Source of the DNA: Candidatus Saccharimonadota bacterium
GTDB lineage: Bacteria; Patescibacteriota; Saccharimonadia; CAILAD01; GCA-016700035
Assembly: GCA_046350755.1 (NCBI GenBank)
Contig: JAXLZV010000002.1
Location: 19,379 to 83,378, forward strand
Length of the DNA stretch: 64,000 nucleotides
Reading direction: 5' to 3'
Part shown: positions 1 through 64,000 of the stretch, one piece after another
Layout: every line of letters starts with the position of its first letter
Position numbering within the stretch: the first letter of the stretch is position 1
Program-made: the position numbers and the translations under genes
The notes under the pieces: generated by a model
Databases searched by the model: none
The model's input: only the letters and a program-made list of their open reading frames with translations
Told to the model about the DNA's origin: nothing

Positions 1-401
1 TAGAGCAAAAGCCCGATGCCGATGACTGGTAGAGCGGCTACCCACTCGGCTCCAGTTGCCGGCATGGTGCCAGTGACTGGTGTGATCTGTGGAGTTGAGG
101 ATACGCTTGGGCTTGGGCTCGCAGAAGGCGAGGGTGAAGCCTGGGCCGAAGTCGAAGGTGAAGGCGAAGCCGCCGGAGTAGCGCTCGGAGTCGCCGTGGC
201 ACTGGCTGATACACTCGAGCTCGGGCTCGCGCTTGGGCTGACACTCGAGCTTGGCGAGCTAGTAGTACTCTTCTGCTCAGTAGTGTCTTTTTTTGCCAAC
301 TGCGCCTGGCGCTGACTATTTCCGTAGGCAAAGGTAGCTGCGACAATCAATATCACAATTGCCACACCCAAAATAATTTTCACTGTGTTGTTATTCAACA
401 T
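1..401 (-). CDS. Partial (C-terminus runs off the window) small secreted Ser/Pro/Ala-rich protein. It has an N-terminal hydrophobic helix, and an 'MPATG' motif followed by a hydrophobic stretch near the window edge, which looks like a sortase cell-wall sorting signal.
   Basis: Manual translation of the minus strand from the ATG at 401 gives MLNNNTVKIILGVAIVILIVAATFAYG...SPSASPSPS...TGTMPATGAEWVAALPVIGIGLLL. The ORF is open to position 1. An AGGAA Shine-Dalgarno-like sequence lies 5 nt upstream. It is absent from the ORF track because it has no stop codon inside the window. Confidence 0.4.
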   Translation of the reverse strand, partial: MLNNNTVKIILGVAIVILIVAATFAYGNSQRQAQLAKKDTTEQKSTTSSPSSSVSPSASPSSSVSASATATPSATPAASPSPSTSAQASPSPSASPSPSVSSTPQITPVTGTMPATGAEWVAALPVIGIGLLL

Positions 402-520
402 ATGCGTATTCCTACCTGACAGATATAAGTGGTGATCTAACTGCAAGTTTACCAGGTTAGCGCCAGAGTGCAAGCATAAGGCCTTTGCTCTGGACGCGCT
501 AGCAACGTATCATAAGTACC

Positions 521-1363
521 ATGAGCTGTCTGATTGCCATCGACATCGGCGGAACAAAAATCCGTATCGCCCGGTTGAGCCACCATTACGAGCTGCTCAA
601 TTCGACCACTATTGCAACCCCACACTCCCTGACTGAAGCCAAGCCAGCCATACTTGAAGCCATTGACGTCATGGCCGCTGGCAACCATGTGCAAGCCATT
701 GGCGTCGCCGCCCCGGCGGCAATCGATCGATTAAAAGGCAGCATTGGTCCGTTTTCCAATCTGGCGTGGCCGCGCTTTGCGATTCGGAGCTGGCTGACAC
801 GACAGTATCATTGCCCAGTCATCATCGAACACGACGCGACCGCGGCAGCCATCTGTGAGGCGAATATCGGAGCTGGTCAAAAATATCGCTATCAACTCTT
901 CGTTACGATATCGACTGGCATTGGCAGCGCTCTGACGCTCGACGGAAAACCCCTGCCCGGTCCTCATAATACCGAGGGAGGTCATATTATGCTTGAAGAC
1001 CATCCGCATAGCTTGAGAGCTGGTAGCTTTGAATATCTCGCCAGTGGCCGAGCCATCGTCCGCGAATATGGCAAAATCGCTGCCGAAATCCATAGTGCCA
1101 GTGACTGGTCGGAGATCTCACGCAACTTCGCCCGCGGCTTGCATAACCTCATCATGACGACCGATCCGCAAGTTATCGTCCTCGGTGGCGGTGTTAGCGT
1201 GCACTATAAGCGCTTCATCAAGCCACTCACCCACCACCTCAAAACCTTTAACTCACCACCTTCCTACCCGCCGCCGCCCATCCTACAAGCCAAGTATGTC
1301 GAAACCGCACCGCTACTCGGCGTTGGCTTGCTAGCCAGTGGTGCGGTCCGCGCCGCTGCCTGA
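521..1363 (+). CDS. ROK-family sugar kinase (glucokinase/N-acetylglucosamine kinase-like)
   Basis: The N-terminal 'IAIDIGGTKIR' motif is the ATPase phosphate-1 motif of ROK/BadF-type sugar kinases. The length (280 aa) fits, and there is a Gly-rich 'VLGGGVS' motif near the C-terminus. Confidence 0.6.
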   Translation: MSCLIAIDIGGTKIRIARLSHHYELLNSTTIATPHSLTEAKPAILEAIDVMAAGNHVQAIGVAAPAAIDRLKGSIGPFSNLAWPRFAIRSWLTRQYHCPVIIEHDATAAAICEANIGAGQKYRYQLFVTISTGIGSALTLDGKPLPGPHNTEGGHIMLEDHPHSLRAGSFEYLASGRAIVREYGKIAAEIHSASDWSEISRNFARGLHNLIMTTDPQVIVLGGGVSVHYKRFIKPLTHHLKTFNSPPSYPPPPILQAKYVETAPLLGVGLLASGAVRAAA

Positions 1364-1376
1364 TATACTGAGTGCA

Positions 1377-1835
1377 ATGAGGGTAAACACTACTGGCGAG
1401 ATCACCGCGGCCTATCCGCAGTTTCGCTTCGAATCAGCCGATGAGTTCTGTTACGACGCCGCCGCTGACGTTATCTATTTCGATGAACGAACGCTCGAGT
1501 CTGAATCAGGTCGACTCAGCCTCCTCCACGAAATTGCCCACGCCGAACTCGCCCATTTTGATTTTCAGACCGATTTTGAACTATTTGCGATGGAAACCCG
1601 GGCTTGGGCCCGAACGCGTGATTTGGCCCATTCCTATGGAGTAGATTGCTCGGAGCAATTTATTATCGATTGCCTCACTAGCTACGCCGATTGGGTCACC
1701 GAGCGAGCCACCTGTCCGGCCTGCGAAAATTTCTCACTCCAACAAGATGCAACTACCTATCGCTGCTTCCGCTGTCAAACGCGCTGGCATATCGAAACCG
1801 ATGCCAAAAATCGCGTCCGCCGCGTGAAGCTGTAA
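1377..1835 (+). CDS. Hypothetical zincin-like protein with an HExxH motif ('HEIAHAELAH') and a C-terminal Cys4 zinc-ribbon (CPAC...CFRC)
   Basis: The ORF track gives 1338..1835. The start was moved to the internal ATG (MRVNTTGE) to avoid overlap with the upstream gene. HExxH plus CxxC...CxxC motifs were read directly from the translation. Confidence 0.4.
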   Translation: MRVNTTGEITAAYPQFRFESADEFCYDAAADVIYFDERTLESESGRLSLLHEIAHAELAHFDFQTDFELFAMETRAWARTRDLAHSYGVDCSEQFIIDCLTSYADWVTERATCPACENFSLQQDATTYRCFRCQTRWHIETDAKNRVRRVKL

Positions 1836-1848
1836 TTAAACCCTCAAC

Positions 1849-1876
1849 AAAAAAGACCTCCGAAGAGGTCTTTTTT
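1849..1876. terminator. Bidirectional Rho-independent terminator between convergent genes
   Basis: An A-run (1849-1854) precedes the hairpin GACCTC-cgaa-GAGGTC (1855-1870), followed by TTTTTT (1871-1876). It lies between the stop of the 1377..1835 gene (1835) and the stop of the minus-strand 1891..2085 gene. Confidence 0.7.
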
Positions 1877-1890
1877 AATCGAAAGAATAC

Positions 1891-2085
1891 TTACTTAGCT
1901 TCAGCCTTCTTACGAGCTCGGCCACCTTTGGCGCCGGCAATGCGGGCTAGCTCAGGGTTAGCGGCAAAACCACCACCTGTGCTTTTCTTACCACCGATCG
2001 CACCGATGCGAACGTAAAAAGCCTTACCGTAACGTTTCTTGTTAGTTTCAGCGGCCTTGCGACCACCTTCGATTGTTCCTGGCAT
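1891..2085 (-). CDS. Small KGG-repeat stress-induced protein (YciG-like)
   Basis: The 64 aa Gly/Lys-rich protein has repeated 'GGKK/GGRK...GG' units and an 'ANPELARIAGAKGG' segment typical of KGG-motif stress proteins. A perfect AAGGAGG Shine-Dalgarno sequence lies 5 nt upstream of the ATG. Confidence 0.45.
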   Translation of the reverse strand: MPGTIEGGRKAAETNKKRYGKAFYVRIGAIGGKKSTGGGFAANPELARIAGAKGGRARKKAEAK

Positions 2086-2217
2086 GCGTGCCTCCTTATG
2101 ATTAGTGTCATAAAAAGAGCTCGCTGCGCATGAAGCCGACCCTCCACGGTCAGCACAGTGTAACTCCGCCCTTTCATCGGAAGCGTGGAGCTTCTTCCGA
2201 AACGGTTATGCAGAGAT

Positions 2218-2246
2218 ATTCTATCAGCTTAAGCTTTATCTGTCAA
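2218..2246 (-). promoter_or_regulatory. Sigma70-type promoter (TTGACA-17 nt-TAGAAT) driving the KGG gene through a ~125 nt leader
   Basis: Minus-strand reading: TTGACAgataaagcttaagctgaTAGAAT. The -35 box is at 2241-2246, the -10 box at 2218-2223, and the spacer is 17 nt. The gene starts at 2085. Confidence 0.5.
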
Positions 2247-2280
2247 TACTTTTATGCTGCGAATACTTGAGTCAAAATTA

Positions 2281-3363
2281 TTAGAGCTGTGAGACAGTAA
2301 AGTCATCAAAGTTGAAGTTCGCATAATCACCGCGCACACCCACCTGACCGCTACTACGCAGTGGTGTGTAGGCAGCGGTTGAATACTTCCCTGGCGTCGA
2401 GCAACCACTCGACCAGCTTGGGTTAGTGCCACCGGCATCAGTTCCAGTTACCAATGGTGTCGTGCCACTCTTATTCAAATCGTAGAGCTTCAGACCCACG
2501 CTACCATCAGCATTATCAACAACGGTTAGACTGTAGCGGTTCCATTGCCCAACTGACCAGTTATTTGGCACATAATTACCAAGTACAAAATAGGTACCCG
2601 AGTTATCCGAGCCACACGGCACTTTTCGCTTCAAGACAACATTACCATCCGCCCGATTAACCGAGGCGTAGTAGAGATTATATTGACTCTGATAGCGTGC
2701 CCAAATGTGGGTCCCGTGCCAGCAGGTATCGTTAGCATTACAGTTCGCGTCATGAATGTCAGTATTTTGCCGCAAACTCAGGTCGATCTGGATATTGCCT
2801 GAGTAGGACTGTTTGGTATTGAGACGAAAGATCGAAGAGTTATTACAATTACTCGAAGTCGCATTCGGATCGACTGAGCCACCGCTACAATCATCCGGGA
2901 CTCCGGTCCAAGCTGTCTGGTTTTGCGCAAACAGCGAGCCGCTCGTCATATCCCAGAGGGTACTTGGCTTCGCATCCACTGCGCCTAAATTCCAATGCGT
3001 GTACTCGCCCGTAATCAAACCGTTACTATAATTGTTAAAGTTTTCGAAGAGTAAGGTAGCTACTGGAGTGGGGCTGATGGTAGTCGGCGCAGGTGCTAAA
3101 AATTCAACATAGCTCCCACCAGATGCATCGCTCGCGGCTGCACCAGTGACCACCTTCACATTACCCCCAGTAGCTGGCCAAGTCTCGACCTCAGTAGCGA
3201 TCAGGCTACCCGCAAAGACTCGCCAGATGACAAAACCGCCTAGCACCAGTATAAGTCCAAGAACTACCGCTAGCTGAGCCTTTGAGGCCTTAAAGGGAGC
3301 CGTGAGACCCGACTGGGTCTTTGAGCGGGCGACATTACTTTTGCGGGTAGTTTTTGTAGTCAT
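2281..3363 (-). CDS. Secreted protein of the paralog family, N-module type: Lys/Arg-rich N-terminus, one transmembrane helix, an 'ETWPATGG...YVEFLAP' module, and a C-terminal domain of unknown (possibly carbohydrate-binding) function
   Basis: The start is set to the internal ATG (MTTKTTRKSNVARSK...), which aligns with paralogs 4163..5695 and 16308..17600. The ORF track extends to 3387 only through a TTG start. The product has no C-terminal CFLIWCW tag. Confidence 0.55.
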   Translation of the reverse strand: MTTKTTRKSNVARSKTQSGLTAPFKASKAQLAVVLGLILVLGGFVIWRVFAGSLIATEVETWPATGGNVKVVTGAAASDASGGSYVEFLAPAPTTISPTPVATLLFENFNNYSNGLITGEYTHWNLGAVDAKPSTLWDMTSGSLFAQNQTAWTGVPDDCSGGSVDPNATSSNCNNSSIFRLNTKQSYSGNIQIDLSLRQNTDIHDANCNANDTCWHGTHIWARYQSQYNLYYASVNRADGNVVLKRKVPCGSDNSGTYFVLGNYVPNNWSVGQWNRYSLTVVDNADGSVGLKLYDLNKSGTTPLVTGTDAGGTNPSWSSGCSTPGKYSTAAYTPLRSSGQVGVRGDYANFNFDDFTVSQL

Positions 3364-3377
3364 AGTTTTATCAAAAT

Positions 3378-3411
3378 AGCATAACAAGTAGAATGTGTTA
3401 CTTGTTATGCT
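3378..3411. promoter_or_regulatory. Perfect 13-8-13 inverted repeat (AGCATAACAAGTA-gaatgtgt-TACTTGTTATGCT) overlapping the -10/+1 region of the 2281..3363 gene promoter. It is either an operator candidate or the terminator hairpin of the upstream gene.
   Basis: The arms are exact reverse complements. A candidate promoter TTGACC(3430-3435)-17 nt-TAGCAT(3407-3412) on the minus strand places the transcription start inside the palindrome. Confidence 0.45.
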
Positions 3412-3431
3412 ACTTCTGAGCGCAGCCTAGG

Positions 3432-3929
3432 TCAAGCTTTGGCAGCTGGCTTGGCTGGTGGTTGAGTTGAGCCAGAGCCAAGATCGATCGGCTGAGGGCC
3501 ATGATACTTAGCCTTACCAAAGGCCAAGATCAGTGTTCCAACTGGTGAGAATATGATGAGCCCAAGGATGGCAAATAGCGTGTCCTTGCCGAAGGCTTTT
3601 GCCAAATCAAGCATAATCAGGATCCCAACAATCAGGTTTACAAACGGCACAAAGAGCAGCAGTAGCCACCACCCTGGTCGACCAACAATCTCGAGCATAA
3701 TGTAATAGTTATAGATTGGAATCAGCGCCTTCCAGCCCGGTCGTCCAGCCTTCTCGAAGATCTTCCACATCGCCACGAGCATAATGACCACGAAGACCAA
3801 CATAAATAAGAAATACGCGCCTAAAAACGCGCCTAGCCCAGCTGCTTGCGCACCCGATAATTCGGTTGTCGTGGCATAGTCATAGCTATCAAAGCTCGTC
3901 TCTGCCAATTGCATAAATACTGATAACAT
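3432..3929 (-). CDS. Small polytopic membrane protein (4 predicted transmembrane helices; conserved 'WKIFEKAGRPGWKALIPIYN...GRPGWW' motif family)
   Basis: Hydrophobicity pattern was read from the translation. A GGGAG Shine-Dalgarno sequence lies 6 nt upstream. The gene is embedded in the secreted-paralog array. Confidence 0.5.
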   Translation of the reverse strand: MLSVFMQLAETSFDSYDYATTTELSGAQAAGLGAFLGAYFLFMLVFVVIMLVAMWKIFEKAGRPGWKALIPIYNYYIMLEIVGRPGWWLLLLFVPFVNLIVGILIMLDLAKAFGKDTLFAILGLIIFSPVGTLILAFGKAKYHGPQPIDLGSGSTQPPAKPAAKA

Positions 3930-4162
3930 AATTACTCCCTCAAGTTATTACTGCTCTAAGTCTACGCTTACCTCTACTTCAGCCGCAAGTCGTCTATTCG
4001 ACCCAGCAGAAGAACAAGAAACAACGCATCGTGGCAGACTTGATGTTCATGGGGAGCCTTTATATCTATTGATGTTATGTATACGTATCTGCCACTATCT
4101 AAACATAAGTGAATTGATTTGAAGCAGGTTTGTATATCCGGTACTTTGCTTCGCTGCCGAGT

Positions 4163-5695
4163 CTACTGCTGCTTGGATTGAAGTAAGTTTTTGATAACTG
4201 CTCCGTATGGGAAAGTTGCCCCCGTGTTATTGTCGGTCACGAGGCTTGGCCCGTAGCAGCCTTCGCCAGAGTCCCAGGCCCAAGACGTATGAGCATACTG
4301 ATGGGTCTCCGCCCAATTAAAGCTATTCGTCACAAAGTCAGTTCCTGATTGGTCGAGGGGACAATGCATCGTACCGTATTCGCCTAGATAGAACGGCATG
4401 ACCGTATTAATATTTGGTACCGGATATGCATAGTCTGGTCCTGGTCCGTGACCGTCTTTCAACTGAGAATCGAAATAGGCTTGCGAGGATGCGTCGCCAG
4501 CATTGGTGCCGCTGATGTCCTGGTAGGCATGGACTGATGCTGCAAGCTGTTTCAGCGGATCATTCGGCTTGTACGCACCCATGAGACCAATTCCACCATT
4601 ACCAGCACCAATTGTTTCGTACATAATCACGTTGGTTGCACCGGTAGCTCGAATCGTATTGACGAGTTCCTGTGTACCAGCAATATGAAGTGTTTTACCC
4701 ACATTAGCGAGCGCCACTGTACGACCATCGCTGGCAGTGTATATATAGTCACCCCCATCTCGGGCGAGCTTCCAGCCCCATTCTTCGGCCGCCCAATAGT
4801 TACCGCTCACGATACTACTCGGACAGCCACTACCAGTTCGGCACCAAATGGTTGGCTCATTGTAGAGGTCAAAGGCAACGTTCGGATACGCCTTATAGGC
4901 TGTGGCAACCTGCTGCCAGAATGGTATTGAGTGCTCTTTATTTGGGCCAACATCCATGCCGTTGTAGTCGCCATTATAGCTATTTTTTCCAGGTAGCCAA
5001 TCACTAAAGCCGGTTGACCACTGTAAGTCGAGAACAACATACATACCCTGGGCACTCAGCTTATCGACCACACGCTTTAAGAATGCTTGATAATTCGCAC
5101 CCGCGTAGGCAGCCGGTGCACCATTGATACCAAGCCAACATTCTTCATGTAAGGGCAAGCGGACAGTATTGATCGCATGGCCACCCTTTGATGTATTGTC
5201 CCAATTTAGCAGAGACGTCGCCACCGTATCGGCATAAGCTAGCTGAGTGGCGTTATTTGTACCACCTTGATCAGTAATAAATTTATTCTGTTGAGTGCAT
5301 GCGAACTCCATGCCGGCTCGATTGATGCCACGTGGTGTGATCACTTTGCCGCTACCATCGACGAACTTGTCTCCAGACACTCTTAGCACCGGTGCCCCTG
5401 ATGGTACAGGTGTAACAGTTGGTGTGAGAAACTCTAAATAGCTCCCACCCGAGGCGGTATTATCGGCGACGGTCTTAGTATTCCCACCACTGGCTGGCCA
5501 AGTCTCAACTTCGGTTTGGCTGGTAGCGGCCAGGACGCGCCAGACAATGATGCCACCGATGACGAGGATTAAGCCAATGACGATCGCTAGTTGTGACTTA
5601 GAGAACCTAAACTTAGCATTCAGAGCTGACTTACTCCTGGGCCGAGCGACGTTGCTCTTGCGAGTGGAGGTTTTGCGGATAGTTTGAGCGGCCAT
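4163..5695 (-). CDS. Secreted GH5-family glycoside hydrolase (cellulase/mannanase-like), N-module type paralog
   Basis: GH5 catalytic signatures are present: acid/base 'VAFDLYNEPT' (NEP) and nucleophile 'FYLGEYGT'. The N-terminus is MAAQTIRKTSTRKSNVARPRSK plus a transmembrane helix plus the 'ETWPASGG...YLEFLTP' module. Confidence 0.75.
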   Translation of the reverse strand: MAAQTIRKTSTRKSNVARPRSKSALNAKFRFSKSQLAIVIGLILVIGGIIVWRVLAATSQTEVETWPASGGNTKTVADNTASGGSYLEFLTPTVTPVPSGAPVLRVSGDKFVDGSGKVITPRGINRAGMEFACTQQNKFITDQGGTNNATQLAYADTVATSLLNWDNTSKGGHAINTVRLPLHEECWLGINGAPAAYAGANYQAFLKRVVDKLSAQGMYVVLDLQWSTGFSDWLPGKNSYNGDYNGMDVGPNKEHSIPFWQQVATAYKAYPNVAFDLYNEPTIWCRTGSGCPSSIVSGNYWAAEEWGWKLARDGGDYIYTASDGRTVALANVGKTLHIAGTQELVNTIRATGATNVIMYETIGAGNGGIGLMGAYKPNDPLKQLAASVHAYQDISGTNAGDASSQAYFDSQLKDGHGPGPDYAYPVPNINTVMPFYLGEYGTMHCPLDQSGTDFVTNSFNWAETHQYAHTSWAWDSGEGCYGPSLVTDNNTGATFPYGAVIKNLLQSKQQ

Positions 5696-5757
5696 ATTTA
5701 TATAATGCTTAAGCGAAACAATTAACTACATAGTATCACAATCAATATATTCGCCAT

Positions 5758-5784
5758 ACAAAAAGACCACGTTTGCACGTGGTC
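5758..5784 (-). terminator. Rho-independent terminator downstream of 5S rRNA
   Basis: Hairpin GACCACG-tttgca-CGTGGTC (5765-5784) is followed on the minus strand by a TTTTT run (the complement of AAAAA at 5760-5764). Confidence 0.6.
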
Positions 5785-5794
5785 TTGATGAAAA

Positions 5795-5909
5795 TCCGGC
5801 ACTGCGCTACTTTCCCGGGGTTACCAGTATCATCGCCGCAGGAGGGCTTAACTGCTGTGTTCGGTATGGGAACAGGTGGATCCCCTCCGCCATAAGCACC
5901 GGCCATAAT
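5795..5909 (-). rRNA. rrf: 5S rRNA
   Basis: The reverse complement aligns with the bacterial 5S consensus (GGCCGGTG...CCACCTG.TCCCATACCGAACACAG...). The length is ~114 nt and it sits immediately 3' of the 23S. Confidence 0.8.
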
Positions 5910-6077
5910 CCTCACAGAAAGGACTCTGGCCGGCACCCATGGGTGCCTCTTTTGCAGTTCATAAACTGCCAAATTCTTACAAAGTGTGTGATCCTTTTTC
6001 TGGAATATGATAGACGCGCTATGCGTGTCAGTCAGTTCCTTACTGTACGTTGCCAGACAAGCTGATCACGTACAGTC

Positions 6078-9367
<3,290 letters not shown>

Positions 9368-9605
9368 TTTTTCTCTCTATGGAGTGACTGACACGCAAAG
9401 CGTATCGTCTTATCCGAAAAAGAAATCACAATATTTTTTACCCTTTTTCTCGTAAGTATGAAGTTGTGAACGTTCGATACAAAAAAGCGTGGTATCTACC
9501 GGAGACAACCACGCGTGAAATTCCAACAAACTCTGGTTAACCGGTGGTTTCTCCTGGGTTTTGTTGTCTACTCACGTGTGGCTGTCCTCGCTTTAGTGCC
9601 TCATT

Positions 9606-9634
9606 AGCGTACCATGCCCATATGCTATGGGTCA
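9606..9634 (-). promoter_or_regulatory. Candidate rRNA promoter for the stand-alone 23S-5S unit (TTGACC-17 nt-TACGCT)
   Basis: The -35 box is at 9629-9634 and the -10 box at 9606-9611 on the minus strand. It lies ~230 nt upstream of the 23S 5' end. The unit needs its own promoter because the 16S is unlinked. Confidence 0.3.
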
Positions 9635-9686
9635 ATACTTTTTCCTATCAAGAGTTCAGAGTATCAAGATAAGTCTAAATACTGCC

Positions 9687-11441
9687 CTACTCCCCCCAAC
9701 ACCAGATGATGAAGCAACGACCAGTGAGCTTGGTGTTAGCTGGTAGAGATGAGTTGGTAGCTGCATCTTTAGCGTAGATGTCGTAGCTGTAGAGGATATT
9801 GGGTTGGAGATTGTAGTCTTTGAAGTTAGTGGTGGTAGTAGTACCAAGACTTGTGTTATTACGTCTTACTTCATAGCTTGTTACACCTACATTATCGTAG
9901 GATGCAGTCCAAGTTAGATTGGTGTAGTAGGCAAACTTTAGGGCGTCATAGTTAACGCTAGCTTTGACGCTGCTGGGAGCTGAAGGAGCCGTAGTATCGG
10001 TGGTTGGTGGGGGTGGAGTGGTGGGGGATGCTTGGGTGGTAGCAGAGGTAGTTGCACCAGTGGATACAAGACCACCTACATCCTTAGCTGTAACTTTATA
10101 GTTATATTTAGTAGCTGGAGTTAGGCCAGTGTCAGAGAAGGATAGCTTAGGGCCAGAGTAGATTTGTTTATCATTACGAGTCACGGTGTAGTTGAGAGTC
10201 CCTGTACTATCATCAGTGGCTACTGGCCAAGTGAGATTGATTTGTGTACTAGAGATGACTGAGGCAGAGAGACTAGCTGGACCTACTGGTGCTTTATTAC
10301 CAGGAGTTGGTGTGGGGCTAGGAGTGACGGTAGTGGTAGGTGGTGTTGGGGAGGGGGTGGAGGTGGAGGTACCAGGAAATACAGTTACCGTTGGGGTTGG
10401 CCCAGTAGGCTGCCCCTCTCCAGTACGACATGGTACGCGGAATTTCCCGGTCAAGGTTGGACTACCACCATTCTTGCGATCAAACAGATATCCATCAAAA
10501 TTCCAAGTATTAAACTGAGGACAGAAAGTGTCGGTAAATTTGGCCTGCGCTACCTGATCATTGTATTCTGCAACTGCCACGTTCTTACCACGCTCAATAA
10601 AGGCCTTCAAGTTTGGGCAAGTATCTTTATAAGAGACAAGACATTCTTCAATCAATGCCCAATCATACACATCTGCTACTACTCGTCCGTCGGCAAACTT
10701 TTCTCGAGCCAGCTCTGGCACATTCTTTAAGGCAATCATCATACCTCGCTTATGAGCTTCATCAGCCAGAAACTTCATATAATCTAATTGTTGTGCCTTA
10801 GTCGGTACTTTCACTTTTCCAGAAGCATCATATTCAGCTTGGCTGTAGGTATAATTGTCCAGCCAATCTGGTTCTATCCCTTGACAGCCTTTCTCTTTTG
10901 AAACATCCATCCGCCCCGCCATAATACTTCGTACTGTTGGATCCATAATGTCTATCCAGCGCTCATCGCCCCAGTTCTGTGGGTCAGTTGCTGAAACTGC
11001 TGAGGCTGGAAACTTATTATAATCTGGGCGCCACTGAGCCGCTGTCCCAACTTCAAAATAGCAAGTTACCAGTGCATTCTGAGACTTCATGGTTGCAACT
11101 TGTGCGCTACTTACATCTTCGTAGTCAAAATCATAATGTTTTTTAGGATTAGCTTCGGTAGCTAATGCATTAACTTTTGGAGTATTTTCCAACTGCCACC
11201 AAAAACTAGTGTAAGGGGCGAGACGCGGAATAGTAGCAGTTGCTGGATAACTACCAACACCCGGCGTTGCTGCCCAAGCCAACAGCGCATAAAGACCACC
11301 ATATAAAATTACCGCGCCGGCCACAATCGCCAAAATACCTAGATTAATATTCTTTACTGTAGATACTCTACTCGAAGTCTTAGCAGTCTTAGCGCTAGAT
11401 CCTCTAGACTTAGATTGATTTCGTTTCTTAGTAGCTGGCAT
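9687..11441 (-). CDS. Secreted GH114-like (endo-alpha-1,4-polygalactosaminidase/PelA-hydrolase-like TIM-barrel) protein with a Thr/Pro linker, 2 FN3 domains and the C-terminal tag 'GRCFIIWCWGE'
   Basis: 'VTCYFEVGTAAQWRPDY' and 'GCQGIEPDWLDNYTY' resemble the GH114 CY.S.G..E.WR and DG.FLDN.D signatures. The N-terminus is MPATKKRNQSKSRG plus a transmembrane helix. The FN3 pattern (W...SxD..GV..Y.V.RN) is repeated twice. Confidence 0.5.
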   Translation of the reverse strand: MPATKKRNQSKSRGSSAKTAKTSSRVSTVKNINLGILAIVAGAVILYGGLYALLAWAATPGVGSYPATATIPRLAPYTSFWWQLENTPKVNALATEANPKKHYDFDYEDVSSAQVATMKSQNALVTCYFEVGTAAQWRPDYNKFPASAVSATDPQNWGDERWIDIMDPTVRSIMAGRMDVSKEKGCQGIEPDWLDNYTYSQAEYDASGKVKVPTKAQQLDYMKFLADEAHKRGMMIALKNVPELAREKFADGRVVADVYDWALIEECLVSYKDTCPNLKAFIERGKNVAVAEYNDQVAQAKFTDTFCPQFNTWNFDGYLFDRKNGGSPTLTGKFRVPCRTGEGQPTGPTPTVTVFPGTSTSTPSPTPPTTTVTPSPTPTPGNKAPVGPASLSASVISSTQINLTWPVATDDSTGTLNYTVTRNDKQIYSGPKLSFSDTGLTPATKYNYKVTAKDVGGLVSTGATTSATTQASPTTPPPPTTDTTAPSAPSSVKASVNYDALKFAYYTNLTWTASYDNVGVTSYEVRRNNTSLGTTTTTNFKDYNLQPNILYSYDIYAKDAATNSSLPANTKLTGRCFIIWCWGE

Positions 11442-11520
11442 GGTATTTAATGATCCTTTTTGTATTAATACTTGTGAGTTAGTTTAAGCTTAAGGGTTTT
11501 ATTTAAATCCGTCAAATCCT

Positions 11521-12087
11521 CTACTCCGCCCAACACCAGATGAGGAAGCAACGACCAACCAGGCGGGCTGAGGTGGCAGTGCTGGTGTTACCGGCCGCAT
11601 CACGGGCTTGGATGTCGTAGGTGTAATAGGTATTGGCAGCAATGTTGTAGTCTTGGAAGTTGGTCTTCGTAGGAGTACCAAGGGTAGTACCATTGCGTTT
11701 GACGACGTAACTGGTCACGCCCACGTTGTCGGTACTAGATCCCCAGCTCAGATTAGTGTAGTAGCTGAAGCGGAAGGCATCCCAGACGATATTGCCTTTG
11801 ACGTTGGTGGGAGCTGATGGAGCTGTCGTGTCAGCTGGTGGCGGTGGAGGTGGGGTGATGGTCGTCGTAGTCGTTGGGGTTGGTGATGGAGCTAGAGTGG
11901 TGACGGACAGGGTGGCACCGGTGCTGGTGTTACCAGCGGCGTCACGAGCGACCACTTTGTACTGGTAGGTAGTACCAGCCGTCAGACCAGTGTCATTGGT
12001 AGAGAGACTAGTACCAGTAGCGATTTGAGTACCATTACGGGTTACGACGTAGCTGGTGACACCGACGTTGTCAGTAGCAGCAGGCCA
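11521..12087. repeat. 567 bp block 100% identical to 17652..18218 (it encodes the last FN3 domain, linker and CFLIWCWAE tag of two different beta-helix proteins)
   Basis: Identical plus-strand ORF translations (11608..11817 versus 17739..17948) and direct nucleotide comparison. The two sequences diverge immediately upstream of the block (gtcaaatcct versus gtcaatcttcc) and downstream of it. Confidence 0.85.
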
Positions 12088-14283
12088 TGACAGATTAATC
12101 TGTGAGGTACTCGCGGCAGAAGCACTCAGGCTAGCTGGGCCGGTTGGAGCAGTCGTGTCGGGCGGAGGTGTGACGGTAGTAGTTGGTGTGATGGTGGTGG
12201 TTGGCGTAGGAGTAACGTCAGAAAGCGCTCCGTACACTTGCGTACCAGCTGGAATGTACTGGTTAATCACAGCGTTCGTACCTGTATAGGCAGGTATGAC
12301 ATATGCCTGTGAATTAGCCGTCGCGAGCGCGCTGGTAGCCGTTCCATCGGTATTGAGCCAGTTATTCCCTGACTTACCTTTCGCATCTAAGCCAGGAATG
12401 AGCACAGGAGAGCCAGCCAGAGCCGCCGTCCATGAAGCGACATCAGTGTAGTCCCTGATCCCATCACGGATGATGCGCGTCGTACCATTTGCATACACGT
12501 TACCATCTATGACTGTCTGTGGAAGATTGCGGGTTGCATCGGCTTTATGAATAACCTGGTCGAGCGTGGTTGTCGCACCAGACGAATGCTTGAGTAGGAA
12601 GCATAGACCAACTGACGTCGTGGATCCACAGAGACTTCCACTACCAGTCCGTGGGTAGGCAATAATATTATTCACCATGACATCTATGCGCGGCATCCAG
12701 TCCATAGTATTACCGATCGATGAAGCAAACCGACCTTGGCGATCACCAGGCCATGTCTGCACATTTGATGGACAATTAGCCGCACTGGCAGCACAAGCAC
12801 CTGACCGACTATCGATATAGACACCTGTCGGATCATACCCGCCGACCAATGTATTGTTGACGACGCGCAAACCTGATGAGCCAGACATTTTGAGAGGCTG
12901 GCCTCCTGTAGCGGATATATAGTTATTCGCTAGCGTGAGGCCATCGGAGATCTCGAAGAAAACCCCGGCTCCAGTATTATCTTTAATGAGGTTCTTAACA
13001 ACTGCTACATTGATATTGCTTTGGTCAAACCACAGCCCATGCGAGTTATTGTTGGCGATAAAACTATTTAGTACTTTAGTACCGCGCGTTCGACTCGTCT
13101 TCAGCGCACCGCTGGCAGGTGATGATTTGAACTCCTCAAAAGGATCAGTGTTGGTGATTTTCACCGAATCCATGGTGAAGCTGTCAGTCTGGTTGGCGTT
13201 CACCGACTGCCAGCCAACATCATGGATGGTGATTTTTTTCAGGAGGTTATTATCGTTCAGACCGATATGTATAGCTTCAAATGGCATATCTGAGAGTTCG
13301 GTATTCACGACAGTCGTATTACTTGCAGTGCTTTCAATAGTAATCGCACCGTAGTCATTTGCATTGGCAGAATATCGATTGATCTTCAAGCCTTCGATAG
13401 TGACGCGAGCTGAAAAAATTTGGAACAATCGATCGCGATCGGCAGTGGTTGGATTACCAGGTCGAGAAGTTTCAATACCAGCTTTCGCGGCATCGTTCGC
13501 AGTCATATAGAGTCGATTCGTCGTTCGGTCGACATAAAACTGGCCGTCAACGAGCGTGGCCTTATTCAGCGTCTGCTTCAGAGCCGTCGTTCCTATCCAA
13601 GCCTGATCAGCATAGCGTCCCACGCCATCGCCGTTGAGGTTTGTCATGCTGTTCGAGCTAGTAAGGTCAGAAAATGTCACCCCACCACCATCCTGAAGCG
13701 GCCGTGGCACATAGGCGCGGTAACGATAATTGCCTTCGGCAACCCACTCGGAACTCGCCGAAGTTGGGGCCTCGATTGAACCACGGATTTCTGGAATCTG
13801 GCCAGGATATGCAACGATGCGTAAACCATCACGACCACTGCCACTAATCTGGATATTGGCTTGATTTCGATACATACCACCATACAGCACGATAGTGCTG
13901 TTGGCAGTCGTTGTCTGAGCTACGGCTCGCGCCAGCGTACAAGGATCAGCTGAGGTACAGGCCGAAGTCGTAGAGCCAGTTGGTGAAGCATAGCGAATCG
14001 TACCGGTGAGCGAGGATATATTGTAGGATATCGGCAAGGTCGCGCCAGCAGCATTCCCCGCCTTAACAGACTGCAGCGCAGTGTATTCAGTAGTGCCTGC
14101 TCGGCTTACGAAGAAAAAGATTGCGCCGGCAATAATTACTAAGCCCGCTATTAATAACAGTGTAGTTTTACTGAAGTTTGGCCATTTCGAAAGGAGTCCT
14201 TTCGGCTGCACCTTGGCAGTACGACTTCTCGTACTTGGCCGTGATTTGGCTTTGGAAGTGGGCTTTTTGGTTTGAGCCGGCAT
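11521..14283 (-). CDS. Secreted right-handed parallel beta-helix (pectate-lyase-fold) protein with 2 FN3 domains and the C-terminal tag 'GRCFLIWCWAE'
   Basis: The central region has repeated Asn-ladder beta-helix turns (NNTLVGG, VVNN, NNII). The N-terminus is MPAQTKKPTSKAKSR plus a transmembrane helix. The C-terminal 189 aa are identical to those of the 17652..20387 product. Confidence 0.55.
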   Translation of the reverse strand: MPAQTKKPTSKAKSRPSTRSRTAKVQPKGLLSKWPNFSKTTLLLIAGLVIIAGAIFFFVSRAGTTEYTALQSVKAGNAAGATLPISYNISSLTGTIRYASPTGSTTSACTSADPCTLARAVAQTTTANSTIVLYGGMYRNQANIQISGSGRDGLRIVAYPGQIPEIRGSIEAPTSASSEWVAEGNYRYRAYVPRPLQDGGGVTFSDLTSSNSMTNLNGDGVGRYADQAWIGTTALKQTLNKATLVDGQFYVDRTTNRLYMTANDAAKAGIETSRPGNPTTADRDRLFQIFSARVTIEGLKINRYSANANDYGAITIESTASNTTVVNTELSDMPFEAIHIGLNDNNLLKKITIHDVGWQSVNANQTDSFTMDSVKITNTDPFEEFKSSPASGALKTSRTRGTKVLNSFIANNNSHGLWFDQSNINVAVVKNLIKDNTGAGVFFEISDGLTLANNYISATGGQPLKMSGSSGLRVVNNTLVGGYDPTGVYIDSRSGACAASAANCPSNVQTWPGDRQGRFASSIGNTMDWMPRIDVMVNNIIAYPRTGSGSLCGSTTSVGLCFLLKHSSGATTTLDQVIHKADATRNLPQTVIDGNVYANGTTRIIRDGIRDYTDVASWTAALAGSPVLIPGLDAKGKSGNNWLNTDGTATSALATANSQAYVIPAYTGTNAVINQYIPAGTQVYGALSDVTPTPTTTITPTTTVTPPPDTTAPTGPASLSASAASTSQINLSWPAATDNVGVTSYVVTRNGTQIATGTSLSTNDTGLTAGTTYQYKVVARDAAGNTSTGATLSVTTLAPSPTPTTTTTITPPPPPPADTTAPSAPTNVKGNIVWDAFRFSYYTNLSWGSSTDNVGVTSYVVKRNGTTLGTPTKTNFQDYNIAANTYYTYDIQARDAAGNTSTATSARLVGRCFLIWCWAE

Positions 14284-14376
14284 GATCGATATCCTTTTTA
14301 TATTCGGAGAATTAATGAATCTACTTCAATTACTGTTAGCATAAGCACTATGTACTAAAGTGTCAACGTAGCTAAC

Positions 14377-16242
14377 CTATTCCGCCCAACACCAGATGAG
14401 GAAGCAACGACCAACCAGGCGGGCCGGCGACGAGCCAGAGCTGATATTCCCAGCCTTATCATAGGCAAATATTTCGTAGCTGTAGACTGTGTTGGCGACA
14501 ATATTCGAGTCTTTAAAGTTGGTAGTCGTAGCCGTACCGAGGTTAGTCCCATTACGGCGCACCAGATAGTCTCGTACCCCACTGCCAGAATCGGATGAAG
14601 CACTCCAGGAGAGCGAAACACCATAGCTCAAGCGGAGGGCATCATAAACGAGGCTGGCTTTGATATTCGTTGGAGCAGTCGGCGGAGTAGTGTCAGCCGA
14701 ACTGACTTGCAGTTTCGTAAAACTCACCGTCTTTGTTATCGTCTGAGCATTTCCGTAGCTGAGTACAACCTTGAGTGTGTGAGGCCCGGCTGCCAAGTTA
14801 GCGATCGAATAATCTAAGCAGGTAATGTCTCCACCACCAATACAATACTTCGCCACGGTCTCTTTCTTGGCTAGCTGATCATCGATATAAAAATCAACCT
14901 GCTGGAAGTTAGCTGCATTTGCTACCTGAGCTTCAACATTGATCGAGCTGGTAACCGATGCCCCAGCCGCTAGGCCAACGATGTCGAGCGTTGCGGTTGG
15001 TAACGGCGTGATGGTAGTCGTTGGGGTGATAGTCGTGGTTGGGGTGATGGTAGTCGTGGGCGTAATGGTAGTCGTTGGCGCTGTCGTAGGAGTACCGAGA
15101 TCAGCGATGCGTTGAACCTTACCGATTGCCGTGCCAGACTTCAAGATAGACTGGAACGCCAGTAGGTTATCATCGCGTAATGAGGCGTAGTAAGGGCTAG
15201 TAGGGTCTGGCCTTGATTCGTCCGCATCAAAGTAGCTATAGGCAACTGCGTCTTTCTTGTTGAGGAAGCCCCATTCCCAAACTTTCTGGAAGTATTGGGT
15301 AAAGCGAAGTGGTCCGGTGCGCTCTTCGCTTAAGCTCCACTCACCAACTCCCCATGGCATCTTTTTTGCCTCTAAATAATTGATCGTGTCATATCGTGCT
15401 TGGGTTTCAAAAGTGTTACCACCTTTATCAACACAGTCGCGCTGACAGTAGTTACTAAACATAACTACGTCCCAGATACCATCCACCCACCAATCGGCTG
15501 GATTGCGTTTACCAGCACTGATGGCGCTTTTAGAGAAGGTGTAATCCATAAAGTGCGGCATAAATGCAATATTCTTCGTGCCTTTGCCAGCATTAGCGGC
15601 ATTCATGCGAGCACGGAAGCGTGACTGCATCGCCCGATAAGAACTAGCTGTCCGAGTCACCCCGTCGGTATCATTTTCCGGCTCATGTTGCATGGTTACC
15701 CAAACTGGCTTTCCGAGCGCATCAAGTCCAGCTATCAACTTATCAAGCTGAGCGTCATACTTGCCGCTCCCAATTCCGCTCCAATCCGATGCTGCTTTAA
15801 AGGTGACATAAGGTAGGCGCCCAGCGTCATGACCAGACTTAGCCTTACTGACAATGCCACCACCATCAATATCACCCCACTGGTGATAAGTATGATACAG
15901 GGAAATAGGCTTACCCGTAGGCACTTCGTGGCGCGCGCGCACATCTGAAGTCTTCGTGCCATCAGCCAGCAGCGCATTAACGTTAGCCCCCCAATAGGCC
16001 TTACCACTCACACGTGGATTCGGATCACCCGGGAAGCGCCGCTGAATCGTCGACCCATCAGCTAATTGGTAAGTTGTCGGCGTCGCCGCCTGTGACAACA
16101 ACACGTAGAGGCCACCGGCCAAAATCAGTACACCGGCAATAATTGCTAGCAGTCCATAGTTGAGCTTAGACTTTGTGGCCAGACTTTTCTTGCTTACGCG
16201 AGCGTTTGGTTTTTTCTTGGAGGTTTTTGATTTTGTGGCCAT
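14377..16242 (-). CDS. Secreted clan GH-A glycoside hydrolase (GH26-like mannanase/glucanase candidate) with a (TPTTTI)x4 linker, an Ig-like domain, FN3 and the C-terminal tag 'GRCFLIWCWAE'
   Basis: 'VTMQHEPEND' (HE[PM]N acid/base-like) and 'WGVGEWSLSE' (nucleophile-like) were read from the translation. The perfect TPTTTI repeats are encoded around 15000-15070. An AGGAG Shine-Dalgarno sequence lies 5 nt upstream. Confidence 0.45.
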   Translation of the reverse strand: MATKSKTSKKKPNARVSKKSLATKSKLNYGLLAIIAGVLILAGGLYVLLSQAATPTTYQLADGSTIQRRFPGDPNPRVSGKAYWGANVNALLADGTKTSDVRARHEVPTGKPISLYHTYHQWGDIDGGGIVSKAKSGHDAGRLPYVTFKAASDWSGIGSGKYDAQLDKLIAGLDALGKPVWVTMQHEPENDTDGVTRTASSYRAMQSRFRARMNAANAGKGTKNIAFMPHFMDYTFSKSAISAGKRNPADWWVDGIWDVVMFSNYCQRDCVDKGGNTFETQARYDTINYLEAKKMPWGVGEWSLSEERTGPLRFTQYFQKVWEWGFLNKKDAVAYSYFDADESRPDPTSPYYASLRDDNLLAFQSILKSGTAIGKVQRIADLGTPTTAPTTTITPTTTITPTTTITPTTTITPLPTATLDIVGLAAGASVTSSINVEAQVANAANFQQVDFYIDDQLAKKETVAKYCIGGGDITCLDYSIANLAAGPHTLKVVLSYGNAQTITKTVSFTKLQVSSADTTPPTAPTNIKASLVYDALRLSYGVSLSWSASSDSGSGVRDYLVRRNGTNLGTATTTNFKDSNIVANTVYSYEIFAYDKAGNISSGSSPARLVGRCFLIWCWAE

Positions 16243-16272
16243 ATCGGCTCCTAATTATGCATGATTGTCTTG

Positions 16273-16301
16273 ATTGTAAACACTTATGCTTAACTGGTCA
16301 A
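16273..16301 (-). promoter_or_regulatory. Sigma70-type promoter (TTGACC-17 nt-TACAAT) for the 14377..16242 gene
   Basis: The -35 box is at 16296-16301 and the -10 box at 16273-16278 on the minus strand. The spacer contains the recurring 'TTAAGCATAAG' motif. Confidence 0.4.
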
Positions 16302-16307
16302 TTTTTT

Positions 16308-17600
16308 CTATGGGTACTGCAAGAGATTGATGTAAGTTGCCCAGGTATTCGACGAGTTGAGGTGTAAGTTCATATTGCCATCACTACAGCCTTCCCAATA
16401 TGTCCGAGCAATATTTCGTTGATTCAGGAGAGCGACATTCTGACTGATCCAAAGATCTCGGTTGTTAACATCACGGCCTATGCCATACTCACCAAGATAG
16501 AGAGGTAATCCAGAAACTTGCGACCAACCAACCATCTTGTCATAGTGGCGGGCCATTTCAGCGTAAGAAGTAGTGCTCGATAGATAATCGGCGCTACCAC
16601 TCGAGAGCGAGTTGCCAGCTCCACCCCAACCGCTTGCGCTATAACCATCGTCGTCGCCTCCAGCAAAGTAGCTATGATGCGACAAGACTAAGTTGTATTT
16701 GTTCTGGAGAATATTCCAATCCACTCCATCCCAGCTAGAATCACCGGTGATCGGCTCAATCATAAGAATTTTTTCGGCATCCACCGATCGCACAGCGTTA
16801 ATCAGTGTGTTATACATCGTTAAGTTACTGTTTTGATCAAAGGGCAGTGGATTGACGTGTGGTTCATTGACGAGGTCAATTGCGATTACCTTGGGATCGT
16901 TTTTATACCGGGCTGCAATCGTTTTGAGATAAAACGAACCATTATTCTGAATCTTCTGAATTGCGTTTTGACCCGATACCCAATTCGGCAGATTACCGCT
17001 TACCGTCTTGAGATGTATTGGGTCCAGGATAACGTAGAGACCATTATTCTTGGCTGCCGCGATCGTGTCATCTAGACGCTGCAGAGCGGTCGTACTGATC
17101 GTTCCCTGTGTCGGCTCGAACGATGGCCAATCCATCGCCAGACGGACAGCATTAAGCCCACGTGCCTTCCAGCCCGCCCAGTTATTGATATCCCCTCCGC
17201 ACAATGAGGCTGGCGAATAACTACCAACATTGCGCTGATTGACACCGTTGATTTTCACCGGGGTGCCATCCTGCTTAACAAACGGATAATTGGCGCTGGT
17301 TTTTAGCACTTCATTGTTCGTACTTACCGCGGGTGCCATAAACTCAACATAGTTGCCATCGGCTGCCGTAGCGTCAGGCTTGACGGCGACTGTACCCCCA
17401 GAGGCTGGCCAAGTCTCTGGCTCAGTGTTCTTTAGGGCTGCTGCCCGTACGAAGAAGATAATGGCTGCGCCCAAGATAGTCACCATCGCTACCACTGCAA
17501 GCAACTGACCTCGACTCAGCTTGGGTTTACTGATCAAACCTTTCTTGGCGACTCGAGAGGTGGTTAATTGCTTCTTAGGGGTTTTGGTTTTTGTGGGCAT
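16308..17600 (-). CDS. Secreted GH5-family glycoside hydrolase, N-module type paralog (no C-terminal tag)
   Basis: GH5 signatures are present: 'AIDLVNEPH' (NEP) and 'LYLGEYGIG'. The N-terminus is MPTKTKTPKKQLTTSRVAKK plus a transmembrane helix plus the 'ETWPASGG...YVEFMAP' module. Confidence 0.7.
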   Translation of the reverse strand: MPTKTKTPKKQLTTSRVAKKGLISKPKLSRGQLLAVVAMVTILGAAIIFFVRAAALKNTEPETWPASGGTVAVKPDATAADGNYVEFMAPAVSTNNEVLKTSANYPFVKQDGTPVKINGVNQRNVGSYSPASLCGGDINNWAGWKARGLNAVRLAMDWPSFEPTQGTISTTALQRLDDTIAAAKNNGLYVILDPIHLKTVSGNLPNWVSGQNAIQKIQNNGSFYLKTIAARYKNDPKVIAIDLVNEPHVNPLPFDQNSNLTMYNTLINAVRSVDAEKILMIEPITGDSSWDGVDWNILQNKYNLVLSHHSYFAGGDDDGYSASGWGGAGNSLSSGSADYLSSTTSYAEMARHYDKMVGWSQVSGLPLYLGEYGIGRDVNNRDLWISQNVALLNQRNIARTYWEGCSDGNMNLHLNSSNTWATYINLLQYP

Positions 17601-17651
17601 ATCGAATCCTAGTTAACTGCTTAGCAGTATGAGCAGAGGCGTCAATCTTCC

Positions 17652-18218
17652 CTACTCCGCCCAACACCAGATGAGGAAGCAACGACCAACCAGGCGGGCT
17701 GAGGTGGCAGTGCTGGTGTTACCGGCCGCATCACGGGCTTGGATGTCGTAGGTGTAATAGGTATTGGCAGCAATGTTGTAGTCTTGGAAGTTGGTCTTCG
17801 TAGGAGTACCAAGGGTAGTACCATTGCGTTTGACGACGTAACTGGTCACGCCCACGTTGTCGGTACTAGATCCCCAGCTCAGATTAGTGTAGTAGCTGAA
17901 GCGGAAGGCATCCCAGACGATATTGCCTTTGACGTTGGTGGGAGCTGATGGAGCTGTCGTGTCAGCTGGTGGCGGTGGAGGTGGGGTGATGGTCGTCGTA
18001 GTCGTTGGGGTTGGTGATGGAGCTAGAGTGGTGACGGACAGGGTGGCACCGGTGCTGGTGTTACCAGCGGCGTCACGAGCGACCACTTTGTACTGGTAGG
18101 TAGTACCAGCCGTCAGACCAGTGTCATTGGTAGAGAGACTAGTACCAGTAGCGATTTGAGTACCATTACGGGTTACGACGTAGCTGGTGACACCGACGTT
18201 GTCAGTAGCAGCAGGCCA
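17652..18218. repeat. Second copy of the 567 bp identical 3' module (see 11521..12087)
   Basis: As above. Confidence 0.85.
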
Positions 18219-20387
18219 GTTCAGGATGAGGCTCGTTTGGCTCACCGATGAAGCAGCGATACTAGCCGGACCCACGGGAGCGGTGGTGTCAGCGGGTGGT
18301 GGAGGGGGTGTAACGGTGGTGGTTGGGGGTGGAGTAGTAGTCGTGGTGGTGGGGGCAGTCGTCGGGTAGATAGCGCCACGGACAGGCACAGTCCCGGCGG
18401 GTAGGCCGAGGGCGGCGGCGACGTCAGCTGGCAGGGCTTTTCCTTTTTGAGTAGCGGCCAGGGCATCAGTTTTGAGGCGGAAATCCTGACCCGCCCTATC
18501 AACAAACGGGCTATTAGCCTCAACGCTAAAACTATTCATTTCAAACTTGTTGTTGGTCAAACGCTGCATATCGGCCACGGATTTATAGCCATCAGTTGTA
18601 CCGTAATAGTACAGGTTTTGACTCGTATTTAAGCGATAGTAGGCGTTGTAATCGAAGGCCGTAAAGAACTGATCAGCTGTCGTATTTAATGCACCTGAAC
18701 CGTTAACGGCAAGAACTAGTCTAGCCCCGTTCTGCGTATCCGGTGCAACGACAAGGTTATTTACAAGCTCGACGCCGGCAGTACTTGGCCCATTATCGTG
18801 AGCTCCATCATACCAAGGCCAGACTGCGGTCGCACTGGGTGGTGTACGTATATCATCGTAGACATTAATCCCCTGTACGCGCGAGCCATACTTATCGACA
18901 ACAGTGTTGTTATAGACCTTCACATTGGCTGAAGCCACCGTGATGCCATCATCATCGTTATTGTAGACAAGATTGTTCGCGATAATACCCTTATTGCCAA
19001 CTTCGTAAAAAATACCAGGCCCACCGTTATTACGCACCACATTATTCACGGTTACCATGTCTGAGCAGTTTTGATCACACCACATACCTGGTGCCCGAGA
19101 GAATTGATTCTCAAAGACATTGTTCTTCACCGTAAACCCAACCATGTGCGCCATCTTAATTCCTGAAGGCCCACAGGCACGATTACAGTACAAGCCGCCA
19201 CGTTCCCAGTTATTACTATTAAAGATGTTGCCTTCAACCACGATATCATTACGTGCTCCTGGAGTTTTAGAAGCTCCATTTGCACCCATCCCCGTCCCAC
19301 CGTTAAAGGCCACTACAGAACTACGCAGAATGGTACCTGGTTTAGGGTTACTATAAACAAACCCACCGGTCGCATTTTCAGTGAAGACTGTGTTTTCTAT
19401 TAACGCCTTACGAGCGAAGTAGACCGCGCCGCCAGTAGTTGTGCTTTCACCACCATTCGTGGCATAGCGCTTGAAGCCAATTCCCTTGATCTGATGACTG
19501 TCCGTATCGGCACCGGCTAGAATGAAAGCAGCTGGTCGAGCGCTGAGCTCAACTTTCTTTCCATTAGGATCAGTGCCAATATACATCCGTCGTGCCGTCC
19601 AGTCGTAATAGAACTTCCCTGCCGTAGCTTGTGCCAGACTGGCAACTTCCTGCTGTCGCACGTCATTAATAAAAGCCTGTTGGGGGTTGCCAGCCATTGG
19701 ATATGCCGGATCGTTCGCAGCATCTTCATACATGCACTTCGTCTCTTTGATATTTGGGTCGGTCGTGCCATCAGCTCGCCTTTGAGGTGTGTACGGTGCA
19801 ATCGAATAATTGTAATAACTATTGCCACAGAAACTCGGTGTCTCCCAGGTTCGATACCAGTGGCCTGCTCCATCGCTCGTCCAACCGTCGCTAACAATAT
19901 CAGCACCGTTAAACCAAGGTGATTCGCCTGGATATGCTTGAATGGTAATGCTTTTATTTATTGCACCTTCAACATTGGGTGTCGTTGAGTACCAATCACG
20001 ATAGTCACCCCCTCGCATTACGATAGTCCCCCCAGAAGCCGTCTTAGACACTGCAGAGTTAATCGTTTTCACTGGTGTATTCAGCGACTTGCCATCATTT
20101 GCATCATTCCCGGTCGGTGACATATACGTCGCGCCCGCTGGAATCGCATAGTTCGTCTTTGGGATAGTTTTACCAGAGTTATCAAGTGCCGCCGTCGCTT
20201 GACCAGCCGTTGTGTAGTCGGCCGGCGTCGCCGCTCGTGTCAGTAAGACATAAAGTCCACCGACTAGGATAAGTACTCCAGCAATAATCGCCAGCAGTCC
20301 ATAGTTGAGCTTAGACTTTGTGACGAGACTCTTCTTGGCGACTCGGGCAGTTGGTTTTTTCTTGGAGGTTTTTGATTTTGTGGCCAT
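17652..20387 (-). CDS. Secreted right-handed beta-helix (pectate-lyase-fold) protein with 2 FN3 domains and the C-terminal tag 'GRCFLIWCWAE'
   Basis: The region has PbH1-type repeats ('VVRNNGGPGIFYEVGNKGIIANNLVYNNDDDGITVASANVKVYNNTVV'). The N-terminus is MATKSKTSKKKPTARVAKK plus a transmembrane helix. The C-terminal 567 nt are identical to 11521..12087. Confidence 0.55.
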   Translation of the reverse strand: MATKSKTSKKKPTARVAKKSLVTKSKLNYGLLAIIAGVLILVGGLYVLLTRAATPADYTTAGQATAALDNSGKTIPKTNYAIPAGATYMSPTGNDANDGKSLNTPVKTINSAVSKTASGGTIVMRGGDYRDWYSTTPNVEGAINKSITIQAYPGESPWFNGADIVSDGWTSDGAGHWYRTWETPSFCGNSYYNYSIAPYTPQRRADGTTDPNIKETKCMYEDAANDPAYPMAGNPQQAFINDVRQQEVASLAQATAGKFYYDWTARRMYIGTDPNGKKVELSARPAAFILAGADTDSHQIKGIGFKRYATNGGESTTTGGAVYFARKALIENTVFTENATGGFVYSNPKPGTILRSSVVAFNGGTGMGANGASKTPGARNDIVVEGNIFNSNNWERGGLYCNRACGPSGIKMAHMVGFTVKNNVFENQFSRAPGMWCDQNCSDMVTVNNVVRNNGGPGIFYEVGNKGIIANNLVYNNDDDGITVASANVKVYNNTVVDKYGSRVQGINVYDDIRTPPSATAVWPWYDGAHDNGPSTAGVELVNNLVVAPDTQNGARLVLAVNGSGALNTTADQFFTAFDYNAYYRLNTSQNLYYYGTTDGYKSVADMQRLTNNKFEMNSFSVEANSPFVDRAGQDFRLKTDALAATQKGKALPADVAAALGLPAGTVPVRGAIYPTTAPTTTTTTPPPTTTVTPPPPPADTTAPVGPASIAASSVSQTSLILNWPAATDNVGVTSYVVTRNGTQIATGTSLSTNDTGLTAGTTYQYKVVARDAAGNTSTGATLSVTTLAPSPTPTTTTTITPPPPPPADTTAPSAPTNVKGNIVWDAFRFSYYTNLSWGSSTDNVGVTSYVVKRNGTTLGTPTKTNFQDYNIAANTYYTYDIQARDAAGNTSTATSARLVGRCFLIWCWAE

Positions 20388-20414
20388 ATGATAATTCCTA
20401 AATATTTTGAGGCT

Positions 20415-20443
20415 ATAGTATTCCTGTTATGCTTACTAGTCAA
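20415..20443 (-). promoter_or_regulatory. Sigma70-type promoter (TTGACT-17 nt-TACTAT) for the 17652..20387 gene
   Basis: The -35 box is at 20438-20443 and the -10 box at 20415-20420 on the minus strand. The spacer again contains 'AGTAAGCATAAC'. Confidence 0.4.
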
Positions 20444-20452
20444 TAGAACTGC

Positions 20453-21964
20453 TCACAGCAGCCAACACCAAATCAGGAAACATTGACCCTGTACGCTCAG
20501 CTTGGTTGGAGTCGAGACATTCCCCGCCGTATCACGGGCTCTGAGCTCATAATTGTAGGTTGTACCCGCATCGACCGCTGTATCCACAAAGCTCGTTGTA
20601 GTAACGGGCCCGACCACCGTCGAGTTGCGAGTGACAAGATAATCCTTGATGCCGACATTGTCAGACGACTTCAGCCAGGTGAGCTGCAGATTATAGCGAC
20701 CGCGCGTCCAATCGAAGACGAGTGACGGTCGGAGATTGGTGGGCTGAGTCGGCGGTGCTTGATCGAGGCTATTTGGTGCCGGAGAGACAATTGGGTTTGG
20801 CGAAGTCGTCGGGGTTGGCGTTGGTAAGATGGTCGTCGTTGGTACAGGCGAAGGCGTGCCTGAAACCACTGGACTGGTCGTTGTAGTCGGCGTGACGCTC
20901 GTCGTCGGAGTAGCGACAGGGCTCGCCCCCCAAGCATAGGCTTTGGTACCATCTTTCTTCCACTGCGGCTCAATCACTTTGACCTTATCCCACGGTATCG
21001 ACTTGTAAGGGAAGTAATCTGCCGTAGAGGCACCGGCTTTCTGATAGACATTGCGGCCGGTGCGATCAAACTCGACACCTATACCAAATATTCCACCCGT
21101 GTCATCTGCATAAGCGCCGTACTTCTGAAGCGCCCGGGCGACGATTTTCTCGAGCTGAGTTATGCCGGGAATGGCATCAACATTAATGCTCGGATCTAAC
21201 TGAATCCGCGACCCAATTGGTATGCAAGTAGTCTGGTCGGCTGTGGTGCCATCACTGTGGAGCGCCGGATAGTACGGCTCACCCTTACAGGTAGTACTGG
21301 TTGAGAATGTAAGCGCGTGATCTATCACCCCCTGCTCGATCTCATATGTCCGAACAATCCCTCCCGCTAATCCGGCTACGTTTGTTCCGCCACCAACACC
21401 ATTTCCATCGATGCTAGCAACCCCGGCTGAACCTGGACACCACTGGGCGCCGATCCAATTCCAGGTTAGAGTGCAATCTTTCCAGATCCAGTAGCTATAA
21501 ATTTTCCGAGTGCTGGTATCGATAATGGTTACATGTCCATCGCCACCCCGCTGCTTAAAGACACCCGATGGCACAGGCACTGGCGTCTTACTGATTTCGT
21601 CACAGGTGTACACATAGCACCAGACAACAGCCTTAGGGGTATTCGCATCAGCGTGGAATACTGGTACCGACCATTCAAGTAAGGAGCTCGCGGCTGGTAA
21701 GCCAGCCGCTTTGAGGCGGGTTTGACCGTCAGGTAAATAACGCACATCACCTGGAATCGCCTGATTGAGCGGACTATCATCAGAAAACAGCCGGCCGCTC
21801 GGCGTATTAGTCGATGCATTATAGGCATAGCGCCCAATGGCCGCTCGCGAATACAGCACATAAATACCCCCCAACACAAATAAAAGCACCGTCAGGATCA
21901 ATAGCTCCTTGCGAAATTGGGGCGACTTATGTGCTTTCTTCTGAGAAGTGACAGCTTTTACCAT
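20453..21964 (-). CDS. Secreted protein with a catalytic-size domain of unknown family, a Thr/Pro linker, FN3 and the C-terminal tag 'GQCFLIWCWLL'
   Basis: The start is moved to the ATG at 21964 (MVKAVTSQKKAHKSPQFRK plus a transmembrane helix). The ORF-track start at 22195 would overlap the divergent uppS gene. The central region ('GNGVGGGTNVAGLAGGIVRTYEIEQGVIDHAL') resembles the corresponding region of the 22885..24852 product. Confidence 0.5.
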   Translation of the reverse strand: MVKAVTSQKKAHKSPQFRKELLILTVLLFVLGGIYVLYSRAAIGRYAYNASTNTPSGRLFSDDSPLNQAIPGDVRYLPDGQTRLKAAGLPAASSLLEWSVPVFHADANTPKAVVWCYVYTCDEISKTPVPVPSGVFKQRGGDGHVTIIDTSTRKIYSYWIWKDCTLTWNWIGAQWCPGSAGVASIDGNGVGGGTNVAGLAGGIVRTYEIEQGVIDHALTFSTSTTCKGEPYYPALHSDGTTADQTTCIPIGSRIQLDPSINVDAIPGITQLEKIVARALQKYGAYADDTGGIFGIGVEFDRTGRNVYQKAGASTADYFPYKSIPWDKVKVIEPQWKKDGTKAYAWGASPVATPTTSVTPTTTTSPVVSGTPSPVPTTTILPTPTPTTSPNPIVSPAPNSLDQAPPTQPTNLRPSLVFDWTRGRYNLQLTWLKSSDNVGIKDYLVTRNSTVVGPVTTTSFVDTAVDAGTTYNYELRARDTAGNVSTPTKLSVQGQCFLIWCWLL

Positions 21965-22072
21965 AATGCTTATGAATATAGTACCTGATGATAGCCAAAA
22001 AAACGACTCCAGAATGACCGCCTCAAGAAAACCTCTCGTGATTGACTTTCTCGTCAGGTTCGGTAGTCTATA

Positions 22073-22786
22073 ATGGACTCTATATTTATGAACACGAACC
22101 ACCCCTCCACCCCGACGCACGTCGGTTTTATACTCGACGGCCATCGCCGCTGGGCCAAAGACCAGGGTAAGCCGCTTGTCGCCGGTCACCGTCAAGGGTA
22201 CAAAAACTTTAAAAAAATCGGGCTCGCCGCACTCGACCGCGGCGTAAGCTACGTCAGCGCCTATGTTTGGTCAAAAGAAAACTGGCAACGTTCAGCCGAA
22301 GAAGTGAACTATATAATGAAGCTCCTCCTCTGGGTGGCTGATCACGAATTGAAAGACATTCATGAGCGGGGTGTACGAATTCGTTTTCTCGGTAACAATG
22401 ATCGACTAGCACCCAAAGTAGTCGAAGCCATTGAGCACGCCGAAGCCACCACCGCCAACAATACCAATGGCACGTTGGCCTTATGCCTCAATTATGGTGG
22501 TCGTGAGGAAATTGTTGATGCGACTCGAGCAATCGTTGAGGCCGGCGTCCCATCCGATAAGATAACTGTCGACACAGTACGCGAACATCTCTATGCCCCC
22601 GACATACCGGACGTTGATTTGCTCATCCGGAGTTCTGGCGAACAACGCATCTCTGGCTTTATGCTCTGGCGCGCCGCCTATGCAGAACTCCTCTTCGTCG
22701 ATAAGATGTGGCCTGACTTCTCGGTGGAAGACCTCGACAATGCGCTGGCCGAATTCGCCAACCGACAGCGTCGCTTCGGCGCCTGA
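22073..22786 (+). CDS. uppS: Undecaprenyl-diphosphate synthase (cis-isoprenyl transferase)
   Basis: 'HVGFILDGHRRWAK', 'RFLGNNDRL' and 'LNYGGREEIV' match UppS family motifs (HVAIIMDGNGRWA / NYGGR). The length is 237 aa. Confidence 0.9.
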   Translation: MDSIFMNTNHPSTPTHVGFILDGHRRWAKDQGKPLVAGHRQGYKNFKKIGLAALDRGVSYVSAYVWSKENWQRSAEEVNYIMKLLLWVADHELKDIHERGVRIRFLGNNDRLAPKVVEAIEHAEATTANNTNGTLALCLNYGGREEIVDATRAIVEAGVPSDKITVDTVREHLYAPDIPDVDLLIRSSGEQRISGFMLWRAAYAELLFVDKMWPDFSVEDLDNALAEFANRQRRFGA

Positions 22787-22884
22787 GGTACACAACTAGC
22801 TGCATAAATACTGCCGCAGATAGCCACATCGAAATGCTTATGCTAAACTCTGTGTAATCAACAATTTATACACAGCTATAAGCT

Positions 22885-24852
22885 ATGAAAAAACCCCCTT
22901 CCAAACAAACCCAAAAAAGAAAATCGGTCGCAAAAAAGGCTAGTCCTCCCAGGCTCCAGAGTCTACCGTCTTTTTTACGTAGCCCAGTTGGCATTATCTT
23001 AATCCTGGCACTAGTCATGATTGGCATACTGCTTATAGCCCTCTCGCGCGCCGCAACTTCACCGACGATATTAACGCCTCAGACCGCCTCGAGCCCAAGC
23101 TGCGGAGCACGCGTTACAAATTATTCCTACCGAGTTCCCTTCGGTAATGCGCCGTGGAACGTGCCAGCCTGCAACATGCCAAAATTCAGCCAGTCGGCTG
23201 ACTATGTATCACGACTCTACAATTATGGTAACCAAAATGATGGCTCTGCCGCCGGTCTGACTTCAAGGGGCAAATTTCAAATCGGCTTTGGATTGGGAGA
23301 ACTCAAAACCGTCTTCTCGCGAGCTATCTACACAGCTGATGAAGCGGCTGGGAAAACCATCCAGGTGCGCGTCTGCGGAAACCCCAATTGTGTCCCATCC
23401 AATCTCGATGGAGAGCTGAAATACGGTGATCCGAAGGGCTATCTGCCAGACATGCGTATCCCCTGGGATCCCAACTGGCCAGTCGCCGAGGCCGGTGATA
23501 ATGAGGTCGTCATCCTGAACCCAACCAACGGACAGCTCATCGCACTCGCCCAAGTCAAGAAATCGACCGGAAACGCCCTGGGCGATATCCTCAGTGGCGC
23601 CACCGGCCAATGTGGCATCCTCTATCCCGAACGTTTGTGTGTTGCAAGCGCTAAAATCCTGCGTGATCAGAACGGCAATATCGCCAACTACTTTACGTAT
23701 GAAGGCTCGAGTGGTGATCGCGGTGGTGGCATATCCTACTATGCTGGGATTATCACCCCTCAAGAAGTTGCAGCCGGCGAGATCCGCCACGCGATTGCGA
23801 TGGGTATCTTTAATGCCGCTTTTGGCCCTGAGTGCACAAAAGCCCAACTCGATACCAATAATTGGAGTGTTATTGGAAAAACCTGTGGTACCGCCCTAGG
23901 GCCAGCTGCAAAATTTGAGTGGGCTGGTGCGCGTAAAGCCTCCGAACGTGGTGCTTCCGAAAACGCTCAAGCCCTTGATCCGATATATACTCTCGATAAA
24001 ACTATCCCCGAAGGCATGCGCTTTGTCCTCAATATCTCTGACGCTGAGATGGAAAACTTTATCAGCTCCAAAGGCTATACCGGCGCCAAGGCCAACACGA
24101 CGCGCATCATAATCCGAGCTCTGCGTGACTATGGCATCATCCCACTCGACACCGGTGGTACCGTCAATCTACAGACTGCTGGTGGCGTGAGCCCACGTAA
24201 TCGTGAGCTTTGGAAGCAGCTTGGCATCACCTCGACCGAGGACGATAAGCTTCTCTACGGCCTCTTCAACGAAACCAACCTGTATGTCGTAGAGCCGCCA
24301 ACCAACAATTGTGTCGATGGCCGCAAAACAAAATTCTACTGTGCCTATACTTCCAGTAACTACTTCAGCGCAACCAGCTCCACTTCAACTATCTTGCCAC
24401 CGACAACAACCAACCCCCCAACCACAACGGCCACAGCAACCGCCAACCCAACCGTCACCGCCGCAGCGCCAGGCTCAAAAACGAGTCCTCAACCTGGCAC
24501 CAGCACGCCACCGCCAACTACCACCGGCCCAACCGCCCCCATTTTCATCGAACCAATTCTTGGTACCCTCCAGTGGAATGTCAGCTCATTCGAGTTTGGT
24601 ATGGGAGCCAGCTTCGAATGGAAGGCCAGCGCAAGTACGGCTGGGATTAAACAGTACACCATCTTGAAAGACGGCCAAAAAATCTACGAGGGTCAAGCCA
24701 CAAAGTTTATCGACTTCCGAGTTGTTGACGGGAAGAGTTACCAATATCAAATATATGCGGTTGACTTGGCTGGTAAACAATCAGCTGTCACAACCCTTCA
24801 GAAAACCTACAGATGTGTCGCCTTTGGCTTCATCGATTGTAAGTTTCAATAG
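22885..24852 (+). CDS. Secreted protein (Lys-rich N-terminus plus a transmembrane helix; central domain related to the 20453..21964 product; Thr/Pro linker; C-terminal FN3-like domain ending in the variant tag 'YRCVAFGFIDCKFQ')
   Basis: Translation features were read directly. It is the only plus-strand member of the paralog family, arranged divergently with uppS in between. Confidence 0.5.
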   Translation: MKKPPSKQTQKRKSVAKKASPPRLQSLPSFLRSPVGIILILALVMIGILLIALSRAATSPTILTPQTASSPSCGARVTNYSYRVPFGNAPWNVPACNMPKFSQSADYVSRLYNYGNQNDGSAAGLTSRGKFQIGFGLGELKTVFSRAIYTADEAAGKTIQVRVCGNPNCVPSNLDGELKYGDPKGYLPDMRIPWDPNWPVAEAGDNEVVILNPTNGQLIALAQVKKSTGNALGDILSGATGQCGILYPERLCVASAKILRDQNGNIANYFTYEGSSGDRGGGISYYAGIITPQEVAAGEIRHAIAMGIFNAAFGPECTKAQLDTNNWSVIGKTCGTALGPAAKFEWAGARKASERGASENAQALDPIYTLDKTIPEGMRFVLNISDAEMENFISSKGYTGAKANTTRIIIRALRDYGIIPLDTGGTVNLQTAGGVSPRNRELWKQLGITSTEDDKLLYGLFNETNLYVVEPPTNNCVDGRKTKFYCAYTSSNYFSATSSTSTILPPTTTNPPTTTATATANPTVTAAAPGSKTSPQPGTSTPPPTTTGPTAPIFIEPILGTLQWNVSSFEFGMGASFEWKASASTAGIKQYTILKDGQKIYEGQATKFIDFRVVDGKSYQYQIYAVDLAGKQSAVTTLQKTYRCVAFGFIDCKFQ

Positions 24853-24881
24853 AATTGCCGCTCGCGAATGCCGAGCTGAAA

Positions 24882-25586
24882 TCAGGTCAGTAGCCAGCTT
24901 TTGAGATCTTGCCAAGCCTGTGTGGCAGCTGGCTGGCTGTAACGGTCGGCCCGATCAGCGTTAAAAAATGCGTGACCTGCATCATACTCCTTCATGAGAG
25001 TCGGAATCCCTGCTGCCGTCAGCTTGCTATTGATTGCCTGCCGATCAGTAGCTGGAATGCTGTCATCGTGCGTACCGAACAGCCCCATAACCCGCAGATG
25101 AGTCGTATTGCGACGATTATTCGCCAAACTCTCAATCGCCGAATAACCTTCGTAAAAATTAGGTTCGTTCGAACCGGCACCATAAAATGACACAATACGG
25201 GTAACCGCATGATTGACGCCACTTAAGTAGGCCAGGCGACCGCCGAAGCAAAAGCCAATTACCGCTAGATGCTTCAGTTGCGGCTGTCGTTCATGGATTG
25301 TATCGATTGCTTGATTCAGCAACTCGATAAATTTCTCGCCGGTCATCTGGCGCATCAACTCAACACCACGCTCGGCACCGGTTTGATAGTCAAAGTCATT
25401 CGCGGTACCGGTTAAGGCATAAAAATAATCCAGGGCATAGCCAGTCATAAATAACTCACTGCCGCAACGATCGGCCAACTGCTTAGCAAACGGCTTAAGG
25501 CCGTAGATCTCCGGTAATACCAGCACTGCCTGATCGATACTTGCAATACTGTCGCTAGCATAGAGATATTCAGTAATTTGACTCAT
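24882..25586 (-). CDS. Dienelactone-hydrolase-family alpha/beta hydrolase
   Basis: The 'VIGFCFGGRLA' nucleophile-elbow context and a C-terminal 'HAF' are typical of the dienelactone hydrolase (DLH) family. The start is moved to the ATG at 25586 (MSQITEY...), which has an AGGGAG Shine-Dalgarno sequence upstream. The ORF-track GTG at 25649 overlaps the upstream gene. Confidence 0.5.
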   Translation of the reverse strand: MSQITEYLYASDSIASIDQAVLVLPEIYGLKPFAKQLADRCGSELFMTGYALDYFYALTGTANDFDYQTGAERGVELMRQMTGEKFIELLNQAIDTIHERQPQLKHLAVIGFCFGGRLAYLSGVNHAVTRIVSFYGAGSNEPNFYEGYSAIESLANNRRNTTHLRVMGLFGTHDDSIPATDRQAINSKLTAAGIPTLMKEYDAGHAFFNADRADRYSQPAATQAWQDLKSWLLT

Positions 25587-25602
25587 ATCTTTAGTATACT
25601 CC

Positions 25603-26916
25603 CTAACGCAAGCTGAAGTCTTCAAAATGAATATGCTTGTCGGGTACACCCTTTGACAGGAGACCTTCGTGCAAAGCCTTCATCATCGGCGGCGGTCCGC
25701 AGATAAAAAACTCGGTCTTCTGGAGGCTGCGCCCTTTCGTCAGTACATCAGCGTTCATAAAGCCTTGTTTATCCTGGCAGAAGAGATGCGCCTGAAAACT
25801 TGGGTTCTTTTTGGCTAGCACCTGGAGTTCTTTATCGAAATGCGCCTCGTTGGCCTTCACGACACAATAATAAAAATCGACATGATATTTACGCCGTGGC
25901 AAACTCTGAGCCATCGCCAGAAACGGAGTCACGCCAATGCCACCGGCCACCCAAACCTGATTGCGGCCGCGCACAAACCGAAAACTAAAAGCACCATGCG
26001 GCCCCTCGATAAGAGCTGTCGTACCGGGTGTGACCTCATGTAAACGGGCAGTATAGTCCCCAAGAGCCTTCACGACAAACCGCAATTGCCGACCGATCGG
26101 ACTAGCCGCCATCGAATAAGGGTGAGCTTCGGCACCCATGGGGTGGCCTACTAAACTTACATAGGCAAATTGCCCTGGCGTAAAACGCAACAGTCGACCA
26201 GCTGGCTCGAGGATCAGCTCAGTGGTCCCACCCCCGATATCTCGAATCCGCGCCACTGTATAACGATAGCGTCGTGGCACGATCGCCCCCAGAACAGAGT
26301 GATAGACATAGGCGACGACAGCCAGCGTGCAGACGATAAACATATACACCCAGAGCGGCCAAAACTTGACCATATTGCCTTTCGCCAGAAAAGCATGCAG
26401 GAATCCGAGCAGAAAAACGCCGCCTAAAATACGATGCAGCCAAACAAACATGCCATATTTGACACGGAGAAAGATGCTGACTGGTAAGAGTAAGGCGATA
26501 GCATAGAGCGAGAGAATGCCAAAATTAATCTGCCAATTGGACCCGAGCATCCACATGACAGTCGCTGGCCGATTCGCCGCAAGCGCTCGCCACGATAGAA
26601 AAAACGGATGCAGAGCCAAGAGCAAGAATGCTACCCCACCCGTAATGTGGTGCCACTTGTAGGCTTTATCCAGACCGCCGAACCACTTATCGAGGAAGAG
26701 AAAACGAGCCGACAAAAACACAGACCAAGCATAGAGTACGGTGCCCGAAAAGGCCGCTACATTCGCAAAGCTCTTCAAGATGGCCGATGTACTTGCGTAG
26801 CGCGATTCTACAGGAGCCGCTAGCACCCAGAGTAATAACACAATGCCAACGCTCGCATAAATCAGCGGCACGCCAATAGCGTGACGGATGACGGGCGGAT
26901 CTTCTTTCAATTGCAT
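25603..26916 (-). CDS. Ferric-reductase-like membrane oxidoreductase (N-terminal multi-helix heme-binding transmembrane domain fused to an FNR-type FAD/NAD(P)-binding domain)
   Basis: The product has ~6 N-terminal transmembrane helices with conserved His, then 'HPYSMAASP' (FAD RxYS-type) and 'GGIGVTPFLAM' (NAD-binding GGxGxxP). Confidence 0.65.
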   Translation of the reverse strand: MQLKEDPPVIRHAIGVPLIYASVGIVLLLWVLAAPVESRYASTSAILKSFANVAAFSGTVLYAWSVFLSARFLFLDKWFGGLDKAYKWHHITGGVAFLLLALHPFFLSWRALAANRPATVMWMLGSNWQINFGILSLYAIALLLPVSIFLRVKYGMFVWLHRILGGVFLLGFLHAFLAKGNMVKFWPLWVYMFIVCTLAVVAYVYHSVLGAIVPRRYRYTVARIRDIGGGTTELILEPAGRLLRFTPGQFAYVSLVGHPMGAEAHPYSMAASPIGRQLRFVVKALGDYTARLHEVTPGTTALIEGPHGAFSFRFVRGRNQVWVAGGIGVTPFLAMAQSLPRRKYHVDFYYCVVKANEAHFDKELQVLAKKNPSFQAHLFCQDKQGFMNADVLTKGRSLQKTEFFICGPPPMMKALHEGLLSKGVPDKHIHFEDFSLR

Positions 26917-26965
26917 ATCTCACCTATTGTAGCAAAAGCATAAGCGCTCGGGCGAATAGCTACCA

Positions 26966-28039
26966 CTATGGCTGCGTGACGGGAGCTGTAGATGCCGGCG
27001 TGGTCGATTGAACTGATGGCGTGACACCAGTGATATCAGCGCATTGCTGTATATTGGCAGCCGCGTAGGTGGCATCATTGCGGCAGCGATTTTCAATCGA
27101 GTATCTGGTAGCAAACAGCGCGGCGGCGGCACCGAGCCCGAGCACACCGAGCACGATGCCGGCAATCGCCATCCCCCGACGTGGCGTCTTCATAGCCAGC
27201 ACTCCCATGACAATTGCCGCAATCGCAATTGGCGCAACATAAATAATGAACTGCAATTTATCTTGTAGCATGACTCCGACGATCACCGACAGGACCCCTA
27301 AGCCCATCGAGGCTAACGCAAAGCTACCCTTTTTTTTCTTACCCTCAACAGCTGAATTAGCCGGATCCGGAGTAGTCGCCACCGCGCCGACGGGCGGCAC
27401 TGATGCTTGAGCGGGTACAGCCGCAGGCGGAGCTTGGTGATTTGTTGACGTCGCGGCTGGAGTCGACGGCGGGGTTACTGGTGGCGGCTGAATCGCCGGG
27501 GCGGGCTGCTGAACGACAGGTGCCGGGCTCACTGGAGGAGTTGCTGGAGCTGGGGTTACCATCGGCTGGACTGGCGCCGCGGGGGTCGTTGGTGCCGAAG
27601 TTGGCACTCCTGGCGACGTAGGAAGCGGCTGCGCGCTAGCTGGCTGACTGTCAGTGACTGTAGGCGGGGTTACTGGAGCTGGAGCTGGAGCTGGAGCTGG
27701 AGCTGGAGCTGGAGCTGGAGCTGGAGCTGGAGCTGGAGCTGGAGCTGGAGCTGGAGCTGGAGCTGGAGCTGGAGCTGGAGCTGGAGCTGGAGCTGGAGCT
27801 GGAGCTGGAGCTGGAGCTGGAGCTGGAGCTGGAGCTGGAGCTGGAGCTGGAGCTGGAGCTGACTGAGTATAACCCGTCACAAGCTGGGCTGGCACTGGCG
27901 GAGCAGCTTGACTACCCGACTCGGGCACTGGAGCTACCTCAGGCGCCGGTGAGTTTGTGGGCGCGACCGGCGCTGGCTCGGGGTGCGTCACGGTACCTGG
28001 CGTTATTGGGGTTGGTGAGGCTGGTAAGTTTGGGTCCAT
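26966..28039 (-). CDS. DUF4190-like membrane protein: a long Pro/Ala/Thr-rich N-terminal region containing a perfect (AP)n run, followed by a Gly/Ala-rich transmembrane hairpin
   Basis: (AP)x31 is encoded by the hexamer repeat. The C-terminal 'MAIAGIVLGVLGLGAAAALF' is typical of the DUF4190 family. Confidence 0.5.
   Translation of the reverse strand: MDPNLPASPTPITPGTVTHPEPAPVAPTNSPAPEVAPVPESGSQAAPPVPAQLVTGYTQSAPAPAPAPAPAPAPAPAPAPAPAPAPAPAPAPAPAPAPAPAPAPAPAPAPAPAPAPAPAPAPVTPPTVTDSQPASAQPLPTSPGVPTSAPTTPAAPVQPMVTPAPATPPVSPAPVVQQPAPAIQPPPVTPPSTPAATSTNHQAPPAAVPAQASVPPVGAVATTPDPANSAVEGKKKKGSFALASMGLGVLSVIVGVMLQDKLQFIIYVAPIAIAAIVMGVLAMKTPRRGMAIAGIVLGVLGLGAAAALFATRYSIENRCRNDATYAAANIQQCADITGVTPSVQSTTPASTAPVTQP
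27675..27860. repeat. Perfect hexanucleotide microsatellite (GGAGCT)x31, in frame within the 26966..28039 gene (it encodes Ala-Pro dipeptide repeats on the minus strand)
   Basis: Direct read of the sequence: 186 nt of uninterrupted GGAGCT units. Confidence 0.95.
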
Positions 28040-28057
28040 AAATAGTTATGCTTCCCT

Positions 28058-28759
28058 CTATTGTGACCGAGTTCCTCGAGCTTGTCTATCGAGTTGCTGG
28101 GCACGCCGCAAAGTCCAGGCCAGCCAACCAGTCATAGCCAGCGGGATAATCCCAGCTACCCACCTCAAGCCAGCGTATTGTAGTTGCAGTACAAGCAAGA
28201 AATTATACGAAGCATGGATAAAAATCATAAAGCCCAGTACCGCAACGACAGTCAGCCAACTCTGATCTCGTCGGGCTTTCGCGAAAAAATAGCCGAATAC
28301 CCCTGCCGTGGCGGCATGAAAAAACAACAAACTTACCAATCTCGACACCCCGACGGCGGGACCAAAGCGCATTGCATAATCGATATTCTCATACACGCCA
28401 AAGGCTAACCCTGAAAAGGCAAAGAAAATAACTCCATCGGCAATATCTCGAAAAAACGACTGGACCGTAATAAAAATCATCAGTGGGATAATCTTTGCCA
28501 GCTCTTCAACGGTCGCCGGAACCAGCCCAACCTGTACAGCACTCGTCAGGAGTGGAGCGGCGTATATATCATTTGGCAATACAGCGCTATTAATAACACC
28601 AGCCAGAGTTGCTGCTCCGACCCCAATCAACATACAAATAATCGACGCCCAGAGAGGTTCTCGATGCCGACGAGCCCCATCTAACAAATACAAACCGAAA
28701 GCCGCACTCGCCGCGACAATAAATCCAACACTCGTCAGCATCAGTAGCATAACTCTCAT
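28058..28759 (-). CDS. PrsW-family intramembrane protease-like protein
   Basis: Polytopic membrane protein with the PrsW motifs EExxK ('VEELAKI'), FxxxE ('FGVYENIDY') and a conserved His ('FFHAATAGVFGY'). The start is set to the ATG at 28759; the ORF-track TTG is at 28819. Confidence 0.5.
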   Translation of the reverse strand: MRVMLLMLTSVGFIVAASAAFGLYLLDGARRHREPLWASIICMLIGVGAATLAGVINSAVLPNDIYAAPLLTSAVQVGLVPATVEELAKIIPLMIFITVQSFFRDIADGVIFFAFSGLAFGVYENIDYAMRFGPAVGVSRLVSLLFFHAATAGVFGYFFAKARRDQSWLTVVAVLGFMIFIHASYNFLLVLQLQYAGLRWVAGIIPLAMTGWLAWTLRRAQQLDRQARGTRSQ

Positions 28760-28852
28760 GCTAGAAGCTTTGCTGCCCGAACGCAAATCACTTGTCAGAT
28801 AACCTGAAAAAAGGTACAATATGCCAGTTCTACATCTCGGATGAATAAACCC

Positions 28853-28929
28853 GGGGCATTAGCTCAGCTGGCTAGAGCACCTGCTTTGCAAGCAGGGGGT
28901 CATCGGTTCGAATCCGATATGCTCCACCA
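28853..28929 (+). tRNA. tRNA-Ala (anticodon UGC), CCA encoded
   Basis: The cloverleaf was read by eye. The acceptor stem GGGGCAT/ATGCTCC includes the G3:U70 alanine identity pair. The anticodon loop is cTTTGCAag. The T-arm is GGTTCGAATCC. Confidence 0.9.
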
Positions 28930-28950
28930 TTCACATTATCTCTCAACTGT

Positions 28951-29027
28951 GGGCTTGTAGCTCAGCTGGTTAGAGCGCGTCACTGATAATGACGAGGTCG
29001 CAGGTTCGAGTCCTGCCAAGCCCACCA
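28951..29027 (+). tRNA. tRNA-Ile (anticodon GAU), CCA encoded
   Basis: Acceptor stem GGGCTTG/CAAGCCC; anticodon loop cTGATAAt; T-arm GGTTCGAGTCC. Confidence 0.9.
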
Positions 29028-29097
29028 GTTGAAAGATAATGTCTGATTCTCGGGATCCGAAAAGCTATCATCATTCGACTTTTGCTATACTAGTCTT

Positions 29098-29358
29098 ATG
29101 TTTAACTTCCTGCTTGGCGCGGCATTACTCGCTCTTGGCATCGTCATCGTCAGATTCGCACAGAATATTTATAACTTTACCGGCGCAATGGATTTTGTCG
29201 AACGCTGGATTCGGGCCGGTACACCAGCTTTCATCCGAATCGTCGGTGTAGTACTCGTAATCTTTGGCCTCGGCATGATGGTCGGCCTCTGGGGCTGGCT
29301 GACGCAGCCAATCGCTGACGGCGTCAAAAGCCTCGGCGGTGGCGGCCTCTCTCGATGA
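29098..29358 (+). CDS. Small hypothetical membrane protein (2 transmembrane helices)
   Basis: ORF with two hydrophobic helices. No recognisable motifs. Confidence 0.3.
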   Translation: MFNFLLGAALLALGIVIVRFAQNIYNFTGAMDFVERWIRAGTPAFIRIVGVVLVIFGLGMMVGLWGWLTQPIADGVKSLGGGGLSR

Positions 29359-29881
29359 AAAAAGCCTTATAGCCTTATACTGGACAGCATTTGTACTCGA
29401 GATCATAACACTCATTCCCTGGACAATCTTAGCTTGGTCAGGTGGCACAACGGCCTTTGAGCTAATGTTTACCACGAACCTTACGACTTTTAATTACGAC
29501 GCGACTAATTTCGCTATTCACTTACTCATGATCTTTCCGCTCATTCTGACGGTCACAATATTCATCCTACATATCCAAAGCTATCTACAGCTCAAAAAGC
29601 AGGGTTTTGTGAGTCTAGCAATCATACGCTGGCAATCTGTCGTCGGCGTGGCGATTGCGATCGCACTGAGCTTTGTAGTGTTTACACTCGTCAATATCGG
29701 CGAATGTTTTGACGCCTGTTTTCATCCCGCTAATTTCTGGCTAACCACTGCTCTACCAATAGCACTTGTGACACTGTCATCTCTCTCGGCCTCGTATCAT
29801 TACCATACCTCCTCAACCGTAAACTCATCCCCAATACAAAAACCACCCGGTAAATACCAGGTGGTTTTGCTGAACAAGTGA
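29339..29881 (+). CDS. Hypothetical polytopic membrane protein
   Basis: 180 aa with 4-5 hydrophobic helices. It overlaps the upstream ORF by 20 nt. Confidence 0.35.
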   Translation: MAASLDEKSLIALYWTAFVLEIITLIPWTILAWSGGTTAFELMFTTNLTTFNYDATNFAIHLLMIFPLILTVTIFILHIQSYLQLKKQGFVSLAIIRWQSVVGVAIAIALSFVVFTLVNIGECFDACFHPANFWLTTALPIALVTLSSLSASYHYHTSSTVNSSPIQKPPGKYQVVLLNK

Positions 29882-30108
29882 AATGTGCCAGTTTTAGACG
29901 TTCGTAATTTTCCAACCTACGTCATGCAGGTATTCACTTACTGATAAATCAGCAGAGGTGAATATCGACCTGGGAATCGCCATGGGTGCGAGATCCTGTT
30001 AGTGATGAGCACATCTTGGACTAGCCAAGCAGCTCTAAATCACGTCTGCGCACTCACCATGCCGGCACTTAAGAGCACCGGTACTATTGCTAGCAAGCAT
30101 TCTCCCTA

Positions 30109-31636
<1,528 letters not shown>

Positions 31637-31949
31637 AACTGACTCTTCAAGAGAGTTCAGTGCTCGCTTCTCTTCAAGCACATCTATCCGCGCGAGCGGG
31701 CGTTAGATATGCGGTTGATCCTGCATAAACGTACAAACGTTGTTTAATTACTTAGTCAAAACTGACACATTTCACTTGTCAAAGTTCGTAGCTCGAGCGG
31801 CTTCATAACTTCAGAAAAAAACAACGGCTCTGTTTTCGGATCTAGACCCGAAAGAACCATGTTTTTCGTTTCTTATAGCACACGTATTGAGCTACCAAAG
31901 GGCATTCTACCTTATCTGGAACTACCCTGTCAAGAAAGTTCTCGAGATT

Positions 31950-32813
31950 TTAGCGAGACCGTGGTCGCTTAGGCTGCTTTTTGGCTTTTTTCAGCCACTT
32001 TTGCTGCCGCTTTTCAGTTTCACTTGGTAATTTGACGCGTAATTTGCCTTCAACCAACAAAACATAGCCAATCGCTGCCTTCCAGAAAAAGAAGATCGCT
32101 AAGACTACAACCACACCGACCCAATCACCAGCCCAGCCGATCTGTTCACGCTGTGAGATCACAGCTGCAAACAATAAGGCGGCAGTCACCAAGTTACATA
32201 TCAGCACTTGGCGCACAAATGGTGCGTAACGAGTGAAGAGATTGACTCGCTTACCACGAGATATCAGATAGGAAACACCGCCAAAGACGATCAGAAAGAC
32301 AGCTAAGCCAATCTCAATATACTGAGCTGTTGTCGAAGGGGTCTGCTGCAGCCAGGGCATATAGTCGTAGAGCTGCGCGCTCAAAAACACACAGGCCATC
32401 ACCACACCAAGCACCGCTCCAATGACGACCTCGAGCGGTCGATGACCAAGGATCTCACGCAAATGCCCGTAGCGATGGGCGCCCTTGACCGCACCAGTGG
32501 TCTCTAGATCGCCGATCAGACGATTCAATACCTTGGCTTGCTCGCCAGCCGCTCGTCGGACTCCAAGACTATCGTACATAACGATAGCTGCAAATACCCC
32601 AGTAATGCCAAATAATGGGCTGGCTGGGCCACCCTCAATCAAGGCTACCATCGCGAGCGAGGACACTGTCGCCGAGTGCACGCTCGGCATACCACCAGAT
32701 GAAAATAGTAAACTTGGCTTATACTCACCTTTAAATATCGCGATGACAAATTTGATACATTGAGCCGTGGCCCAAGTGATTAACGGAACGTACAGATATT
32801 CAGAAATAGTCAT
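31950..32813 (-). CDS. Divergent-PAP2 (DUF212) family membrane protein with an additional C-terminal transmembrane region and a Lys-rich tail
   Basis: It contains the 'SGGMPSVHSATV' motif characteristic of the divergent PAP2 family. Confidence 0.6.
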   Translation of the reverse strand: MTISEYLYVPLITWATAQCIKFVIAIFKGEYKPSLLFSSGGMPSVHSATVSSLAMVALIEGGPASPLFGITGVFAAIVMYDSLGVRRAAGEQAKVLNRLIGDLETTGAVKGAHRYGHLREILGHRPLEVVIGAVLGVVMACVFLSAQLYDYMPWLQQTPSTTAQYIEIGLAVFLIVFGGVSYLISRGKRVNLFTRYAPFVRQVLICNLVTAALLFAAVISQREQIGWAGDWVGVVVVLAIFFFWKAAIGYVLLVEGKLRVKLPSETEKRQQKWLKKAKKQPKRPRSR

Positions 32814-32846
32814 AACCCCTCACATTGCTTTGGGCTCTATTGTACC

Positions 32847-33431
32847 CTATCTGGCCGTAATCTCGAACACTAAAGCGTATTGATAACCCGGTGTAGCTAA
32901 TGCGTGATGAAATTTCAAACCACAGCCAGCCATCAAGCGAATCGCTTGCTCACGACTAACCCGGCGATCAGCCTGGGGTCCCGCGGCTGTCAGCTCCTGC
33001 CAATCAAGCAAGACGACGTAACCGCCTGGTCGAACATACTGCGTCACGGCTATACAAAAGTGATCGGGATTCAGCGACGACGAGAGCACGTTTGTCAGCA
33101 GTACCCAATCAACACTCTTGTGGTCAAAAGCTCGGCCCAAAAGTACATCAGCCAGCAGGGTAGTCTCAAGTTGCGGATGATGGCCAAGATGTCCGACGCG
33201 CTCGAGCGCATCATCATTCGCACCTGCCACGATCACTTTACCCGGCTTACCGACGGCTTTGAGCGCGGCGGCAGCAAAAAAGCCTACCGGATTGCCGAGC
33301 TCGAGCACAGTTTGCCCTTCTTCCACGCCCAGGAGCGAAAAAACCGCGGTCGGCGAGACCAAGTGATGACTCAAGCGAGTCCGCACCCGACGCGGTAATT
33401 TCTTCAAACTATGAACTGTGCGATGAATCAT
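32847..33431 (-). CDS. Class I SAM-dependent methyltransferase
   Basis: Motif I-like 'VLELGNPVGFFAAAAL' and an acidic motif II 'VIVAGANDDALE'. The size is 194 aa. Confidence 0.5.
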   Translation of the reverse strand: MIHRTVHSLKKLPRRVRTRLSHHLVSPTAVFSLLGVEEGQTVLELGNPVGFFAAAALKAVGKPGKVIVAGANDDALERVGHLGHHPQLETTLLADVLLGRAFDHKSVDWVLLTNVLSSSLNPDHFCIAVTQYVRPGGYVVLLDWQELTAAGPQADRRVSREQAIRLMAGCGLKFHHALATPGYQYALVFEITAR

Positions 33432-33520
33432 GCCAGCTCCTTTGATAACTCTTACGCTTCTATCGTACCGCTTTTGAAGAAGTCTGGCCAGATAGACTAA
33501 GAAGCTGGGTGGGTGGAAAG

Positions 33521-36064
33521 CTACTCGGCAGCTTTGACGCTAGGCTCGGTAGCTTCTCCGTCGACTATTTCAGCCAGATTATCGATCATAGCCAGCGAGG
33601 CTACAAAATCACCATCTTTCAACTTCATGATCCGCACACCTTGAGTGGCGCGACCAATAATGGAGATGTCCTTTAAGCGTAAGCGAATGACTTGACCCTG
33701 CTTGGAAATAATCAGTAGGTCATCTTCAAGAGAATGAACGACGCGCGAATCGACCACTTCGCCGGTCTTGGCCGTTACGACGCCAGCCTTGATGCCCACG
33801 CCACCGCGCGCGTGCTTAGTAAACTGAGCTGTCTTAGTGAGCTTTCCATAGCCGTTCGCACAGACTACCAGCATCAAGCCTTCTTCTTTGCCTAGCACGT
33901 CAACACCAACTACCTGATCTCCCGGTCGCAAGCGCACACCCCGCACCCCTCGGGTCGCTCGACCCATTGGTCGAGCTGCTTCTTGGCCAAAGCGCAGAGC
34001 CTGAGCCTTAGCGGTCGACAAAATGATATCGTCGCCATCCTGGGCCTTCTTGACCCATTTGAGCTCGTCACCAGCATCTAGCTTAATGGCGATAATCCCA
34101 CTCACCCGAATGTTTGCAAAGTCAGCTAGTTTGCTCTTTTTGATCGTACCGTTGCGGGTCGCCATAAACAAATAGGGAGCCGCCTCATTCTTGGTGAGCG
34201 TCAAAATGCTCGAGACCTTCTCACCAGGAGCGAGATTGAGGATATTTACCACCGATACTCCTTTAGCCGTTCGGCCAGCCGCTGGTATTTCATAGACCTT
34301 CACGCGAAATGCTCGACCCTTGGAGGTAAAGAACAGAATCCAATCGTGGTTTTGGGCTTTCAGCAGATGCTCGACTACGTCTTCTTCCTTCGTCGCCATA
34401 CCAATGATGCCCTTACCGCCACGCCCCTGGCTCTTGTAGGTATCGGCCGGCATGCGTTTTACGTAGCCGCCATGCGTCAAGGAAATGATCACGTCTTCGT
34501 TCGGTACCAAGTCCTCTTCGCTGAAGTTACCTAGTGCCTTTTTCTCGATACGCGTGCGACGCTTGTCGCCGTATTTATCTTTCATCTCGATCAACTCTTC
34601 ACGAATAACTTTCAGGATATTCGCCGTCGAGCTGAGGATTTCTGTTAATGCCTTGATAAGCTTTTGCAGCTCATCGTACTCATCCTGAATCTTCTTGCGC
34701 TCGAGTCCTGCCAATGTACGCAGCTGCATAGCCAGAATGGCGTTGGCCTGCAATTCCGATAGCTTAAATTTCGACATCAAGTTGACACGAGCTTCGTCCT
34801 GAGTTTGACTGGCGCGAATGGTTGAAATCACGGCGTCGATCTCGTCGAGTGCGATCAGCAGACCTTCGAGTATGTGGGCGCGGTCTTGGGCTTTTTTGAG
34901 TTCAAATTCGGTCCGGCGACGCACCACGACCTGACGATGTTCGAGATAATAACGCAACACCATCTCAAGCGTTAGGACGCGTGGCTGGATACCATCAACG
35001 AGTGCCAGCATATTGACATGAAAAGCCGTCTGCATCGGTGTATGCTTATACAGCTGATTCAGAATCTTCTGTGGATAGGTGTCTTTTTTGAGCTCAATGA
35101 CAATCCGCATACCGCCACGATCCGAGCTTTCATCGCGAATATCGGAAATACCAACCACTTTCTTGTCCCGAACGAGATCGGCAATCTTTTCAACCAATGT
35201 CGATTTTACTACTTGATAGGGGATTTCCGTCACAATGATCGACTGCCGGCCTTTCTTTGACTCAACTATTTCGGCGACCGCTCGCATCGTGATACTACCT
35301 TTACCGGTTCCATAGGCCGAGGCGATGCCACCATCATCATAGATAGTTGCTCCAGTTGGAAAATCAGGACCCTTCACAATCTGAATCAGATCTTGAATCG
35401 TCGCTTCGGGATTATCAATAATATGCACCAGTGCATCAATCAGTTCAGATAGATTGTGGGTCGGGATATTGGTGGCCATACCGACAGCAATCCCCTGCAC
35501 ACCATTGAGTAACAGATTCGGTAATTTCGCTGGCAAAACCCGGGGCTCTTTTTGCGAGCCATCGTAGTTTGGCATAAAATCTACCGTATTCTTGTCGATA
35601 TCAGCCAGCATCTCTTCAGCGATCTTGGTCATACGGGCTTCGGTGTATCGATAGGCGGCGGCTGAGTCGCCATCGACCGAACCAAAGTTACCCTGTCCAT
35701 CGACCATCGGATAACGCAATGAAAAGTCCTGCGCCATGCGGACCATCGCGTCGTACACTGAGGAGTCACCGTGCGGGTGGTATTTACCAAGCACTTCACC
35801 GACGATGTTAGCAGATTTGCGATATTTCGTAGTAGACCGCAAGCCAATCGTATGCATGGCGTAGAGAATGCGGCGATGAACCGGCTTTAAACCATCTCGT
35901 ACGTCTGGCAAGGCTCGCGAAACAATGACCGACATGGCGTACTCAAGGTAGCTTTTCTCCATCTCGCCTTCGATCGGCTGAAACTTGACGCGACCGATGC
36001 CAGATTTAATCAAAGCTTCGTTGGCTTGTTCTTCGGGAGTAAGTTCGGGGGTGTCGGCCATCAT
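33521..36064 (-). CDS. gyrA: DNA gyrase subunit A
   Basis: '[29 protein letters not shown]' is the hallmark GyrA N-terminal segment (it includes the active-site Tyr region). The length is 847 aa, and C-terminal beta-pinwheel repeats are present. Confidence 0.95.
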
Positions 36065-36073
36065 ATACCTTTC

Positions 36074-38209
<2,136 letters not shown>

Positions 38210-38229
38210 TCAATTGCTTCATTACACTC

Positions 38230-38259
38230 ATTATATCTGATTTTCAGGTCACGGGGCAA
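38230..38259 (-). promoter_or_regulatory. Candidate gyrBA promoter (TTGCCC-18 nt-TATAAT)
   Basis: A perfect -10 TATAAT (38230-38235) on the minus strand and a weak -35 (38254-38259), ~45 nt upstream of the gyrB start. Confidence 0.35.
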
Positions 38260-38265
38260 GTCTTA

Positions 38266-41200
38266 CTAGTCGCGACGAATGCGTACGTAAACGAGGTTTG
38301 ATCCATCCTTAGCTGAAACTGAATTACCTAAGATGGTGCCGTCTGTCGGGGTGGTTGTCGATTGAGCCGCACCGGCAGTCGCCGACGTAACGACCGGATC
38401 ACCGATATTCGTTGGCGTAGCATTAGCCCCAAAATTCACCTGGACGATACCGCCGATCGCTGTGGTACAAGTCGTTGAGTTTGGCTTGGTGACCACTACT
38501 CCAGCGACGCGATTTGAGTTGGCGGTCGCCGTCCGAGCAACTGTATCGGCCCCGTTGAATTCGACGATATCATTAGCCGCCTCGGTGGAAGTACAGACAA
38601 AATCCCGCAAAATAGCCGTCCGCGATATCGAAGTCTGAGGCCAGCGGATATTAAAGCCCGACGAACTTGAGCCGAGCGTAATGACGGCGGCCGTCGTATC
38701 GATATTAAACATGCTCGTCCCGGCAGTATTCTGGACCAGTAGCGCTGCTGCTGAGTTGGTTTGATTTTTGAAAGTCGTCGCGCCTCCATCAGCGATCGTC
38801 ATGACGTTATCATTGGCGACCGATGTATCGGTGACCTGCATGAGATTTTGACCAACGGTAGCACCACGCACATCGAGCTTTGCGTTCGTCGTGTTATAGG
38901 TCCCCCCTGTATTCACCCCCATACGGCCGTTAAAATACAAGTCAAAATTCACGACCCGCGTGCCGCTACTATCATCAACGACTACCGATCGATCTGACCA
39001 GTTGTCATTGGTTCGGATTACTGTGTCGCCATCGACGGAAATTTTATCAAGCACACTCAAACCAGCGGCGAATTGAGCCTGTCCACTGGCCTGCAGATTA
39101 CCCTTAACCGTTATATTTCCAGCTAGGAGCGAACCACCCGAGCTGGCCCCATTGAGAGTCACGTCACCGTTTGGATTTTCACTGGCCATTGTGCCGCCCG
39201 TACCGGCACCAATTAAATCCAGATTGCCATTGAGTCGAGCCTTCGCCAGCTCGGCATAATATACAGAGTTTATTGTCGCATTTGCACTATTGATACCCCC
39301 AAGCCAGTACAATCGCCCATTCGCGATAAATCCACCACCATTTGTTGCTGCCACCGGCATGGTAGTCACCGAAGTGGTCCAGCTACCCAAGGTACCATCA
39401 GGGTTGAGCTTGGCATAGATAATCGAATTGAGCGTGTTTGTGCCATCATTCCCGCCCCAGACATAGAGGTAACCATTAGCCACCCCACTGGCGTGGTATT
39501 TACGTCCGGCGGGCAAAGCAGTAGTCGTACTCCAGGCGCCAGCCCCACCCGTACCATTGATCTTGGCATAATAGACAGTGGTCTGAACTGATGTGCCACC
39601 CTGGCCGCTATAGCCGCCAATGACGTAGATATAACCATTCGTGATAAGCGACGAATGACCAGCCCGACCGGCTGGCAAAGCCGAGGCGCCATTATTGAAT
39701 GCCCACGAACCACCCGCATTATTCCCCTGCCACAGATTTGGCTTGGCCGTATACTGATTCACATATGTCATCGGAAACCCAGATATCGTATCGGTAACGC
39801 CACCGGTGTAATAGAGATTTCCATTATCATCCGTCGCCATGGCTCCTTCGGTAGCTTGCCCACTCGACATCGAAACATTGGCTGTATAGGCAGTCAGGCT
39901 GCCATCGGCTTTCATGCGTACAAATTCCGAGCCATTATGCATATTGGTAGGGCCATTTGAAGCTGGCCCCGTACCATTAAAGCGAAAGCCACCAACCGAG
40001 ATAAACCCACCCTGCACATAGGCTAGCCCCATGTAGGCTCGGGTGCTCCAGGAGCCACCATCAAGAATATTTCCAATCGCCGTCCAGCTCCCGACCGACC
40101 CGTCAGCGTTGACGGTAGCACGAGCGATTTCACTTTCCAGCGTAAACACAGTCTTCGATGCTTGCTGCGTACCACCAAAACGGTATATATAACCATTCAC
40201 ATAAGCATAACTAGCATCACGCAACGACTTATTCATATTGGTGGCGTTCGTGTACCAGCCGCGAATCTCACCCACGGCCGCCGCATTAAAGCTCAATTGT
40301 GGAGTAGCATTACTCGCGCTGGTTCCAGTCTGAACATTTAAGATGCTGGCTCCGCTGGTGTTGAGGATTCTCATCGCTGTCGTCGTGTTGACAGACGGCT
40401 GAATACGAACATCACCAGTATCGGCAACTGAAAACACTTCCGTGCCAGAATTCTGAATAACCAACGACTTGCCGGTACCAGTATTATCGATGACGAGCGG
40501 GTTCGACGCACCACTGGCCGTCACGCCAAGCCGAGCCCCTAAAGCACCGCCATTAATATCGACATTGCGATTCAGCGAATCGACATTGAGCAACGGTGAA
40601 GAAACAGGATCTCTAACCTGAAAAGCCGTGACCGAGTTCGTCGTTGGCGAAAAGAGCGTTGTGCCATCAGCCGCCACCTGCAATACCGTGCCAAGCGCAT
40701 TTTTAAGCTGCAAAAGATCACCCGTGCCAGCTTGGTTCACCACAACCTGCTCTCTCCCAAGATCATTTGTATCTGAGCGAACCATAAGCGCCGCCGTACC
40801 ACCAGTGTTTGAGCGCAAACCTTCATCAATCGTAGCCGCTTGGTTGAGCGTATCTAGCCGAAATATCGGCCGGCCAGCCGCTATGCCATTTGCGATAACT
40901 GTCAACCCAGTCGCACTGTTGGTCGTAGTGCGAGTCAGTATATTTCCGGTTGCCCCGACTGATAAGAGGGTCCTGGCGCTGGAGTCAACTACTTTCAGTA
41001 TATCGGCAGTTTGTCCGCTCCTTCCTGCCACCTTCGCGACCACCGCACTGGCACTCGAGTTCATAAGGGCAAAGTTGGCATTCGCCTGTAAACTCGTTGA
41101 ATTGATAATATAATCATTACTCAACGAAGCAGCCGAACAGCCAGTTATCGAGCAGACAGTCGCGCCACCTATCTTATAGGTCGAGCCACTGGCGATATTC

Positions 41201-43005
41201 ATGACATTACCGAGCGACAAATCTAGCGTATAGCTGGGATTCGACGACGTAAGTACATCGATGCCGACGCGGTTATTGAGCGTATCAACCTTAAAGATAT
41301 CGACCGCCGGACCAAAAAATCCGGGGTTATTATAAGCAACTACCAGCGCATTCGTAGCATTAGCAGGTTTCATCAATGTATCGCCTTGGATATTGACTAC
41401 ACCACTCGGATCCACCTGAAAAACCGCTACACCAGTCTCATCCTCGATCTGCAGCAAATTCGCTGTCTGGGCATTTACCGCCTGAACGTGCCCAACAACC
41501 GTTGAGAAACCAGCGGACTGCATCGCGATATTTGCCGCAGTCTGCATAACAATGCCATTCTGAATGTAGTTGGCGTTACCATCTTGGATCGCACAGGTCA
41601 GCGTGCCACAAATCTGGACGCCGGCGATCAGCAGACTTGAAGATGGCGGCTCCACGTTAATGTCGCCGTTGATGTCCAAGCGATAATTCTGCGGTATTGA
41701 AGCTGTCGGATAGCCAATCGCCACTTGCTCATTCACCGTATTGACATTGAATAGCGCGGTTGCGCCAGCACTATTTTGCACCTGCAAGGCGGCTACATCA
41801 TCACTACCTGGCTGAAAGAGATTAGTATTGGCATTTTCGAAAACCACATTCGCACTCAGCCGCCCATCATCCACTGTCCCAGTGGCCAGGCTGGAGGCAT
41901 TCAAACTCGTCAGATTCGAACCATTCAGTACCGGGAGATAGCCAAGGCCATTGAGCTGGACGAGTTGGGCAGCGCCATTGAAGATATTGCCTTGGACAGT
42001 GACATTCGCACTCAACCGAGCATCAGCTAGGGTACCCGAGGTTAAGGCACTGGCATTGAGGTTGGTGAGTAGTGAACCATTGACGGCTGGTAGAGCTCCT
42101 GAGCCATTGAGTTGGACGAGTTGGTTGGCGTTGTTGAAGGTATTGCCCTGAAGAGTGGCGATCGCCCCATCGAGATCGATGTTGACCGAGCTACCGGAAC
42201 CCCCACCGGTGAGACCAGAGCCAACGGTAATGGTGCCAATGCCCGAGCCACCACCAACTGAACTAATGGTGATGGCAGTACCGGAGGCTGAGACAGTCAC
42301 ATTAGTACCACCCACGATGTCGAGATTGCCACCGTTGTTGACGAGACCATTGATGGAGCTGACAACATTACCCTGGAGAGAGGAGAGGGAGATGGATTGA
42401 CCGAGCCGGGTGACATTGGCACTCAGACGAGCGTCATCGACGGTACCGGTCGTCAGGGCGCTAGCGTTGAGGTTAGTTAAGCGAGCACCGTTACCGACGA
42501 AGGCACCAGCACCGAGGGTGCCGGTGATGTTGGCATTGCCAGCTTGCGGTGAACCGGGGAAGGTGGACTGGAGAGTGATCTTGTTGGTGAGGGTGGCGGC
42601 GAGGTTGTCCACGCCCTGACTGGAAAGCGCCAGATTACCACCGACTACAAAGTCACCATTAACGGCGAGTTGGGAGGTTTGATTCAGTGGCGTCGTGCTA
42701 TTACTAACGGTCTGCGTCTGCGTCCCATCAGGTGCTTTTTGGATGCCAAAAAAGTCGGCTGGCTGCCGCACGAAACGACTGGCATAGAATCGATTGATCG
42801 CCAGACCAATGCCAGCTGCCATAACTACCGCCAGACCAATGACCGGTAACGTATATGCCAGTCGCCGACGCTTCGATATTTTCTTATGATGTCGCCGACG
42901 CTTGACCTCCCCCTCCAGGGCGGCGAGTGAACCAGCTGATGAGAAAGAGCCGCTATCGGCCTCAGCGTTTAAGCTCGGTGATGTTGACTGTGGATCGCGC
43001 TCCAT
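38266..43005 (-). CDS. Giant (1579 aa) cell-surface protein: short cytoplasmic N-terminus, one transmembrane helix, three ~40-aa tail-fibre-like repeats (...LTNLNASALT[ST]GT[VL][AD]DARLSANVT...), long Ser/Thr/Asn/Gly-rich beta-rich segments, a Kelch-type beta-propeller (NGYIYVIGG, NGYLYVWGG, NGRLYWLGG) and a conserved C-terminal domain
   Basis: Features were read from the translation. It is a tandem paralog of 43010..47518 and shares a ~710 bp identical block with it. Confidence 0.7.
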   Translation of the reverse strand: MERDPQSTSPSLNAEADSGSFSSAGSLAALEGEVKRRRHHKKISKRRRLAYTLPVIGLAVVMAAGIGLAINRFYASRFVRQPADFFGIQKAPDGTQTQTVSNSTTPLNQTSQLAVNGDFVVGGNLALSSQGVDNLAATLTNKITLQSTFPGSPQAGNANITGTLGAGAFVGNGARLTNLNASALTTGTVDDARLSANVTRLGQSISLSSLQGNVVSSINGLVNNGGNLDIVGGTNVTVSASGTAITISSVGGGSGIGTITVGSGLTGGGSGSSVNIDLDGAIATLQGNTFNNANQLVQLNGSGALPAVNGSLLTNLNASALTSGTLADARLSANVTVQGNIFNGAAQLVQLNGLGYLPVLNGSNLTSLNASSLATGTVDDGRLSANVVFENANTNLFQPGSDDVAALQVQNSAGATALFNVNTVNEQVAIGYPTASIPQNYRLDINGDINVEPPSSSLLIAGVQICGTLTCAIQDGNANYIQNGIVMQTAANIAMQSAGFSTVVGHVQAVNAQTANLLQIEDETGVAVFQVDPSGVVNIQGDTLMKPANATNALVVAYNNPGFFGPAVDIFKVDTLNNRVGIDVLTSSNPSYTLDLSLGNVMNIASGSTYKIGGATVCSITGCSAASLSNDYIINSTSLQANANFALMNSSASAVVAKVAGRSGQTADILKVVDSSARTLLSVGATGNILTRTTTNSATGLTVIANGIAAGRPIFRLDTLNQAATIDEGLRSNTGGTAALMVRSDTNDLGREQVVVNQAGTGDLLQLKNALGTVLQVAADGTTLFSPTTNSVTAFQVRDPVSSPLLNVDSLNRNVDINGGALGARLGVTASGASNPLVIDNTGTGKSLVIQNSGTEVFSVADTGDVRIQPSVNTTTAMRILNTSGASILNVQTGTSASNATPQLSFNAAAVGEIRGWYTNATNMNKSLRDASYAYVNGYIYRFGGTQQASKTVFTLESEIARATVNADGSVGSWTAIGNILDGGSWSTRAYMGLAYVQGGFISVGGFRFNGTGPASNGPTNMHNGSEFVRMKADGSLTAYTANVSMSSGQATEGAMATDDNGNLYYTGGVTDTISGFPMTYVNQYTAKPNLWQGNNAGGSWAFNNGASALPAGRAGHSSLITNGYIYVIGGYSGQGGTSVQTTVYYAKINGTGGAGAWSTTTALPAGRKYHASGVANGYLYVWGGNDGTNTLNSIIYAKLNPDGTLGSWTTSVTTMPVAATNGGGFIANGRLYWLGGINSANATINSVYYAELAKARLNGNLDLIGAGTGGTMASENPNGDVTLNGASSGGSLLAGNITVKGNLQASGQAQFAAGLSVLDKISVDGDTVIRTNDNWSDRSVVVDDSSGTRVVNFDLYFNGRMGVNTGGTYNTTNAKLDVRGATVGQNLMQVTDTSVANDNVMTIADGGATTFKNQTNSAAALLVQNTAGTSMFNIDTTAAVITLGSSSSGFNIRWPQTSISRTAILRDFVCTSTEAANDIVEFNGADTVARTATANSNRVAGVVVTKPNSTTCTTAIGGIVQVNFGANATPTNIGDPVVTSATAGAAQSTTTPTDGTILGNSVSAKDGSNLVYVRIRRD
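41897..42607. repeat. ~710 bp block identical or nearly identical to 46419..47129. It encodes residues ~130-370, the tail-fibre-like repeat region, of both giant proteins.
   Basis: Identical plus-strand ORF translations at 41951/46473, 42155/46677 and 42410/46932, and direct comparison of the nucleotide rows. Confidence 0.85.
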
Positions 43006-43009
43006 CCCC

Positions 43010-46000
43010 CTACCTCAACCTAATCCACACCAGATTTGAGCCATCTTTCGTCGACAGTGAGTTGCCGAGCATGGCGCCGGTAGTCGGCGTCGTCGTCGAT
43101 TGAGCCGCTCCACTGACAGTTGAAGTCACCACCGGATCCCCAATCGTTGCCGGCGCACCGTTACTCGAGAACCATACGGCCACCACGCCGGCGATCGCCG
43201 TGGTACAGGTCGTTGTACCTGGCTTGTTCGTCACCACGCCAGCTACCCGATTGGAGTTAGCTGTCGTAGTACGCGCCACGGTGTTGGCCGCACTAAAGAC
43301 GACAATATCATTGACCGCTTCGGATACGGTACAAGTGAAGTCGCGGGTAATTGCATTCTGGACCTGGCCAACTCCAGCAAACTTGATATCAGTAGCAAAT
43401 GCCGAAGTACCCAGCACGACTCTTGAAGCCGAGGTATCAACGGTAAACAGACTGTTGCCAGCGGCATTTTGCACCGCAAAAGCAGCTCCAGAGTTGGTTT
43501 GATTACGAAATGTCGTTGCACCACCATCGGCAATCGTCAATACATTTTGGGCAGTCGCAGTCGAATCAGTAATTTGCAAGATATTCACGCCAGCCAGATT
43601 CGAAACCACCGTTAATACAGCAGTTTGAGTAGCCGTTCCAATAGAAACCGCCTTATTCGCCGCATCGACATTAAAGACCGTAGCGCCACTTGAGTCCTGA
43701 ACTTGCAACGTATTCGTACTGCTAGCACTCGTCGCCCGGAACGCAGCATCACCCTGCACCTGGAAGAGATTGCGCACCACTGCACCTCCGGCTAACTGCG
43801 CATTACCCGAGACCTGTAAGCGCCCGGCAGCAGAAACATTCCCCGCGTTCACCGACCCACCACTATCGCCCGCACCAGCCACCATCGTGCCGTTTGAAAT
43901 CCCAATCAGATCGAGTGTGCCGCCGAGCTGCGTTCGAGCACCGGTCATCGTCGTGATCGTGTTTGAATAAATGCCATTTTTCAGGCCGAATACAAAGTTC
44001 GCATAGCCGTTGTAAACCACAACCGGTGTTCTCCCTAATGCTTGCGTAAGCGCCGGTGCCGATGTATTCCAGCTGGTGATCGTGCCACTAGCAGAAAGCT
44101 GAGCGTAGTAGATATCAACCGATGAACCACCTGCGAAATAGATATAGCCGTTCAGCACAAAGGCGCTACCCTGTGACCGGGCAACCGGCAAACTGGTAGT
44201 AGTCACTCCAGCGCCAAGCGTGCCATCAGTATTGGTCGCAAAAGTATAGACTGACGACTGAGGGGTACCGCCACCGTCTTGACCACCCATCACAACGAGA
44301 TAGCCATCAACCACGACCGTCTGGGGGTATAAACGGGCAACTGATCCCGGTAAAGTCGCGGCAGTTACGAATGAACCGAGTGAGCCATCGGCGTTGATCT
44401 TCGCTCCGTAGATCAGATTATGGTTCGCACCACCACCAGTCGCTATATAGAGATAACCGTTGGCTACGACCATATTGCCCGAGGGATGAATATCGTTATT
44501 TGGAATGGTCGCTGACGCCGTGGTCCAGCTAGTAATACTGCCATCATTATTAGGGCGGGTGTAATAGACCGCGCTGGTATTATATTGCGCTACGTAAATC
44601 CGGCCGTTATAGACGACCGCGCCAGCATTTTGGCTACCAGCTCCTGGCAGCACGGTTGTCGTGCTAAACGTGCCGGTCGTGCCATTACCATTCAGGACGG
44701 CGTATTGCACGGTGGTGCTATCAGCTGGCGCTGAGGTTTGGCCACCAATGTGATACAGATAACCATTCAGGGTGACCGCCGCCCCACCCGCGCGCGCTAA
44801 GGCCCCCGACGGCGAACTAGTTGTTTCGGTTGAGAGATCGCCGATAAGTGAGCCGTTAAAAATCAGACTTGGGGTGGAATTCGCCGCACCATTGCCCGTT
44901 GCTAACTGAAGAACTGAACCGCTAGCTGAATTAAAAACACCAAGCGCGGTCGACGAGTTAGCTGAATTTTGTATGCTCAGCTCTCCAGAGTCAAAAACTG
45001 CCAATACAGGTGCACCATTCTTTTGAATCACTAACGAGTCGCCGACGCCAGTGTTGTTGATCATCGCACCAACCGTACTACCACTCGTAGTCACACCAAG
45101 CTTCGCGGCTAACGTTCCGCCACCGAGATTAATGCGATTATTTGTCGAATCGACGTTCAAAATCGTATTTGATGCCGCGTCCTGGATGCGAAAAGCCGTC
45201 GTCGAACCACTTACAGCCTGAAAAGTAGCACTGCCTCCCGCACTAATTGCAACTACATCGATACCGCTCACATTATGCGTCAAGCGCATGAGATTACCTG
45301 TACTATTTGAGTTCACTTCAAAAGCCGTCTGCGTACCAGAAGCCTCGACGTTGAGCACACCACTAGTAGTTGTACCGTTATCCCCGAAAGTAGTACGACC
45401 ATTGACGGTATCGACCCGCAATGCTTCGGTCACTCCATCGCTCCGCAAAACTCGAAGGGCGGTTGTACTGTCGACAGACGGCTGGACTTTGAGATCGCCG
45501 GTAGCGGTCACCGTCAACAACCTCGTAAATCCAGGCTGATCGAGAACCTGGAAAATATCCGCAGTCTGCCCAGCAGTGCCGGCAATCGAAGCTGTAATAT
45601 TTGCTGCATCGGCCGATTGAATAGCAAAGTTCGCAGTTTGGAATGAGGTCCCATTCTGGATATAATTTCCGGATCCACCAGCCACCAAACAGCCGCTGGC
45701 GTCACAAATCGTGGTGCCACCAATCCGATAGGCTCCGCCGGATGCCAGATTGGTGTCGCCGTTAACGTCCAGATTGCCACCTGGCGTAGCGCCGGGAGCA
45801 TAACCAATCAAGACTGCGCCCGCTTGAGTATCAACACGTAGAGTGTTGATCGTGCCAGTTACGTTCTGTACGACCAGCGCTGTGGCTGAGTATTCCGGTC
45901 GTATCAGCGTATTCCCCTGAATCGTCGTGGCACCTGTCGGGCCAACACTAAACACCTCACCACCGAGTGAGTCATCAAGCTGTAGTAGATTTGCCGTTTG

Positions 46001-47518
46001 ACCAACTGCCCCACGAATTCGGGCGGCGATATAGCCAGGGTCAGCCGACTGGATGTAAAAGTTGGCCGAGGCCTGAATACTGGCGGAGTTCTGGATATAA
46101 TCCGACGAACCTGCCGACGGCGCACAACCACCTGACGTACAAATCGCCACTCCACCGATCCGGTAGGCACTACCGGCCGCCAAATTCACATCGCCATTCA
46201 CATCTAGCGTATAGCCCGGTGGCACTGCGGTCCCGAAGCCGATACCAACTCGGCTATTGGACGTGTCGATGCGCAACACATCAGTCGTGCCAGCCGCGTT
46301 CTGTACCCTCAAGACTGCGTTCGAGTTAGCCGTTGGTTTGAAAATATTTTGCGTGTCTTTCAAGGCGACATTTGTGCTGAGGCGAGCATCGGCAACTGTC
46401 CCGCTGGTGAGCTCACTAGCATTCAAACTCGTCAGATTCGAACCATTCAGTACCGGGAGATAGCCAAGGCCATTGAGCTGGACGAGTTGGGCAGCGCCAT
46501 TGAAGATATTGCCTTGGACAGTGACATTCGCACTCAACCGAGCATCAGCTAGGGTACCCGAGGTTAAGGCACTGGCATTGAGGTTGGTGAGTAGTGAACC
46601 ATTGACGGCTGGTAGAGCTCCTGAGCCATTGAGTTGGACGAGTTGGTTGGCGTTGTTGAAGGTATTGCCCTGAAGAGTGGCGATCGCCCCATCGAGATCG
46701 ATGTTGACCGAGCTACCGGAACCCCCACCGGTGAGACCAGAGCCAACGGTAATGGTGCCAATGCCCGAGCCACCACCAACTGAACTAATGGTGATGGCAG
46801 TACCGGAGGCTGAGACAGTCACATTAGTACCACCCACGATGTCGAGATTGCCACCGTTGTTGACGAGACCATTGATGGAGCTGACAACATTACCCTGGAG
46901 AGAGGAGAGGGAGATGGATTGACCGAGCCGGGTGACATTGGCACTCAGACGAGCGTCATCGACGGTACCGGTCGTCAGGGCGCTAGCGTTGAGGTTAGTT
47001 AAGCGAGCACCGTTACCGACGAAGGCACCAGCACCGAGGGTGCCGGTGATGTTGGCATTGCCAGCTTGCGGTGAACCGGGGAAGGTGGACTGGAGAGTGA
47101 TCTTGTTGGTGAGGGTGGCGGCGAGGTTGCTGATCGCCTCAGGAGATAATGACAAAATACCAGCAATCGAGACATCACCATTGACGGCCAACTGTGAAGT
47201 ATTACTTGGGATTGCCAGTGGCGAACTCCCCTTCTCCAGGCCAACACTCGAGACCGGAAAACTATCCGGGTTGAGAGTCTCGCCACCTCGCCCGCGCAAC
47301 CAAAAAACGCTCCCGCCAATCAGGGCCACAAGCGAGATGAGTCCAAGCGCTATGCCAACACGGCGAAAGATTTTTCGACCTCGCAGCTTCGTCACAGCGC
47401 CCGAAGGCTGCGGTGTCGCGGTAGCCGCTAGATCAACAAATTCCGCCGCTTCGCGCGTCGGCGTGCGGTTCAGACTGGTCTCTGATACTGGATCGATTCC
47501 GGGTTGGTTTGGATTCAT
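43010..47518 (-). CDS. Giant (1502 aa) cell-surface protein, tandem paralog of 38266..43005 (transmembrane anchor, tail-fibre-like repeats, Kelch-type propeller, conserved C-terminal domain)
   Basis: It has the same architecture. Kelch-like 'NGYLYHIGG', 'NGRIYVAQY', 'NGYLYIATGG', 'DGYLVVMGG' and 'NGYIYFAGG' are present. The C-terminal ~120 aa align with those of the neighbour. Confidence 0.7.
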   Translation of the reverse strand: MNPNQPGIDPVSETSLNRTPTREAAEFVDLAATATPQPSGAVTKLRGRKIFRRVGIALGLISLVALIGGSVFWLRGRGGETLNPDSFPVSSVGLEKGSSPLAIPSNTSQLAVNGDVSIAGILSLSPEAISNLAATLTNKITLQSTFPGSPQAGNANITGTLGAGAFVGNGARLTNLNASALTTGTVDDARLSANVTRLGQSISLSSLQGNVVSSINGLVNNGGNLDIVGGTNVTVSASGTAITISSVGGGSGIGTITVGSGLTGGGSGSSVNIDLDGAIATLQGNTFNNANQLVQLNGSGALPAVNGSLLTNLNASALTSGTLADARLSANVTVQGNIFNGAAQLVQLNGLGYLPVLNGSNLTSLNASELTSGTVADARLSTNVALKDTQNIFKPTANSNAVLRVQNAAGTTDVLRIDTSNSRVGIGFGTAVPPGYTLDVNGDVNLAAGSAYRIGGVAICTSGGCAPSAGSSDYIQNSASIQASANFYIQSADPGYIAARIRGAVGQTANLLQLDDSLGGEVFSVGPTGATTIQGNTLIRPEYSATALVVQNVTGTINTLRVDTQAGAVLIGYAPGATPGGNLDVNGDTNLASGGAYRIGGTTICDASGCLVAGGSGNYIQNGTSFQTANFAIQSADAANITASIAGTAGQTADIFQVLDQPGFTRLLTVTATGDLKVQPSVDSTTALRVLRSDGVTEALRVDTVNGRTTFGDNGTTTSGVLNVEASGTQTAFEVNSNSTGNLMRLTHNVSGIDVVAISAGGSATFQAVSGSTTAFRIQDAASNTILNVDSTNNRINLGGGTLAAKLGVTTSGSTVGAMINNTGVGDSLVIQKNGAPVLAVFDSGELSIQNSANSSTALGVFNSASGSVLQLATGNGAANSTPSLIFNGSLIGDLSTETTSSPSGALARAGGAAVTLNGYLYHIGGQTSAPADSTTVQYAVLNGNGTTGTFSTTTVLPGAGSQNAGAVVYNGRIYVAQYNTSAVYYTRPNNDGSITSWTTASATIPNNDIHPSGNMVVANGYLYIATGGGANHNLIYGAKINADGSLGSFVTAATLPGSVARLYPQTVVVDGYLVVMGGQDGGGTPQSSVYTFATNTDGTLGAGVTTTSLPVARSQGSAFVLNGYIYFAGGSSVDIYYAQLSASGTITSWNTSAPALTQALGRTPVVVYNGYANFVFGLKNGIYSNTITTMTGARTQLGGTLDLIGISNGTMVAGAGDSGGSVNAGNVSAAGRLQVSGNAQLAGGAVVRNLFQVQGDAAFRATSASSTNTLQVQDSSGATVFNVDAANKAVSIGTATQTAVLTVVSNLAGVNILQITDSTATAQNVLTIADGGATTFRNQTNSGAAFAVQNAAGNSLFTVDTSASRVVLGTSAFATDIKFAGVGQVQNAITRDFTCTVSEAVNDIVVFSAANTVARTTTANSNRVAGVVTNKPGTTTCTTAIAGVVAVWFSSNGAPATIGDPVVTSTVSGAAQSTTTPTTGAMLGNSLSTKDGSNLVWIRLR
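46419..47129. repeat. Second copy of the ~710 bp identical block (see 41897..42607)
   Basis: As above. Confidence 0.85.
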
Positions 47519-47620
47519 ATATTACGTCAACACAAGCAACAAACTTTCACCCATTTCGGGTGCTTGTATCATTTTACCTGGCCAACAGATAGAAGCACAA
47601 GGGGTTTCTATCAGCTTATG

Positions 47621-50035
<2,415 letters not shown>

Positions 50036-50039
<4 letters not shown>

Positions 50040-51508
50040 GACTGCTCCGTCCCCTGTGGCGTAGAACTAGGCGGGGTTGGCTGAACGGCATCGGCAAAGA
50101 TATTTGAGGCAAGCTCGAAAGGATCGGTCTCGGGATTACCTTCGGCGATATCTTTGACAACTGACTTAAGCCAACTGACCGAGTAATCCGATTGATTAGT
50201 TACACTAAAGGCGGTTTGGAGCATGATTTGTTGCTCGCGCAGGGTATAGAGCTCGTCCGGTGTTTGATTAAAAAGTGAATACAAAATCCCGCTGAGCTGC
50301 AAATCCGTGCGCATATCGTTTGATAATTCGGTACCAAAGTGAGCGAACTGACCAGCCTGACGAGCCCGTGCCAAGACCTGGCTGACCCGACTTGCGATTT
50401 CCTTATGAGCGTGCGATTGAGCCCGTCCACCAACACGCGATACTGACAGACCGACATTCACAGCCGGTCGCGTGCCTTGATACATCGTCGCAACATCAAA
50501 CACAATTTGACCATCAGTCATCGATATCAAACTAGTTGAAAGGTAGCCGGTGATATCATCATTGGGCGTAACCGCCAGCGGCAGAGCCGTCAGACTTTTG
50601 CCGTTAGATGATAATTTTCCAGCCCGCTCCAATAATGAGGAGTGCGTGTAGAACATATCGCCCGGAAATGACTCACGGCCAGGGTTAGCGCCCAGTACCA
50701 GCGAGATCTCACGCCACACCTTAGCGTGGGATGAAAAATCATCATAAATAATTACCGTGTCCTGCCCGCCTTGCCAGAGCTCTTCAGCCAAGGCGCAGCC
50801 GGCGTACGGCGCTAGATACTGCAGCATTACTGAGTCAAAAACATCCGCGATAACCAATGCCACCTTATCACGCACACCAGCCGCCTCGAGCCGCAGAATC
50901 AGCTGATCGATATCAGTCCGACGCTTGGCGATCAACACCAAGACGACCGCTCGACCAGCCCGCGCCTGATTAATCGTCAACTGAGTCGCAAAGGTAGTTT
51001 TGCCAGATTTTGCATCACCCATGATGGCTATCCTTTGACCAAGCACAATCGGGAAAAGCGTATCTACGATCGTTACCCCAGTCTCAAGCTGCTCATTGAG
51101 TATAGCGCGCTCTGAAAAAGTCGGAGCTGGACCAAAAACTGGTCGATGTTGTTTCGCCAGCACCGGCGACTTGGCATCGAGTGGGCGCATTAATGGATTC
51201 ACCATCCGCCCCAATAACTTAGCCGTCACCGGGACCGTTAGCTCGTCAGCCTTGGCGACGACCAAACAACCGATGTGCACACCTTCCGAATCAATCGTGA
51301 GGATTAGAGCCGTGTCATCATCCAACTCACGCACCAGGCCGGTCTCACCCGTCTCAAAAACAACCTGTCCACCAACCGCGACCCCTACTAAACCCCGTAC
51401 CGTCACGGCAAATCGTCGCACGCCGATCACTTCACCAGTCGGCTGACCAGCGGCTGAAAGCGCTGCGAACTCTGAGACGGCTTTAACCACGCAACAGCTC
51501 CGTCGCAC
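50036..51508 (-). CDS. atpA: F1 ATPase alpha subunit (GTG start; the start could be 51490 instead)
   Basis: 'LQYLAPYAGCALAEE', 'IIYDDFSSHAKVWREISLVLGANPGRESFPGDMFYTHSSLLERAGKLS' and 'AVNVGLSVSRVGGRAQ' match alpha. The P-loop is GDAKSGKT. Confidence 0.9.
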
Positions 51509-51929
51509 GATCAGTATGCAGAGCCAGCGCCTTCGCGAGACTCATATCATAGACATGCTTACCCGTACGCAAACGCAAACCACCAATCAGTGAGCGCTGA
51601 ACATGAATCCGAATCAGTATATTGGCATCAAGTGTTGTCCTGAGCCAGTGCACCAGTGAGGTCGTTAACTCATCACTGGGAGTGCGCGCCAGCTCAATTT
51701 CAAATACTGTCGCCGAACGAGCAAAATCATCAATCGCTCGAGCCGCTGCTTCGGCGCCAAGTTGCTCCGATAGACCCGCTAACCAGCGCTGCGTATCAGC
51801 ATCAAAATCATCCAACGATGAGCCTTTAGCCGATGTTGAATCGGCCAAGCGCTCAAGGGCCAATCGACACGCCTCCAATTGGGCTAAAGTATGGACGCCC
51901 AGCGGCAACTGCATAGCCTGATTAGGCAC
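51483..51929 (-). CDS. atpH: F-type ATPase delta (OSCP) subunit, short (148 aa)
   Basis: Its position between atpF and atpA, and its helical content. The sequence similarity is weak, so the call rests mainly on synteny. Confidence 0.5.
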   Translation of the reverse strand: MPNQAMQLPLGVHTLAQLEACRLALERLADSTSAKGSSLDDFDADTQRWLAGLSEQLGAEAAARAIDDFARSATVFEIELARTPSDELTTSLVHWLRTTLDANILIRIHVQRSLIGGLRLRTGKHVYDMSLAKALALHTDRATELLRG

Positions 51930-52542
51930 GTTTAATATCCTCCAGGAGTTGCGGTTTGATACTCTCCAGTTGCTGCAAGATCAGCGCCTGTTGATCAGAC
52001 AGATCCAAGCCGCTCGCAACTGTCGCCATGTAGTCAGCAAACAATTCACCTAATGCTGCATCGACCCGACTCAAAGCCGCAGCTTTACGCTCGTCAACCA
52101 AGGCTTGGACGGCCTGATCAGCTTGCTCAGCGTGCGCAGCAATCATTTGATCGATCGTCGCTAAACGAGTTTTGAGTTGAGCCACTGACTGGTCCAGCGC
52201 CGCGGTATAGCCCGTAGTGGTTGTCTGCATGAGCCCATTGATGGTGCTCGCTAACTGGGCGTCTGGATCGCCGACCTGCTGCTTGAGCTTAGCCAATAAA
52301 TCATTGCTCGTCTTTGTCAGTTCTGACTCAAAGCGTTTAAGCTCGCGCACCATCGAGGCTTCGTACTGCCGGCTTGCCTCTTCGTGCAACTTGGCCAGCT
52401 GATCTTTCGTCAATGGTGAGTCGTGCTTCACCTTAGCACGGCGGTTTTCGAGCGTCTGTAAACGAACCCCAAGCCAGACCATGACCAGGAGGATGAGGAC
52501 CGAGAGCCCGATGAGCAATAACAATAACGACACAATATCCAT
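51922..52542 (-). CDS. atpF: F-type ATPase b subunit
   Basis: One N-terminal transmembrane helix (MDIVSLLLLLIGLSVLILLVMVWLGV) is followed by ~180 aa of charged coiled-coil, and the gene lies immediately upstream of atpH. Confidence 0.6.
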   Translation of the reverse strand: MDIVSLLLLLIGLSVLILLVMVWLGVRLQTLENRRAKVKHDSPLTKDQLAKLHEEASRQYEASMVRELKRFESELTKTSNDLLAKLKQQVGDPDAQLASTINGLMQTTTTGYTAALDQSVAQLKTRLATIDQMIAAHAEQADQAVQALVDERKAAALSRVDAALGELFADYMATVASGLDLSDQQALILQQLESIKPQLLEDIKRA

Positions 52543-52544
52543 AT

Positions 52545-53381
52545 CTATCTCCCTATTATGATATACGCCACGACAATACTCACCACCATCAGCGCCACAA
52601 CTATTAATATAACCTGGGTTAAACTCCGACGGATCACTCGATGTGAGAGGGGATTACGGCCGAGTGAGTTCATACTGGCGCTAACCGACGAAAACAACAC
52701 AATCCCCGACACCAAGACCGCGATGGCTAACACCATGGCGGCAATCACAGCGTTTGAAGCTGATACCTGCTTCCCCGCAATCTGTCCTCCGAGAGTTTTG
52801 AGGTTTTCCACAAAGGCGTTCTGCAGCCCAGTCGGACCCGACCAGTCGGCAATCTCAATGGTTAACGCCACCTGACCAATCCCAACTTCAGTTGGCTTGC
52901 CCTGCGCATCATTAACGGTCCGTATCTGCGCCCCATTGGTAGACCGCGTGAAGTTGGCCAGCGCCCGGCCAATCACCTTGCCAGAGCCCTTCGCCTTCAT
53001 CGCAAAGCCCTCAATCGGCGAGGCTGTCAGCTGATCGCCAACTGCAATATCACCATTGATTGTCGACACGTTGATCGACACCGCACCACTGGTTGCAACT
53101 TGGACATTCGTACCGCTGCCGCTGGTCGAATAGCTGACAAATGATTCATCTTTAGCCACCACGACACCAGCTAGGGCAGTTCGATTCTGAGGCGTGGCGG
53201 GTACGACCTTCTGACTATCTCCACTATCTCTAGACACCACCGTTCCGGCACTATAATTCTCGTTGGCCGAATAAGATTGCGCAACAACAGCATCAGCCGC
53301 TCGTCCACTCGTTGTCCAAGCGAAAAAGACTACGGCTGCGAGTACTGCCCACAGGGTAAATTTCTGGACTCGACTCCACAT
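52545..53381 (-). CDS. Hypothetical protein in the slot normally occupied by atpE/atpB: signal peptide, ~200 aa Ser/Thr/Gly-rich soluble region, and a C-terminal two-helix membrane hairpin with no membrane-embedded carboxylate
   Basis: Translation was read directly. It is 3 nt from the atpF start. It is not recognisable as an a- or c-subunit. Confidence 0.4.
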   Translation of the reverse strand: MWSRVQKFTLWAVLAAVVFFAWTTSGRAADAVVAQSYSANENYSAGTVVSRDSGDSQKVVPATPQNRTALAGVVVAKDESFVSYSTSGSGTNVQVATSGAVSINVSTINGDIAVGDQLTASPIEGFAMKAKGSGKVIGRALANFTRSTNGAQIRTVNDAQGKPTEVGIGQVALTIEIADWSGPTGLQNAFVENLKTLGGQIAGKQVSASNAVIAAMVLAIAVLVSGIVLFSSVSASMNSLGRNPLSHRVIRRSLTQVILIVVALMVVSIVVAYIIIGR

Positions 53382-53411
53382 AATGCTTATGTTCTATTCT
53401 ACCAGAATAGC

Positions 53412-53987
53412 TTAGCTTGATGGGGTATCGCGATGGCGAAAACGGAAGATAATTTTCTCGACTAAAAAGCCGATACAGCCACCGACCAAGAGCCCGACTA
53501 AAAATTCGGAGCCCGAGAGCCGAAAGCCCATCGCTCGCGCTACCACATAGAGAAACCCGCCAAACAGCAGGCCGCCAATTAATCCGCCCCAGAGAAAACT
53601 TGGTCGATAGATCGTCTCTTCGAGCAATTCACTAACTGCCTCGACAGGTTTAGCGTGAATGAGCCTTGAAAACGTCCGCTGAGCTGGCGACAGCTGGTGT
53701 CGAACTTGAGACATAGTCTTCACAAAAACCGCATCGCGTTCACGTCGCGAGATAACCTTCGGCTCGCCTTTTTCGGCGGGTTGTTCACTGGCTCGCTCCC
53801 GATCACCCGGGCGTGGCTCCTGCTCGGTCGCCTTCAGCTTATCGCGGGCCACTTCGACTGAGTGCTCACGCTCAGCCCGACTCTGCTTCTGCACTTCAGC
53901 CCGCTGCTGATGCTCAGGGTTGAGCTTCAACTTCTCATGACTCGTCGCAGCTGACTTCTCCGGATTATGTGGCTGTTTTTCAACCAT
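53412..53987 (-). CDS. Hypothetical protein: ~110 aa charged/disordered N-terminus plus a Gly-rich two-helix membrane hairpin (GGLIGGLLFGG...FLVGLLVGGCIGFLVEK)
   Basis: Translation was read directly. It overlaps the upstream gene by 8 nt (operon coupling). Confidence 0.4.
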   Translation of the reverse strand: MVEKQPHNPEKSAATSHEKLKLNPEHQQRAEVQKQSRAEREHSVEVARDKLKATEQEPRPGDRERASEQPAEKGEPKVISRRERDAVFVKTMSQVRHQLSPAQRTFSRLIHAKPVEAVSELLEETIYRPSFLWGGLIGGLLFGGFLYVVARAMGFRLSGSEFLVGLLVGGCIGFLVEKIIFRFRHRDTPSS

Positions 53988-55548
53988 GGTTTTCTCCTCC
54001 TTCAGTGGTAGCCAAGATACTCAGTTCTTTGCGGATCAAGCGGTTGCGCAGGAGGATAAACACCATCCCACTCGTAAACAGGGCTAAACCGGTATTGGCC
54101 ACCCCAGGGCCTGTTGCCGGCAGACTAGTCGAAACTTTTTCAATTTGCTTGGCTGGCGGAACAGCTAGAAGAATCTCAATTCGATTACCGTAGAAAATAT
54201 TCTCCATCTTCAGATCAAAGCTATCGCGATCACTAGCCCCAACGGGTGTGGTTGGAATTGGATTTTTCACTTTGACAATAAACTGTTGTGTAGCCTGCTC
54301 GCCTGGTTTAATGTCCTGCTTGTTCCACACCAAAGTCTTCTGCGTCAGCTTGTCTTGACCCGGGATAGTCTTCTCGACTAAGCGCGCCCCACCCAGGTCG
54401 ATCACATCGGCATAATCAAGAATATCGGCGATATTTTCTTCAAACACAAAGTCCTCGAATGTGCCCGTCCCTGAGTTGTGTACAGCGATGGTGTAGCGAA
54501 TTTCATTGCCACCCGCAACCGTTGTCCCAGCAGCGTTGGTGGGCTGGTTATTCTTATCTTTCACGCTTAAATTCACGGCCTGCTTGATGTAGCTCAGGTT
54601 TGGACTGGTTAAATCTAGCTTTTGCTCACAAGCCGTGGAAAAATTCGTTATTCCGGCCGAGGTGGAAACCCGGACCCGCGCCGTGAACATCCCCGGCTTC
54701 TTGTAGGTATGGGTTACCCTGGCATCTTTGGTCTCTAAGGTTGTCCCATCACCAAAGTCATACAGAAAACTCTTGAGGGTAGTATTCTCAACTGTCGATT
54801 GCGTCACAAACGTCACATCCAGTGGAGGTGTCTTGCGCGTGTTTTGCGGATCAGGAAATGCCTGCAAGCTATTACAGCTATACTTGGCCGGCTTGGGTGT
54901 TGGCGGTGGTGGAGGTGGTGGAGGCGGGCTGGTCGGTGAGGGTGGCGGAATAGTTGGCGGGGGTGGGCTGGGTGGCACTTCTTTCGTACCAGGGTTATGG
55001 GTCACTTCAATCACTGGATTGCCGCAATCAAACAGAATCCACGCTCTCGCCCCATCGGCATTCCTGCCCTGCAAAGCGCTAAATACCTTATTATTCCCCC
55101 AGACTCGCAATGGTCGTAACCAGATCGCGGTATGCGCACCCGGCACATCGAGGCGCACATTATTTTCTCCATGCTGATAGCGCCCCATCGACCACACTTC
55201 TAGCGAAGAATTAACTGAGCCTGGCGTCATCCGAGCAATGTCATCACGGGTGATTCTGACTCGCCCATAAATGGCACGCAATTCTGGATTGCTATCATAT
55301 TTTCGCAACAAATCATCCCGACTTCTGATACCGCCGTAGACGATGTCATTCCCCGAGCCGGCGCTGGCCTCCGAAACTTGTGGTGGCGCCAAAAAGGTAA
55401 AAGCTTGAAAACCAACTAGAACCACCGCCAGAATCGCTGTGGCAACTCGCGAGGTCTGTTCTTGCCCAAGCCGCTTAATGTAAAAAGCCAAGACATTTTT
55501 GTCTTGTCGACCGAGAGAGATATTTGTGACGACGTCCCGAAAAAGCAT
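53980..55548 (-). CDS. Cell-wall-anchored surface protein: signal/transmembrane N-terminus, a poly-Pro linker, a PKD domain, and a C-terminal LPATG sortase sorting signal with a hydrophobic stretch and basic tail
   Basis: The PKD signature is 'FGDGTTLETKDARVTHTYKKPGMFTARVRV'. The linker is 'PPSPPPPTIPPPSPTSPPPPPPPPPTP'. The C-terminus is 'LPATGPGVANTGLALFTSGMVFILLRNRLIRKE'. Confidence 0.6.
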   Translation of the reverse strand: MLFRDVVTNISLGRQDKNVLAFYIKRLGQEQTSRVATAILAVVLVGFQAFTFLAPPQVSEASAGSGNDIVYGGIRSRDDLLRKYDSNPELRAIYGRVRITRDDIARMTPGSVNSSLEVWSMGRYQHGENNVRLDVPGAHTAIWLRPLRVWGNNKVFSALQGRNADGARAWILFDCGNPVIEVTHNPGTKEVPPSPPPPTIPPPSPTSPPPPPPPPPTPKPAKYSCNSLQAFPDPQNTRKTPPLDVTFVTQSTVENTTLKSFLYDFGDGTTLETKDARVTHTYKKPGMFTARVRVSTSAGITNFSTACEQKLDLTSPNLSYIKQAVNLSVKDKNNQPTNAAGTTVAGGNEIRYTIAVHNSGTGTFEDFVFEENIADILDYADVIDLGGARLVEKTIPGQDKLTQKTLVWNKQDIKPGEQATQQFIVKVKNPIPTTPVGASDRDSFDLKMENIFYGNRIEILLAVPPAKQIEKVSTSLPATGPGVANTGLALFTSGMVFILLRNRLIRKELSILATTEGGENHG

Positions 55549-55614
55549 GATTTACGCCATAACCTTTATGTAATTAACCTGATTGTAGACTGATTCATAC
55601 CTGAAGCGCAACCG

Positions 55615-58113
55615 CTATGCACTCGCTACCACCTCTGGCTCTGACTGCTCAGCCTTGACCTCCGGCTTGGCAGGCCGCATTTGAATTGCCGCCGAGACTT
55701 CCTCATCAACTTCAGCTTTTGGTCGGCCATACTTCGAGCGAGACAACTCTTTCATGGCCATCGCTGCCTGTGCATTGACCTCACCGACAGGTGGAAATAC
55801 CGGATTAACGGTAAAAGGAATCGTTGGCAAACCATTCGCCATCAGCTTAATAGCACCGGTTAGATTTGGCATATTGACCAAATCGTTACGGTCAAAGCTG
55901 GGTTCAAATTGCTTCTCTAAAAATTCCGCATCTTCCGGCCCACAACGATACGAGAACAACGTGCCAACATTACCAAAAACAGCACCCCGAATTTGCTCAG
56001 TTAGCTGACCAATGAATTGATTGGCCACCACCAGACTGAGGTTATACTTTCGAGCCTCTGACAAAATCGTAGCAAAACTATCAGTCGAAAAGTTCTGAAA
56101 CTCATCAACATAGAGAGTAAACTGCGGCATCGCAGCTTTATCACGGCCGGATCGAGCCAGCGCCGCTGCCAGCAGCTTAATCACAAACATCATGCCGAGT
56201 AGCTTCGAGTTATTCTCACCAACCAAGCCTTTGGAGAGATTAACGATCAAAATCTTTTTGCCGTCCATGATTTCGGTAAAATCAAACGCACTCTTATGCT
56301 GACCAATGATATTGCGCATAATCTCGTTGGAGAGAAATGCTCCCCACTTTGAGACAAACCAACCAAGCATTTCACTCTTGTGATAGTCGGAGGTCTGGCC
56401 CATCTCATTAATCCAAAAATCCTGTACCGTCGGATCGGTCACATATTTAAATTTGGCCTTCAGAAAATCATCATCCAGAAATGGTTTCGGTACCTCTAGG
56501 AAGGTTGCACCATTCGGATCGGCCATAATCGTCAGGGCAGCCTGGCGAAACCAGTGTTCAAAGCGCGGTCCAATGATGCCCTGCTGATCTGGATCATACA
56601 GCTTATAGAGCATATTTATAATCTCTTGAATGACAAAGTCTTTTTGCTCGGGGTGCTTAGGATCAAACTCCATAATATTCAGACCTACCGGCATGGCTGC
56701 GTCAGCCGGATTAAAGTAGATCACATCCTCCACACGGCTACGCGGCACCTTTGCGAGCACCGTTTCGGCTAACTCACCATGCGGATCAATCACGCATAGA
56801 CCCTTACCAAGCGCCATATCTTGCACGATAAGATCTTCCAATAACACGGACTTACCCGTACCAGTCTGTCCGATCACATACATATGTCGACTACGATCCT
56901 TATCGGTTAGACGGACGACCTTCTCCTTGCCCTGGAAGAAGTTTGACCCTATTACCACACCGTCAGTCGGTAGATCAGCCGGTCCAGAAACTTCCTTTTT
57001 ACCCTTCCGCTCGACTGGTGTGCCAATTTCATTGGAGATATCCGGCAGATGAAAGATCGTGGCCAGCTCAGTTGTGTTGAGAATCATGCCACCCTGATTC
57101 GCTGGAAATAGTCGAAAAATGAAGTTGGCCGCCAAATCCCGAGGTGTTCGGGCTTCGCTATAGCTAAAACCATTACTCCCCGGCTGATTAAATTGCGCAA
57201 AACCATTAATAATATCCTGAACAATCATCTTGCTCTGCGGTAACTGACTCGAGCTGGCGACGATACGAATCAGGGTTTCAAACGTCGGCTCGCTGGCTTT
57301 CTCCTCGATTGCCTGAGCAATCCTCTGGTCAATTGAGTCAGATTGTTTCGTTGGATCAATCTGTTGCTGCTTAGCCTGCCAGTCAGGGCTACTGAATGGC
57401 GCCTTGGCGACTTGCGCTGCGATATTCATCGGGTCATTAGCTTTGGCCTTCGACGGATTCAGCAGGCCCTTCGCCTGCCGCCGGGCATTTTTTGAGAATT
57501 TATCGGAGGTCGGACGTATCATGATTTGAACCGCCGCACCTTCATCAGCCTTTAAGCGCGACAAACCTGACAACATGCCACTCAAGGGATCAAAGTCGAG
57601 AGTCTTATACGTCTGGATTGGATACATACTTTTGTTTGTCAGTCGCAACTCACCACCACTGACGGTTTGAATCTTACCGGTTGATGAAAAAATATTATGA
57701 TCAGCAACGTGCACGATCTGAATGCCAGGATAGGCAGCGATTAAGGCTTTCTCGACAGATGTTACTAAGCCTGCCGGTACCGCCACGTAAAAAAATATCT
57801 GCTCACCCTGGGCAACGATTTCAAAAGCAATATGCCGCTGTGAATACAGCCAGCTCTTGGCAAACGTACCTGATAGGAGAGTAAAAATACCTTCTGCTTT
57901 GGAAATGTTTTCTTTGATTTCTTCGCGATCATCGCGCTGCGAGTCATCAGGCTCAGCCGGTGGTAGACGTAGCAATAATGGCACCATTTTCAAACTTCGC
58001 TCGATGTCTTTAGCGTGCCGAGCACGCCTACGCAAGAGCAGCCCGACCACCACTCCCAAAATGGCTAATATCACCAACAAACCGATAAACATACCTATCT
58101 GAAACTGGGTCAT
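55615..58113 (-). CDS. Membrane-anchored P-loop ATPase of the type-IV-secretion family (VirD4/TraD coupling-protein-like or VirB4-like AAA_10)
   Basis: An N-terminal transmembrane helix; Walker A 'GQTGTGKSV' immediately followed by 'CVIDPHGE'; Walker B 'LYVDEFQNF'; and a downstream 'VVANQ'. The length is 832 aa. Family assignment below the superfamily level is uncertain. Confidence 0.45.
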   Translation of the reverse strand: MTQFQIGMFIGLLVILAILGVVVGLLLRRRARHAKDIERSLKMVPLLLRLPPAEPDDSQRDDREEIKENISKAEGIFTLLSGTFAKSWLYSQRHIAFEIVAQGEQIFFYVAVPAGLVTSVEKALIAAYPGIQIVHVADHNIFSSTGKIQTVSGGELRLTNKSMYPIQTYKTLDFDPLSGMLSGLSRLKADEGAAVQIMIRPTSDKFSKNARRQAKGLLNPSKAKANDPMNIAAQVAKAPFSSPDWQAKQQQIDPTKQSDSIDQRIAQAIEEKASEPTFETLIRIVASSSQLPQSKMIVQDIINGFAQFNQPGSNGFSYSEARTPRDLAANFIFRLFPANQGGMILNTTELATIFHLPDISNEIGTPVERKGKKEVSGPADLPTDGVVIGSNFFQGKEKVVRLTDKDRSRHMYVIGQTGTGKSVLLEDLIVQDMALGKGLCVIDPHGELAETVLAKVPRSRVEDVIYFNPADAAMPVGLNIMEFDPKHPEQKDFVIQEIINMLYKLYDPDQQGIIGPRFEHWFRQAALTIMADPNGATFLEVPKPFLDDDFLKAKFKYVTDPTVQDFWINEMGQTSDYHKSEMLGWFVSKWGAFLSNEIMRNIIGQHKSAFDFTEIMDGKKILIVNLSKGLVGENNSKLLGMMFVIKLLAAALARSGRDKAAMPQFTLYVDEFQNFSTDSFATILSEARKYNLSLVVANQFIGQLTEQIRGAVFGNVGTLFSYRCGPEDAEFLEKQFEPSFDRNDLVNMPNLTGAIKLMANGLPTIPFTVNPVFPPVGEVNAQAAMAMKELSRSKYGRPKAEVDEEVSAAIQMRPAKPEVKAEQSEPEVVASA

Positions 58114-58454
58114 GACTGCCCAACGTCCAGGTTAAACCGTTTTTTCAGATAATCTCGACTTAACTCAGCCTGACGGACTTGCAGAGCAAATGGGTCATCA
58201 CCCAGTTCACGAATATTCGCCTCAACGGCGTCAACCCAAGTTTTCTCAATCAGATCAGTATCGGCTGCCGAGAGGGGAGTCTGATTGGCAACTAGCGCCG
58301 GAGTAGTCGTGGCAGCTTGGGCGACTTGGTCGCTGGCTGCCGCAACATTGTGCGACGCTTCGGGAGGGGATTGATCTGGAAACGGATTACTAATCACCTG
58401 AGTCCGAATTGGCCCCGACGATGCAGGCTTTGGCTGTTCGGCAGATGTCTTCAT
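58110..58454 (-). CDS. Hypothetical soluble protein (114 aa), translationally coupled (4-nt overlap) to the downstream ATPase
   Basis: ORF only. It has an Ala/Thr/Pro-rich N-terminus. Confidence 0.3.
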   Translation of the reverse strand: MKTSAEQPKPASSGPIRTQVISNPFPDQSPPEASHNVAAASDQVAQAATTTPALVANQTPLSAADTDLIEKTWVDAVEANIRELGDDPFALQVRQAELSRDYLKKRFNLDVGQS

Positions 58455-58510
58455 ACTACTTATGATTATAGTGCTTCTAGAGTACGATTGCGACCTTCTT
58501 CACGCTCGGC

Positions 58511-59941
58511 TCAGGTATGCACCCAAACGGGCGTCCCCACTGGAGCCCAATCGTAAAGAAAGGCGGCGGCGGCATTCGGCATATTTACACAGCCGTGACT
58601 GCCCCCATAGTAGTAATCGGCCCCGCCAAAGCTCGATCGCCAGCTTGCGTCATGAAGACCATAGCCAGAGTAGAAGGGCATCCAGTACTGTACAAACACA
58701 TTGTAGTTGTAGCCGTAAGGTCGACCATTCAGATACGTGTTGCGCGCCTTATAGTAAATTGCGAAGGTACCCGTTACGGTCGGGAAACCGGCCCCAGTCG
58801 CACCACTGGTCACCGGTGTCGAATAGACGACTTGACCATTTTCATAGGCCCACAGATATTGCCGACTTAAATTCACTTCAATATAACGCGGGGCATCCAG
58901 ACTAGTGGTCCGCGTAGTTTCCGTGCGGAAAGCCACTGGATTCGTCTTCAGGCCAATCGTTGCGTCGCGATTATCACGCATCGCAGCCATTACCTCGGCA
59001 ACAGCTGCCTCCTGATCAACTGCGTATCCATTGCTGCCTTCACGATCAACTGAGGTGACACCATTCTTGATCGTCACTTTTTTGTTGACTGGATTTTTAT
59101 TGACCTGATTGGCAACCGACTGGACCCAGCCACGAACCTCTTGCTCATTTACCTTCACCAGTAATTTTGAAGGATTCACCTCACTATCGGGCTCCACCTT
59201 AATCCAATAGCCAATGTTCGTCGGGGAGGCCGCAAAGGTACGACCCTCATACGTTAGGCTCACCTGTCGCCCCAATAACTGCTGAGCCGAAGTCGTCGTC
59301 GGCTGGACTTCGCTGGCTTTAATGGGCGCCTCGACCGACTGGGTTTCGAGTTGGAAAGTCGCGTCCTTAGCTTCGGCTAACGCCCCAGAAACTAGTTGGG
59401 TAACCCGCGTTCGATCAATTCCCAAGCCGGGCTTATCTGGTATTACCACCACCTGACCTTCCTTAACTTGTACTACGGCGCTGGTTGCCGGCTGCCCAAC
59501 TGATTTCACAACGTCACTGGTAAAAGCATTCAGCTTTTTGTAGTCAAGCTTATAAGCATAGGCCAATTCGCCTTGTGAGAGCGCCGTCCAGACACCAATT
59601 ATTGGCAGCGGCTGATCACGACCAACCTGATAAGCTAACTCCACTGTAGCCGGAATATCATACTCAGCTCCTAGTTGTTGACTAGAGGCCGTAAACTCCT
59701 TTCCGTCGACCATGATCTTGAGGTTCCTATCGAGCGGCTGGCTTTGCAGCTTAGCGATTGCCTGCTGCCGAGTGAGTCCGGCTACCGAAACATTGGCAAC
59801 CGTTACGGATGGGTAGATGACCCCCTCCAACCAAGATGAGACGAGAGCATTAGCCAAAATCACGAAGAAGAGCGGGGCTAATACAAGAAACCAATGTCGA
59901 GAATGGATATTCGACGCTGAGAGACGCTTGGGATGACTCAT
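58511..59941 (-). CDS. L,D-transpeptidase (YkuD-domain) protein with an N-terminal signal anchor
   Basis: The C-terminal catalytic domain has 'HDASW...YGGSHGCVNM' (the L,D-TPase His/Cys motif). The start is set to the ATG at 59941 (MSHPKRL...FLVLAPLFFVILANALV). The ORF-track GTG start is at 60013. Confidence 0.7.
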   Translation of the reverse strand: MSHPKRLSASNIHSRHWFLVLAPLFFVILANALVSSWLEGVIYPSVTVANVSVAGLTRQQAIAKLQSQPLDRNLKIMVDGKEFTASSQQLGAEYDIPATVELAYQVGRDQPLPIIGVWTALSQGELAYAYKLDYKKLNAFTSDVVKSVGQPATSAVVQVKEGQVVVIPDKPGLGIDRTRVTQLVSGALAEAKDATFQLETQSVEAPIKASEVQPTTTSAQQLLGRQVSLTYEGRTFAASPTNIGYWIKVEPDSEVNPSKLLVKVNEQEVRGWVQSVANQVNKNPVNKKVTIKNGVTSVDREGSNGYAVDQEAAVAEVMAAMRDNRDATIGLKTNPVAFRTETTRTTSLDAPRYIEVNLSRQYLWAYENGQVVYSTPVTSGATGAGFPTVTGTFAIYYKARNTYLNGRPYGYNYNVFVQYWMPFYSGYGLHDASWRSSFGGADYYYGGSHGCVNMPNAAAAFLYDWAPVGTPVWVHT

Positions 59942-60076
59942 AGTTTCTTTCTGACACCTGTTCGTTGTTGCCCTCAAGTATAGACGTATCAGGCTGAAAA
60001 AACTATATCTCACTTATGCTTGCGCTGAGCTATAAGGCTCAATAAATCGCATACAATATGTATACGAAAAAGTTGC

Positions 60077-62902
60077 TTACCGTATGCTCAACTCAGCTTC
60101 ATCTGGTAAGGAGTGCTTGAGGGCTGCATAACACCGCTTTATCAACTGAGTGATTCTTTCGGCTGAGGGCTGTGGGCCAGCATCTAGACGAAGACGACAA
60201 CTGAGCACTCGCCGACCCACCTGGTGAAGCTTCGCATCGGCAAAAGTACTGAGAAATTCCACTGAAAATACTGCTTTTTGACGTCGTAGTATACGCTCTA
60301 TCATCTGCCACTGTATAGCTTCGTCGATTTCAAGGCTTACATCTCGTATTATCAATTGATATTCAGGTATTGGCTCGACTAATTGCTTCCGTCCCAATCT
60401 CATCAACGGCTCAAGTTCTAATTCACACCAAGCAAAGACCTGGGATAGACCAAAGCTACTGGCGACAGCGGCTTTCACCTGACCAAAACCTCCAATCCGA
60501 CGATCATCCAGATAGATATCGACAGCTCGCTGACCAACCAAATTCTGGTCTGTAGTCGGGTGGAATTCTAGTGGCCAATGGCGAAGGGCAGCCAATCGAT
60601 GAAGATAAGCCTGCAGGCGCTCAAGAGCATCTTCACCGGCGGTACTCATGCCGAGCCGCCACTGCTCATCGGGCAATTCACCCTGACGACCATGGCCGTG
60701 AAAAACCCGCGACATCTCAAAGGTGATGTGCTGCAGCCTCGAGTGTCCATTGCGCTCCCAAACATACAGATGACTTGAGAGCAGGGTACTACGTAAGTAG
60801 GTTTGTTCGGGAGTACGCGGATTGGCAATCTTCGGCAAAGCTTCAGTCGACTGTCCAGTCGTCTCGGCATCAGCCTGAGAAATAAAACTATAGGTTGCGA
60901 TTTCCGTTCCGCCTGCAGCGATGAGCTGCTGCCGTAATCTCATTTGCTCGGGTAAACTAGATTGTGTATGGGCCGCCATTGGTGGCAGGCCTGGCAAAGT
61001 CTCCGGCATGTTTTCATAACCGACTAGCTTTGCAATCTCTTCAAAAACATCCGTTTCCAGCCGGATATCTGATCGCCACCAAGGCACCTCGACGGCTAAG
61101 ATATGATTGAAGCTCTCAAGATAGCGACGTGCACCCAAATAGCCCGGATCCTGCGTAAACTCTTCAACAGGGGAGACAACCACACCTGTCTGACGCCGTT
61201 TCACCCACTTACCATCTCGATGCTTGTAGGTAGCAGCATGAACCACCTGACCGTTACCGAGATAAATACCATTATGGCCAACCTTCATCGGTTGTTTGAG
61301 CGTGTGCTTCACTTTCTTGCCATCTGGCGCCATCAAATAGTAATGATCGGTCGATGATTTCTCGATAATACCCTCAATAAAGAGGACGTCACCTGGCTTC
61401 AACTGACCCACTTCAACTGGACGCCCGGTATGGATCTGACCCAAAGCCGTATGACCAACAAACACCCCTAATTTGGAGTAAATTCTATCTACTAGATATG
61501 AGCAATCAAAGGCCTCTTCACCATCCGTCCGATAGTTTGCGCCCCACTTATAAGGCTTACCAAGGTGGGACTTTATCTCCTTCGTCAGAGAGAAGTGTTC
61601 GACTCCGAAACCCAGTTTCCGTAGGCCTTGGACGACAGTAGTCTCCGGCAAATCCATACCCAAGAATCGCTCAGCCGTACGTAGCCGCACACCTAAAAAT
61701 TGCTGCCACGGCCAACCATTGAGCTGATCGAACGGACCATCAATAATCTCAGCGTCACAGATTTCGCGCAACAAATCCAACAACCTCCCAAACGCCCACA
61801 GCGACAAGGGGAGAGGCAAGCCTCGCTCAAAGCGCGCTGAGGCTTCGGTTCGCAAGCCATGCCGGACCGCCGATCGACGCACCGTCGCTTTATCAAAATT
61901 TGCCGCTTCGAGCAGAATCTCAGTAGTATGCTCATCTATCTGTGTCTGTGCCGAACCCATAATTCCAGCTAAACCAACTGGACCAGATTCATCAGCCACC
62001 ACCAAGTCTTCATTACTTAAGGTGCGTTGCTCATCATCAAGTGTAGTAATTTTTTCGCCACTCTTTGCCAAGCGCACCGCCAGGGGACCAGACAGTTTCG
62101 CGAGATCATAGGCATGGCTCGGCTGGCCGGTCTCGAGCATGACAAAGTTCGTAATATCAACAACGGCATTATGCGAGACAAACCCATTCGCCTCTAAGTT
62201 ATCCACAAGCCATGCCGGACTTTTTACATCATTTCGAATCCGAACATTTGCCGAAATAAATCGTGGACACTTCCCCACTTCCTTGACATTTACAAATTCG
62301 GTTTTTTTATAGTCATATTGCCCAACCGCCGGTTCTACTACCCCCTGCTCTCTCGTATCGTGAGCGGCTAATTCGCGAGCCATCCCTACTCCACTTAAGT
62401 AATCCCACCGGTTTGCCGGGGTCTTAATGTCCAGGACGGTCCGTGAAAAAACTATGTCGCACAATGATGTACCAAGTTTGTGGCCATCATTTTCGAGCAC
62501 TAAGATACCTGAATGGTCCTCTGAGAGGCCGAGTTCCTGAGAACTCGCTAACATACCGTGCGACTCGACACCACGAATCTTTGACGCGACGATCTTTGTT
62601 CCGTCTGGCAATACTGCGCCGGGCTGCACTAAGACGACGCGCTGCTCAACGGCCACATTCGGCGCACCGCAGACAACTTGGATTTTTTTTGTACCGGTAG
62701 TCACCGTCACGAGCCGCAAGCGATCAGCATTGGGGTGTGGCGCCACATCGATTGTCTTCGCGAGAATGATCTTCTGATCAAGCACATGCCCCTGCAAAAC
62801 TTCCTCAACCTCAATCTCCGTCTGATTCATCAGCTCAACCAACTGCTCCGCCGAACGCTGCTTTTTGAGATAGCGATTTAGTGTCTCAACAGCGATTTTC
62901 AT
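60077..62902 (-). CDS. pheT: Phenylalanine--tRNA ligase beta subunit carrying an inserted ~140 aa NlpC/P60 peptidase-like domain
   Basis: The N-terminus MKIAVETLNRYLK and the B5 'VPWWRSDIRLETDVFEEIAKLVGYENMP' are canonical PheT. Between the B3/4 and B5 regions lies 'PYKWGANYRTDGEEAFDCSYLVDRIYSKLG...PGDVLFIEG...HNGIYLGNGQVVHA', i.e. the NlpC/P60 Cys...His...His motifs. The total of 941 aa compares with ~800 aa for a typical PheT. Confidence 0.9.
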   Translation of the reverse strand: MKIAVETLNRYLKKQRSAEQLVELMNQTEIEVEEVLQGHVLDQKIILAKTIDVAPHPNADRLRLVTVTTGTKKIQVVCGAPNVAVEQRVVLVQPGAVLPDGTKIVASKIRGVESHGMLASSQELGLSEDHSGILVLENDGHKLGTSLCDIVFSRTVLDIKTPANRWDYLSGVGMARELAAHDTREQGVVEPAVGQYDYKKTEFVNVKEVGKCPRFISANVRIRNDVKSPAWLVDNLEANGFVSHNAVVDITNFVMLETGQPSHAYDLAKLSGPLAVRLAKSGEKITTLDDEQRTLSNEDLVVADESGPVGLAGIMGSAQTQIDEHTTEILLEAANFDKATVRRSAVRHGLRTEASARFERGLPLPLSLWAFGRLLDLLREICDAEIIDGPFDQLNGWPWQQFLGVRLRTAERFLGMDLPETTVVQGLRKLGFGVEHFSLTKEIKSHLGKPYKWGANYRTDGEEAFDCSYLVDRIYSKLGVFVGHTALGQIHTGRPVEVGQLKPGDVLFIEGIIEKSSTDHYYLMAPDGKKVKHTLKQPMKVGHNGIYLGNGQVVHAATYKHRDGKWVKRRQTGVVVSPVEEFTQDPGYLGARRYLESFNHILAVEVPWWRSDIRLETDVFEEIAKLVGYENMPETLPGLPPMAAHTQSSLPEQMRLRQQLIAAGGTEIATYSFISQADAETTGQSTEALPKIANPRTPEQTYLRSTLLSSHLYVWERNGHSRLQHITFEMSRVFHGHGRQGELPDEQWRLGMSTAGEDALERLQAYLHRLAALRHWPLEFHPTTDQNLVGQRAVDIYLDDRRIGGFGQVKAAVASSFGLSQVFAWCELELEPLMRLGRKQLVEPIPEYQLIIRDVSLEIDEAIQWQMIERILRRQKAVFSVEFLSTFADAKLHQVGRRVLSCRLRLDAGPQPSAERITQLIKRCYAALKHSLPDEAELSIR

Positions 62903-63900
62903 AGCTGATCACTCAGGAGTAATTGAGGCCGCCAGAGCTTCCGTAAGTCAGTTAAGCCAAACCGCTGCATAGCTAGTCGATCAGGGCCGAATCCAAAAGC
63001 AAAGCCGCTAAATTGCTCCGGATCAATACCGCCACGAGCTAAGACGTGCGGATGCACCATGCCAGCGCCACAGATCTCGAGCCATTCATCTCGATACCAA
63101 ATATCAACTTCGACTGATGGCTCGGTGTACGGGAAAAAGCTCGGGCGAAAACGAATCTTAATGTCCTCGCCAAGCAATGACTGCATAACGTGAAGGAGTG
63201 TCCCCTTCAAATCAGCCATACTCACCGACTCACCAACCACAAGTCCTTCTACCTGATAAAATGACCAGGAATGTGTTTTATCCTCGTCCTCATTGCGATA
63301 GGCTTTACCAGGCACAATGATCTTAAATGGCGGCGTATGCGCTTCCATATAGCGAATCTGAGCCGCTGACGTGTGTGTCCGCGGTACCAAAGACGGACCC
63401 TCTCCATCGCGCTGGATATAGAAAGTGTCCTGCATATCTCGAGCCGGGTGATCCGGTGGCATATTGAGGACTTCAAAGTTATACCAATCGCTCTCAACTT
63501 CGGGCCCATCAACGATCGCAAACCCTAATCGCAAGAAAACATCATAGATATCTGATAGTACGAGCTGGGTTGGATGACCATGTCCAGCCCCCTGGGCTAA
63601 TTTGATCGGCATCGTTAGGTCAGCGGCTGACAAATCTAAGTCAGCGCTCATTGTCAGATCTGCCTCTACGCGCTTTAGGGCCTGCTCACAACCCTGCTTG
63701 AGCGCATTAACTGCCGCTCCATATTGACCCCTCTCTTCATTCGGTAGCGTCGTGATAAGCTTAAAAGCCATCGTTATTTCACCCTGCCGACCGAGAAATT
63801 TGCTACGCACAGCAGCCAACTGGACTGGTGTAGAGACGGCTTTAATTGCAGCATCAAATTTCTTTTTGAGGCTTTGGAGATTGTCTTGGGGCTTAGTCAT
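62899..63900 (-). CDS. pheS: Phenylalanine--tRNA ligase alpha subunit
   Basis: Class II aaRS motifs, including 'GFAFGFGPDRLAMQRFG' (motif 3). There is a 4-nt overlap with pheT. The start is set to the ATG at 63900 (MTKPQDN...). The ORF-track TTG is at 63927. An extended -10 'TGGTATAAT' lies at ~63928-63936 on the minus strand. Confidence 0.9.
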   Translation of the reverse strand: MTKPQDNLQSLKKKFDAAIKAVSTPVQLAAVRSKFLGRQGEITMAFKLITTLPNEERGQYGAAVNALKQGCEQALKRVEADLTMSADLDLSAADLTMPIKLAQGAGHGHPTQLVLSDIYDVFLRLGFAIVDGPEVESDWYNFEVLNMPPDHPARDMQDTFYIQRDGEGPSLVPRTHTSAAQIRYMEAHTPPFKIIVPGKAYRNEDEDKTHSWSFYQVEGLVVGESVSMADLKGTLLHVMQSLLGEDIKIRFRPSFFPYTEPSVEVDIWYRDEWLEICGAGMVHPHVLARGGIDPEQFSGFAFGFGPDRLAMQRFGLTDLRKLWRPQLLLSDQL

Positions 63901-64000
63901 GTCGTTTTGTTCGGAAATATAACTCAATTATACCAAGAGTCAGGAGAAAAAGAATAATATCCCCCATACTCAGCATCCGCAAGCTCTGCATCGCCAAGCC

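Follow-up and report, generated by a model that had tools for sequence, protein, structure and literature searches.

An array of secreted enzymes with a shared C-terminal tail

Within the window, by which we mean the whole 64,000-nucleotide stretch of the Candidatus Saccharimonadota contig analysed here, five minus-strand ORFs (9687-11441, 11521-14283, 14377-16242, 17652-20387, and 20453-22195) end in G-[RQ]-C-F-[LI]-I-W-C-W, followed by exactly two residues and the stop codon. The C-terminal ends read TGRCFIIWCWGE in the 9687 gene, VGRCFLIWCWAE in three genes, and QGQCFLIWCWLL in the 20453 gene. A degenerate DNA pattern encoding G-x-C-F-[LI]-I-W-C-W matched exactly five sites in the window, all of them in these genes, while none is expected by chance (100 shuffles). 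Translations and pattern matches thus agree that the near-invariant Cys/Trp tail noticed in the first-pass annotation, hereafter the tag, is real. The genes had been called consecutive; they do all lie on the minus strand, but an untagged GH5 gene separates the third from the fourth. The domain order is catalytic domain, Thr/Pro linker, FN3, linker, FN3, and tag, so the tag abuts an FN3 domain as claimed, but the Thr/Pro linker precedes this domain instead of standing between it and the tag.

The first of these genes (9687-11441) encodes a secreted GH114 enzyme of 584 aa (Pfam GH114, E = 2.8e-50, and fn3), laid out as signal peptide, GH114 domain, Thr/Pro linker, FN3, linker, terminal FN3, and tag, with the codons for G-R-C-F-I-I-W-C-W at 9696-9722, then G-E and stop. 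An identical protein is encoded on public aquatic-metagenome contigs. The genes at 11521-14283 (920 aa; Pfam Beta_helix, NosD, and fn3) and 17652-20387 (911 aa; assigned by Pfam) both encode right-handed beta-helix enzymes, the former secreted and pectate-lyase-like, with a precomputed Pfam Pel9A-like_beta_helix match marked “faint.” Both tags read G-R-C-F-L-I-W-C-W (11530-11556 and 17661-17687). The last 567 nt of the two genes, covering the internal FN3, linker, terminal FN3, and tag, are identical, and two of the five tags therefore represent one recent copy. Pfam thereby confirms the GH114 and the two beta-helix modules of the earlier annotation. Its “GH26-like” label for the gene at 14377-16242 is not supported: this secreted 621-aa enzyme carries a catalytic domain of unassigned family, a Big_7 Ig domain, a terminal FN3, and the tag G-R-C-F-L-I-W-C-W (14386-14412), Pfam finds Big_7 and fn3 only, and residues 55-384 match no Pfam family at E ≤ 1, nor does the protein have a PDB sequence relative outside its FN3. 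A clear GH26 enzyme with the tag is present in a related MAG (L029). The 20453 gene most likely starts at the ATG that public assemblies use, which gives a product of 503 aa (20453-21964); this secreted protein consists of an N-terminal domain without an assigned family, a long Thr/Pro linker, a divergent terminal FN3, and the tag G-Q-C-F-L-I-W-C-W (20462-20488), whose synonymous codons differ from those of the other four.

The intervening GH5 gene (16308-17600, minus strand; Pfam Cellulase, E = 6.9e-32) serves as a comparator, as its product lacks FN3 and ends in INLLQYP. The Lys/Arg-rich N-terminus with a hydrophobic helix, described earlier for the tagged proteins, is real, but it also occurs on untagged GH5 proteins (16308, 4163, and 2281) and is therefore a generic export signal rather than one specific to the tag. 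On the plus strand, a gene at 22885-24852 encodes a secreted protein of 655 aa with a domain of no assigned family, a linker, a terminal FN3, and a different tail, TYRCVAFGFIDCKFQ, to which we return below.

Conservation and chemistry of the tag

The tag matched no NCBIfam or Pfam model, and we found no description of it in the literature searched; it is an undescribed, Cys/Trp-rich C-terminal peptide of ten residues. Among 20 aligned sequences, no other 9-mer of the FN3+tag module is as conserved as the tag, whose mean pairwise identity is 0.94 versus 0.53 for the FN3 domain. In 21 distinct DNA versions, all degenerate tag codons vary synonymously (three codons for Gly, three for Arg, two for Cys, four for Leu, and three for Ile), although the peptide remains G-[RQ]-C-F-[LI]-[IVF]-W-C-W, and selection therefore acts on the peptide itself. 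Two residues always follow the tag, and the last Cys stands at position −4 in this tail and in that of the plus-strand protein alike. The nine near-invariant residues at a fixed distance from the C-terminus point to recognition by a specific macromolecule, and this conservation is stronger than simple membrane partitioning needs. The tag is hydrophobic, with a Wimley-White interfacial free energy of −6.2 kcal/mol for CFLIWCW, but about −6 kcal/mol by itself gives weak membrane binding only.

All six proteins have even Cys counts, with cysteines in close pairs (e.g., 109/115, 497/504, 401/405, and 437/441). The two tag cysteines, at i and i+5, fit this rule, and the pattern points to a probable disulfide within the tag.

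Position of the tag relative to the FN3 fold

The tag follows an ordinary FN3 domain, past its final strand. In the AlphaFold2 model, pLDDT for the FN3 stays above 90 as far as the G strand (...SARLVG) and falls in the tag, first to about 75 and further on to 53; the model gives the tail no confident structure and does not dock it on the FN3. Foldseek identifies an ordinary FN3, with the FnIII domain of chitinase A1 as best match (40% identity). For three of the proteins, PDB FN3 matches stop 13 to 19 residues short of the C-terminus, and in each of the best 150 library FN3 matches the best-matching stretch stops between profile positions 80 and 94 (of 100). The tag occupies profile positions 90-100, and these library matches end at or before its start. 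The tag is thus not the last strand of a generic FN3, the circumstance in which the first-pass annotation would have abandoned its view of it as a signal.

The internal FN3s of the tagged proteins have no tail. Compared with them, the terminal FN3 carries a 5-residue aromatic insertion in the A-B hairpin (VWDAFRFSYY), which adjoins the F/W/W of the tail; L128 has the tag but lacks this insertion.

A second class of tail

The end of the 22885-24852 protein had been read as a looser variant of the tag. A tail is indeed present, but it represents a second, separately conserved class, TY[RK]C[VS]AFG[FL]IDCKFQ. Its residues Y-R-C-V-A-F-G-F-I-D-C-K-F-Q are encoded at 24808-24849 (plus strand), and AlphaFold2 (md842a6e170bb) predicts a beta-hairpin that extends the FN3 G strand (strands 88-99 and 101-106, pLDDT about 82 and 75), in a register where C96 would face C104. 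Between the window protein and P0206, 11 of the 14 tail residues are kept, versus 76% identity in the FN3. The class-2 loop is only weakly hydrophobic (−1.6 kcal/mol), which counts against the tethering reading given below.

Distribution and genomic neighborhood

A search of 185,579 species genomes for the exact motif, in frame and at the C-terminus, found it in seven Saccharibacteria/Patescibacteria MAGs; one further match lies on a truncated contig binned outside this group. All 16 in-frame C-terminal matches with upstream sequence follow the specialized FN3, and for a 17th (L009) the locus ends after 17 residues. Since the tag never occurs without its FN3 in these bacterial genome matches, the functional unit is a module of about 100 aa and not a portable short signal. 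The cargo comprises beta-helix, GH114, GH26, and glycan-type domains of unassigned family. Pfam and the relatives' loci thus support the proposed layout of modular secreted enzymes with variable cargo and a common C-terminal tag, and orthologues in at least seven species-level MAGs retain the tag, contrary to the absence from related genomes that would have spoken against a signal. A small uncultured group of Saccharibacteria thus places the same tail on several secreted enzymes that cut sugar polymers.

The arrays in relatives are flanked by genes for a ROK kinase, an HExxH/zinc-ribbon protein, UppS, a dienelactone hydrolase, and a ferric-reductase-like protein, with no membrane protease or transferase conserved beside them. 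The earlier remark had been that no obvious cognate processing enzyme adjoins the array, and we found none. Neither of the two candidates then named gains support: 3432-3929 is a DUF5684 gene without a homologue in the fetched stretches around the relatives' tag genes and is thus not part of a conserved neighborhood, and the PrsW-like protein, the only protease of the two, lies outside the array.

A putative envelope-tethering module and its alternatives

The reading that we tentatively favor, and regard as possible rather than probable, is that the tag forms a disulfide-closed hydrophobic “finger” on a Thr/Pro-FN3 stalk that would hold the enzymes noncovalently at the cell envelope. The FN3 and 10-residue tail would form a specialized C-terminal module, and the tethering surface would in this reading most probably be the bacterium's own envelope, although the sequence is also compatible with a host cell or the substrate as target; the annotation's fallback, a cell-wall or host-binding module, comes close to this. 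The tagged proteins would be exported by Sec, their long N-terminal signal being cut at an A-x-A site. The tag cysteines would then oxidize, as other close Cys pairs would, to a local disulfide closing the four-residue loop F-[LI]-[IVF]-W, and this loop and the second Trp that follows could give the last FN3 a compact finger, hydrophobic and aromatic, at its distal pole. The finger might partition into the membrane at its outer face or plug into a specific envelope partner, while Thr/Pro linkers and one or two FN3s would serve as a wall-crossing stalk displaying the catalytic domain outward. In Gram-positive surface proteins, wall-spanning stalks adjoin C-terminal anchors, a layout that the tagged proteins mirror.

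Short hydrophobic C-terminal peptides that attach a protein to the membrane without spanning it are also represented by the PBP5/PBP6 amphipathic helix and the MinD/FtsA targeting sequence, and PBP5 shares Sec export as well. Those peptides, however, are amphipathic helices of 10 to 20 residues that lack Cys and tolerate variation, whereas the tag is a 7-residue, uniformly hydrophobic, Cys-bracketed, and almost invariant element. A possible parallel is offered by disulfide-stapled, hydrophobic or aromatic membrane-insertion loops, such as class II viral fusion loops and the Trp-rich undecapeptide of cholesterol-dependent cytolysins (ECTGLAWEWWR), in which a small Cys/Trp-rich loop at the tip of a beta-sandwich meets the membrane interface; unlike the tag, these are internal and belong to toxins or fusogens, and they have no sequence or family relationship to it.

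Alternatively, though we consider it somewhat unlikely, the FN3 and aromatic finger may bind a substrate or prey surface (insoluble polysaccharide, biofilm matrix, or the envelope of a host bacterium) in the manner of a miniature carbohydrate-binding or adhesion module, and bring depolymerases there instead of tethering them to the producer. All cargo looks glycan active (GH114, GH26, and beta-helix lyase-like), Saccharibacteria live as epibionts, and the aromatic A-B insertion of the terminal FN3 sits beside the F/W/W of the tail, although the tagged L128 protein does without it. Cellulases with CBMs likewise join a catalytic domain through a Thr/Pro linker to a small terminal binding module, and dockerins and T9SS C-terminal domains are, like CBMs, C-terminal modules of about 100 residues, Thr/Pro-linked to interchangeable catalytic domains, that direct an enzyme to a scaffold, surface, or substrate. 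Yet no profile of these modules matches, and Pfam and NCBIfam reveal no resemblance to a CBM family; the FN3 itself is plain, nearest to that of chitinase A1, and only the 10-residue tail is distinctive. Moreover, a loop of four residues leaves very little room for binding a glycan, and enzymes with very different substrates should carry differing binding modules.

A dedicated sorting or processing signal, in which an enzyme would recognize G-R-C-F-L-I-W-C-W-x-x at the free C-terminus (Cys at −4) and cleave, lipidate, or cross-link the protein (e.g., via Cys) for covalent anchoring, also seems rather unlikely. It would account for the extreme conservation, the two-residue trailer fixed in 21 distinct sequences, the position of the last Cys in both tail classes, the common end on varied cargo, and the retention of the tag in orthologues. 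As with sortase LPXTG proteins, a shared C-terminal element follows a Pro/Thr-rich stalk and variable cargo in a monoderm-type organism. The tagged proteins, however, lack LPXTG, a hydrophobic segment, and a basic tail, having two trailing residues only, and nothing in the tag would keep the substrate next to a membrane enzyme. The analogy drawn earlier to LPXTG, PEP-CTERM, and PGF-CTERM as a family is not supported, as the TM segment, the basic tail, and any sorting model match (NCBIfam and Pfam) are missing. The same genome encodes another surface protein with a canonical signal (LPATG, TM segment, and RNRLIRK) at 53980-55548, which makes the tag a different device. The strict link of the tag to its FN3 and the absence of a conserved membrane protease or transferase from the relatives' flanks also weigh against processing. 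Like the CaaX box, both tail classes place a Cys exactly four residues from the C-terminus, but CaaX-type prenylation is cytosolic and the tagged proteins are exported, a1 is Trp or Lys and X mostly Glu (W and E being atypical there), and we saw no prenyltransferase or CPBP protease in the window.

We consider it improbable that the tag, as a highly beta-prone hydrophobic peptide between charged “gatekeepers” (R...E), joins the enzymes to each other or to a scaffold, through strand pairing or intermolecular disulfides, in a cellulosome-like multienzyme complex. Five or six colocated, individually promoted enzymes with complementary activities do share one tag, and self-recognition would explain why the paralogues keep one sequence, but the idea is purely inferential, neither the window nor the loci showed a scaffold protein carrying repeats of a receptor domain, Pfam gave no dockerin or cohesin match, and the close Cys spacing favors an intramolecular bond. 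Least convincing is a lineage-specific, disulfide-stapled cap that would stabilize the last FN3 or shield the C-terminus from exoproteases without any targeting role: the class-2 tail, a predicted hairpin on the G strand conserved about as much as its FN3, would suit it, but the conservation of the class-1 tail far exceeds that of its domain, on which the tail is not predicted to pack, solvent-exposed F, L, I, W, and W without a partner would be costly, and internal FN3s in these proteins manage without a tail.

A Cys/Trp tail ends a family of modular secreted proteins

The first-pass annotation had read a shared C-terminal Cys/Trp peptide on five minus-strand genes and one divergent plus-strand gene as a candidate sorting or anchoring signal. 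Six-frame ORF listing and translation confirmed all six C-termini: the minus-strand gene at 9687-11441 ends in ...TGRCFIIWCWGE, those at 11521-14283, 14377-16242, and 17652-20387 in ...VGRCFLIWCWAE, and that at 20453-22195 (start most likely the ATG yielding 503 amino acids) in ...QGQCFLIWCWLL, while the plus-strand gene at 22885-24852 ends in ...TYRCVAFGFIDCKFQ. We name these genes by their start positions and call the peptide of the first five the class-1 tag. Within the window, the degenerate DNA pattern for G-x-C-F-[LI]-I-W-C-W occurs at the five class-1 tags and nowhere else, with zero expected from 100 shuffles. The five tagged genes had been described as consecutive, but the run is interrupted by an untagged GH5 gene without an FN3 domain (16308-17600). 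Similarly, the Lys/Arg-rich N-terminus followed by one hydrophobic helix is present as described but is not specific to tagged proteins; the untagged GH5 proteins have both, with the helix again ending in an A-x-A-like site, and this N-terminus is therefore the generic export signal of the organism.

Between these ends, Pfam recognizes GH114 (E=2.8e-50), two right-handed β-helices, a Big_7 domain, and FN3 domains, in agreement with the GH114 and two β-helix modules assigned earlier. For the N-terminal domains of 14377, 20453, and 22885 we found neither a Pfam family at E≤1 nor a sequence relative in the PDB, so the "GH26-like" cargo suggested before is left unverified. Tagged proteins of relatives carry β-helix, GH114, clear GH26 (locus L029), Big_7-plus-unknown, or 20453-like cargo. 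The two β-helix genes share 567 identical 3' nucleotides (11521-12087 and 17652-18218, minus strand), which cover the internal FN3 domain, the linker, the terminal FN3 domain, and the tag, despite different catalytic parts; this indicates recent gene conversion or duplication. With the 83% identity between the first 150 nucleotides of 14377 and 17652, the sequence comparison points to gene conversion or module shuffling inside the array. Each array gene has its own promoter-like site (TTGAC-N16/17-TAnnnT, as TA(A/T)GCT or TACAAT), approximately 40 to 90 nucleotides upstream of the starts of 9687, 11521, 14377, 16308, and 17652. Related loci L027 and L031 also have sequences of this type, TTGAC...CTTAAGCTTAA, between their tagged genes. 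The untagged secreted proteins encoded at 2281-3387, 4163-5695, and 16308-17600 (minus), which have neither FN3 nor tag, share a conserved segment (TE[VP]ETWPA[ST]GG...) directly after the signal helix, which may represent an N-terminal binding domain.

The tail is strongly conserved within a narrow clade

A scan of 185,579 species, each represented by a single genome, returned 30 loci, 14 of which contain a total of 17 in-frame C-terminal tag matches, each with exactly two residues after C-W. Sixteen of these terminate an FN3-ended ORF, and the seventeenth (L009) is cut by the locus end after 17 residues; the remaining 16 loci hold out-of-frame chance matches within short ORFs. The in-frame matches are confined to seven Saccharibacteria/Patescibacteria MAGs and the truncated contig L009, which is binned elsewhere, such that the tag is indeed kept in related genomes. 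A relaxed-pattern scan of metagenome DNA added at least one new variant (GQCFLFWCWLN, locus L128), the matches listed being mostly chance. Together, the genome hits, the window, and this variant gave 21 distinct tag-region DNA sequences, and 20 class-1 modules (terminal FN3 plus tail) were aligned. Across the 21 sequences, all degenerate codons of the tag show synonymous changes, yet the peptide remains G-[RQ]-C-F-[LI]-[IVF]-W-C-W; position -2 is free (A/S/L/G/T), and position -1 is Glu in 19 of them. No other 9-mer of the module is as conserved as the tag, whose mean pairwise identity is 0.94 versus 0.53 for the remainder and still 0.90 in the 66 pairs with FN3 identity below 45%. Because every degenerate codon varies synonymously, we ruled out recent duplication or a DNA/RNA element as the source of this conservation across genomes, although recent duplication does account for the 11521/17652 pair.

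Word-indexed protein searches, which returned nearly exclusively fragments shorter than 200 amino acids, yielded three more tagged fragments (P0001, P0004, and P0279) as well as the database homologue P0206, which ends in TYKCSAFGLIDCKFQ. The 22885 tail had been taken for a looser variant of the tag; it does differ from the tag but, as P0206 shares it, forms a second class of its own (class 2). In both classes, the last Cys lies four residues from the end. No tagged protein was found in viral contigs, and neither the peptide nor such a signal in Saccharibacteria appears in the papers of the literature searched. The Cys/Trp peptide is undescribed and clade-restricted.

The relaxed-pattern scan also showed, in at least three loci among the matches listed (L060, L087, and L113; ~2 kb each over their whole length), a tail very similar to the tag, [EQ]-C-C-F-L-[FV]-W-C-W-[SD]-C-stop. 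These transcript-like metagenome contigs of apparently eukaryotic source encode secreted subtilisin-type (Pfam S8) proteases of ~600 amino acids with a signal peptide, a Cys-rich domain, and a long Pro/Thr linker, without FN3. The likeness could be convergence or chance, with an estimated ~0.1 such hits expected by chance; under the unlikely processing reading discussed below, the near-identity of CCFL[FV]WCW[SD]C hints that the principle may be more widely spread.

The tag lies beyond the FN3 fold

Both profile matches and a seven-strand β-sandwich fold identify the terminal domain as FN3 (PF00041) of the bacterial glycoside-hydrolase type. Pfam fn3 matches four of the six proteins, that of 14377 (19.0 bits) lying below the 25-bit Pfam cut-off, and none is found in 20453 and 22885; the NCBIfam CbhB FN3 region matches all five class-1 proteins and not 22885, and PDB FN3 domains match 14377, 20453, and 22885. 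These PDB alignments end 13 to 19 residues short of the C-terminus, leaving the tag uncovered. For the C-terminal 105 residues of 11521, AlphaFold2 run on 33 aligned sequences produced a confident FN3 domain (mean pLDDT 90.7) whose last (G) strand comprises residues 89-94 (...ARLVG), while the tail R-C-F-L-I-W-C-W-A-E is undocked from the domain, with pLDDT falling from ~75 to 53. Foldseek retrieved plain FN3 domains, headed by the FnIII domain of Bacillus circulans chitinase A1 (1k85, 40% identity). A search of 1.84 billion representatives with an FN3+tag profile was swamped by giant multi-FN3 proteins and informs only on where generic matches end: in each of the top 150 hits, the best stretch ends at positions 80-94 of the 100-position profile, no further than the beginning of the tag (positions 90-100). 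The AlphaFold2 model, Foldseek, the PDB alignments, and these 150 hits together rule out that the tag is the last strand of a common FN3 domain. In the internal FN3 domain of the tagged proteins, the final ...ATLSVTT leads into a linker, and a five-residue aromatic insertion in the A-B hairpin (VWDAFRFSYY) is found in the terminal FN3 domain but not in the internal one.

Comparison with known sorting and targeting signals

An LPXTG sortase signal consists of a pentapeptide, a hydrophobic membrane segment, and a basic tail, whereas all six C-termini lack an LPXTG-type pentapeptide and the tag is followed by only two residues ([AGSLT][ELN]). Judged by its residues, the end of the PKD/DUF11 surface protein at 53980-55548 (minus) is a textbook sortase signal, with LPATG, 20 hydrophobic residues, and RNRLIRK. 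Classical sortase anchoring is therefore available to the organism, and the Cys/Trp tail is a different device. The signals PEP-CTERM/exosortase, PGF-CTERM/archaeosortase, GlyGly-CTERM/rhombosortase, and MYXO-CTERM combine a motif with a transmembrane helix and an Arg/Lys cluster; the tail lacks these, having no membrane-spanning segment and no basic cluster. NCBIfam scans at E≤10 of the whole proteins, the 95-residue module, and the isolated 22-residue tail gave no model matching the tag, and known sorting-signal models were ruled out. The sole sorting model returned was LPxTATN (E=0.15, 12.4 bits versus a cut-off of 32), at residues 41-61 in the N-terminal signal helix of 11521.

With the eukaryotic-type CaaX box, both tail classes share a Cys at position -4 (CW[AGSLT][ELN] in 21/21 distinct class-1 sequences and CKFQ in class 2). 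However, a CaaX box has aliphatic a1 and a2 and S/M/Q/A/C/L/F at X, whereas the tails have W or K at a1, and X is E in 19/21 class-1 sequences; CaaX substrates are also cytosolic and met by a prenyltransferase, whereas the tagged proteins carry export signals, and no prenyl enzyme was seen other than UppS, which makes the cell-wall lipid carrier. A lipobox was rejected because the residue at position -1 relative to the Cys is Arg, which conflicts with the Lgt consensus. Targeting helices of the PBP5/MinD type are amphipathic and span 10 to 20 residues, as opposed to seven contiguous apolar residues between R and E in the tail, where AlphaFold2 places a helix of at most five residues with low confidence. 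Dockerin (PF00404), the T9SS C-terminal domain (PF18962), and CBM families gave no Pfam match at E≤0.01 in any tagged protein.

Proposed function of the module

All six proteins have even cysteine counts with close pairs (e.g., 109/115, 497/504, 552/561, 401/405, 437/441, and 193/198), and the tag pair, i to i+5, obeys this rule, the simplest reading of which would be a local disulfide. In the AlphaFold2 model of the class-2 module, the tail prolongs the G strand and then turns back to form a hairpin (strands 88-99 and 101-106, pLDDT ~82 and 75), whose predicted register sets C96 opposite C104. The class-1 tail would, by analogy, form a loop of four residues, F-L-I-W, closed by a disulfide and with a Trp after it. 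On the Wimley-White interfacial scale, CFLIWCW has a free energy of -6.2 kcal/mol, versus -1.6 kcal/mol for the much less hydrophobic class-2 loop. Thr/Pro linkers and one or two FN3 domains form a stalk, with the tail at the far pole of the last FN3 domain and the catalytic domain at the opposite end.

We tentatively propose, as the likeliest of several readings, that FN3 and tail form a non-covalent surface-retention module, in which the stalk would span the wall and a disulfide-stapled hydrophobic finger would dip into the cell membrane at its outer face or plug into an envelope partner. Since the peptide is near-invariant and its two-residue trailer fixed, we favor a specific partner over simple partitioning into lipid. 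Interchangeable secreted enzymes directed to the surface by a C-terminal module are of a known kind; this peptide is new.

The same two features keep three alternatives alive. One is that FN3 and tail bind a target or host, which we regard as rather doubtful. Slightly more doubtful is an enzyme dedicated to processing or sorting that recognizes the free C-terminus. A cognate exosortase-type membrane enzyme was found neither in the 64-kb window nor in ~13 related loci, and no membrane protease or transferase is conserved next to the arrays in these loci. Neither candidate named earlier gains support: the DUF5684 protein (3432-3929) has no homologue in any tag-bearing related locus, where the array directly adjoins homologues of genes 521 and 1338, and the PrsW-like protease (28058-28819) lies outside the array. 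It is unlikely, though conceivable, that Saccharibacteria harbor an undiscovered, transmembrane-helix-independent C-terminal processing pathway with the tag as its recognition motif; an enzyme of this kind would read G-R-C-F-L-I-W-C-W-x-x-COOH with its Cys at -4, and would covalently lipidate or cross-link the protein via a cysteine or remove the trailer. Co-assembly of the tagged enzymes, the third alternative, seems quite improbable, and a purely structural cap, a better fit for the class-2 than for the class-1 tail, is very improbable.

Like other Patescibacteria, Saccharibacteria live on the surface of other bacteria, and how they present enzymes on their own surface is little understood. 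The FN3 domain with its 10-residue Cys/Trp tail is a compact, sharply bounded module that marks a set of polysaccharide depolymerases and offers a ready experimental handle. As an anchor sufficient in itself, the tail would be among the shortest known protein surface-retention devices, with possible use in surface display; should an enzyme read it instead, the tail would define a new sorting pathway, and the processing reading, if true, would mean a new anchoring mode for surface enzymes of ultra-small episymbiotic bacteria. Given the narrow clade (seven species-level MAGs and the truncated contig among 185,579 genomes), the immediate reach is limited.

Genomic surroundings and other genes of the window

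Identical proteins were found on aquatic-metagenome contigs (PRJNA377521), and CAZYFT, a MAG labelled Candidatus Saccharibacteria, encodes a protein with 94% identity to the GH114 protein. The array lies between split rRNA genes, all on the minus strand, with 23S and 5S (5794-9372) ~20.7 kb apart from 16S (30110-31636); the 23S match of 3293 nt versus a 2925-position model suggests an insertion. In related MAGs, the array keeps its flanking genes without rRNA in between, with the 521 and 1338 homologues on one side and UppS, dienelactone hydrolase, and ferric-reductase-like genes on the other.

In a related MAG, the ferric-reductase-like protein, the dienelactone hydrolase, and UppS have counterparts (66%, 48%, and 69% identity, respectively) in synteny with the array. 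The first is a ferric-reductase/FAD/NAD (NOX-like) membrane protein at 25603-26916 (minus; counterpart region L028 881-2188), for which a link to extracellular thiol oxidation is speculative. Gene 1338-1835 (plus), which overlaps a ROK kinase gene and keeps its place beside the array in five related MAG loci, has a small product that combines an HExxH motif (weak Peptidase_M78/IrrE match) with a Cys4 zinc ribbon at the C-terminus; as this protein has no export signal, an action on the tag is unlikely. The conserved intergenic sequence AAAACTTGA(C/G)TCAAAAGCATTGACAGAnTAAGCATAAGCTGATAGAG, 10 to 70 nt downstream of the last tagged gene (L006, L011, L016, L023, L025, and L027), is probably the promoter region of the neighboring divergent gene.

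Elsewhere in the window, the phenylalanyl-tRNA synthetase β chain at 60077-62902 (minus) has an NlpC/P60 match (residues 448-560, E=4e-13) between B3_4 and B5, an unusual combination. At 38266-47518 (minus), two adjacent giant proteins of 1579 and 1502 amino acids with N-terminal membrane helices and matches to Kelch-type β-propellers share near-identical C-terminal ends (...GDPVVTS...AAQSTTTPT...).

What the first reader, a model, noticed from the sequence alone, without database searches (positions are those of the whole stretch)
38266..47518. Tandem pair of ~1500-1580 aa anchored surface proteins with tail-fibre-like repeats and Kelch propellers, undergoing gene conversion (710 bp identical block)
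Both proteins have a ~55-100 aa cytoplasmic N-terminus and one transmembrane helix. The extracellular part begins with three tandem copies of a ~40 aa motif (G.GA.LTNLNASALT[ST]GT[VL][AD]DARLSANVT) reminiscent of phage tail-fibre and adhesin repeat units. Hundreds of residues of Ser/Thr/Asn/Gly-rich beta-solenoid-like sequence follow, then a 5-6 blade Kelch-type propeller (repeated 'NGY[IL]Y..GG' blades), and finally a conserved ~120 aa C-terminal domain.

The repeat-bearing N-terminal regions are nucleotide-identical over ~710 bp (41897-42607 versus 46419-47129), although the rest of each gene has diverged. That indicates concerted evolution.

For a small-genome, possibly epibiotic organism, proteins like these are prime candidates for host-attachment fibres. 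They sit directly between gyrBA and the atp operon, in core territory.
Basis: partly seen in the sequence, partly recalled or inferred. Interest (0 to 1): 0.7.

Follow-up and report, generated by a model that had tools for sequence, protein, structure and literature searches.

The report
Paired membrane-anchored fibre proteins of Saccharibacteria
Two neighbouring genes of an ultrasmall, probably epibiotic Saccharibacteria bacterium encode long membrane-anchored surface fibres assembled from phage-tail-fibre-like pieces, a Kelch propeller and a phage-"cement"-like tip; they are good but untested candidates for host binding, and one gene has recently overwritten 711 bases of the other.

Summary
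Two co-directional ORFs, A (38266-43005, 1579 aa) and B (43010-47518, 1502 aa), lie between atpC and gyrB and share an exact 711-nt block.

Each protein has these parts, from N to C terminus:
- a ~50-aa cytoplasmic tail and one transmembrane helix;
- a proximal repeat region built on a ~52-aa unit;
- two ~145-aa CxxxxC modules followed by degenerate ones;
- an in-line six-bladed Kelch propeller;
- more stalk, then a ~135-aa C-terminal domain.

The pair is syntenic in at least six related Saccharibacteria assemblies, so it is not a mis-assembled single locus. None of those genomes has an identical block, and the block is B-like. This points to one recent B-to-A gene conversion, not family-wide concerted evolution.

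The repeat unit and the C-terminal domain both have relatives in predicted tail-fibre proteins on viral contigs. The C-terminal domain is a remote relative of Pfam Phage_cement_2. More than 100 Patescibacteria giant proteins share the anchor and stalk but end in other domains (S74 chaperone, Collar, CBM, beta-helix).

My best reading is a mosaic, tail-fibre-like surface binding fibre, analogous to Bdellovibrio MAT fibres. Oligomeric state, ligand and the host-attachment role are all untested. The stalk fold could not be resolved.

The parts
38266..43005 (-). Gene A (1579 aa; NCBI MFO0955623.1, locus tag U0526_03790, annotated 'hypothetical protein')
   Evidence: ORF; exact look-up. Orthologues at 47-52% identity occupy the same position next to gyrB.
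43010..47518 (-). Gene B (1502 aa; NCBI MFO0955624.1, locus tag U0526_03795, 'hypothetical protein'), 4 nt upstream of A
   Evidence: (P0008). Orthologues at 62-64% identity sit next to atpC.
41897..42607 (-). Copy of the 711-nt identical block in A (A aa 134-369). This is the recipient of the conversion.
   Evidence: The block is B-like: 61-64% identical to B orthologues against 51-56% to A orthologues, and it carries the B-type motifs TFPGSPQ, GAGAFVG and ITISS.
46419..47129 (-). Copy of the 711-nt identical block in B (B aa 131-366). This is the inferred donor.
42862..43005 (-). Cytoplasmic N-terminal tail of A (aa 1-48), with the conserved motif LNAxxDxGSFxxAGSLAxLExEVxRRR
42796..42861 (-). 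Transmembrane anchor of A (aa ~49-70). Topology is inferred as N-in/C-out from the positive-inside rule.
   Evidence: Hydropathy scan. Of 120 homologues, 88 have such an N-terminal hydrophobic segment.
47297..47359 (-). Transmembrane anchor of B (aa ~54-74)
41821..42693 (-). Proximal repeat region of A (aa ~105-395): one isolated motif copy plus two tandem 52-aa units
   Evidence: It is shared with more than 100 Patescibacteria giant proteims that carry 2 to more than 10 units. The unit aligns with tail-fibre ORFs of viral contigs.
46343..47221 (-). Proximal repeat region of B (aa ~100-392)
   Evidence: Same evidence as for A.
40912..41799 (-). Two ~145-aa 'M modules' of A (aa 403-547 and 550-698), each with a CxxxxC pair (C466/C471, C618/C623)
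   Evidence: HMM built and searched (E 3e-55 and 2e-49); cysteine positions.
45467..46324 (-). Two M modules of B (aa 399-541 and 544-684; C460/C465, C605/C610)
40279..40911 (-). Degenerate stalk modules of A (aa ~699-909)
   Evidence: Alignment. In the AF2 model of the equivalent part of B, the stalk is beta-rich with pLDDT 50-75.
39241..40278 (-). Six-bladed Kelch beta-propeller of A (aa ~910-1255), inserted in-line in the stalk
43937..44863 (-). Kelch beta-propeller of B (aa ~886-1194)
38674..39240 (-). Post-Kelch stalk of A (aa 1256-1444), resembling the M-module N-terminal part
   Evidence: weak module hits in the corresponding region of B. AF2 confidence is low.
38269..38673 (-). C-terminal tip domain of A (aa 1445-1579; conserved C1471 and C1513), a remote Phage_cement_2/DUF2190-like domain
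   Evidence: hhalign against a domain of P0063 that is itself a Pfam PF09956 hit gives 95.8%, E 6.9e-9. An exhaustive profile search finds 747 cluster representatives, and 19 of 40 scanned hit PF09956. A viral tail-fibre-like protein aligns over its C-terminus.
43013..43411 (-). C-terminal tip domain of B (aa 1370-1502)

Best explanation
Genes A and B are an old tandem paralogue pair in a Candidatus Saccharibacteria genome. They encode type-II anchored cell-surface fibres: N-terminus inside the cell, one transmembrane helix, C-terminus outside.

Each fibre is a chain of modules. A proximal region is built on ~52-aa units whose copy number varies across the superfamily. Then come ~145-aa disulphide-loop modules, an in-line six-bladed Kelch propeller, more stalk, and a distal ~135-aa domain related to phage cement and decoration proteins.

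The proteins belong to a large mosaic superfamily of Patescibacteria surface proteins. Members keep the anchor and stalk but swap the distal domains among Kelch, CBM_4_9, beta-helix, Collar and the Peptidase_S74 chaperone. The superfamily shares at least two modules with predicted phage tail fibres.

Inferred mechanism: the fibres project the propeller and tip domain away from the membrane so that they can bind a surface glycan or protein of another cell. For an epibiotic Saccharibacterium the likeliest target is the host bacterium. This would make them work like phage tail fibres or Bdellovibrio MAT fibres.

The 711-nt identity is one recent non-reciprocal recombination in which B overwrote the stalk-proximal part of A. 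The same repeat can also mediate a B::A fusion or deletion.

Shown: architecture, synteny, superfamily mosaicism, module homology to viral fibres, purifying selection, direction of conversion.
Inferred: surface exposure, oligomeric (probably trimeric) state, ligand binding, the host-attachment role.
For: Architecture:
- ORFs, transmembrane helices and cysteine pairs.
- Kelch by Pfam, by PDB profile (E 7.5e-22), and by AF2 plus Foldseek (TM about 0.8).

Conserved pair:
- The order atpAGDC-B-A-gyrB-gyrA is found in L001, L003, L004, L005 and L007, and partly in L006.
- dN/dS is 0.01-0.13 in every domain.
- The genes nevertheless evolve much faster than their neighbours: GyrB is 83% identical between the window and L001, against 51% for A and 63% for B.

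Mosaic superfamily:
- 207 hits share the proximal region.
- The M module occurs in 73 of 122 proteins, including ones ending in S74 or carrying Collar.
- 88 of 120 homologues have an N-terminal hydrophobic anchor.

Phage links:
- The repeat unit is found in tail-fibre ORFs next to a tape-measure gene on viral contigs.
- The C-terminal domain aligns with the C-terminus of a viral protein that hits phrog_19602 'tail fiber protein'.
- The C-terminal domain is related to PF09956 Phage_cement_2.

Conversion:
- It is absent from six other genomes.
- The block is B-like, and both window copies share a 52-aa unit that all orthologues lack.
- An independent assembly (L087, 99.9% identical) joins the 5' part of B to the 3' part of A across the block.

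Functional analogy:
- Bdellovibrio MAT fibres are S74 and non-S74 chimeric trimeric fibres with swapped tips on a predator's surface (PMC10769870).
- Giant membrane proteins have been proposed to give the CPR bacterium Vampirococcus its fibrous, host-binding surface (PMC8080830).
Against: - There is no experimental or expression evidence of any kind.
- PHROGs and NCBIfam give no direct hit to A or B.
- tblastn against 50,697 deposited phage genomes finds nothing.
- The M module was not found in viral contigs.
- The MAT capping-loop motif is absent.
- Strong purifying selection and fixed core synteny fit a structural envelope role as well as host recognition does. No domain shows dN/dS near or above 1.
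- In phage fibres the tip is usually the most variable part. Here the C-terminal domain is the best conserved part.
- The cultured model Southlakia has no Kelch or tail-fibre annotation in its Tn-seq tables, so no genetic data transfer to this family.
Confidence: 0.55

Rival explanations
1. The proteins are structural envelope components: an S-layer-like coat, a spacer, or cell-cell cohesion fibres of the Saccharibacterium itself. On this reading they are not host-recognition devices, and the Kelch and tip domains bind the bacterium's own wall or one another.
For: - The pair has a fixed core position and is conserved across genomes.
- Purifying selection acts on all domains.
- The tip domain is the best conserved part.
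- Cement-type domains bind protein lattices in phages (named family PF09956).
- CPR cells are reported to have a fibrous surface made of giant proteins (PMC8080830).
Against: - There is no SLH or other known wall-binding domain.
- The proteins evolve far faster than their neighbours.
- The superfamily swaps distal lectin-like and tail-fibre domains, which is typical of recognition proteins.
- Full-length orthologues are confined to a few species, which is odd for a basic envelope component.
Confidence: 0.2
2. The 711-nt identity is an assembly artefact. On this reading one paralogue's sequence was pasted into the other when a metagenome assembler collapsed similar regions, and no biological gene conversion took place.
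For: - The window comes from a MAG.
- Another assembly of the same population produces a B::A chimera across this very block, which shows that assemblers do mis-handle it.
- A third contig starts inside A about 530 nt downstream of the block (P0131).
Against: - If A had a divergent sequence here, its reads should have assembled somewhere. No A-type version of this region appears among the seven members of the 90%-identity cluster.
- Chimeric joins and contig breaks are what a true exact repeat causes.
- Both junctions of the block lie in frame within conserved motifs, and the flanks fall back to orthologue-like A and B sequence.
- The 96.6-kb contig spans both copies.
Confidence: 0.12
3. The proteins are extracellular sensors. 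On this reading a filament plus terminal propeller detects a signal such as a host, a phage or a competitor, and the conserved cytoplasmic tail relays it inward.
For: - The cytoplasmic motif of A-type proteins is conserved.
- Surface filaments with terminal beta-propellers act as threat sensors (EsrA) in the Actinobacteria hosts of Saccharibacteria (PMC13622651).
Against: - The cytoplasmic tail is only about 50 aa and has no recognisable signalling domain.
- No kinase, FHA, MoxR or vWA genes lie nearby; the neighbours are the atp and gyr genes.
- The propeller is internal rather than terminal.
Confidence: 0.08
4. The genes are remnants of a prophage tail-fibre cassette rather than cellular genes.
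For: The repeat unit and tip domain are shared with viral tail-fibre ORFs.
Against: - No other phage gene is adjacent, and the locus lies between the atp operon and gyrBA with conserved synteny.
- An N-terminal membrane anchor is incompatible with a virion fibre.
- There are no PHROG hits.
- GC is 53-54%, close to the window's 51%.
Confidence: 0.03

Closest known systems
Bdellovibrio bacteriovorus MAT (mosaic adhesive trimer) fibre proteins (PMC10769870)
   Same: - Long fibres on the surface of a bacterium that lives at the expense of other bacteria.
- A constant cell-proximal part combined with swapped C-terminal binding domains.
- The superfamily splits into members with and without an S74 chaperone.
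- Relatedness to phage tail fibres.
- Several paralogues per genome.
   Different: - No sequence or structure match to MAT entries was obtained. Bd1334 appears only as a non-significant Foldseek hit at E 0.86.
- The MAT capping-loop motif is absent.
- Anchoring is by an N-terminal transmembrane helix in a monoderm-like cell rather than by the MAT N-terminal domain.
- A Kelch propeller sits in-line within the stalk.
- The tip is cement-like.
- Trimer formation has not been shown.
Phage tail fibres and tailspikes with modular tips (including Peptidase_S74 fibres such as T5 pb1 and K1F endosialidase; Collar-domain fibres)
   Same: - The ~55-70-aa repeat unit and the C-terminal domain have relatives in predicted tail-fibre ORFs of viral contigs.
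- Superfamily members end in S74 or carry Collar.
- Composition is rich in Ser, Thr, Asn and Gly, and the architecture is modular.
   Different: - These are cellular genes in a core chromosomal neighbourhood.
- The proteins are membrane anchored.
- There is no hit in PHROGs or in deposited phage genomes.
- A and B themselves carry no S74 or Collar domain.
Pfam PF09956 Phage_cement_2 (DUF2190) capsid cement/decoration proteins
   Same: The C-terminal domain is related by transitive profile evidence. There is also a marginal PDB hit to a 'capsid fiber protein', 6qyy_A, at E 0.026.
   Different: - A direct Pfam scan of A and B gives no hit.
- Here the domain is the C-terminal end of a 1500-aa surface protein, not a ~110-aa stand-alone capsid protein.
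- It carries a conserved Cys pair.
- The fold has not been verified.
Kelch-repeat beta-propellers (Pfam Kelch_1 and Kelch_KLHDC2_KLHL20_DRC7; for example KLHL12, KEAP1, LZTR1)
   Same: A six-bladed propeller with the GG and aromatic blade signature, matched by both sequence and model.
   Different: - It is extracellular and bacterial.
- It is embedded in a fibre.
- There is no BTB/BACK context.
- The ligand is unknown.
Giant membrane proteins of other CPR epibionts (Vampirococcus lugosii, PMC8080830) and the essential surface adhesin candidates of Southlakia epibionticum (PMC10633639)
   Same: Large, membrane-associated, repeat- and propeller-containing proteins of Patescibacteria that have been proposed to mediate host contact.
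   Different: - Those proteins carry other domains: WD40, PKD, integrin, VCBS, dockerin and FN3.
- Homology to A and B was not tested.
- The published Southlakia tables contain no Kelch or tail-fibre annotation.

Membership tests
Kelch-repeat beta-propeller | Sequence match to Kelch repeat models above the curated threshold | tested here: met
   Kelch_1 scores 30.0 bits in B and 21.3 bits in A against a cut-off of 20.1. A family profile hits PDB Kelch domains at E 7.5e-22 to 1e-9.
Kelch-repeat beta-propeller | Closed propeller fold of six four-stranded blades | tested here: met
   AF2 gives pLDDT around 90 over A aa ~910-1255. Foldseek against KLHL12, NS1-BP and KEAP1 gives E 1e-15 and TM (target) 0.72-0.80. 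A has six blade motifs.
Pfam PF09956 Phage_cement_2 (DUF2190) | Direct match of the domain to the Pfam model above its gathering score | tested here: not met
   No PF09956 hit for the A or B C-terminus, even at E up to 10.
Pfam PF09956 Phage_cement_2 (DUF2190) | Homology through intermediate sequences | tested here: met
   hhalign of A5 against a P0063 domain gives 95.8%, E 6.9e-9. That domain scores 36.9 and 30.1 bits against a cut-off of 24. Of 40 relatives found with the C-terminal profile, 19 hit PF09956.
Pfam PF09956 Phage_cement_2 (DUF2190) | The beta-sandwich/jelly-roll fold of cement proteins (fold assignment recalled from memory, not checked here) | tested here: inconclusive
   The AF2 model of the C-terminal 130 residues has pLDDT below 45. 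The only PDB hit is marginal: 6qyy_A at E 0.026.
Phage tail fibre (virion component) | Encoded within a phage tail morphogenesis module | tested here: not met
   The neighbours are the atp operon and gyrBA, and this order is conserved in six assemblies. PHROGs gives no hit.
Phage tail fibre (virion component) | Sequence modules shared with tail-fibre proteins | tested here: met
   The repeat unit matches the L089 and L088 tail-fibre ORFs (E 3e-10; hhalign 96.6%). The C-terminal domain matches the L092 protein, which hits phrog_19602 (hhalign 92.3%). Nothing was found in deposited phage genomes.
Phage tail fibre (virion component) | Homotrimeric elongated beta-structure | not testable with these tools
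Bdellovibrio MAT fibre superfamily | Capping-loop motif V-G-G/N-pi-x-x-P-x-x-x-L in the beta-helix (PMC10769870) | tested here: not met
   A regular-expression scan of A and B finds none. The modules do have a looser V-G-I-x(6-7)-P-x-x-x-L pattern.
Bdellovibrio MAT fibre superfamily | Sequence or structure similarity to solved MAT fibres (Bd3182, Bd2133, Bd1334 and others) | tested here: not met
   PDB profile searches with the stalk and proximal regions return nothing relevant at E up to 10. Bd1334 (8oml) appears only at Foldseek E 0.86.
Bdellovibrio MAT fibre superfamily | Constant proximal part with swapped C-terminal tips, and S74 versus non-S74 subfamilies | tested here: met
   Homologues share the anchor, proximal region and M modules but end in S74, Collar, CBM_4_9, Beta_helix or Kelch.
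Bdellovibrio MAT fibre superfamily | Surface localisation and binding of prey glycans | not testable with these tools
   This needs experiments.
Sortase-anchored (LPXTG) Gram-positive adhesins | C-terminal LPXTG motif followed by a hydrophobic stretch and a basic tail | tested here: not met
   No LPxTG occurs anywhere, and the C-termini end ...VYVRIRRD and ...VWIRLR.
Trimeric autotransporter adhesins | C-terminal YadA-type beta-barrel membrane anchor | tested here: not met
   Pfam finds no YadA anchor or head in A or B, and the anchor is N-terminal. A few distant homologues carry PF05658.
S-layer proteins | SLH or another known cell-wall-binding module | tested here: not met
   Pfam and NCBIfam find no such domain.

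The most novel reading that the evidence does not exclude
Patescibacteria possess their own superfamily of membrane-anchored fibres that are evolutionarily linked to phage tail fibres. Stalk units and tip domains are exchanged among paralogues, among strains and with phages. The conserved A/B pair would be the core host-recognition apparatus of this Saccharibacteria lineage, with the Kelch propeller and cement-like tip as the ligand-binding parts. Intragenomic conversion and repeat-mediated B::A fusion would then act as a mechanism that reshapes fibre length and specificity.
Probability: 0.35. Interest if true: 0.75.

Novelty: new variant of a known kind. Interest (0 to 1): 0.55.

Why it matters
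How ultrasmall CPR/Patescibacteria recognise and hold on to their host cells is largely unknown beyond type IV pili (PMC9894109, PMC12206443, PMC10633639).

A widespread and so far unannotated family of anchored, modular fibres would give concrete candidates for host-range determinants. These fibres share parts with phage tail fibres and parallel the MAT fibres of Bdellovibrio. The family would also show that the same molecular solution arose, or was borrowed, in phages, predators and epibionts.

Defined domains (Kelch propeller, cement-like tip) can be expressed and tested for binding. The module HMMs allow the family to be catalogued across CPR genomes.

The 711-nt conversion and the B::A hybrid contig have a practical consequence. 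Such loci are recombination-prone and are easily mis-assembled in MAGs.

Tried and rejected
- NCBIfam and PHROGs scans of the full proteins gave no hits.
- PDB profile searches with the proximal region and with the stalk returned nothing relevant. With the C-terminal third, only a chance hit came back.
- AF2 of A aa 880-1579 resolved only the Kelch part.
- AF2 of B aa 100-905 with a 31-sequence alignment gave mean pLDDT 59 and pTM 0.26.
- A second word-indexed homologue search with the C-terminal 330 aa returned only six fragments.
- tblastn of the stalk and of the C-terminus against deposited phages found no match.
- The cultured phage Aussie's tail fibre, found via the viral ORF, lacks the unit.
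- The M module was not found in IMG/VR by the pattern scan.
- The promoter and terminator scan found no more than chance expectation for promoters, and nothing convincing upstream of B.
- blastp self-comparison did not detect the internal modules. They were defined from the alignment and an HMM instead.
- One literature search was wasted on barnacle 'cement proteins'.
- No paper linking Saccharibacteria to Kelch or tail-fibre-like surface proteins was found.
- The prophage-remnant and mis-assembled-single-locus ideas were rejected on synteny.

Full report
**1. What is in the sequence**

The region holds two co-directional ORFs on the minus strand: A (38266..43005, 1579 aa) and B (43010..47518, 1502 aa), 4 nt apart. 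They lie between gyrB/gyrA downstream and atpC/atpD upstream.

It covers 711 nt, 41897-42607 = 46419-47129. Identity falls to about 50-58% in the adjacent 50-nt windows and to chance level further out.

Both proteins are in NCBI as 'hypothetical protein' (MFO0955623.1 and MFO0955624.1) of a Candidatus Saccharibacteria MAG, on one 96.6-kb contig.

**2. Anatomy**

*Anchor.* Each protein starts with a ~50-aa hydrophilic tail that ends in a K/R cluster. A single hydrophobic helix follows (A aa ~49-70, B aa ~54-74). By the positive-inside rule the N-terminus is cytoplasmic and the remaining ~1430-1500 residues are outside. There is no LPXTG motif.

*Proximal region.* This region (A aa ~105-395) holds one isolated copy of the LTxLNASxLxxGTxxDARLSxNV motif. 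About 110 aa further on come two tandem ~52-aa units that begin QGNxFN.

*Stalk modules.* Two clear ~145-aa modules follow (A 403-547 and 550-698). Each has a conserved CxxxxC pair and a VGIG...PxYxLDxxGD signature. Degenerate copies follow them.

*Kelch propeller.* A six-bladed Kelch propeller occupies A aa ~910-1255.
- Pfam Kelch_1 is above threshold in both proteins.
- The family profile hits Kelch domains in PDB at E 7.5e-22.
- The AF2 model is confident there, at pLDDT around 90.
- It superposes on KLHL12, NS1-BP and KEAP1 Kelch domains at TM 0.72-0.80.
- The propeller is in-line: module-like stalk sequence resumes after it.

*C-terminal domain.* The last ~135 residues form the best conserved part of the protein and carry two invariant cysteines.

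**3. The C-terminal domain**

A direct Pfam scan finds nothing. Three lines of indirect evidence link the domain to phage proteins.
- The family profile aligns (hhalign 95.8%, E 6.9e-9, 36% identity over 126 columns) with a domain of the 2760-aa homologue P0063. That domain is itself a Pfam PF09956 'Phage_cement_2' (formerly DUF2190) hit above threshold.
- An exhaustive HMMER search of 1.84 billion cluster representatives with the C-terminal profile found 747 proteins at E<=1e-3, of which 82 were at E<=1e-10. Among the 150 best that are listed, the domain is usually at the extreme C-terminus, and the proteins range from about 50 to about 4,900 aa. Of 40 small or medium relatives scanned, 19 hit PF09956 and 2 hit the XM1_gp53 minor-capsid family.
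- One viral contig (L092) encodes a 704-aa protein next to an endolysin. Its last ~110 residues align to the profile (hhalign 92.3%, E 5.4e-7) and also hit phrog_19602 'tail fiber protein'.

The domain is thus a remote member of the cement/decoration-protein superfamily, and phage fibre-like proteins use it as a C-terminal end domain too. Its fold could not be checked, because pLDDT is below 45 there. The only PDB hit is marginal: 6qyy_A at E 0.026.

**4. The stalk and its relatives**

The first homologue search returned 207 proteins. Nearly all are from Saccharibacteria or Patescibacteria MAGs, and most share only A aa ~140-400.
- These relatives carry 2 to more than 10 copies of the 52-aa unit.
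- 88 of 120 have an N-terminal hydrophobic anchor.
- 73 of 122 proteins carry the M module.
- Their distal parts differ: Peptidase_S74 intramolecular chaperone, phage tail Collar, CBM_4_9, right-handed beta-helix, collagen, Kelch.

This is a mosaic superfamily with a constant anchor and stalk and exchangeable distal domains.

The repeat unit also occurs in ORFs of three IMG/VR viral contigs. Two of these ORFs (L088, L089) were examined: both hit PHROG tail-fibre families, and in L089 the contig also carries a tape-measure gene upstream. The match is 53% identity over 55 aa at E 3e-10, with hhalign at 96.6%.

The homology has limits.
- No PHROG hit for A or B.
- No tblastn match in 50,697 deposited phage genomes.
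- No M module in viral contigs.
- No PDB match by sequence.
- No PDB match by structure.
- The monomer AF2 model of the stalk is extended and of low confidence. That is what an obligate oligomer would give, but it proves nothing.

**5. The pair is old, but the identity is new**

In five further assemblies the order atpAGDC - B-type (1446-1456 aa) - A-type (1516-1519 aa) - gyrB - gyrA is the same. A sixth is cut within B. That disposes of the 'mis-assembled single locus' refutation.

In none of these six genomes do A and B share an identical stretch. The best blastn match is 65-70% over about 200-575 nt.

Several observations show that the block in the window is B-like.
- It is 61-64% identical to B orthologues against 51-56% to A orthologues.
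- It carries B-type signatures (TFPGSPQ, GAGAFVG...ITISS).
- Both window copies carry an extra 52-aa unit that all nine aligned orthologues lack.

The simplest history is a unit duplication in B, followed by a recent B-to-A conversion tract of at least 711 nt that ends inside the LNAS motif. 'Concerted evolution' as a standing property of the pair is not supported.

An independent NCBI assembly (L087, GCA_964508235.1) is 99.9% identical to the window. It joins the 5' part of B, the block and the 3' part of A, skipping 4522 nt, and it carries a TCG-to-TAG nonsense change at A codon 810. This is either an assembler jump across an exact repeat or a genuine unequal-crossover variant. Either way it is what a true exact repeat produces. 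I give about 0.12 to the possibility that the identity in the window is itself an assembly artefact.

**6. Evolutionary regime**

The two proteins diverge much faster than their neighbours. Between the window and L001, GyrB is 83% identical, A 51% and B 63%. Between L001 and L005, GyrB is 95.7%, A 68% and B 77%.

Per-domain dN/dS among close orthologues is nevertheless 0.01-0.13. Both genes are therefore functional and constrained, and no domain shows an excess of replacement changes by this crude measure.

In A-type genes, dS differs several-fold between adjacent segments. For the Kelch and post-Kelch region of L007 it is 1.2-2.9, against 0.4-0.9 in the stalk. This suggests recombination between strains.

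**7. Mechanism**

The shown facts fit a surface fibre. It would be anchored by its N-terminus, lengthened by repeat units and modules, and would present a propeller and a small beta-rich tip.

By analogy with phage tail fibres, and with the MAT fibres that Bdellovibrio displays to recognise prey (PMC10769870), I infer a binding function directed at another cell's surface. The bacterial host of this presumably epibiotic organism is the most plausible target. The CPR literature proposes the same for other giant membrane proteins (PMC8080830; PMC10633639).

This step is inference. Conserved synteny, purifying selection and the unusually conserved tip are equally compatible with a structural envelope role, which I rate at about 0.2. 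A sensor role is less likely, at about 0.08. It is suggested by the conserved cytoplasmic motif of A-type proteins and by the EsrA filament-propeller sensors of host Actinobacteria (PMC13622651).

**8. Comparison and novelty**

Functionally the closest known system is the MAT fibre family. As for membership, the defining capping-loop motif and similarity to solved MAT structures were tested and not met, so I do not file A and B as MAT proteins.

They are also not virion tail fibres (context and anchor), not LPXTG adhesins, not trimeric autotransporters and not SLH S-layer proteins.

No paper in the searchable library describes this family.

I rate it a new variant of a known kind, namely mosaic tail-fibre-like adhesive fibres of bacteria that live on other bacteria. 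It has its own anchor type, an in-line Kelch propeller and a cement-like tip. Interest is 0.55. The family is a concrete lead for CPR host recognition, but function and quaternary structure remain to be shown.

Noticed in passing
window 5794-9372 and 30110-31636 (both - strand): The rRNA genes are unlinked. 23S plus 5S lie about 20.7 kb away from 16S, with protein-coding genes and two tRNAs (28853-29024) in between. The 23S match spans 3293 nt against a 2925-nt model, so about 370 nt of insertion are present. No Rfam intron family was detected, and the 160-aa ORF at 6876-7358 (+) has no Pfam hit.
   Followed up: partly
L087 (GCA_964508235.1, CAZDSR010000030.1) 1152-4871; corresponds to window 47518-46419 joined to 42607-39277: An independent assembly of the same population (99.9% identical) carries a B::A hybrid gene that lacks the 4522 nt between the two copies of the block. 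It also has a TCG-to-TAG nonsense change at A codon 810. This is either an assembler jump across the repeat or a real deletion or pseudogene variant.
   Followed up: partly
window 42862-43005 (A aa 1-48) and orthologues in L001, L003-L007: The cytoplasmic tail of A-type proteins carries a well conserved motif, LNAxxDxGSFxxAGSLAxLExEV(K/H)RRR. B-type tails have a different conserved motif, SLNKxxxSExxEFVSLS. This suggests a cytoplasmic partner or a targeting signal.
   Followed up: no
window A aa 338-389 / B aa 335-386 (within and just past the identical block): Both window genes carry one extra 52-aa repeat unit that is absent from all nine aligned orthologues of either type. Across the superfamily the unit number ranges from 2 to more than 10, which implies frequent in-frame expansion and contraction, and hence variation in fibre length.
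   Followed up: partly
L007, L001, L004 A-type genes (Kelch and post-Kelch segments): Synonymous divergence is several-fold higher in the Kelch and post-Kelch segments (dS 1.2-2.9) than in the adjacent stalk segments (0.4-0.9) for pairs that involve L007. This suggests that the distal part was exchanged between strains.
   Followed up: no
P0134 (4696 aa), P0146 (4884 aa), P0063 (2760 aa): Some giant relatives carry the cement-like domain internally and repeatedly: up to seven matched stretches in one protein, and two copies in P0063, each preceding a Kelch array. The domain is therefore not always terminal.
   Followed up: no
L003 and L005 1-660 (277-aa gene upstream of the atp operon); window homologue 52545-53381 (-): The precomputed annotation gives a weak PF23982 XM1_gp53 minor-capsid hit for this conserved 277-aa protein. 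That family was also hit by two relatives of the C-terminal domain. A Pfam scan of the window copy did not reproduce the hit; it returned only a sub-threshold 5_nucleotid_C hit.
   Followed up: partly
L089 7551-9236 and L088 7416-9056 (IMG/VR viral contigs): These viral tail-fibre ORFs are themselves mosaics. Their N-terminal and C-terminal parts match tail-fibre or minor-tail proteins of phages of Rhizobium, Sinorhizobium, Gordonia, Pseudomonas and Acinetobacter, while the middle carries the Saccharibacteria-type unit. The hosts of these viruses are unknown.
   Followed up: partly

What the first reader, a model, noticed from the sequence alone, without database searches (positions are those of the whole stretch)
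60077..62902. NlpC/P60 cell-wall-peptidase-like domain inserted inside the essential PheT (Phe-tRNA synthetase beta) protein
Between the editing (B3/B4) region and the B5 domain of an otherwise canonical PheT lies an in-frame ~140 aa insertion. It carries the full NlpC/P60 signature: 'YKWGANYRTDGEEAFDCSYLVDRIYSKLG' (the catalytic Cys in the DCSG[LF]V context), 'PGDVLFIEG', and 'HNGIYLGNGQVVHA' (the His...His motifs).

The protein is ~145 aa longer than typical PheT. Domain insertions into aminoacyl-tRNA synthetases are rare, and a papain-fold peptidoglycan endopeptidase module in a cytoplasmic tRNA ligase is unexpected. It may be an inactive structural insert or a moonlighting function, or the fusion may not be real. 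It is in frame with no stop codons, and pheS-pheT coupling is intact.
Basis: partly seen in the sequence, partly recalled or inferred. Interest (0 to 1): 0.65.

Follow-up and report, generated by a model that had tools for sequence, protein, structure and literature searches.

The report
Peptidase domain nested inside PheRS beta
The essential phenylalanyl-tRNA synthetase beta subunit of this Saccharibacteria-type genome carries a complete, probably active NlpC/P60 cysteine-peptidase domain inside its B5 domain; the trait is old, widespread in candidate-phyla-radiation bacteria and under strong selection, and I found no paper describing it.

Summary
ORF 60077..62902(-) is a bona fide PheT (TIGR00472, 539 bits) translationally coupled to pheS. 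Pfam gives E 4e-13, above the gathering score. AlphaFold gives pLDDT 90, and Foldseek finds DL-endopeptidases (TM 0.82). Cys467, His543 and His555 align with the catalytic triad of solved enzymes.

It is neither an artefact nor a one-off. The same insert at the same site occurs in Saccharimonadia, Paceibacteria and other Patescibacteria PheTs. It is absent from Chloroflexi and from several nested CPR clades such as Falkow-, Moran- and Buchananbacteria. Insert and host-protein distances co-vary (Mantel r 0.73), which fits one old insertion followed by clean losses.

Cys+His are kept in 267 of 276 proteins. dN/dS of the insert is 0.055, like the rest of pheT.

Best reading: a catalytically competent cytoplasmic cysteine hydrolase riding on PheRS and dispensable for aminoacylation. 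Its substrate is unknown; by homology it is most likely gamma-D-glutamyl-type muropeptides. I found no published description. It is a new variant of a known enzyme.

The parts
62899..63927 (-). pheS, PheRS alpha subunit (342 aa), overlapping the pheT start by ATGA
   Evidence: PF01409 E 3e-89 and PF02912; overlap read directly from the sequence
60077..62902 (-). pheT, PheRS beta subunit, 941 aa, carrying the nested domain
   Evidence: TIGR00472 538.9 bits against cutoff 402.65; Foldseek E 5e-64 to solved PheRS beta chains
62486..62767 (-). B2 / tRNA_bind OB domain (aa 46-139)
   Evidence: PF01588 E 1.6e-16
61757..62272 (-). B3/B4 editing domain (aa 211-382); the His, Glu and T-x-A editing-site motifs align with those of E. 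coli-type PheT
   Evidence: PF03483 E 2.9e-58; residue alignment. The mapping of these motifs to editing residues is from my own knowledge.
61595..61705 (-). B5 domain, N-terminal half (aa 400-436)
   Evidence: Aligns to solved PheT up to residue ~437; model shows beta-alpha-alpha-beta, E401-406 H407-414 H420-429 E433-436
61109..61594 (-). Nested NlpC/P60 (C40) cysteine-hydrolase domain (aa 437-598)
   Evidence: PF00877 E 4e-13; AF2 pLDDT 90; Foldseek 7cfl_A TM 0.82 on the target; dN/dS 0.055
61502..61504 (-). Codon of the catalytic Cys467 (FDCS motif), the only Cys in the insert
   Evidence: Aligned to the catalytic Cys of solved NlpC/P60 enzymes; C in 113/121, 120/120 and 35/35 of the three groups; coordinates checked
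61274..61276 (-). Codon of the catalytic His543 (GHNGIY motif)
61238..61240 (-). Codon of the third triad residue His555 (VVHA)
   Evidence: Aligned to the second His of solved enzymes. Variable (Q/H/E/M/T) in Saccharimonadia, His in 117/120 Paceibacteria.
61280..61369 (-). Lineage-specific beta-hairpin extension 1 inside the NlpC/P60 domain (aa 512-541, DHYY motif)
   Evidence: Absent from solved NlpC/P60 enzymes and from the 131-148-aa insert classes; strands in the model
61184..61228 (-). Beta-hairpin extension 2 (aa 559-573)
   Evidence: Gapped in 30/121 orthologs; long strands E552-562 and E565-578 in the model
61016..61108 (-). B5 domain, C-terminal half (aa 599-629, VPWWRxD motif)
   Evidence: PF03484 profile positions 37-67, E 3e-12
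60413..61006 (-). B6/B7 catalytic-like module (aa 633-830)
   Evidence: PF17759 E 1.2e-28
60110..60367 (-). B8 ferredoxin-fold anticodon-binding domain (aa 846-931), diverged
   Evidence: PF03147 E 0.0015, below the cutoff; the fold is present in the model
58511..60013 (-). Context only: membrane-anchored L,D-transpeptidase (YkuD + PG_binding_4), 63 nt downstream of pheT on the same strand
   Evidence: Pfam; adjacent in 47 of 59 eligible Saccharimonadia loci but not in other CPR classes

Best explanation
This is the genuine, essential PheRS beta subunit of a Saccharibacteria-type (Patescibacteria/CPR) bacterium. A surface beta-hairpin of its B5 domain has been replaced by a complete NlpC/P60 (MEROPS C40) papain-fold domain. 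SHOWN: the domain is real, well folded and nested within B5. It has the canonical Cys-His-His triad. It was inherited together with PheT across Saccharimonadia, Paceibacteria and other CPR lineages, and was cleanly lost in several. It is under purifying selection as strong as the rest of the enzyme. INFERRED: it is a catalytically active cytoplasmic cysteine hydrolase that uses PheRS as a constitutively expressed scaffold, so the protein carries a second enzyme. It is not needed for aminoacylation itself, because close relatives work without it. By homology to DL-endopeptidases and to the cytoplasmic murein-peptide hydrolase YkfC, its most likely substrates are soluble gamma-D-glutamyl-diamino-acid peptides, meaning muropeptides or peptidoglycan-precursor peptides that are recycled or scavenged. 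The two added beta-hairpins probably narrow the cleft for small substrates. The choice of substrate is the weakest step.
For: Domain identity: PF00877 E 4e-13; AF2 pLDDT 90.2, pTM 0.86 for B5+insert and pLDDT 90.2 for the full length; Foldseek top hits Acd24020, CwlO, LytE, MepS, RipA/B and YkfC (3h41), TM up to 0.83; catalytic residues aligned residue by residue. Genuine PheT. Breadth: 67 species genomes; about 30 clusters at 50% identity of long forms plus short forms; all 120 best relatives of the Paceibacteria form carry PF00877. Same junction and motifs in all forms, absent in Chloroflexi. Vertical co-divergence: Mantel r 0.73, 0 of 2000 permutations reach it; the insert tree recovers the host groups. 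Selection: Cys+His kept in 112/121, 120/120 and 35/35; insert identity 0.55 against 0.35 for the CLM and 0.33 for B8; dN/dS 0.055 against 0.057 and 0.090 for the flanks. Dispensable for PheRS: insert-less CPR PheTs at about 55-63% identity over the N-terminal half; L068 and L077.
Against: No enzymatic or structural experiment exists. Nine of 121 Saccharimonadia orthologs have lost Cys and/or His yet keep the fold, so a non-catalytic role exists at least in some lineages. The third triad residue has drifted to Met or Thr in 28 of 121. Nothing ties the domain to peptidoglycan peptides beyond homology; the L,D-transpeptidase synteny is confined to Saccharimonadia, where neighbouring genes are also syntenic. 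If the activity were unrelated to PheRS, gene fission into a stand-alone enzyme would be expected now and then, and no close stand-alone homolog was seen. I could not inspect model coordinates, so whether the active site is accessible in the heterotetramer is unknown.
Confidence: 0.5

Rival explanations
1. A structural or docking module without catalysis. The NlpC/P60 fold has been co-opted as a rigid protrusion of B5, for example for protein-protein or nucleic-acid contacts or for PheRS stability, and the catalytic residues persist because of structural constraint.
For: Nine of 121 Saccharimonadia proteins lack Cys and/or His yet retain a 110-147-aa version of the fold, with invariant G504-D505, R593 and F437 and near-invariant R592. 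The third triad residue is Met or Thr in 28 of 121. The Paceibacteria PheRS has lost the alpha coiled-coil and B1/B2 but keeps the insert.
Against: Cys+His are retained in 267 of 276 proteins across very deep divergence, including 120/120 in Paceibacteria. The Cys is the only one in the insert. The insert is only mildly basic, pI 8.2 and net +2.5, so there is no strong RNA-binding signature. Clean losses in several clades show that PheRS does not need it structurally.
Confidence: 0.2
2. Chemistry linked to tRNA. The Cys attacks the aminoacyl ester of Phe-tRNAPhe, a mis-acylated tRNAPhe or an aminoacyl-adenylate. It would act as an extra proofreading deacylase or, like the LRAT-type acyltransferases of the same superfamily, as an aminoacyl carrier that passes Phe to an acceptor.
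For: The only conserved genomic context is the aaRS itself, and no stand-alone close homolog was seen. The NlpC/P60 superfamily includes thioester-forming acyltransferases (my own knowledge). There is a weak LRAT match, E 0.058.
Against: The closest relatives by sequence and by fold are canonical DL-endopeptidases, not LRAT or permuted forms. The LRAT score of 14.1 is below its cutoff of 24.3. The B3/B4 editing motifs look intact. Close CPR relatives and all other bacteria do without the domain.
Confidence: 0.12
3. Extracellular moonlighting. PheRS beta, or a released fragment, reaches the cell surface and its peptidase attacks the host bacterium's cell wall during epibiotic growth.
For: Saccharibacteria are epibionts that must breach host envelopes (my own knowledge). 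The fold is that of a cell-wall hydrolase. A peptidoglycan-acting L,D-transpeptidase gene follows pheT.
Against: There is no signal peptide or transmembrane segment at the N-terminus (sequence). The domain is nested inside an obligate cytoplasmic heterotetramer subunit. Internal start signals and cleavage sites were not examined. The trait also occurs in Paceibacteria, whose lifestyles differ.
Confidence: 0.04
4. An artefact: a chimeric assembly, a frameshifted gene fusion, or a recent horizontal insertion of a mobile peptidase cassette.
For: GC content is slightly lower over the insert, 0.46-0.48 against 0.51-0.54 in the flanks.
Against: The architecture is identical in hundreds of independent assemblies. 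There are no stops or frameshifts. The insert co-diverges with the host protein. dN/dS is 0.055.
Confidence: 0.01

Closest known systems
Bacterial PheRS beta subunit (PheT; T. thermophilus 1PYS/2IY5, E. coli 3PCO)
   Same: Same domain order: B1-B2-B3/4-B5-B6/7(CLM)-B8. There is a pheS-pheT operon. The equivalog HMM is passed. The full-length model matches solved chains at E about 1e-64.
   Different: No solved PheRS beta chain (775-836 aa) has a domain in the B5 hairpin. Here about 10 residues are replaced by about 162. B8 and the CLM are unusually diverged.
Secreted NlpC/P60 DL-endopeptidases (C. difficile Acd24020 7CFL, B. subtilis CwlO/LytE, E. coli MepS, M. tuberculosis RipA/RipB)
   Same: Same fold (TM up to 0.83 on the target). 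Same order of catalytic residues, Cys then His then His. Same PYxWG, FDCS, PGD and HxGIY motifs.
   Different: These enzymes are exported and usually carry signal peptides and wall-binding domains. This domain has neither and is nested in a cytoplasmic enzyme. It has FDCS-Y or FDCS-S instead of FDCSG, and two added beta-hairpins.
YkfC (B. cereus 3H41), gamma-D-glutamyl-L-diamino acid endopeptidase of murein-peptide recycling
   Same: It is an NlpC/P60 enzyme that acts on soluble murein peptides rather than on the sacculus (my own knowledge). It appears among the fold matches at rank 20, E 4e-7, and by sequence at E 9e-4.
   Different: YkfC is a stand-alone protein whose SH3b domains cap the active site. 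No SH3b is present here, and the similarity is no closer than to the secreted enzymes.
Inserted editing domains of class I aaRS (CP1 of LeuRS, IleRS and ValRS)
   Same: An enzymatic domain nested within a synthetase domain. PMC13114784 notes aaRSs as frequent insertion hosts.
   Different: CP1 is universal and acts on aminoacyl-tRNA. The NlpC/P60 insert is specific to certain lineages, is dispensable, and belongs to a family with no known tRNA substrate.

Membership tests
Bacterial PheRS beta subunit (TIGR00472 pheT_bact) | Equivalog HMM score above the curated cutoff | tested here: met
   538.9 bits against 402.65, in two stretches split by the insert
Bacterial PheRS beta subunit (TIGR00472 pheT_bact) | Domain series tRNA_bind, B3_4, B5, CLM and FDX-ACB in order | tested here: met
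   B5 is interrupted and FDX-ACB is below the cutoff by sequence, but the fold is present in the model. Foldseek E 5e-64 to 4p71_A.
Bacterial PheRS beta subunit (TIGR00472 pheT_bact) | Encoded directly after pheS in one operon | tested here: met
   ATGA overlap; pheS Pfam match; pheS is adjacent in 76 of 81 loci
Bacterial PheRS beta subunit (TIGR00472 pheT_bact) | B3/B4 editing-site residues (E. coli beta His265, Glu334, Thr354, Ala356) | tested here: met
   GQPSHAYD, LLEAANF and RTEAS align with GQPMHAFD, LLECAYF and HTDAS. The residue roles are from my own knowledge. V242 replaces Arg244.
Bacterial PheRS beta subunit (TIGR00472 pheT_bact) | Forms an active alpha2-beta2 enzyme that charges tRNAPhe | not testable with these tools
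   Needs biochemistry
NlpC/P60 (Pfam PF00877; MEROPS C40) | HMM score above the gathering threshold | tested here: met
   49.7 bits against 23, E 4.1e-13
NlpC/P60 (Pfam PF00877; MEROPS C40) | Papain-like alpha+beta fold | tested here: met
   Foldseek probability 1.00, TM 0.75-0.83 on the target to Acd24020, Acd33800, CwlO and LytE, from a model with pLDDT 90
NlpC/P60 (Pfam PF00877; MEROPS C40) | Catalytic Cys at a helix N-terminus, then His, then a polar third residue, in non-permuted order | tested here: met
   C467, H543 and H555 align with the triad of solved enzymes. The helix at 467-476 starts at the Cys.
NlpC/P60 (Pfam PF00877; MEROPS C40) | Hydrolysis of gamma-D-Glu-diamino-acid (or related) amide bonds | not testable with these tools
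   Needs an enzyme assay
Secreted peptidoglycan DL-endopeptidases (LytE/CwlO/MepS/RipA type) | Export signal and/or a cell-wall-targeting domain (LysM, SH3b, coiled coil, lipobox) | tested here: not met
   No hydrophobic N-terminus. The only other Pfam domains are PheT domains. The domain is internal to a cytoplasmic protein.
LRAT / H-rev107 acyltransferases (PF04970) | HMM score above the gathering threshold | tested here: not met
   14.1 bits against 24.3, E 0.058
Permuted papain-like amidases YaeF/YiiX (PF05708, C92) | HMM match and circularly permuted order (His before Cys) | tested here: not met
   No match for the window protein at E up to 0.1. The order is Cys then His. Some orthologs have sub-threshold or overlapping hits.
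Inteins / Hint-domain self-splicing insertions | Hint fold and junction residues (C/S/T at +1; His-Asn then C/S/T at the C-junction) | tested here: not met
   No Hint or intein Pfam hit. The fold is NlpC/P60. The C-junction reads SFNHI, not HN followed by C/S/T.

The most novel reading that the evidence does not exclude
The nested cysteine hydrolase is functionally coupled to PheRS. One possibility is that it works on an aminoacyl- or peptidyl-tRNA-type ester, or forms a Phe-thioester for transfer to a cell-envelope acceptor. Another is that it senses or cleaves peptidoglycan-precursor peptides and so ties translation capacity to cell-wall supply in ultra-small epibiotic bacteria. In either case it would be a new kind of catalytic module in an aminoacyl-tRNA synthetase and a molecular signature of the candidate phyla radiation.
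Probability: 0.15. Interest if true: 0.85.

Novelty: new variant of a known kind. Interest (0 to 1): 0.68.

Why it matters
Aminoacyl-tRNA synthetases are among the most conserved enzymes. Acquired catalytic domains in bacterial synthetases are very rare, and those known serve editing. Here a cell-wall-hydrolase-type enzyme has been carried inside an essential synthetase across a large part of the Patescibacteria, a radiation that makes up a sizeable share of bacterial diversity and whose cell biology is largely unknown.

- It offers a marker that can be scored from sequence alone (presence, absence, catalytic state) for CPR evolution.
- It is a natural example of a tolerated domain insertion in B5.
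- It points to a concrete, testable enzyme activity in organisms where genetics is now possible (Southlakia, Nanosynbacter).
- If the domain processes murein peptides, it bears on how auxotrophic epibionts obtain or recycle wall building blocks.
- If it acts on aminoacyl-tRNA, it would be a new synthetase-associated chemistry.
- Annotation pipelines currently call these proteins 'C40 family peptidase', 'hypothetical protein' or 'beta subunit-related protein', and this could be corrected.

Tried and rejected
- **Artefact or chimera:** rejected.
- **Intein or self-splicing element:** rejected. There is no Hint signature and the junctions are wrong.
- **LRAT-type or permuted C92 membership:** rejected, below the cutoffs and non-permuted.
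- **RNA binding inferred from charge:** the insert is only mildly basic, pI 8.2 and net +2.5, so this is not informative.
- **Functional link through gene neighbourhood:** the L,D-transpeptidase downstream of pheT is conserved in 47 of 59 Saccharimonadia loci. The neighbouring hyp114 and VirD4-like genes are also syntenic, and the linkage is absent in Paceibacteria and other CPR contexts. I treat it as lineage synteny, not as evidence of function.
- **Recent lateral spread of the insert among CPR PheTs:** disfavoured, because the insert and backbone trees and distances agree. These are coarse NJ trees without support values, so some transfer cannot be excluded.
- **afdb50 fold search for UniProt taxonomy:** the library was not available.
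- **Regex count of catalytic residues:** too strict; replaced by an alignment-based count.
- **Literature:** seven full-text searches, one of which was about peptidoglycan recycling, plus five papers inspected found no description. Subscription-only literature was not searched.
Full report
**1. The observation.**

The ORF at 60077..62902 (minus strand) is intact: 941 aa with an ATG start. It is a bacterial PheRS beta subunit by the NCBIfam equivalog model TIGR00472, at 538.9 bits against a cutoff of 402.65. Pfam finds tRNA_bind (46-139), B3_4 (211-382), the catalytic-like module (633-830) and a weak FDX-ACB (846-931). pheS (62899..63927; PF01409 E 3e-89) overlaps the pheT start codon by ATGA.

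Inside the protein, PF00877 NLPC_P60 matches aa 448-560 at E 4.1e-13, 49.7 bits against a gathering score of 23. The match is therefore far beyond chance.

**2. Where the insert sits.**

In fact it is nested in B5. Pfam B5 matches only profile positions 37-67, at aa 599-629. In relatives, the first B5 half is found just before the insert.

Solved PheTs align with query 42-434 against residues 42-437, and again from query 606 against residue 448. So a hairpin of about 10 residues is replaced by about 162 residues (aa 437-598; nt 61109..61594; coordinates checked). Chloroflexi PheTs show the plain hairpin, for example LGFSCRQTESNSKIHVEVPWWR.

**3. Structure.**

AlphaFold2 with a 23-sequence alignment of B5 plus insert gives pLDDT 90.2 and pTM 0.86. 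The full-length model, built from 96 sequences, gives pLDDT 90.2 and pTM 0.64, with the insert at about 89-96 except for one hairpin at about 79. The two B5 halves each keep their usual secondary-structure elements on either side of the insert, which is what a reassembled B5 would look like.

Foldseek against the PDB returns only NlpC/P60 peptidoglycan hydrolases at the top: C. difficile Acd24020 7cfl (E 3e-9, TM 0.82 on the target, 28% identity), Acd33800, CwlO, LytE, MepS, RipA/B, the diffocin hub hydrolase and YkfC 3h41. The full-length model matches every solved bacterial PheRS beta chain (E down to 5e-64). These chains are 775-836 aa and none has the extra domain.

Residue-level phmmer alignments place C467 (FDCS), H543 (GHNGIY) and H555 (VVHA) on the catalytic Cys, His and His of solved enzymes. 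C467 is the only cysteine in the insert.

Two beta-hairpin extensions, at aa 512-541 and 559-573, have no counterpart in the solved enzymes.

**4. Not a one-off: distribution.**

- A homolog search returned 120 clusters at 90% identity, down to 41% identity to the query. Nearly all are 875-950 aa with PF00877 between the B3_4 and B5 hits. Some are named Candidatus Saccharibacteria, and some are mis-named 'C40 family peptidase, partial'.
- A scan of one genome per species found 67 genomes with the full insert. Nearly all are labelled Saccharibacteria, Saccharimonadia or Patescibacteria; one is labelled Howlettbacteria.
- An exhaustive HMMER search with the insert alone found about 30 clusters at 50% identity of long PheTs. 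It also found a second class of 750-844-aa PheTs that lack B1/B2 but have the NlpC/P60 domain at the same place.
- These short forms are from Parcubacteria/Paceibacteria (names include Yonathbacteria, Campbellbacteria, Pacebacteria and Paceibacterota). All 120 best relatives carry PF00877. They sit next to a minimal 243-aa pheS.
- A third, intermediate group (P0236, P0177, P0191 and others) also has it. Its closest relatives include many Patescibacteria PheTs without the insert, named Falkowbacteria, Moranbacteria, Buchananbacteria and 'Patescibacteria group', at about 55-63% identity over the N-terminal half.
- One fragment labelled Saccharimonadales (L068) and one termite-gut Saccharibacteria bin (L077) also lack it.

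**5. Evolutionary history.**

The junctions and motifs are the same in all three groups: KPYKxGA, FDCS, PGDxxF, GHxGxYxG and G(A/Y)RR just before the VPWWR or equivalent B5 strand.

In a coarse NJ tree of the PheT backbone rooted on Chloroflexi, insert-bearing proteins occupy most deep branches and the insert-less ones form at least five nested clusters. A tree of the inserts alone recovers the same groups. Insert and backbone distances correlate, with Mantel r 0.73 and 0 of 2000 permutations reaching that value.

The simplest reading is one ancient insertion in an ancestor of a large part of the Patescibacteria, vertical inheritance, and several clean losses. These are distance trees without support values, so the number of losses and some lateral exchange remain open.

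**6. Selection.**

- Within 121 Saccharimonadia sequences, Cys467 and His543 are each present in 113, and both together in 112. The third position is Q, H, E, M or T.
- In Paceibacteria, Cys+His are present in 120 of 120, and the full Cys-His-His triad in 117 of 120. In the other forms, Cys+His are present in 35 of 35.
- Overall that is 267 of 276 with Cys+His.
- The insert is as conserved as B2 and B5 (mean identity to the query 0.55), and more conserved than the catalytic-like module (0.35) or B8 (0.33).
- Against a 95%-identical relative (L085), dN/dS is 0.055 for the insert, 0.057 for the N-terminal part and 0.090 for the C-terminal part.
- Nine Saccharimonadia proteins have lost Cys and/or His and have shorter inserts (110-147 aa). 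They still keep G504-D505, R592-R593 and F437. These look like fold or junction residues.

**7. What it most likely does.**

Shown: this is a genuine PheT with a nested, well-folded, selectively maintained NlpC/P60 domain that has an intact triad in about 97% of lineages. PheRS can do without it, as the natural losses show.

Inferred: it is an active cytoplasmic cysteine hydrolase that rides on a constitutively expressed essential protein. By homology the bond cleaved is most likely a gamma-D-glutamyl-diamino-acid-type amide in soluble murein or precursor peptides. YkfC is the precedent for such an enzyme acting on soluble murein peptides (this is from my own knowledge; YkfC appears among the fold hits). 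Substrate assignment is the weakest step. I put 0.5 on the overall explanation and about 0.35 on the peptidoglycan-peptide substrate.

Rivals:
- A non-catalytic structural module (0.2). It is supported by the catalytically dead variants and by the drift of the third residue.
- Chemistry linked to tRNA, such as an extra deacylase or an aminoacyl-thioester carrier (0.12). It is attractive because the only conserved context is the synthetase itself. It is weakened because the editing motifs in B3/B4 look intact, the LRAT match is below threshold, and the nearest relatives are DL-endopeptidases.
- Extracellular moonlighting (0.04).
- Artefact (0.01).

**8. Context.**

A membrane-anchored L,D-transpeptidase (YkuD + PG_binding_4) lies 63 nt downstream on the same strand. 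A homolog follows pheT in 47 of 59 eligible Saccharimonadia loci.

The next genes, a 114-aa ORF and a VirD4-like ATPase, are also syntenic. Other CPR classes have gyrB or glycosyltransferase genes there instead. I therefore treat this as lineage synteny and at most a weak hint.

**9. Comparison with what is known, and novelty.**

The protein passes the membership tests for both PheT and NlpC/P60. It fails the tests for secreted DL-endopeptidases (no export or wall-binding module), LRAT, permuted C92 and inteins.

Seven full-text searches (six aimed at the architecture itself) and five inspected papers found no description of it. The nearest remark is that B2 is missing from many CPR PheRS beta subunits (PMC5370408). 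The sequences and their Pfam hits are in public databases, so the data are not new, but the feature appears to be undescribed.

I rate it a new variant of a known kind, with interest 0.68. It would surprise a synthetase specialist and it is directly testable, but its function is not yet established.

Noticed in passing
L077:2461-2563, 2965-3100, 3929-3991 (pheT ORF 2228-5068): In a termite-gut Saccharibacteria bin, pheT lacks the NlpC/P60 domain. It carries at least three in-frame copies of a ~100-nt palindromic, MITE-like element (GTCATTGCGAGGAG...CTCGCAATGAC; translated as ...ARSVTTKQSS...ARGRNDGG). One copy sits in the B5 hairpin, exactly where relatives carry the NlpC/P60 insert.
   Followed up: partly
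L020 (DATIHE010000064.1): The record is titled 'Candidatus Nanoarchaeia archaeon', but it encodes a bacterial pheS-pheT with the Saccharibacteria-type NlpC/P60 insert (51% identity to the window's B5+insert region). The contig is probably mis-binned or mislabelled.
   Followed up: partly
window 55615-63927 (-); L001-L067: The gene order pheS, pheT, L,D-transpeptidase (YkuD+PG_binding_4), 114-aa ORF without Pfam match, VirD4/TraG-like ATPase is conserved. The transpeptidase follows pheT in 47 of 59 eligible Saccharimonadia loci. The 114-aa ORF and the ATPase have homologs in 44 and 51 of 81 loci.
   Followed up: partly
L081:9265-12322; L082:3160-7361; L083:2777-7355: The Paceibacteria PheRS is minimal. 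PheS is 243-244 aa (core domain only, no N-terminal coiled coil) and PheT lacks B1/B2. The NlpC/P60 insert is still kept, with a Cys-His-His triad in 117 of 120. In L082 and L083, unrelated genes separate pheS from pheT.
   Followed up: partly
window 62177-62179 (-), PheT residue V242: The window's PheT has Val where E. coli-type PheT has Arg244 (editing domain) and where the family consensus is Arg (GxRSIN). The other editing-site motifs are conserved.
   Followed up: no
L068:1-1413: A PheT fragment from a bin labelled Saccharimonadales has a plain B5 hairpin (GFVVTPAGRALSVTVPWWR) and is followed by the VirD4-like gene with no L,D-transpeptidase. So the insert and the transpeptidase are both missing here (n=1; mis-binning is not excluded).
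   Followed up: no
P0133 (1183 aa): This protein has nine tandem NlpC/P60 domains (PF00877, 707 bits in 9 stretches). It surfaced as a strong multi-stretch hit to the insert.
   Followed up: no
PheT position 555 across Saccharimonadia orthologs: The third triad residue is His in nearly all Paceibacteria and other CPR forms. In Saccharimonadia it has diversified to Q (36), H (26), E (20), M (18) and T (10) among the Cys+His-intact proteins. This suggests relaxed or altered catalysis in that class.
   Followed up: partly
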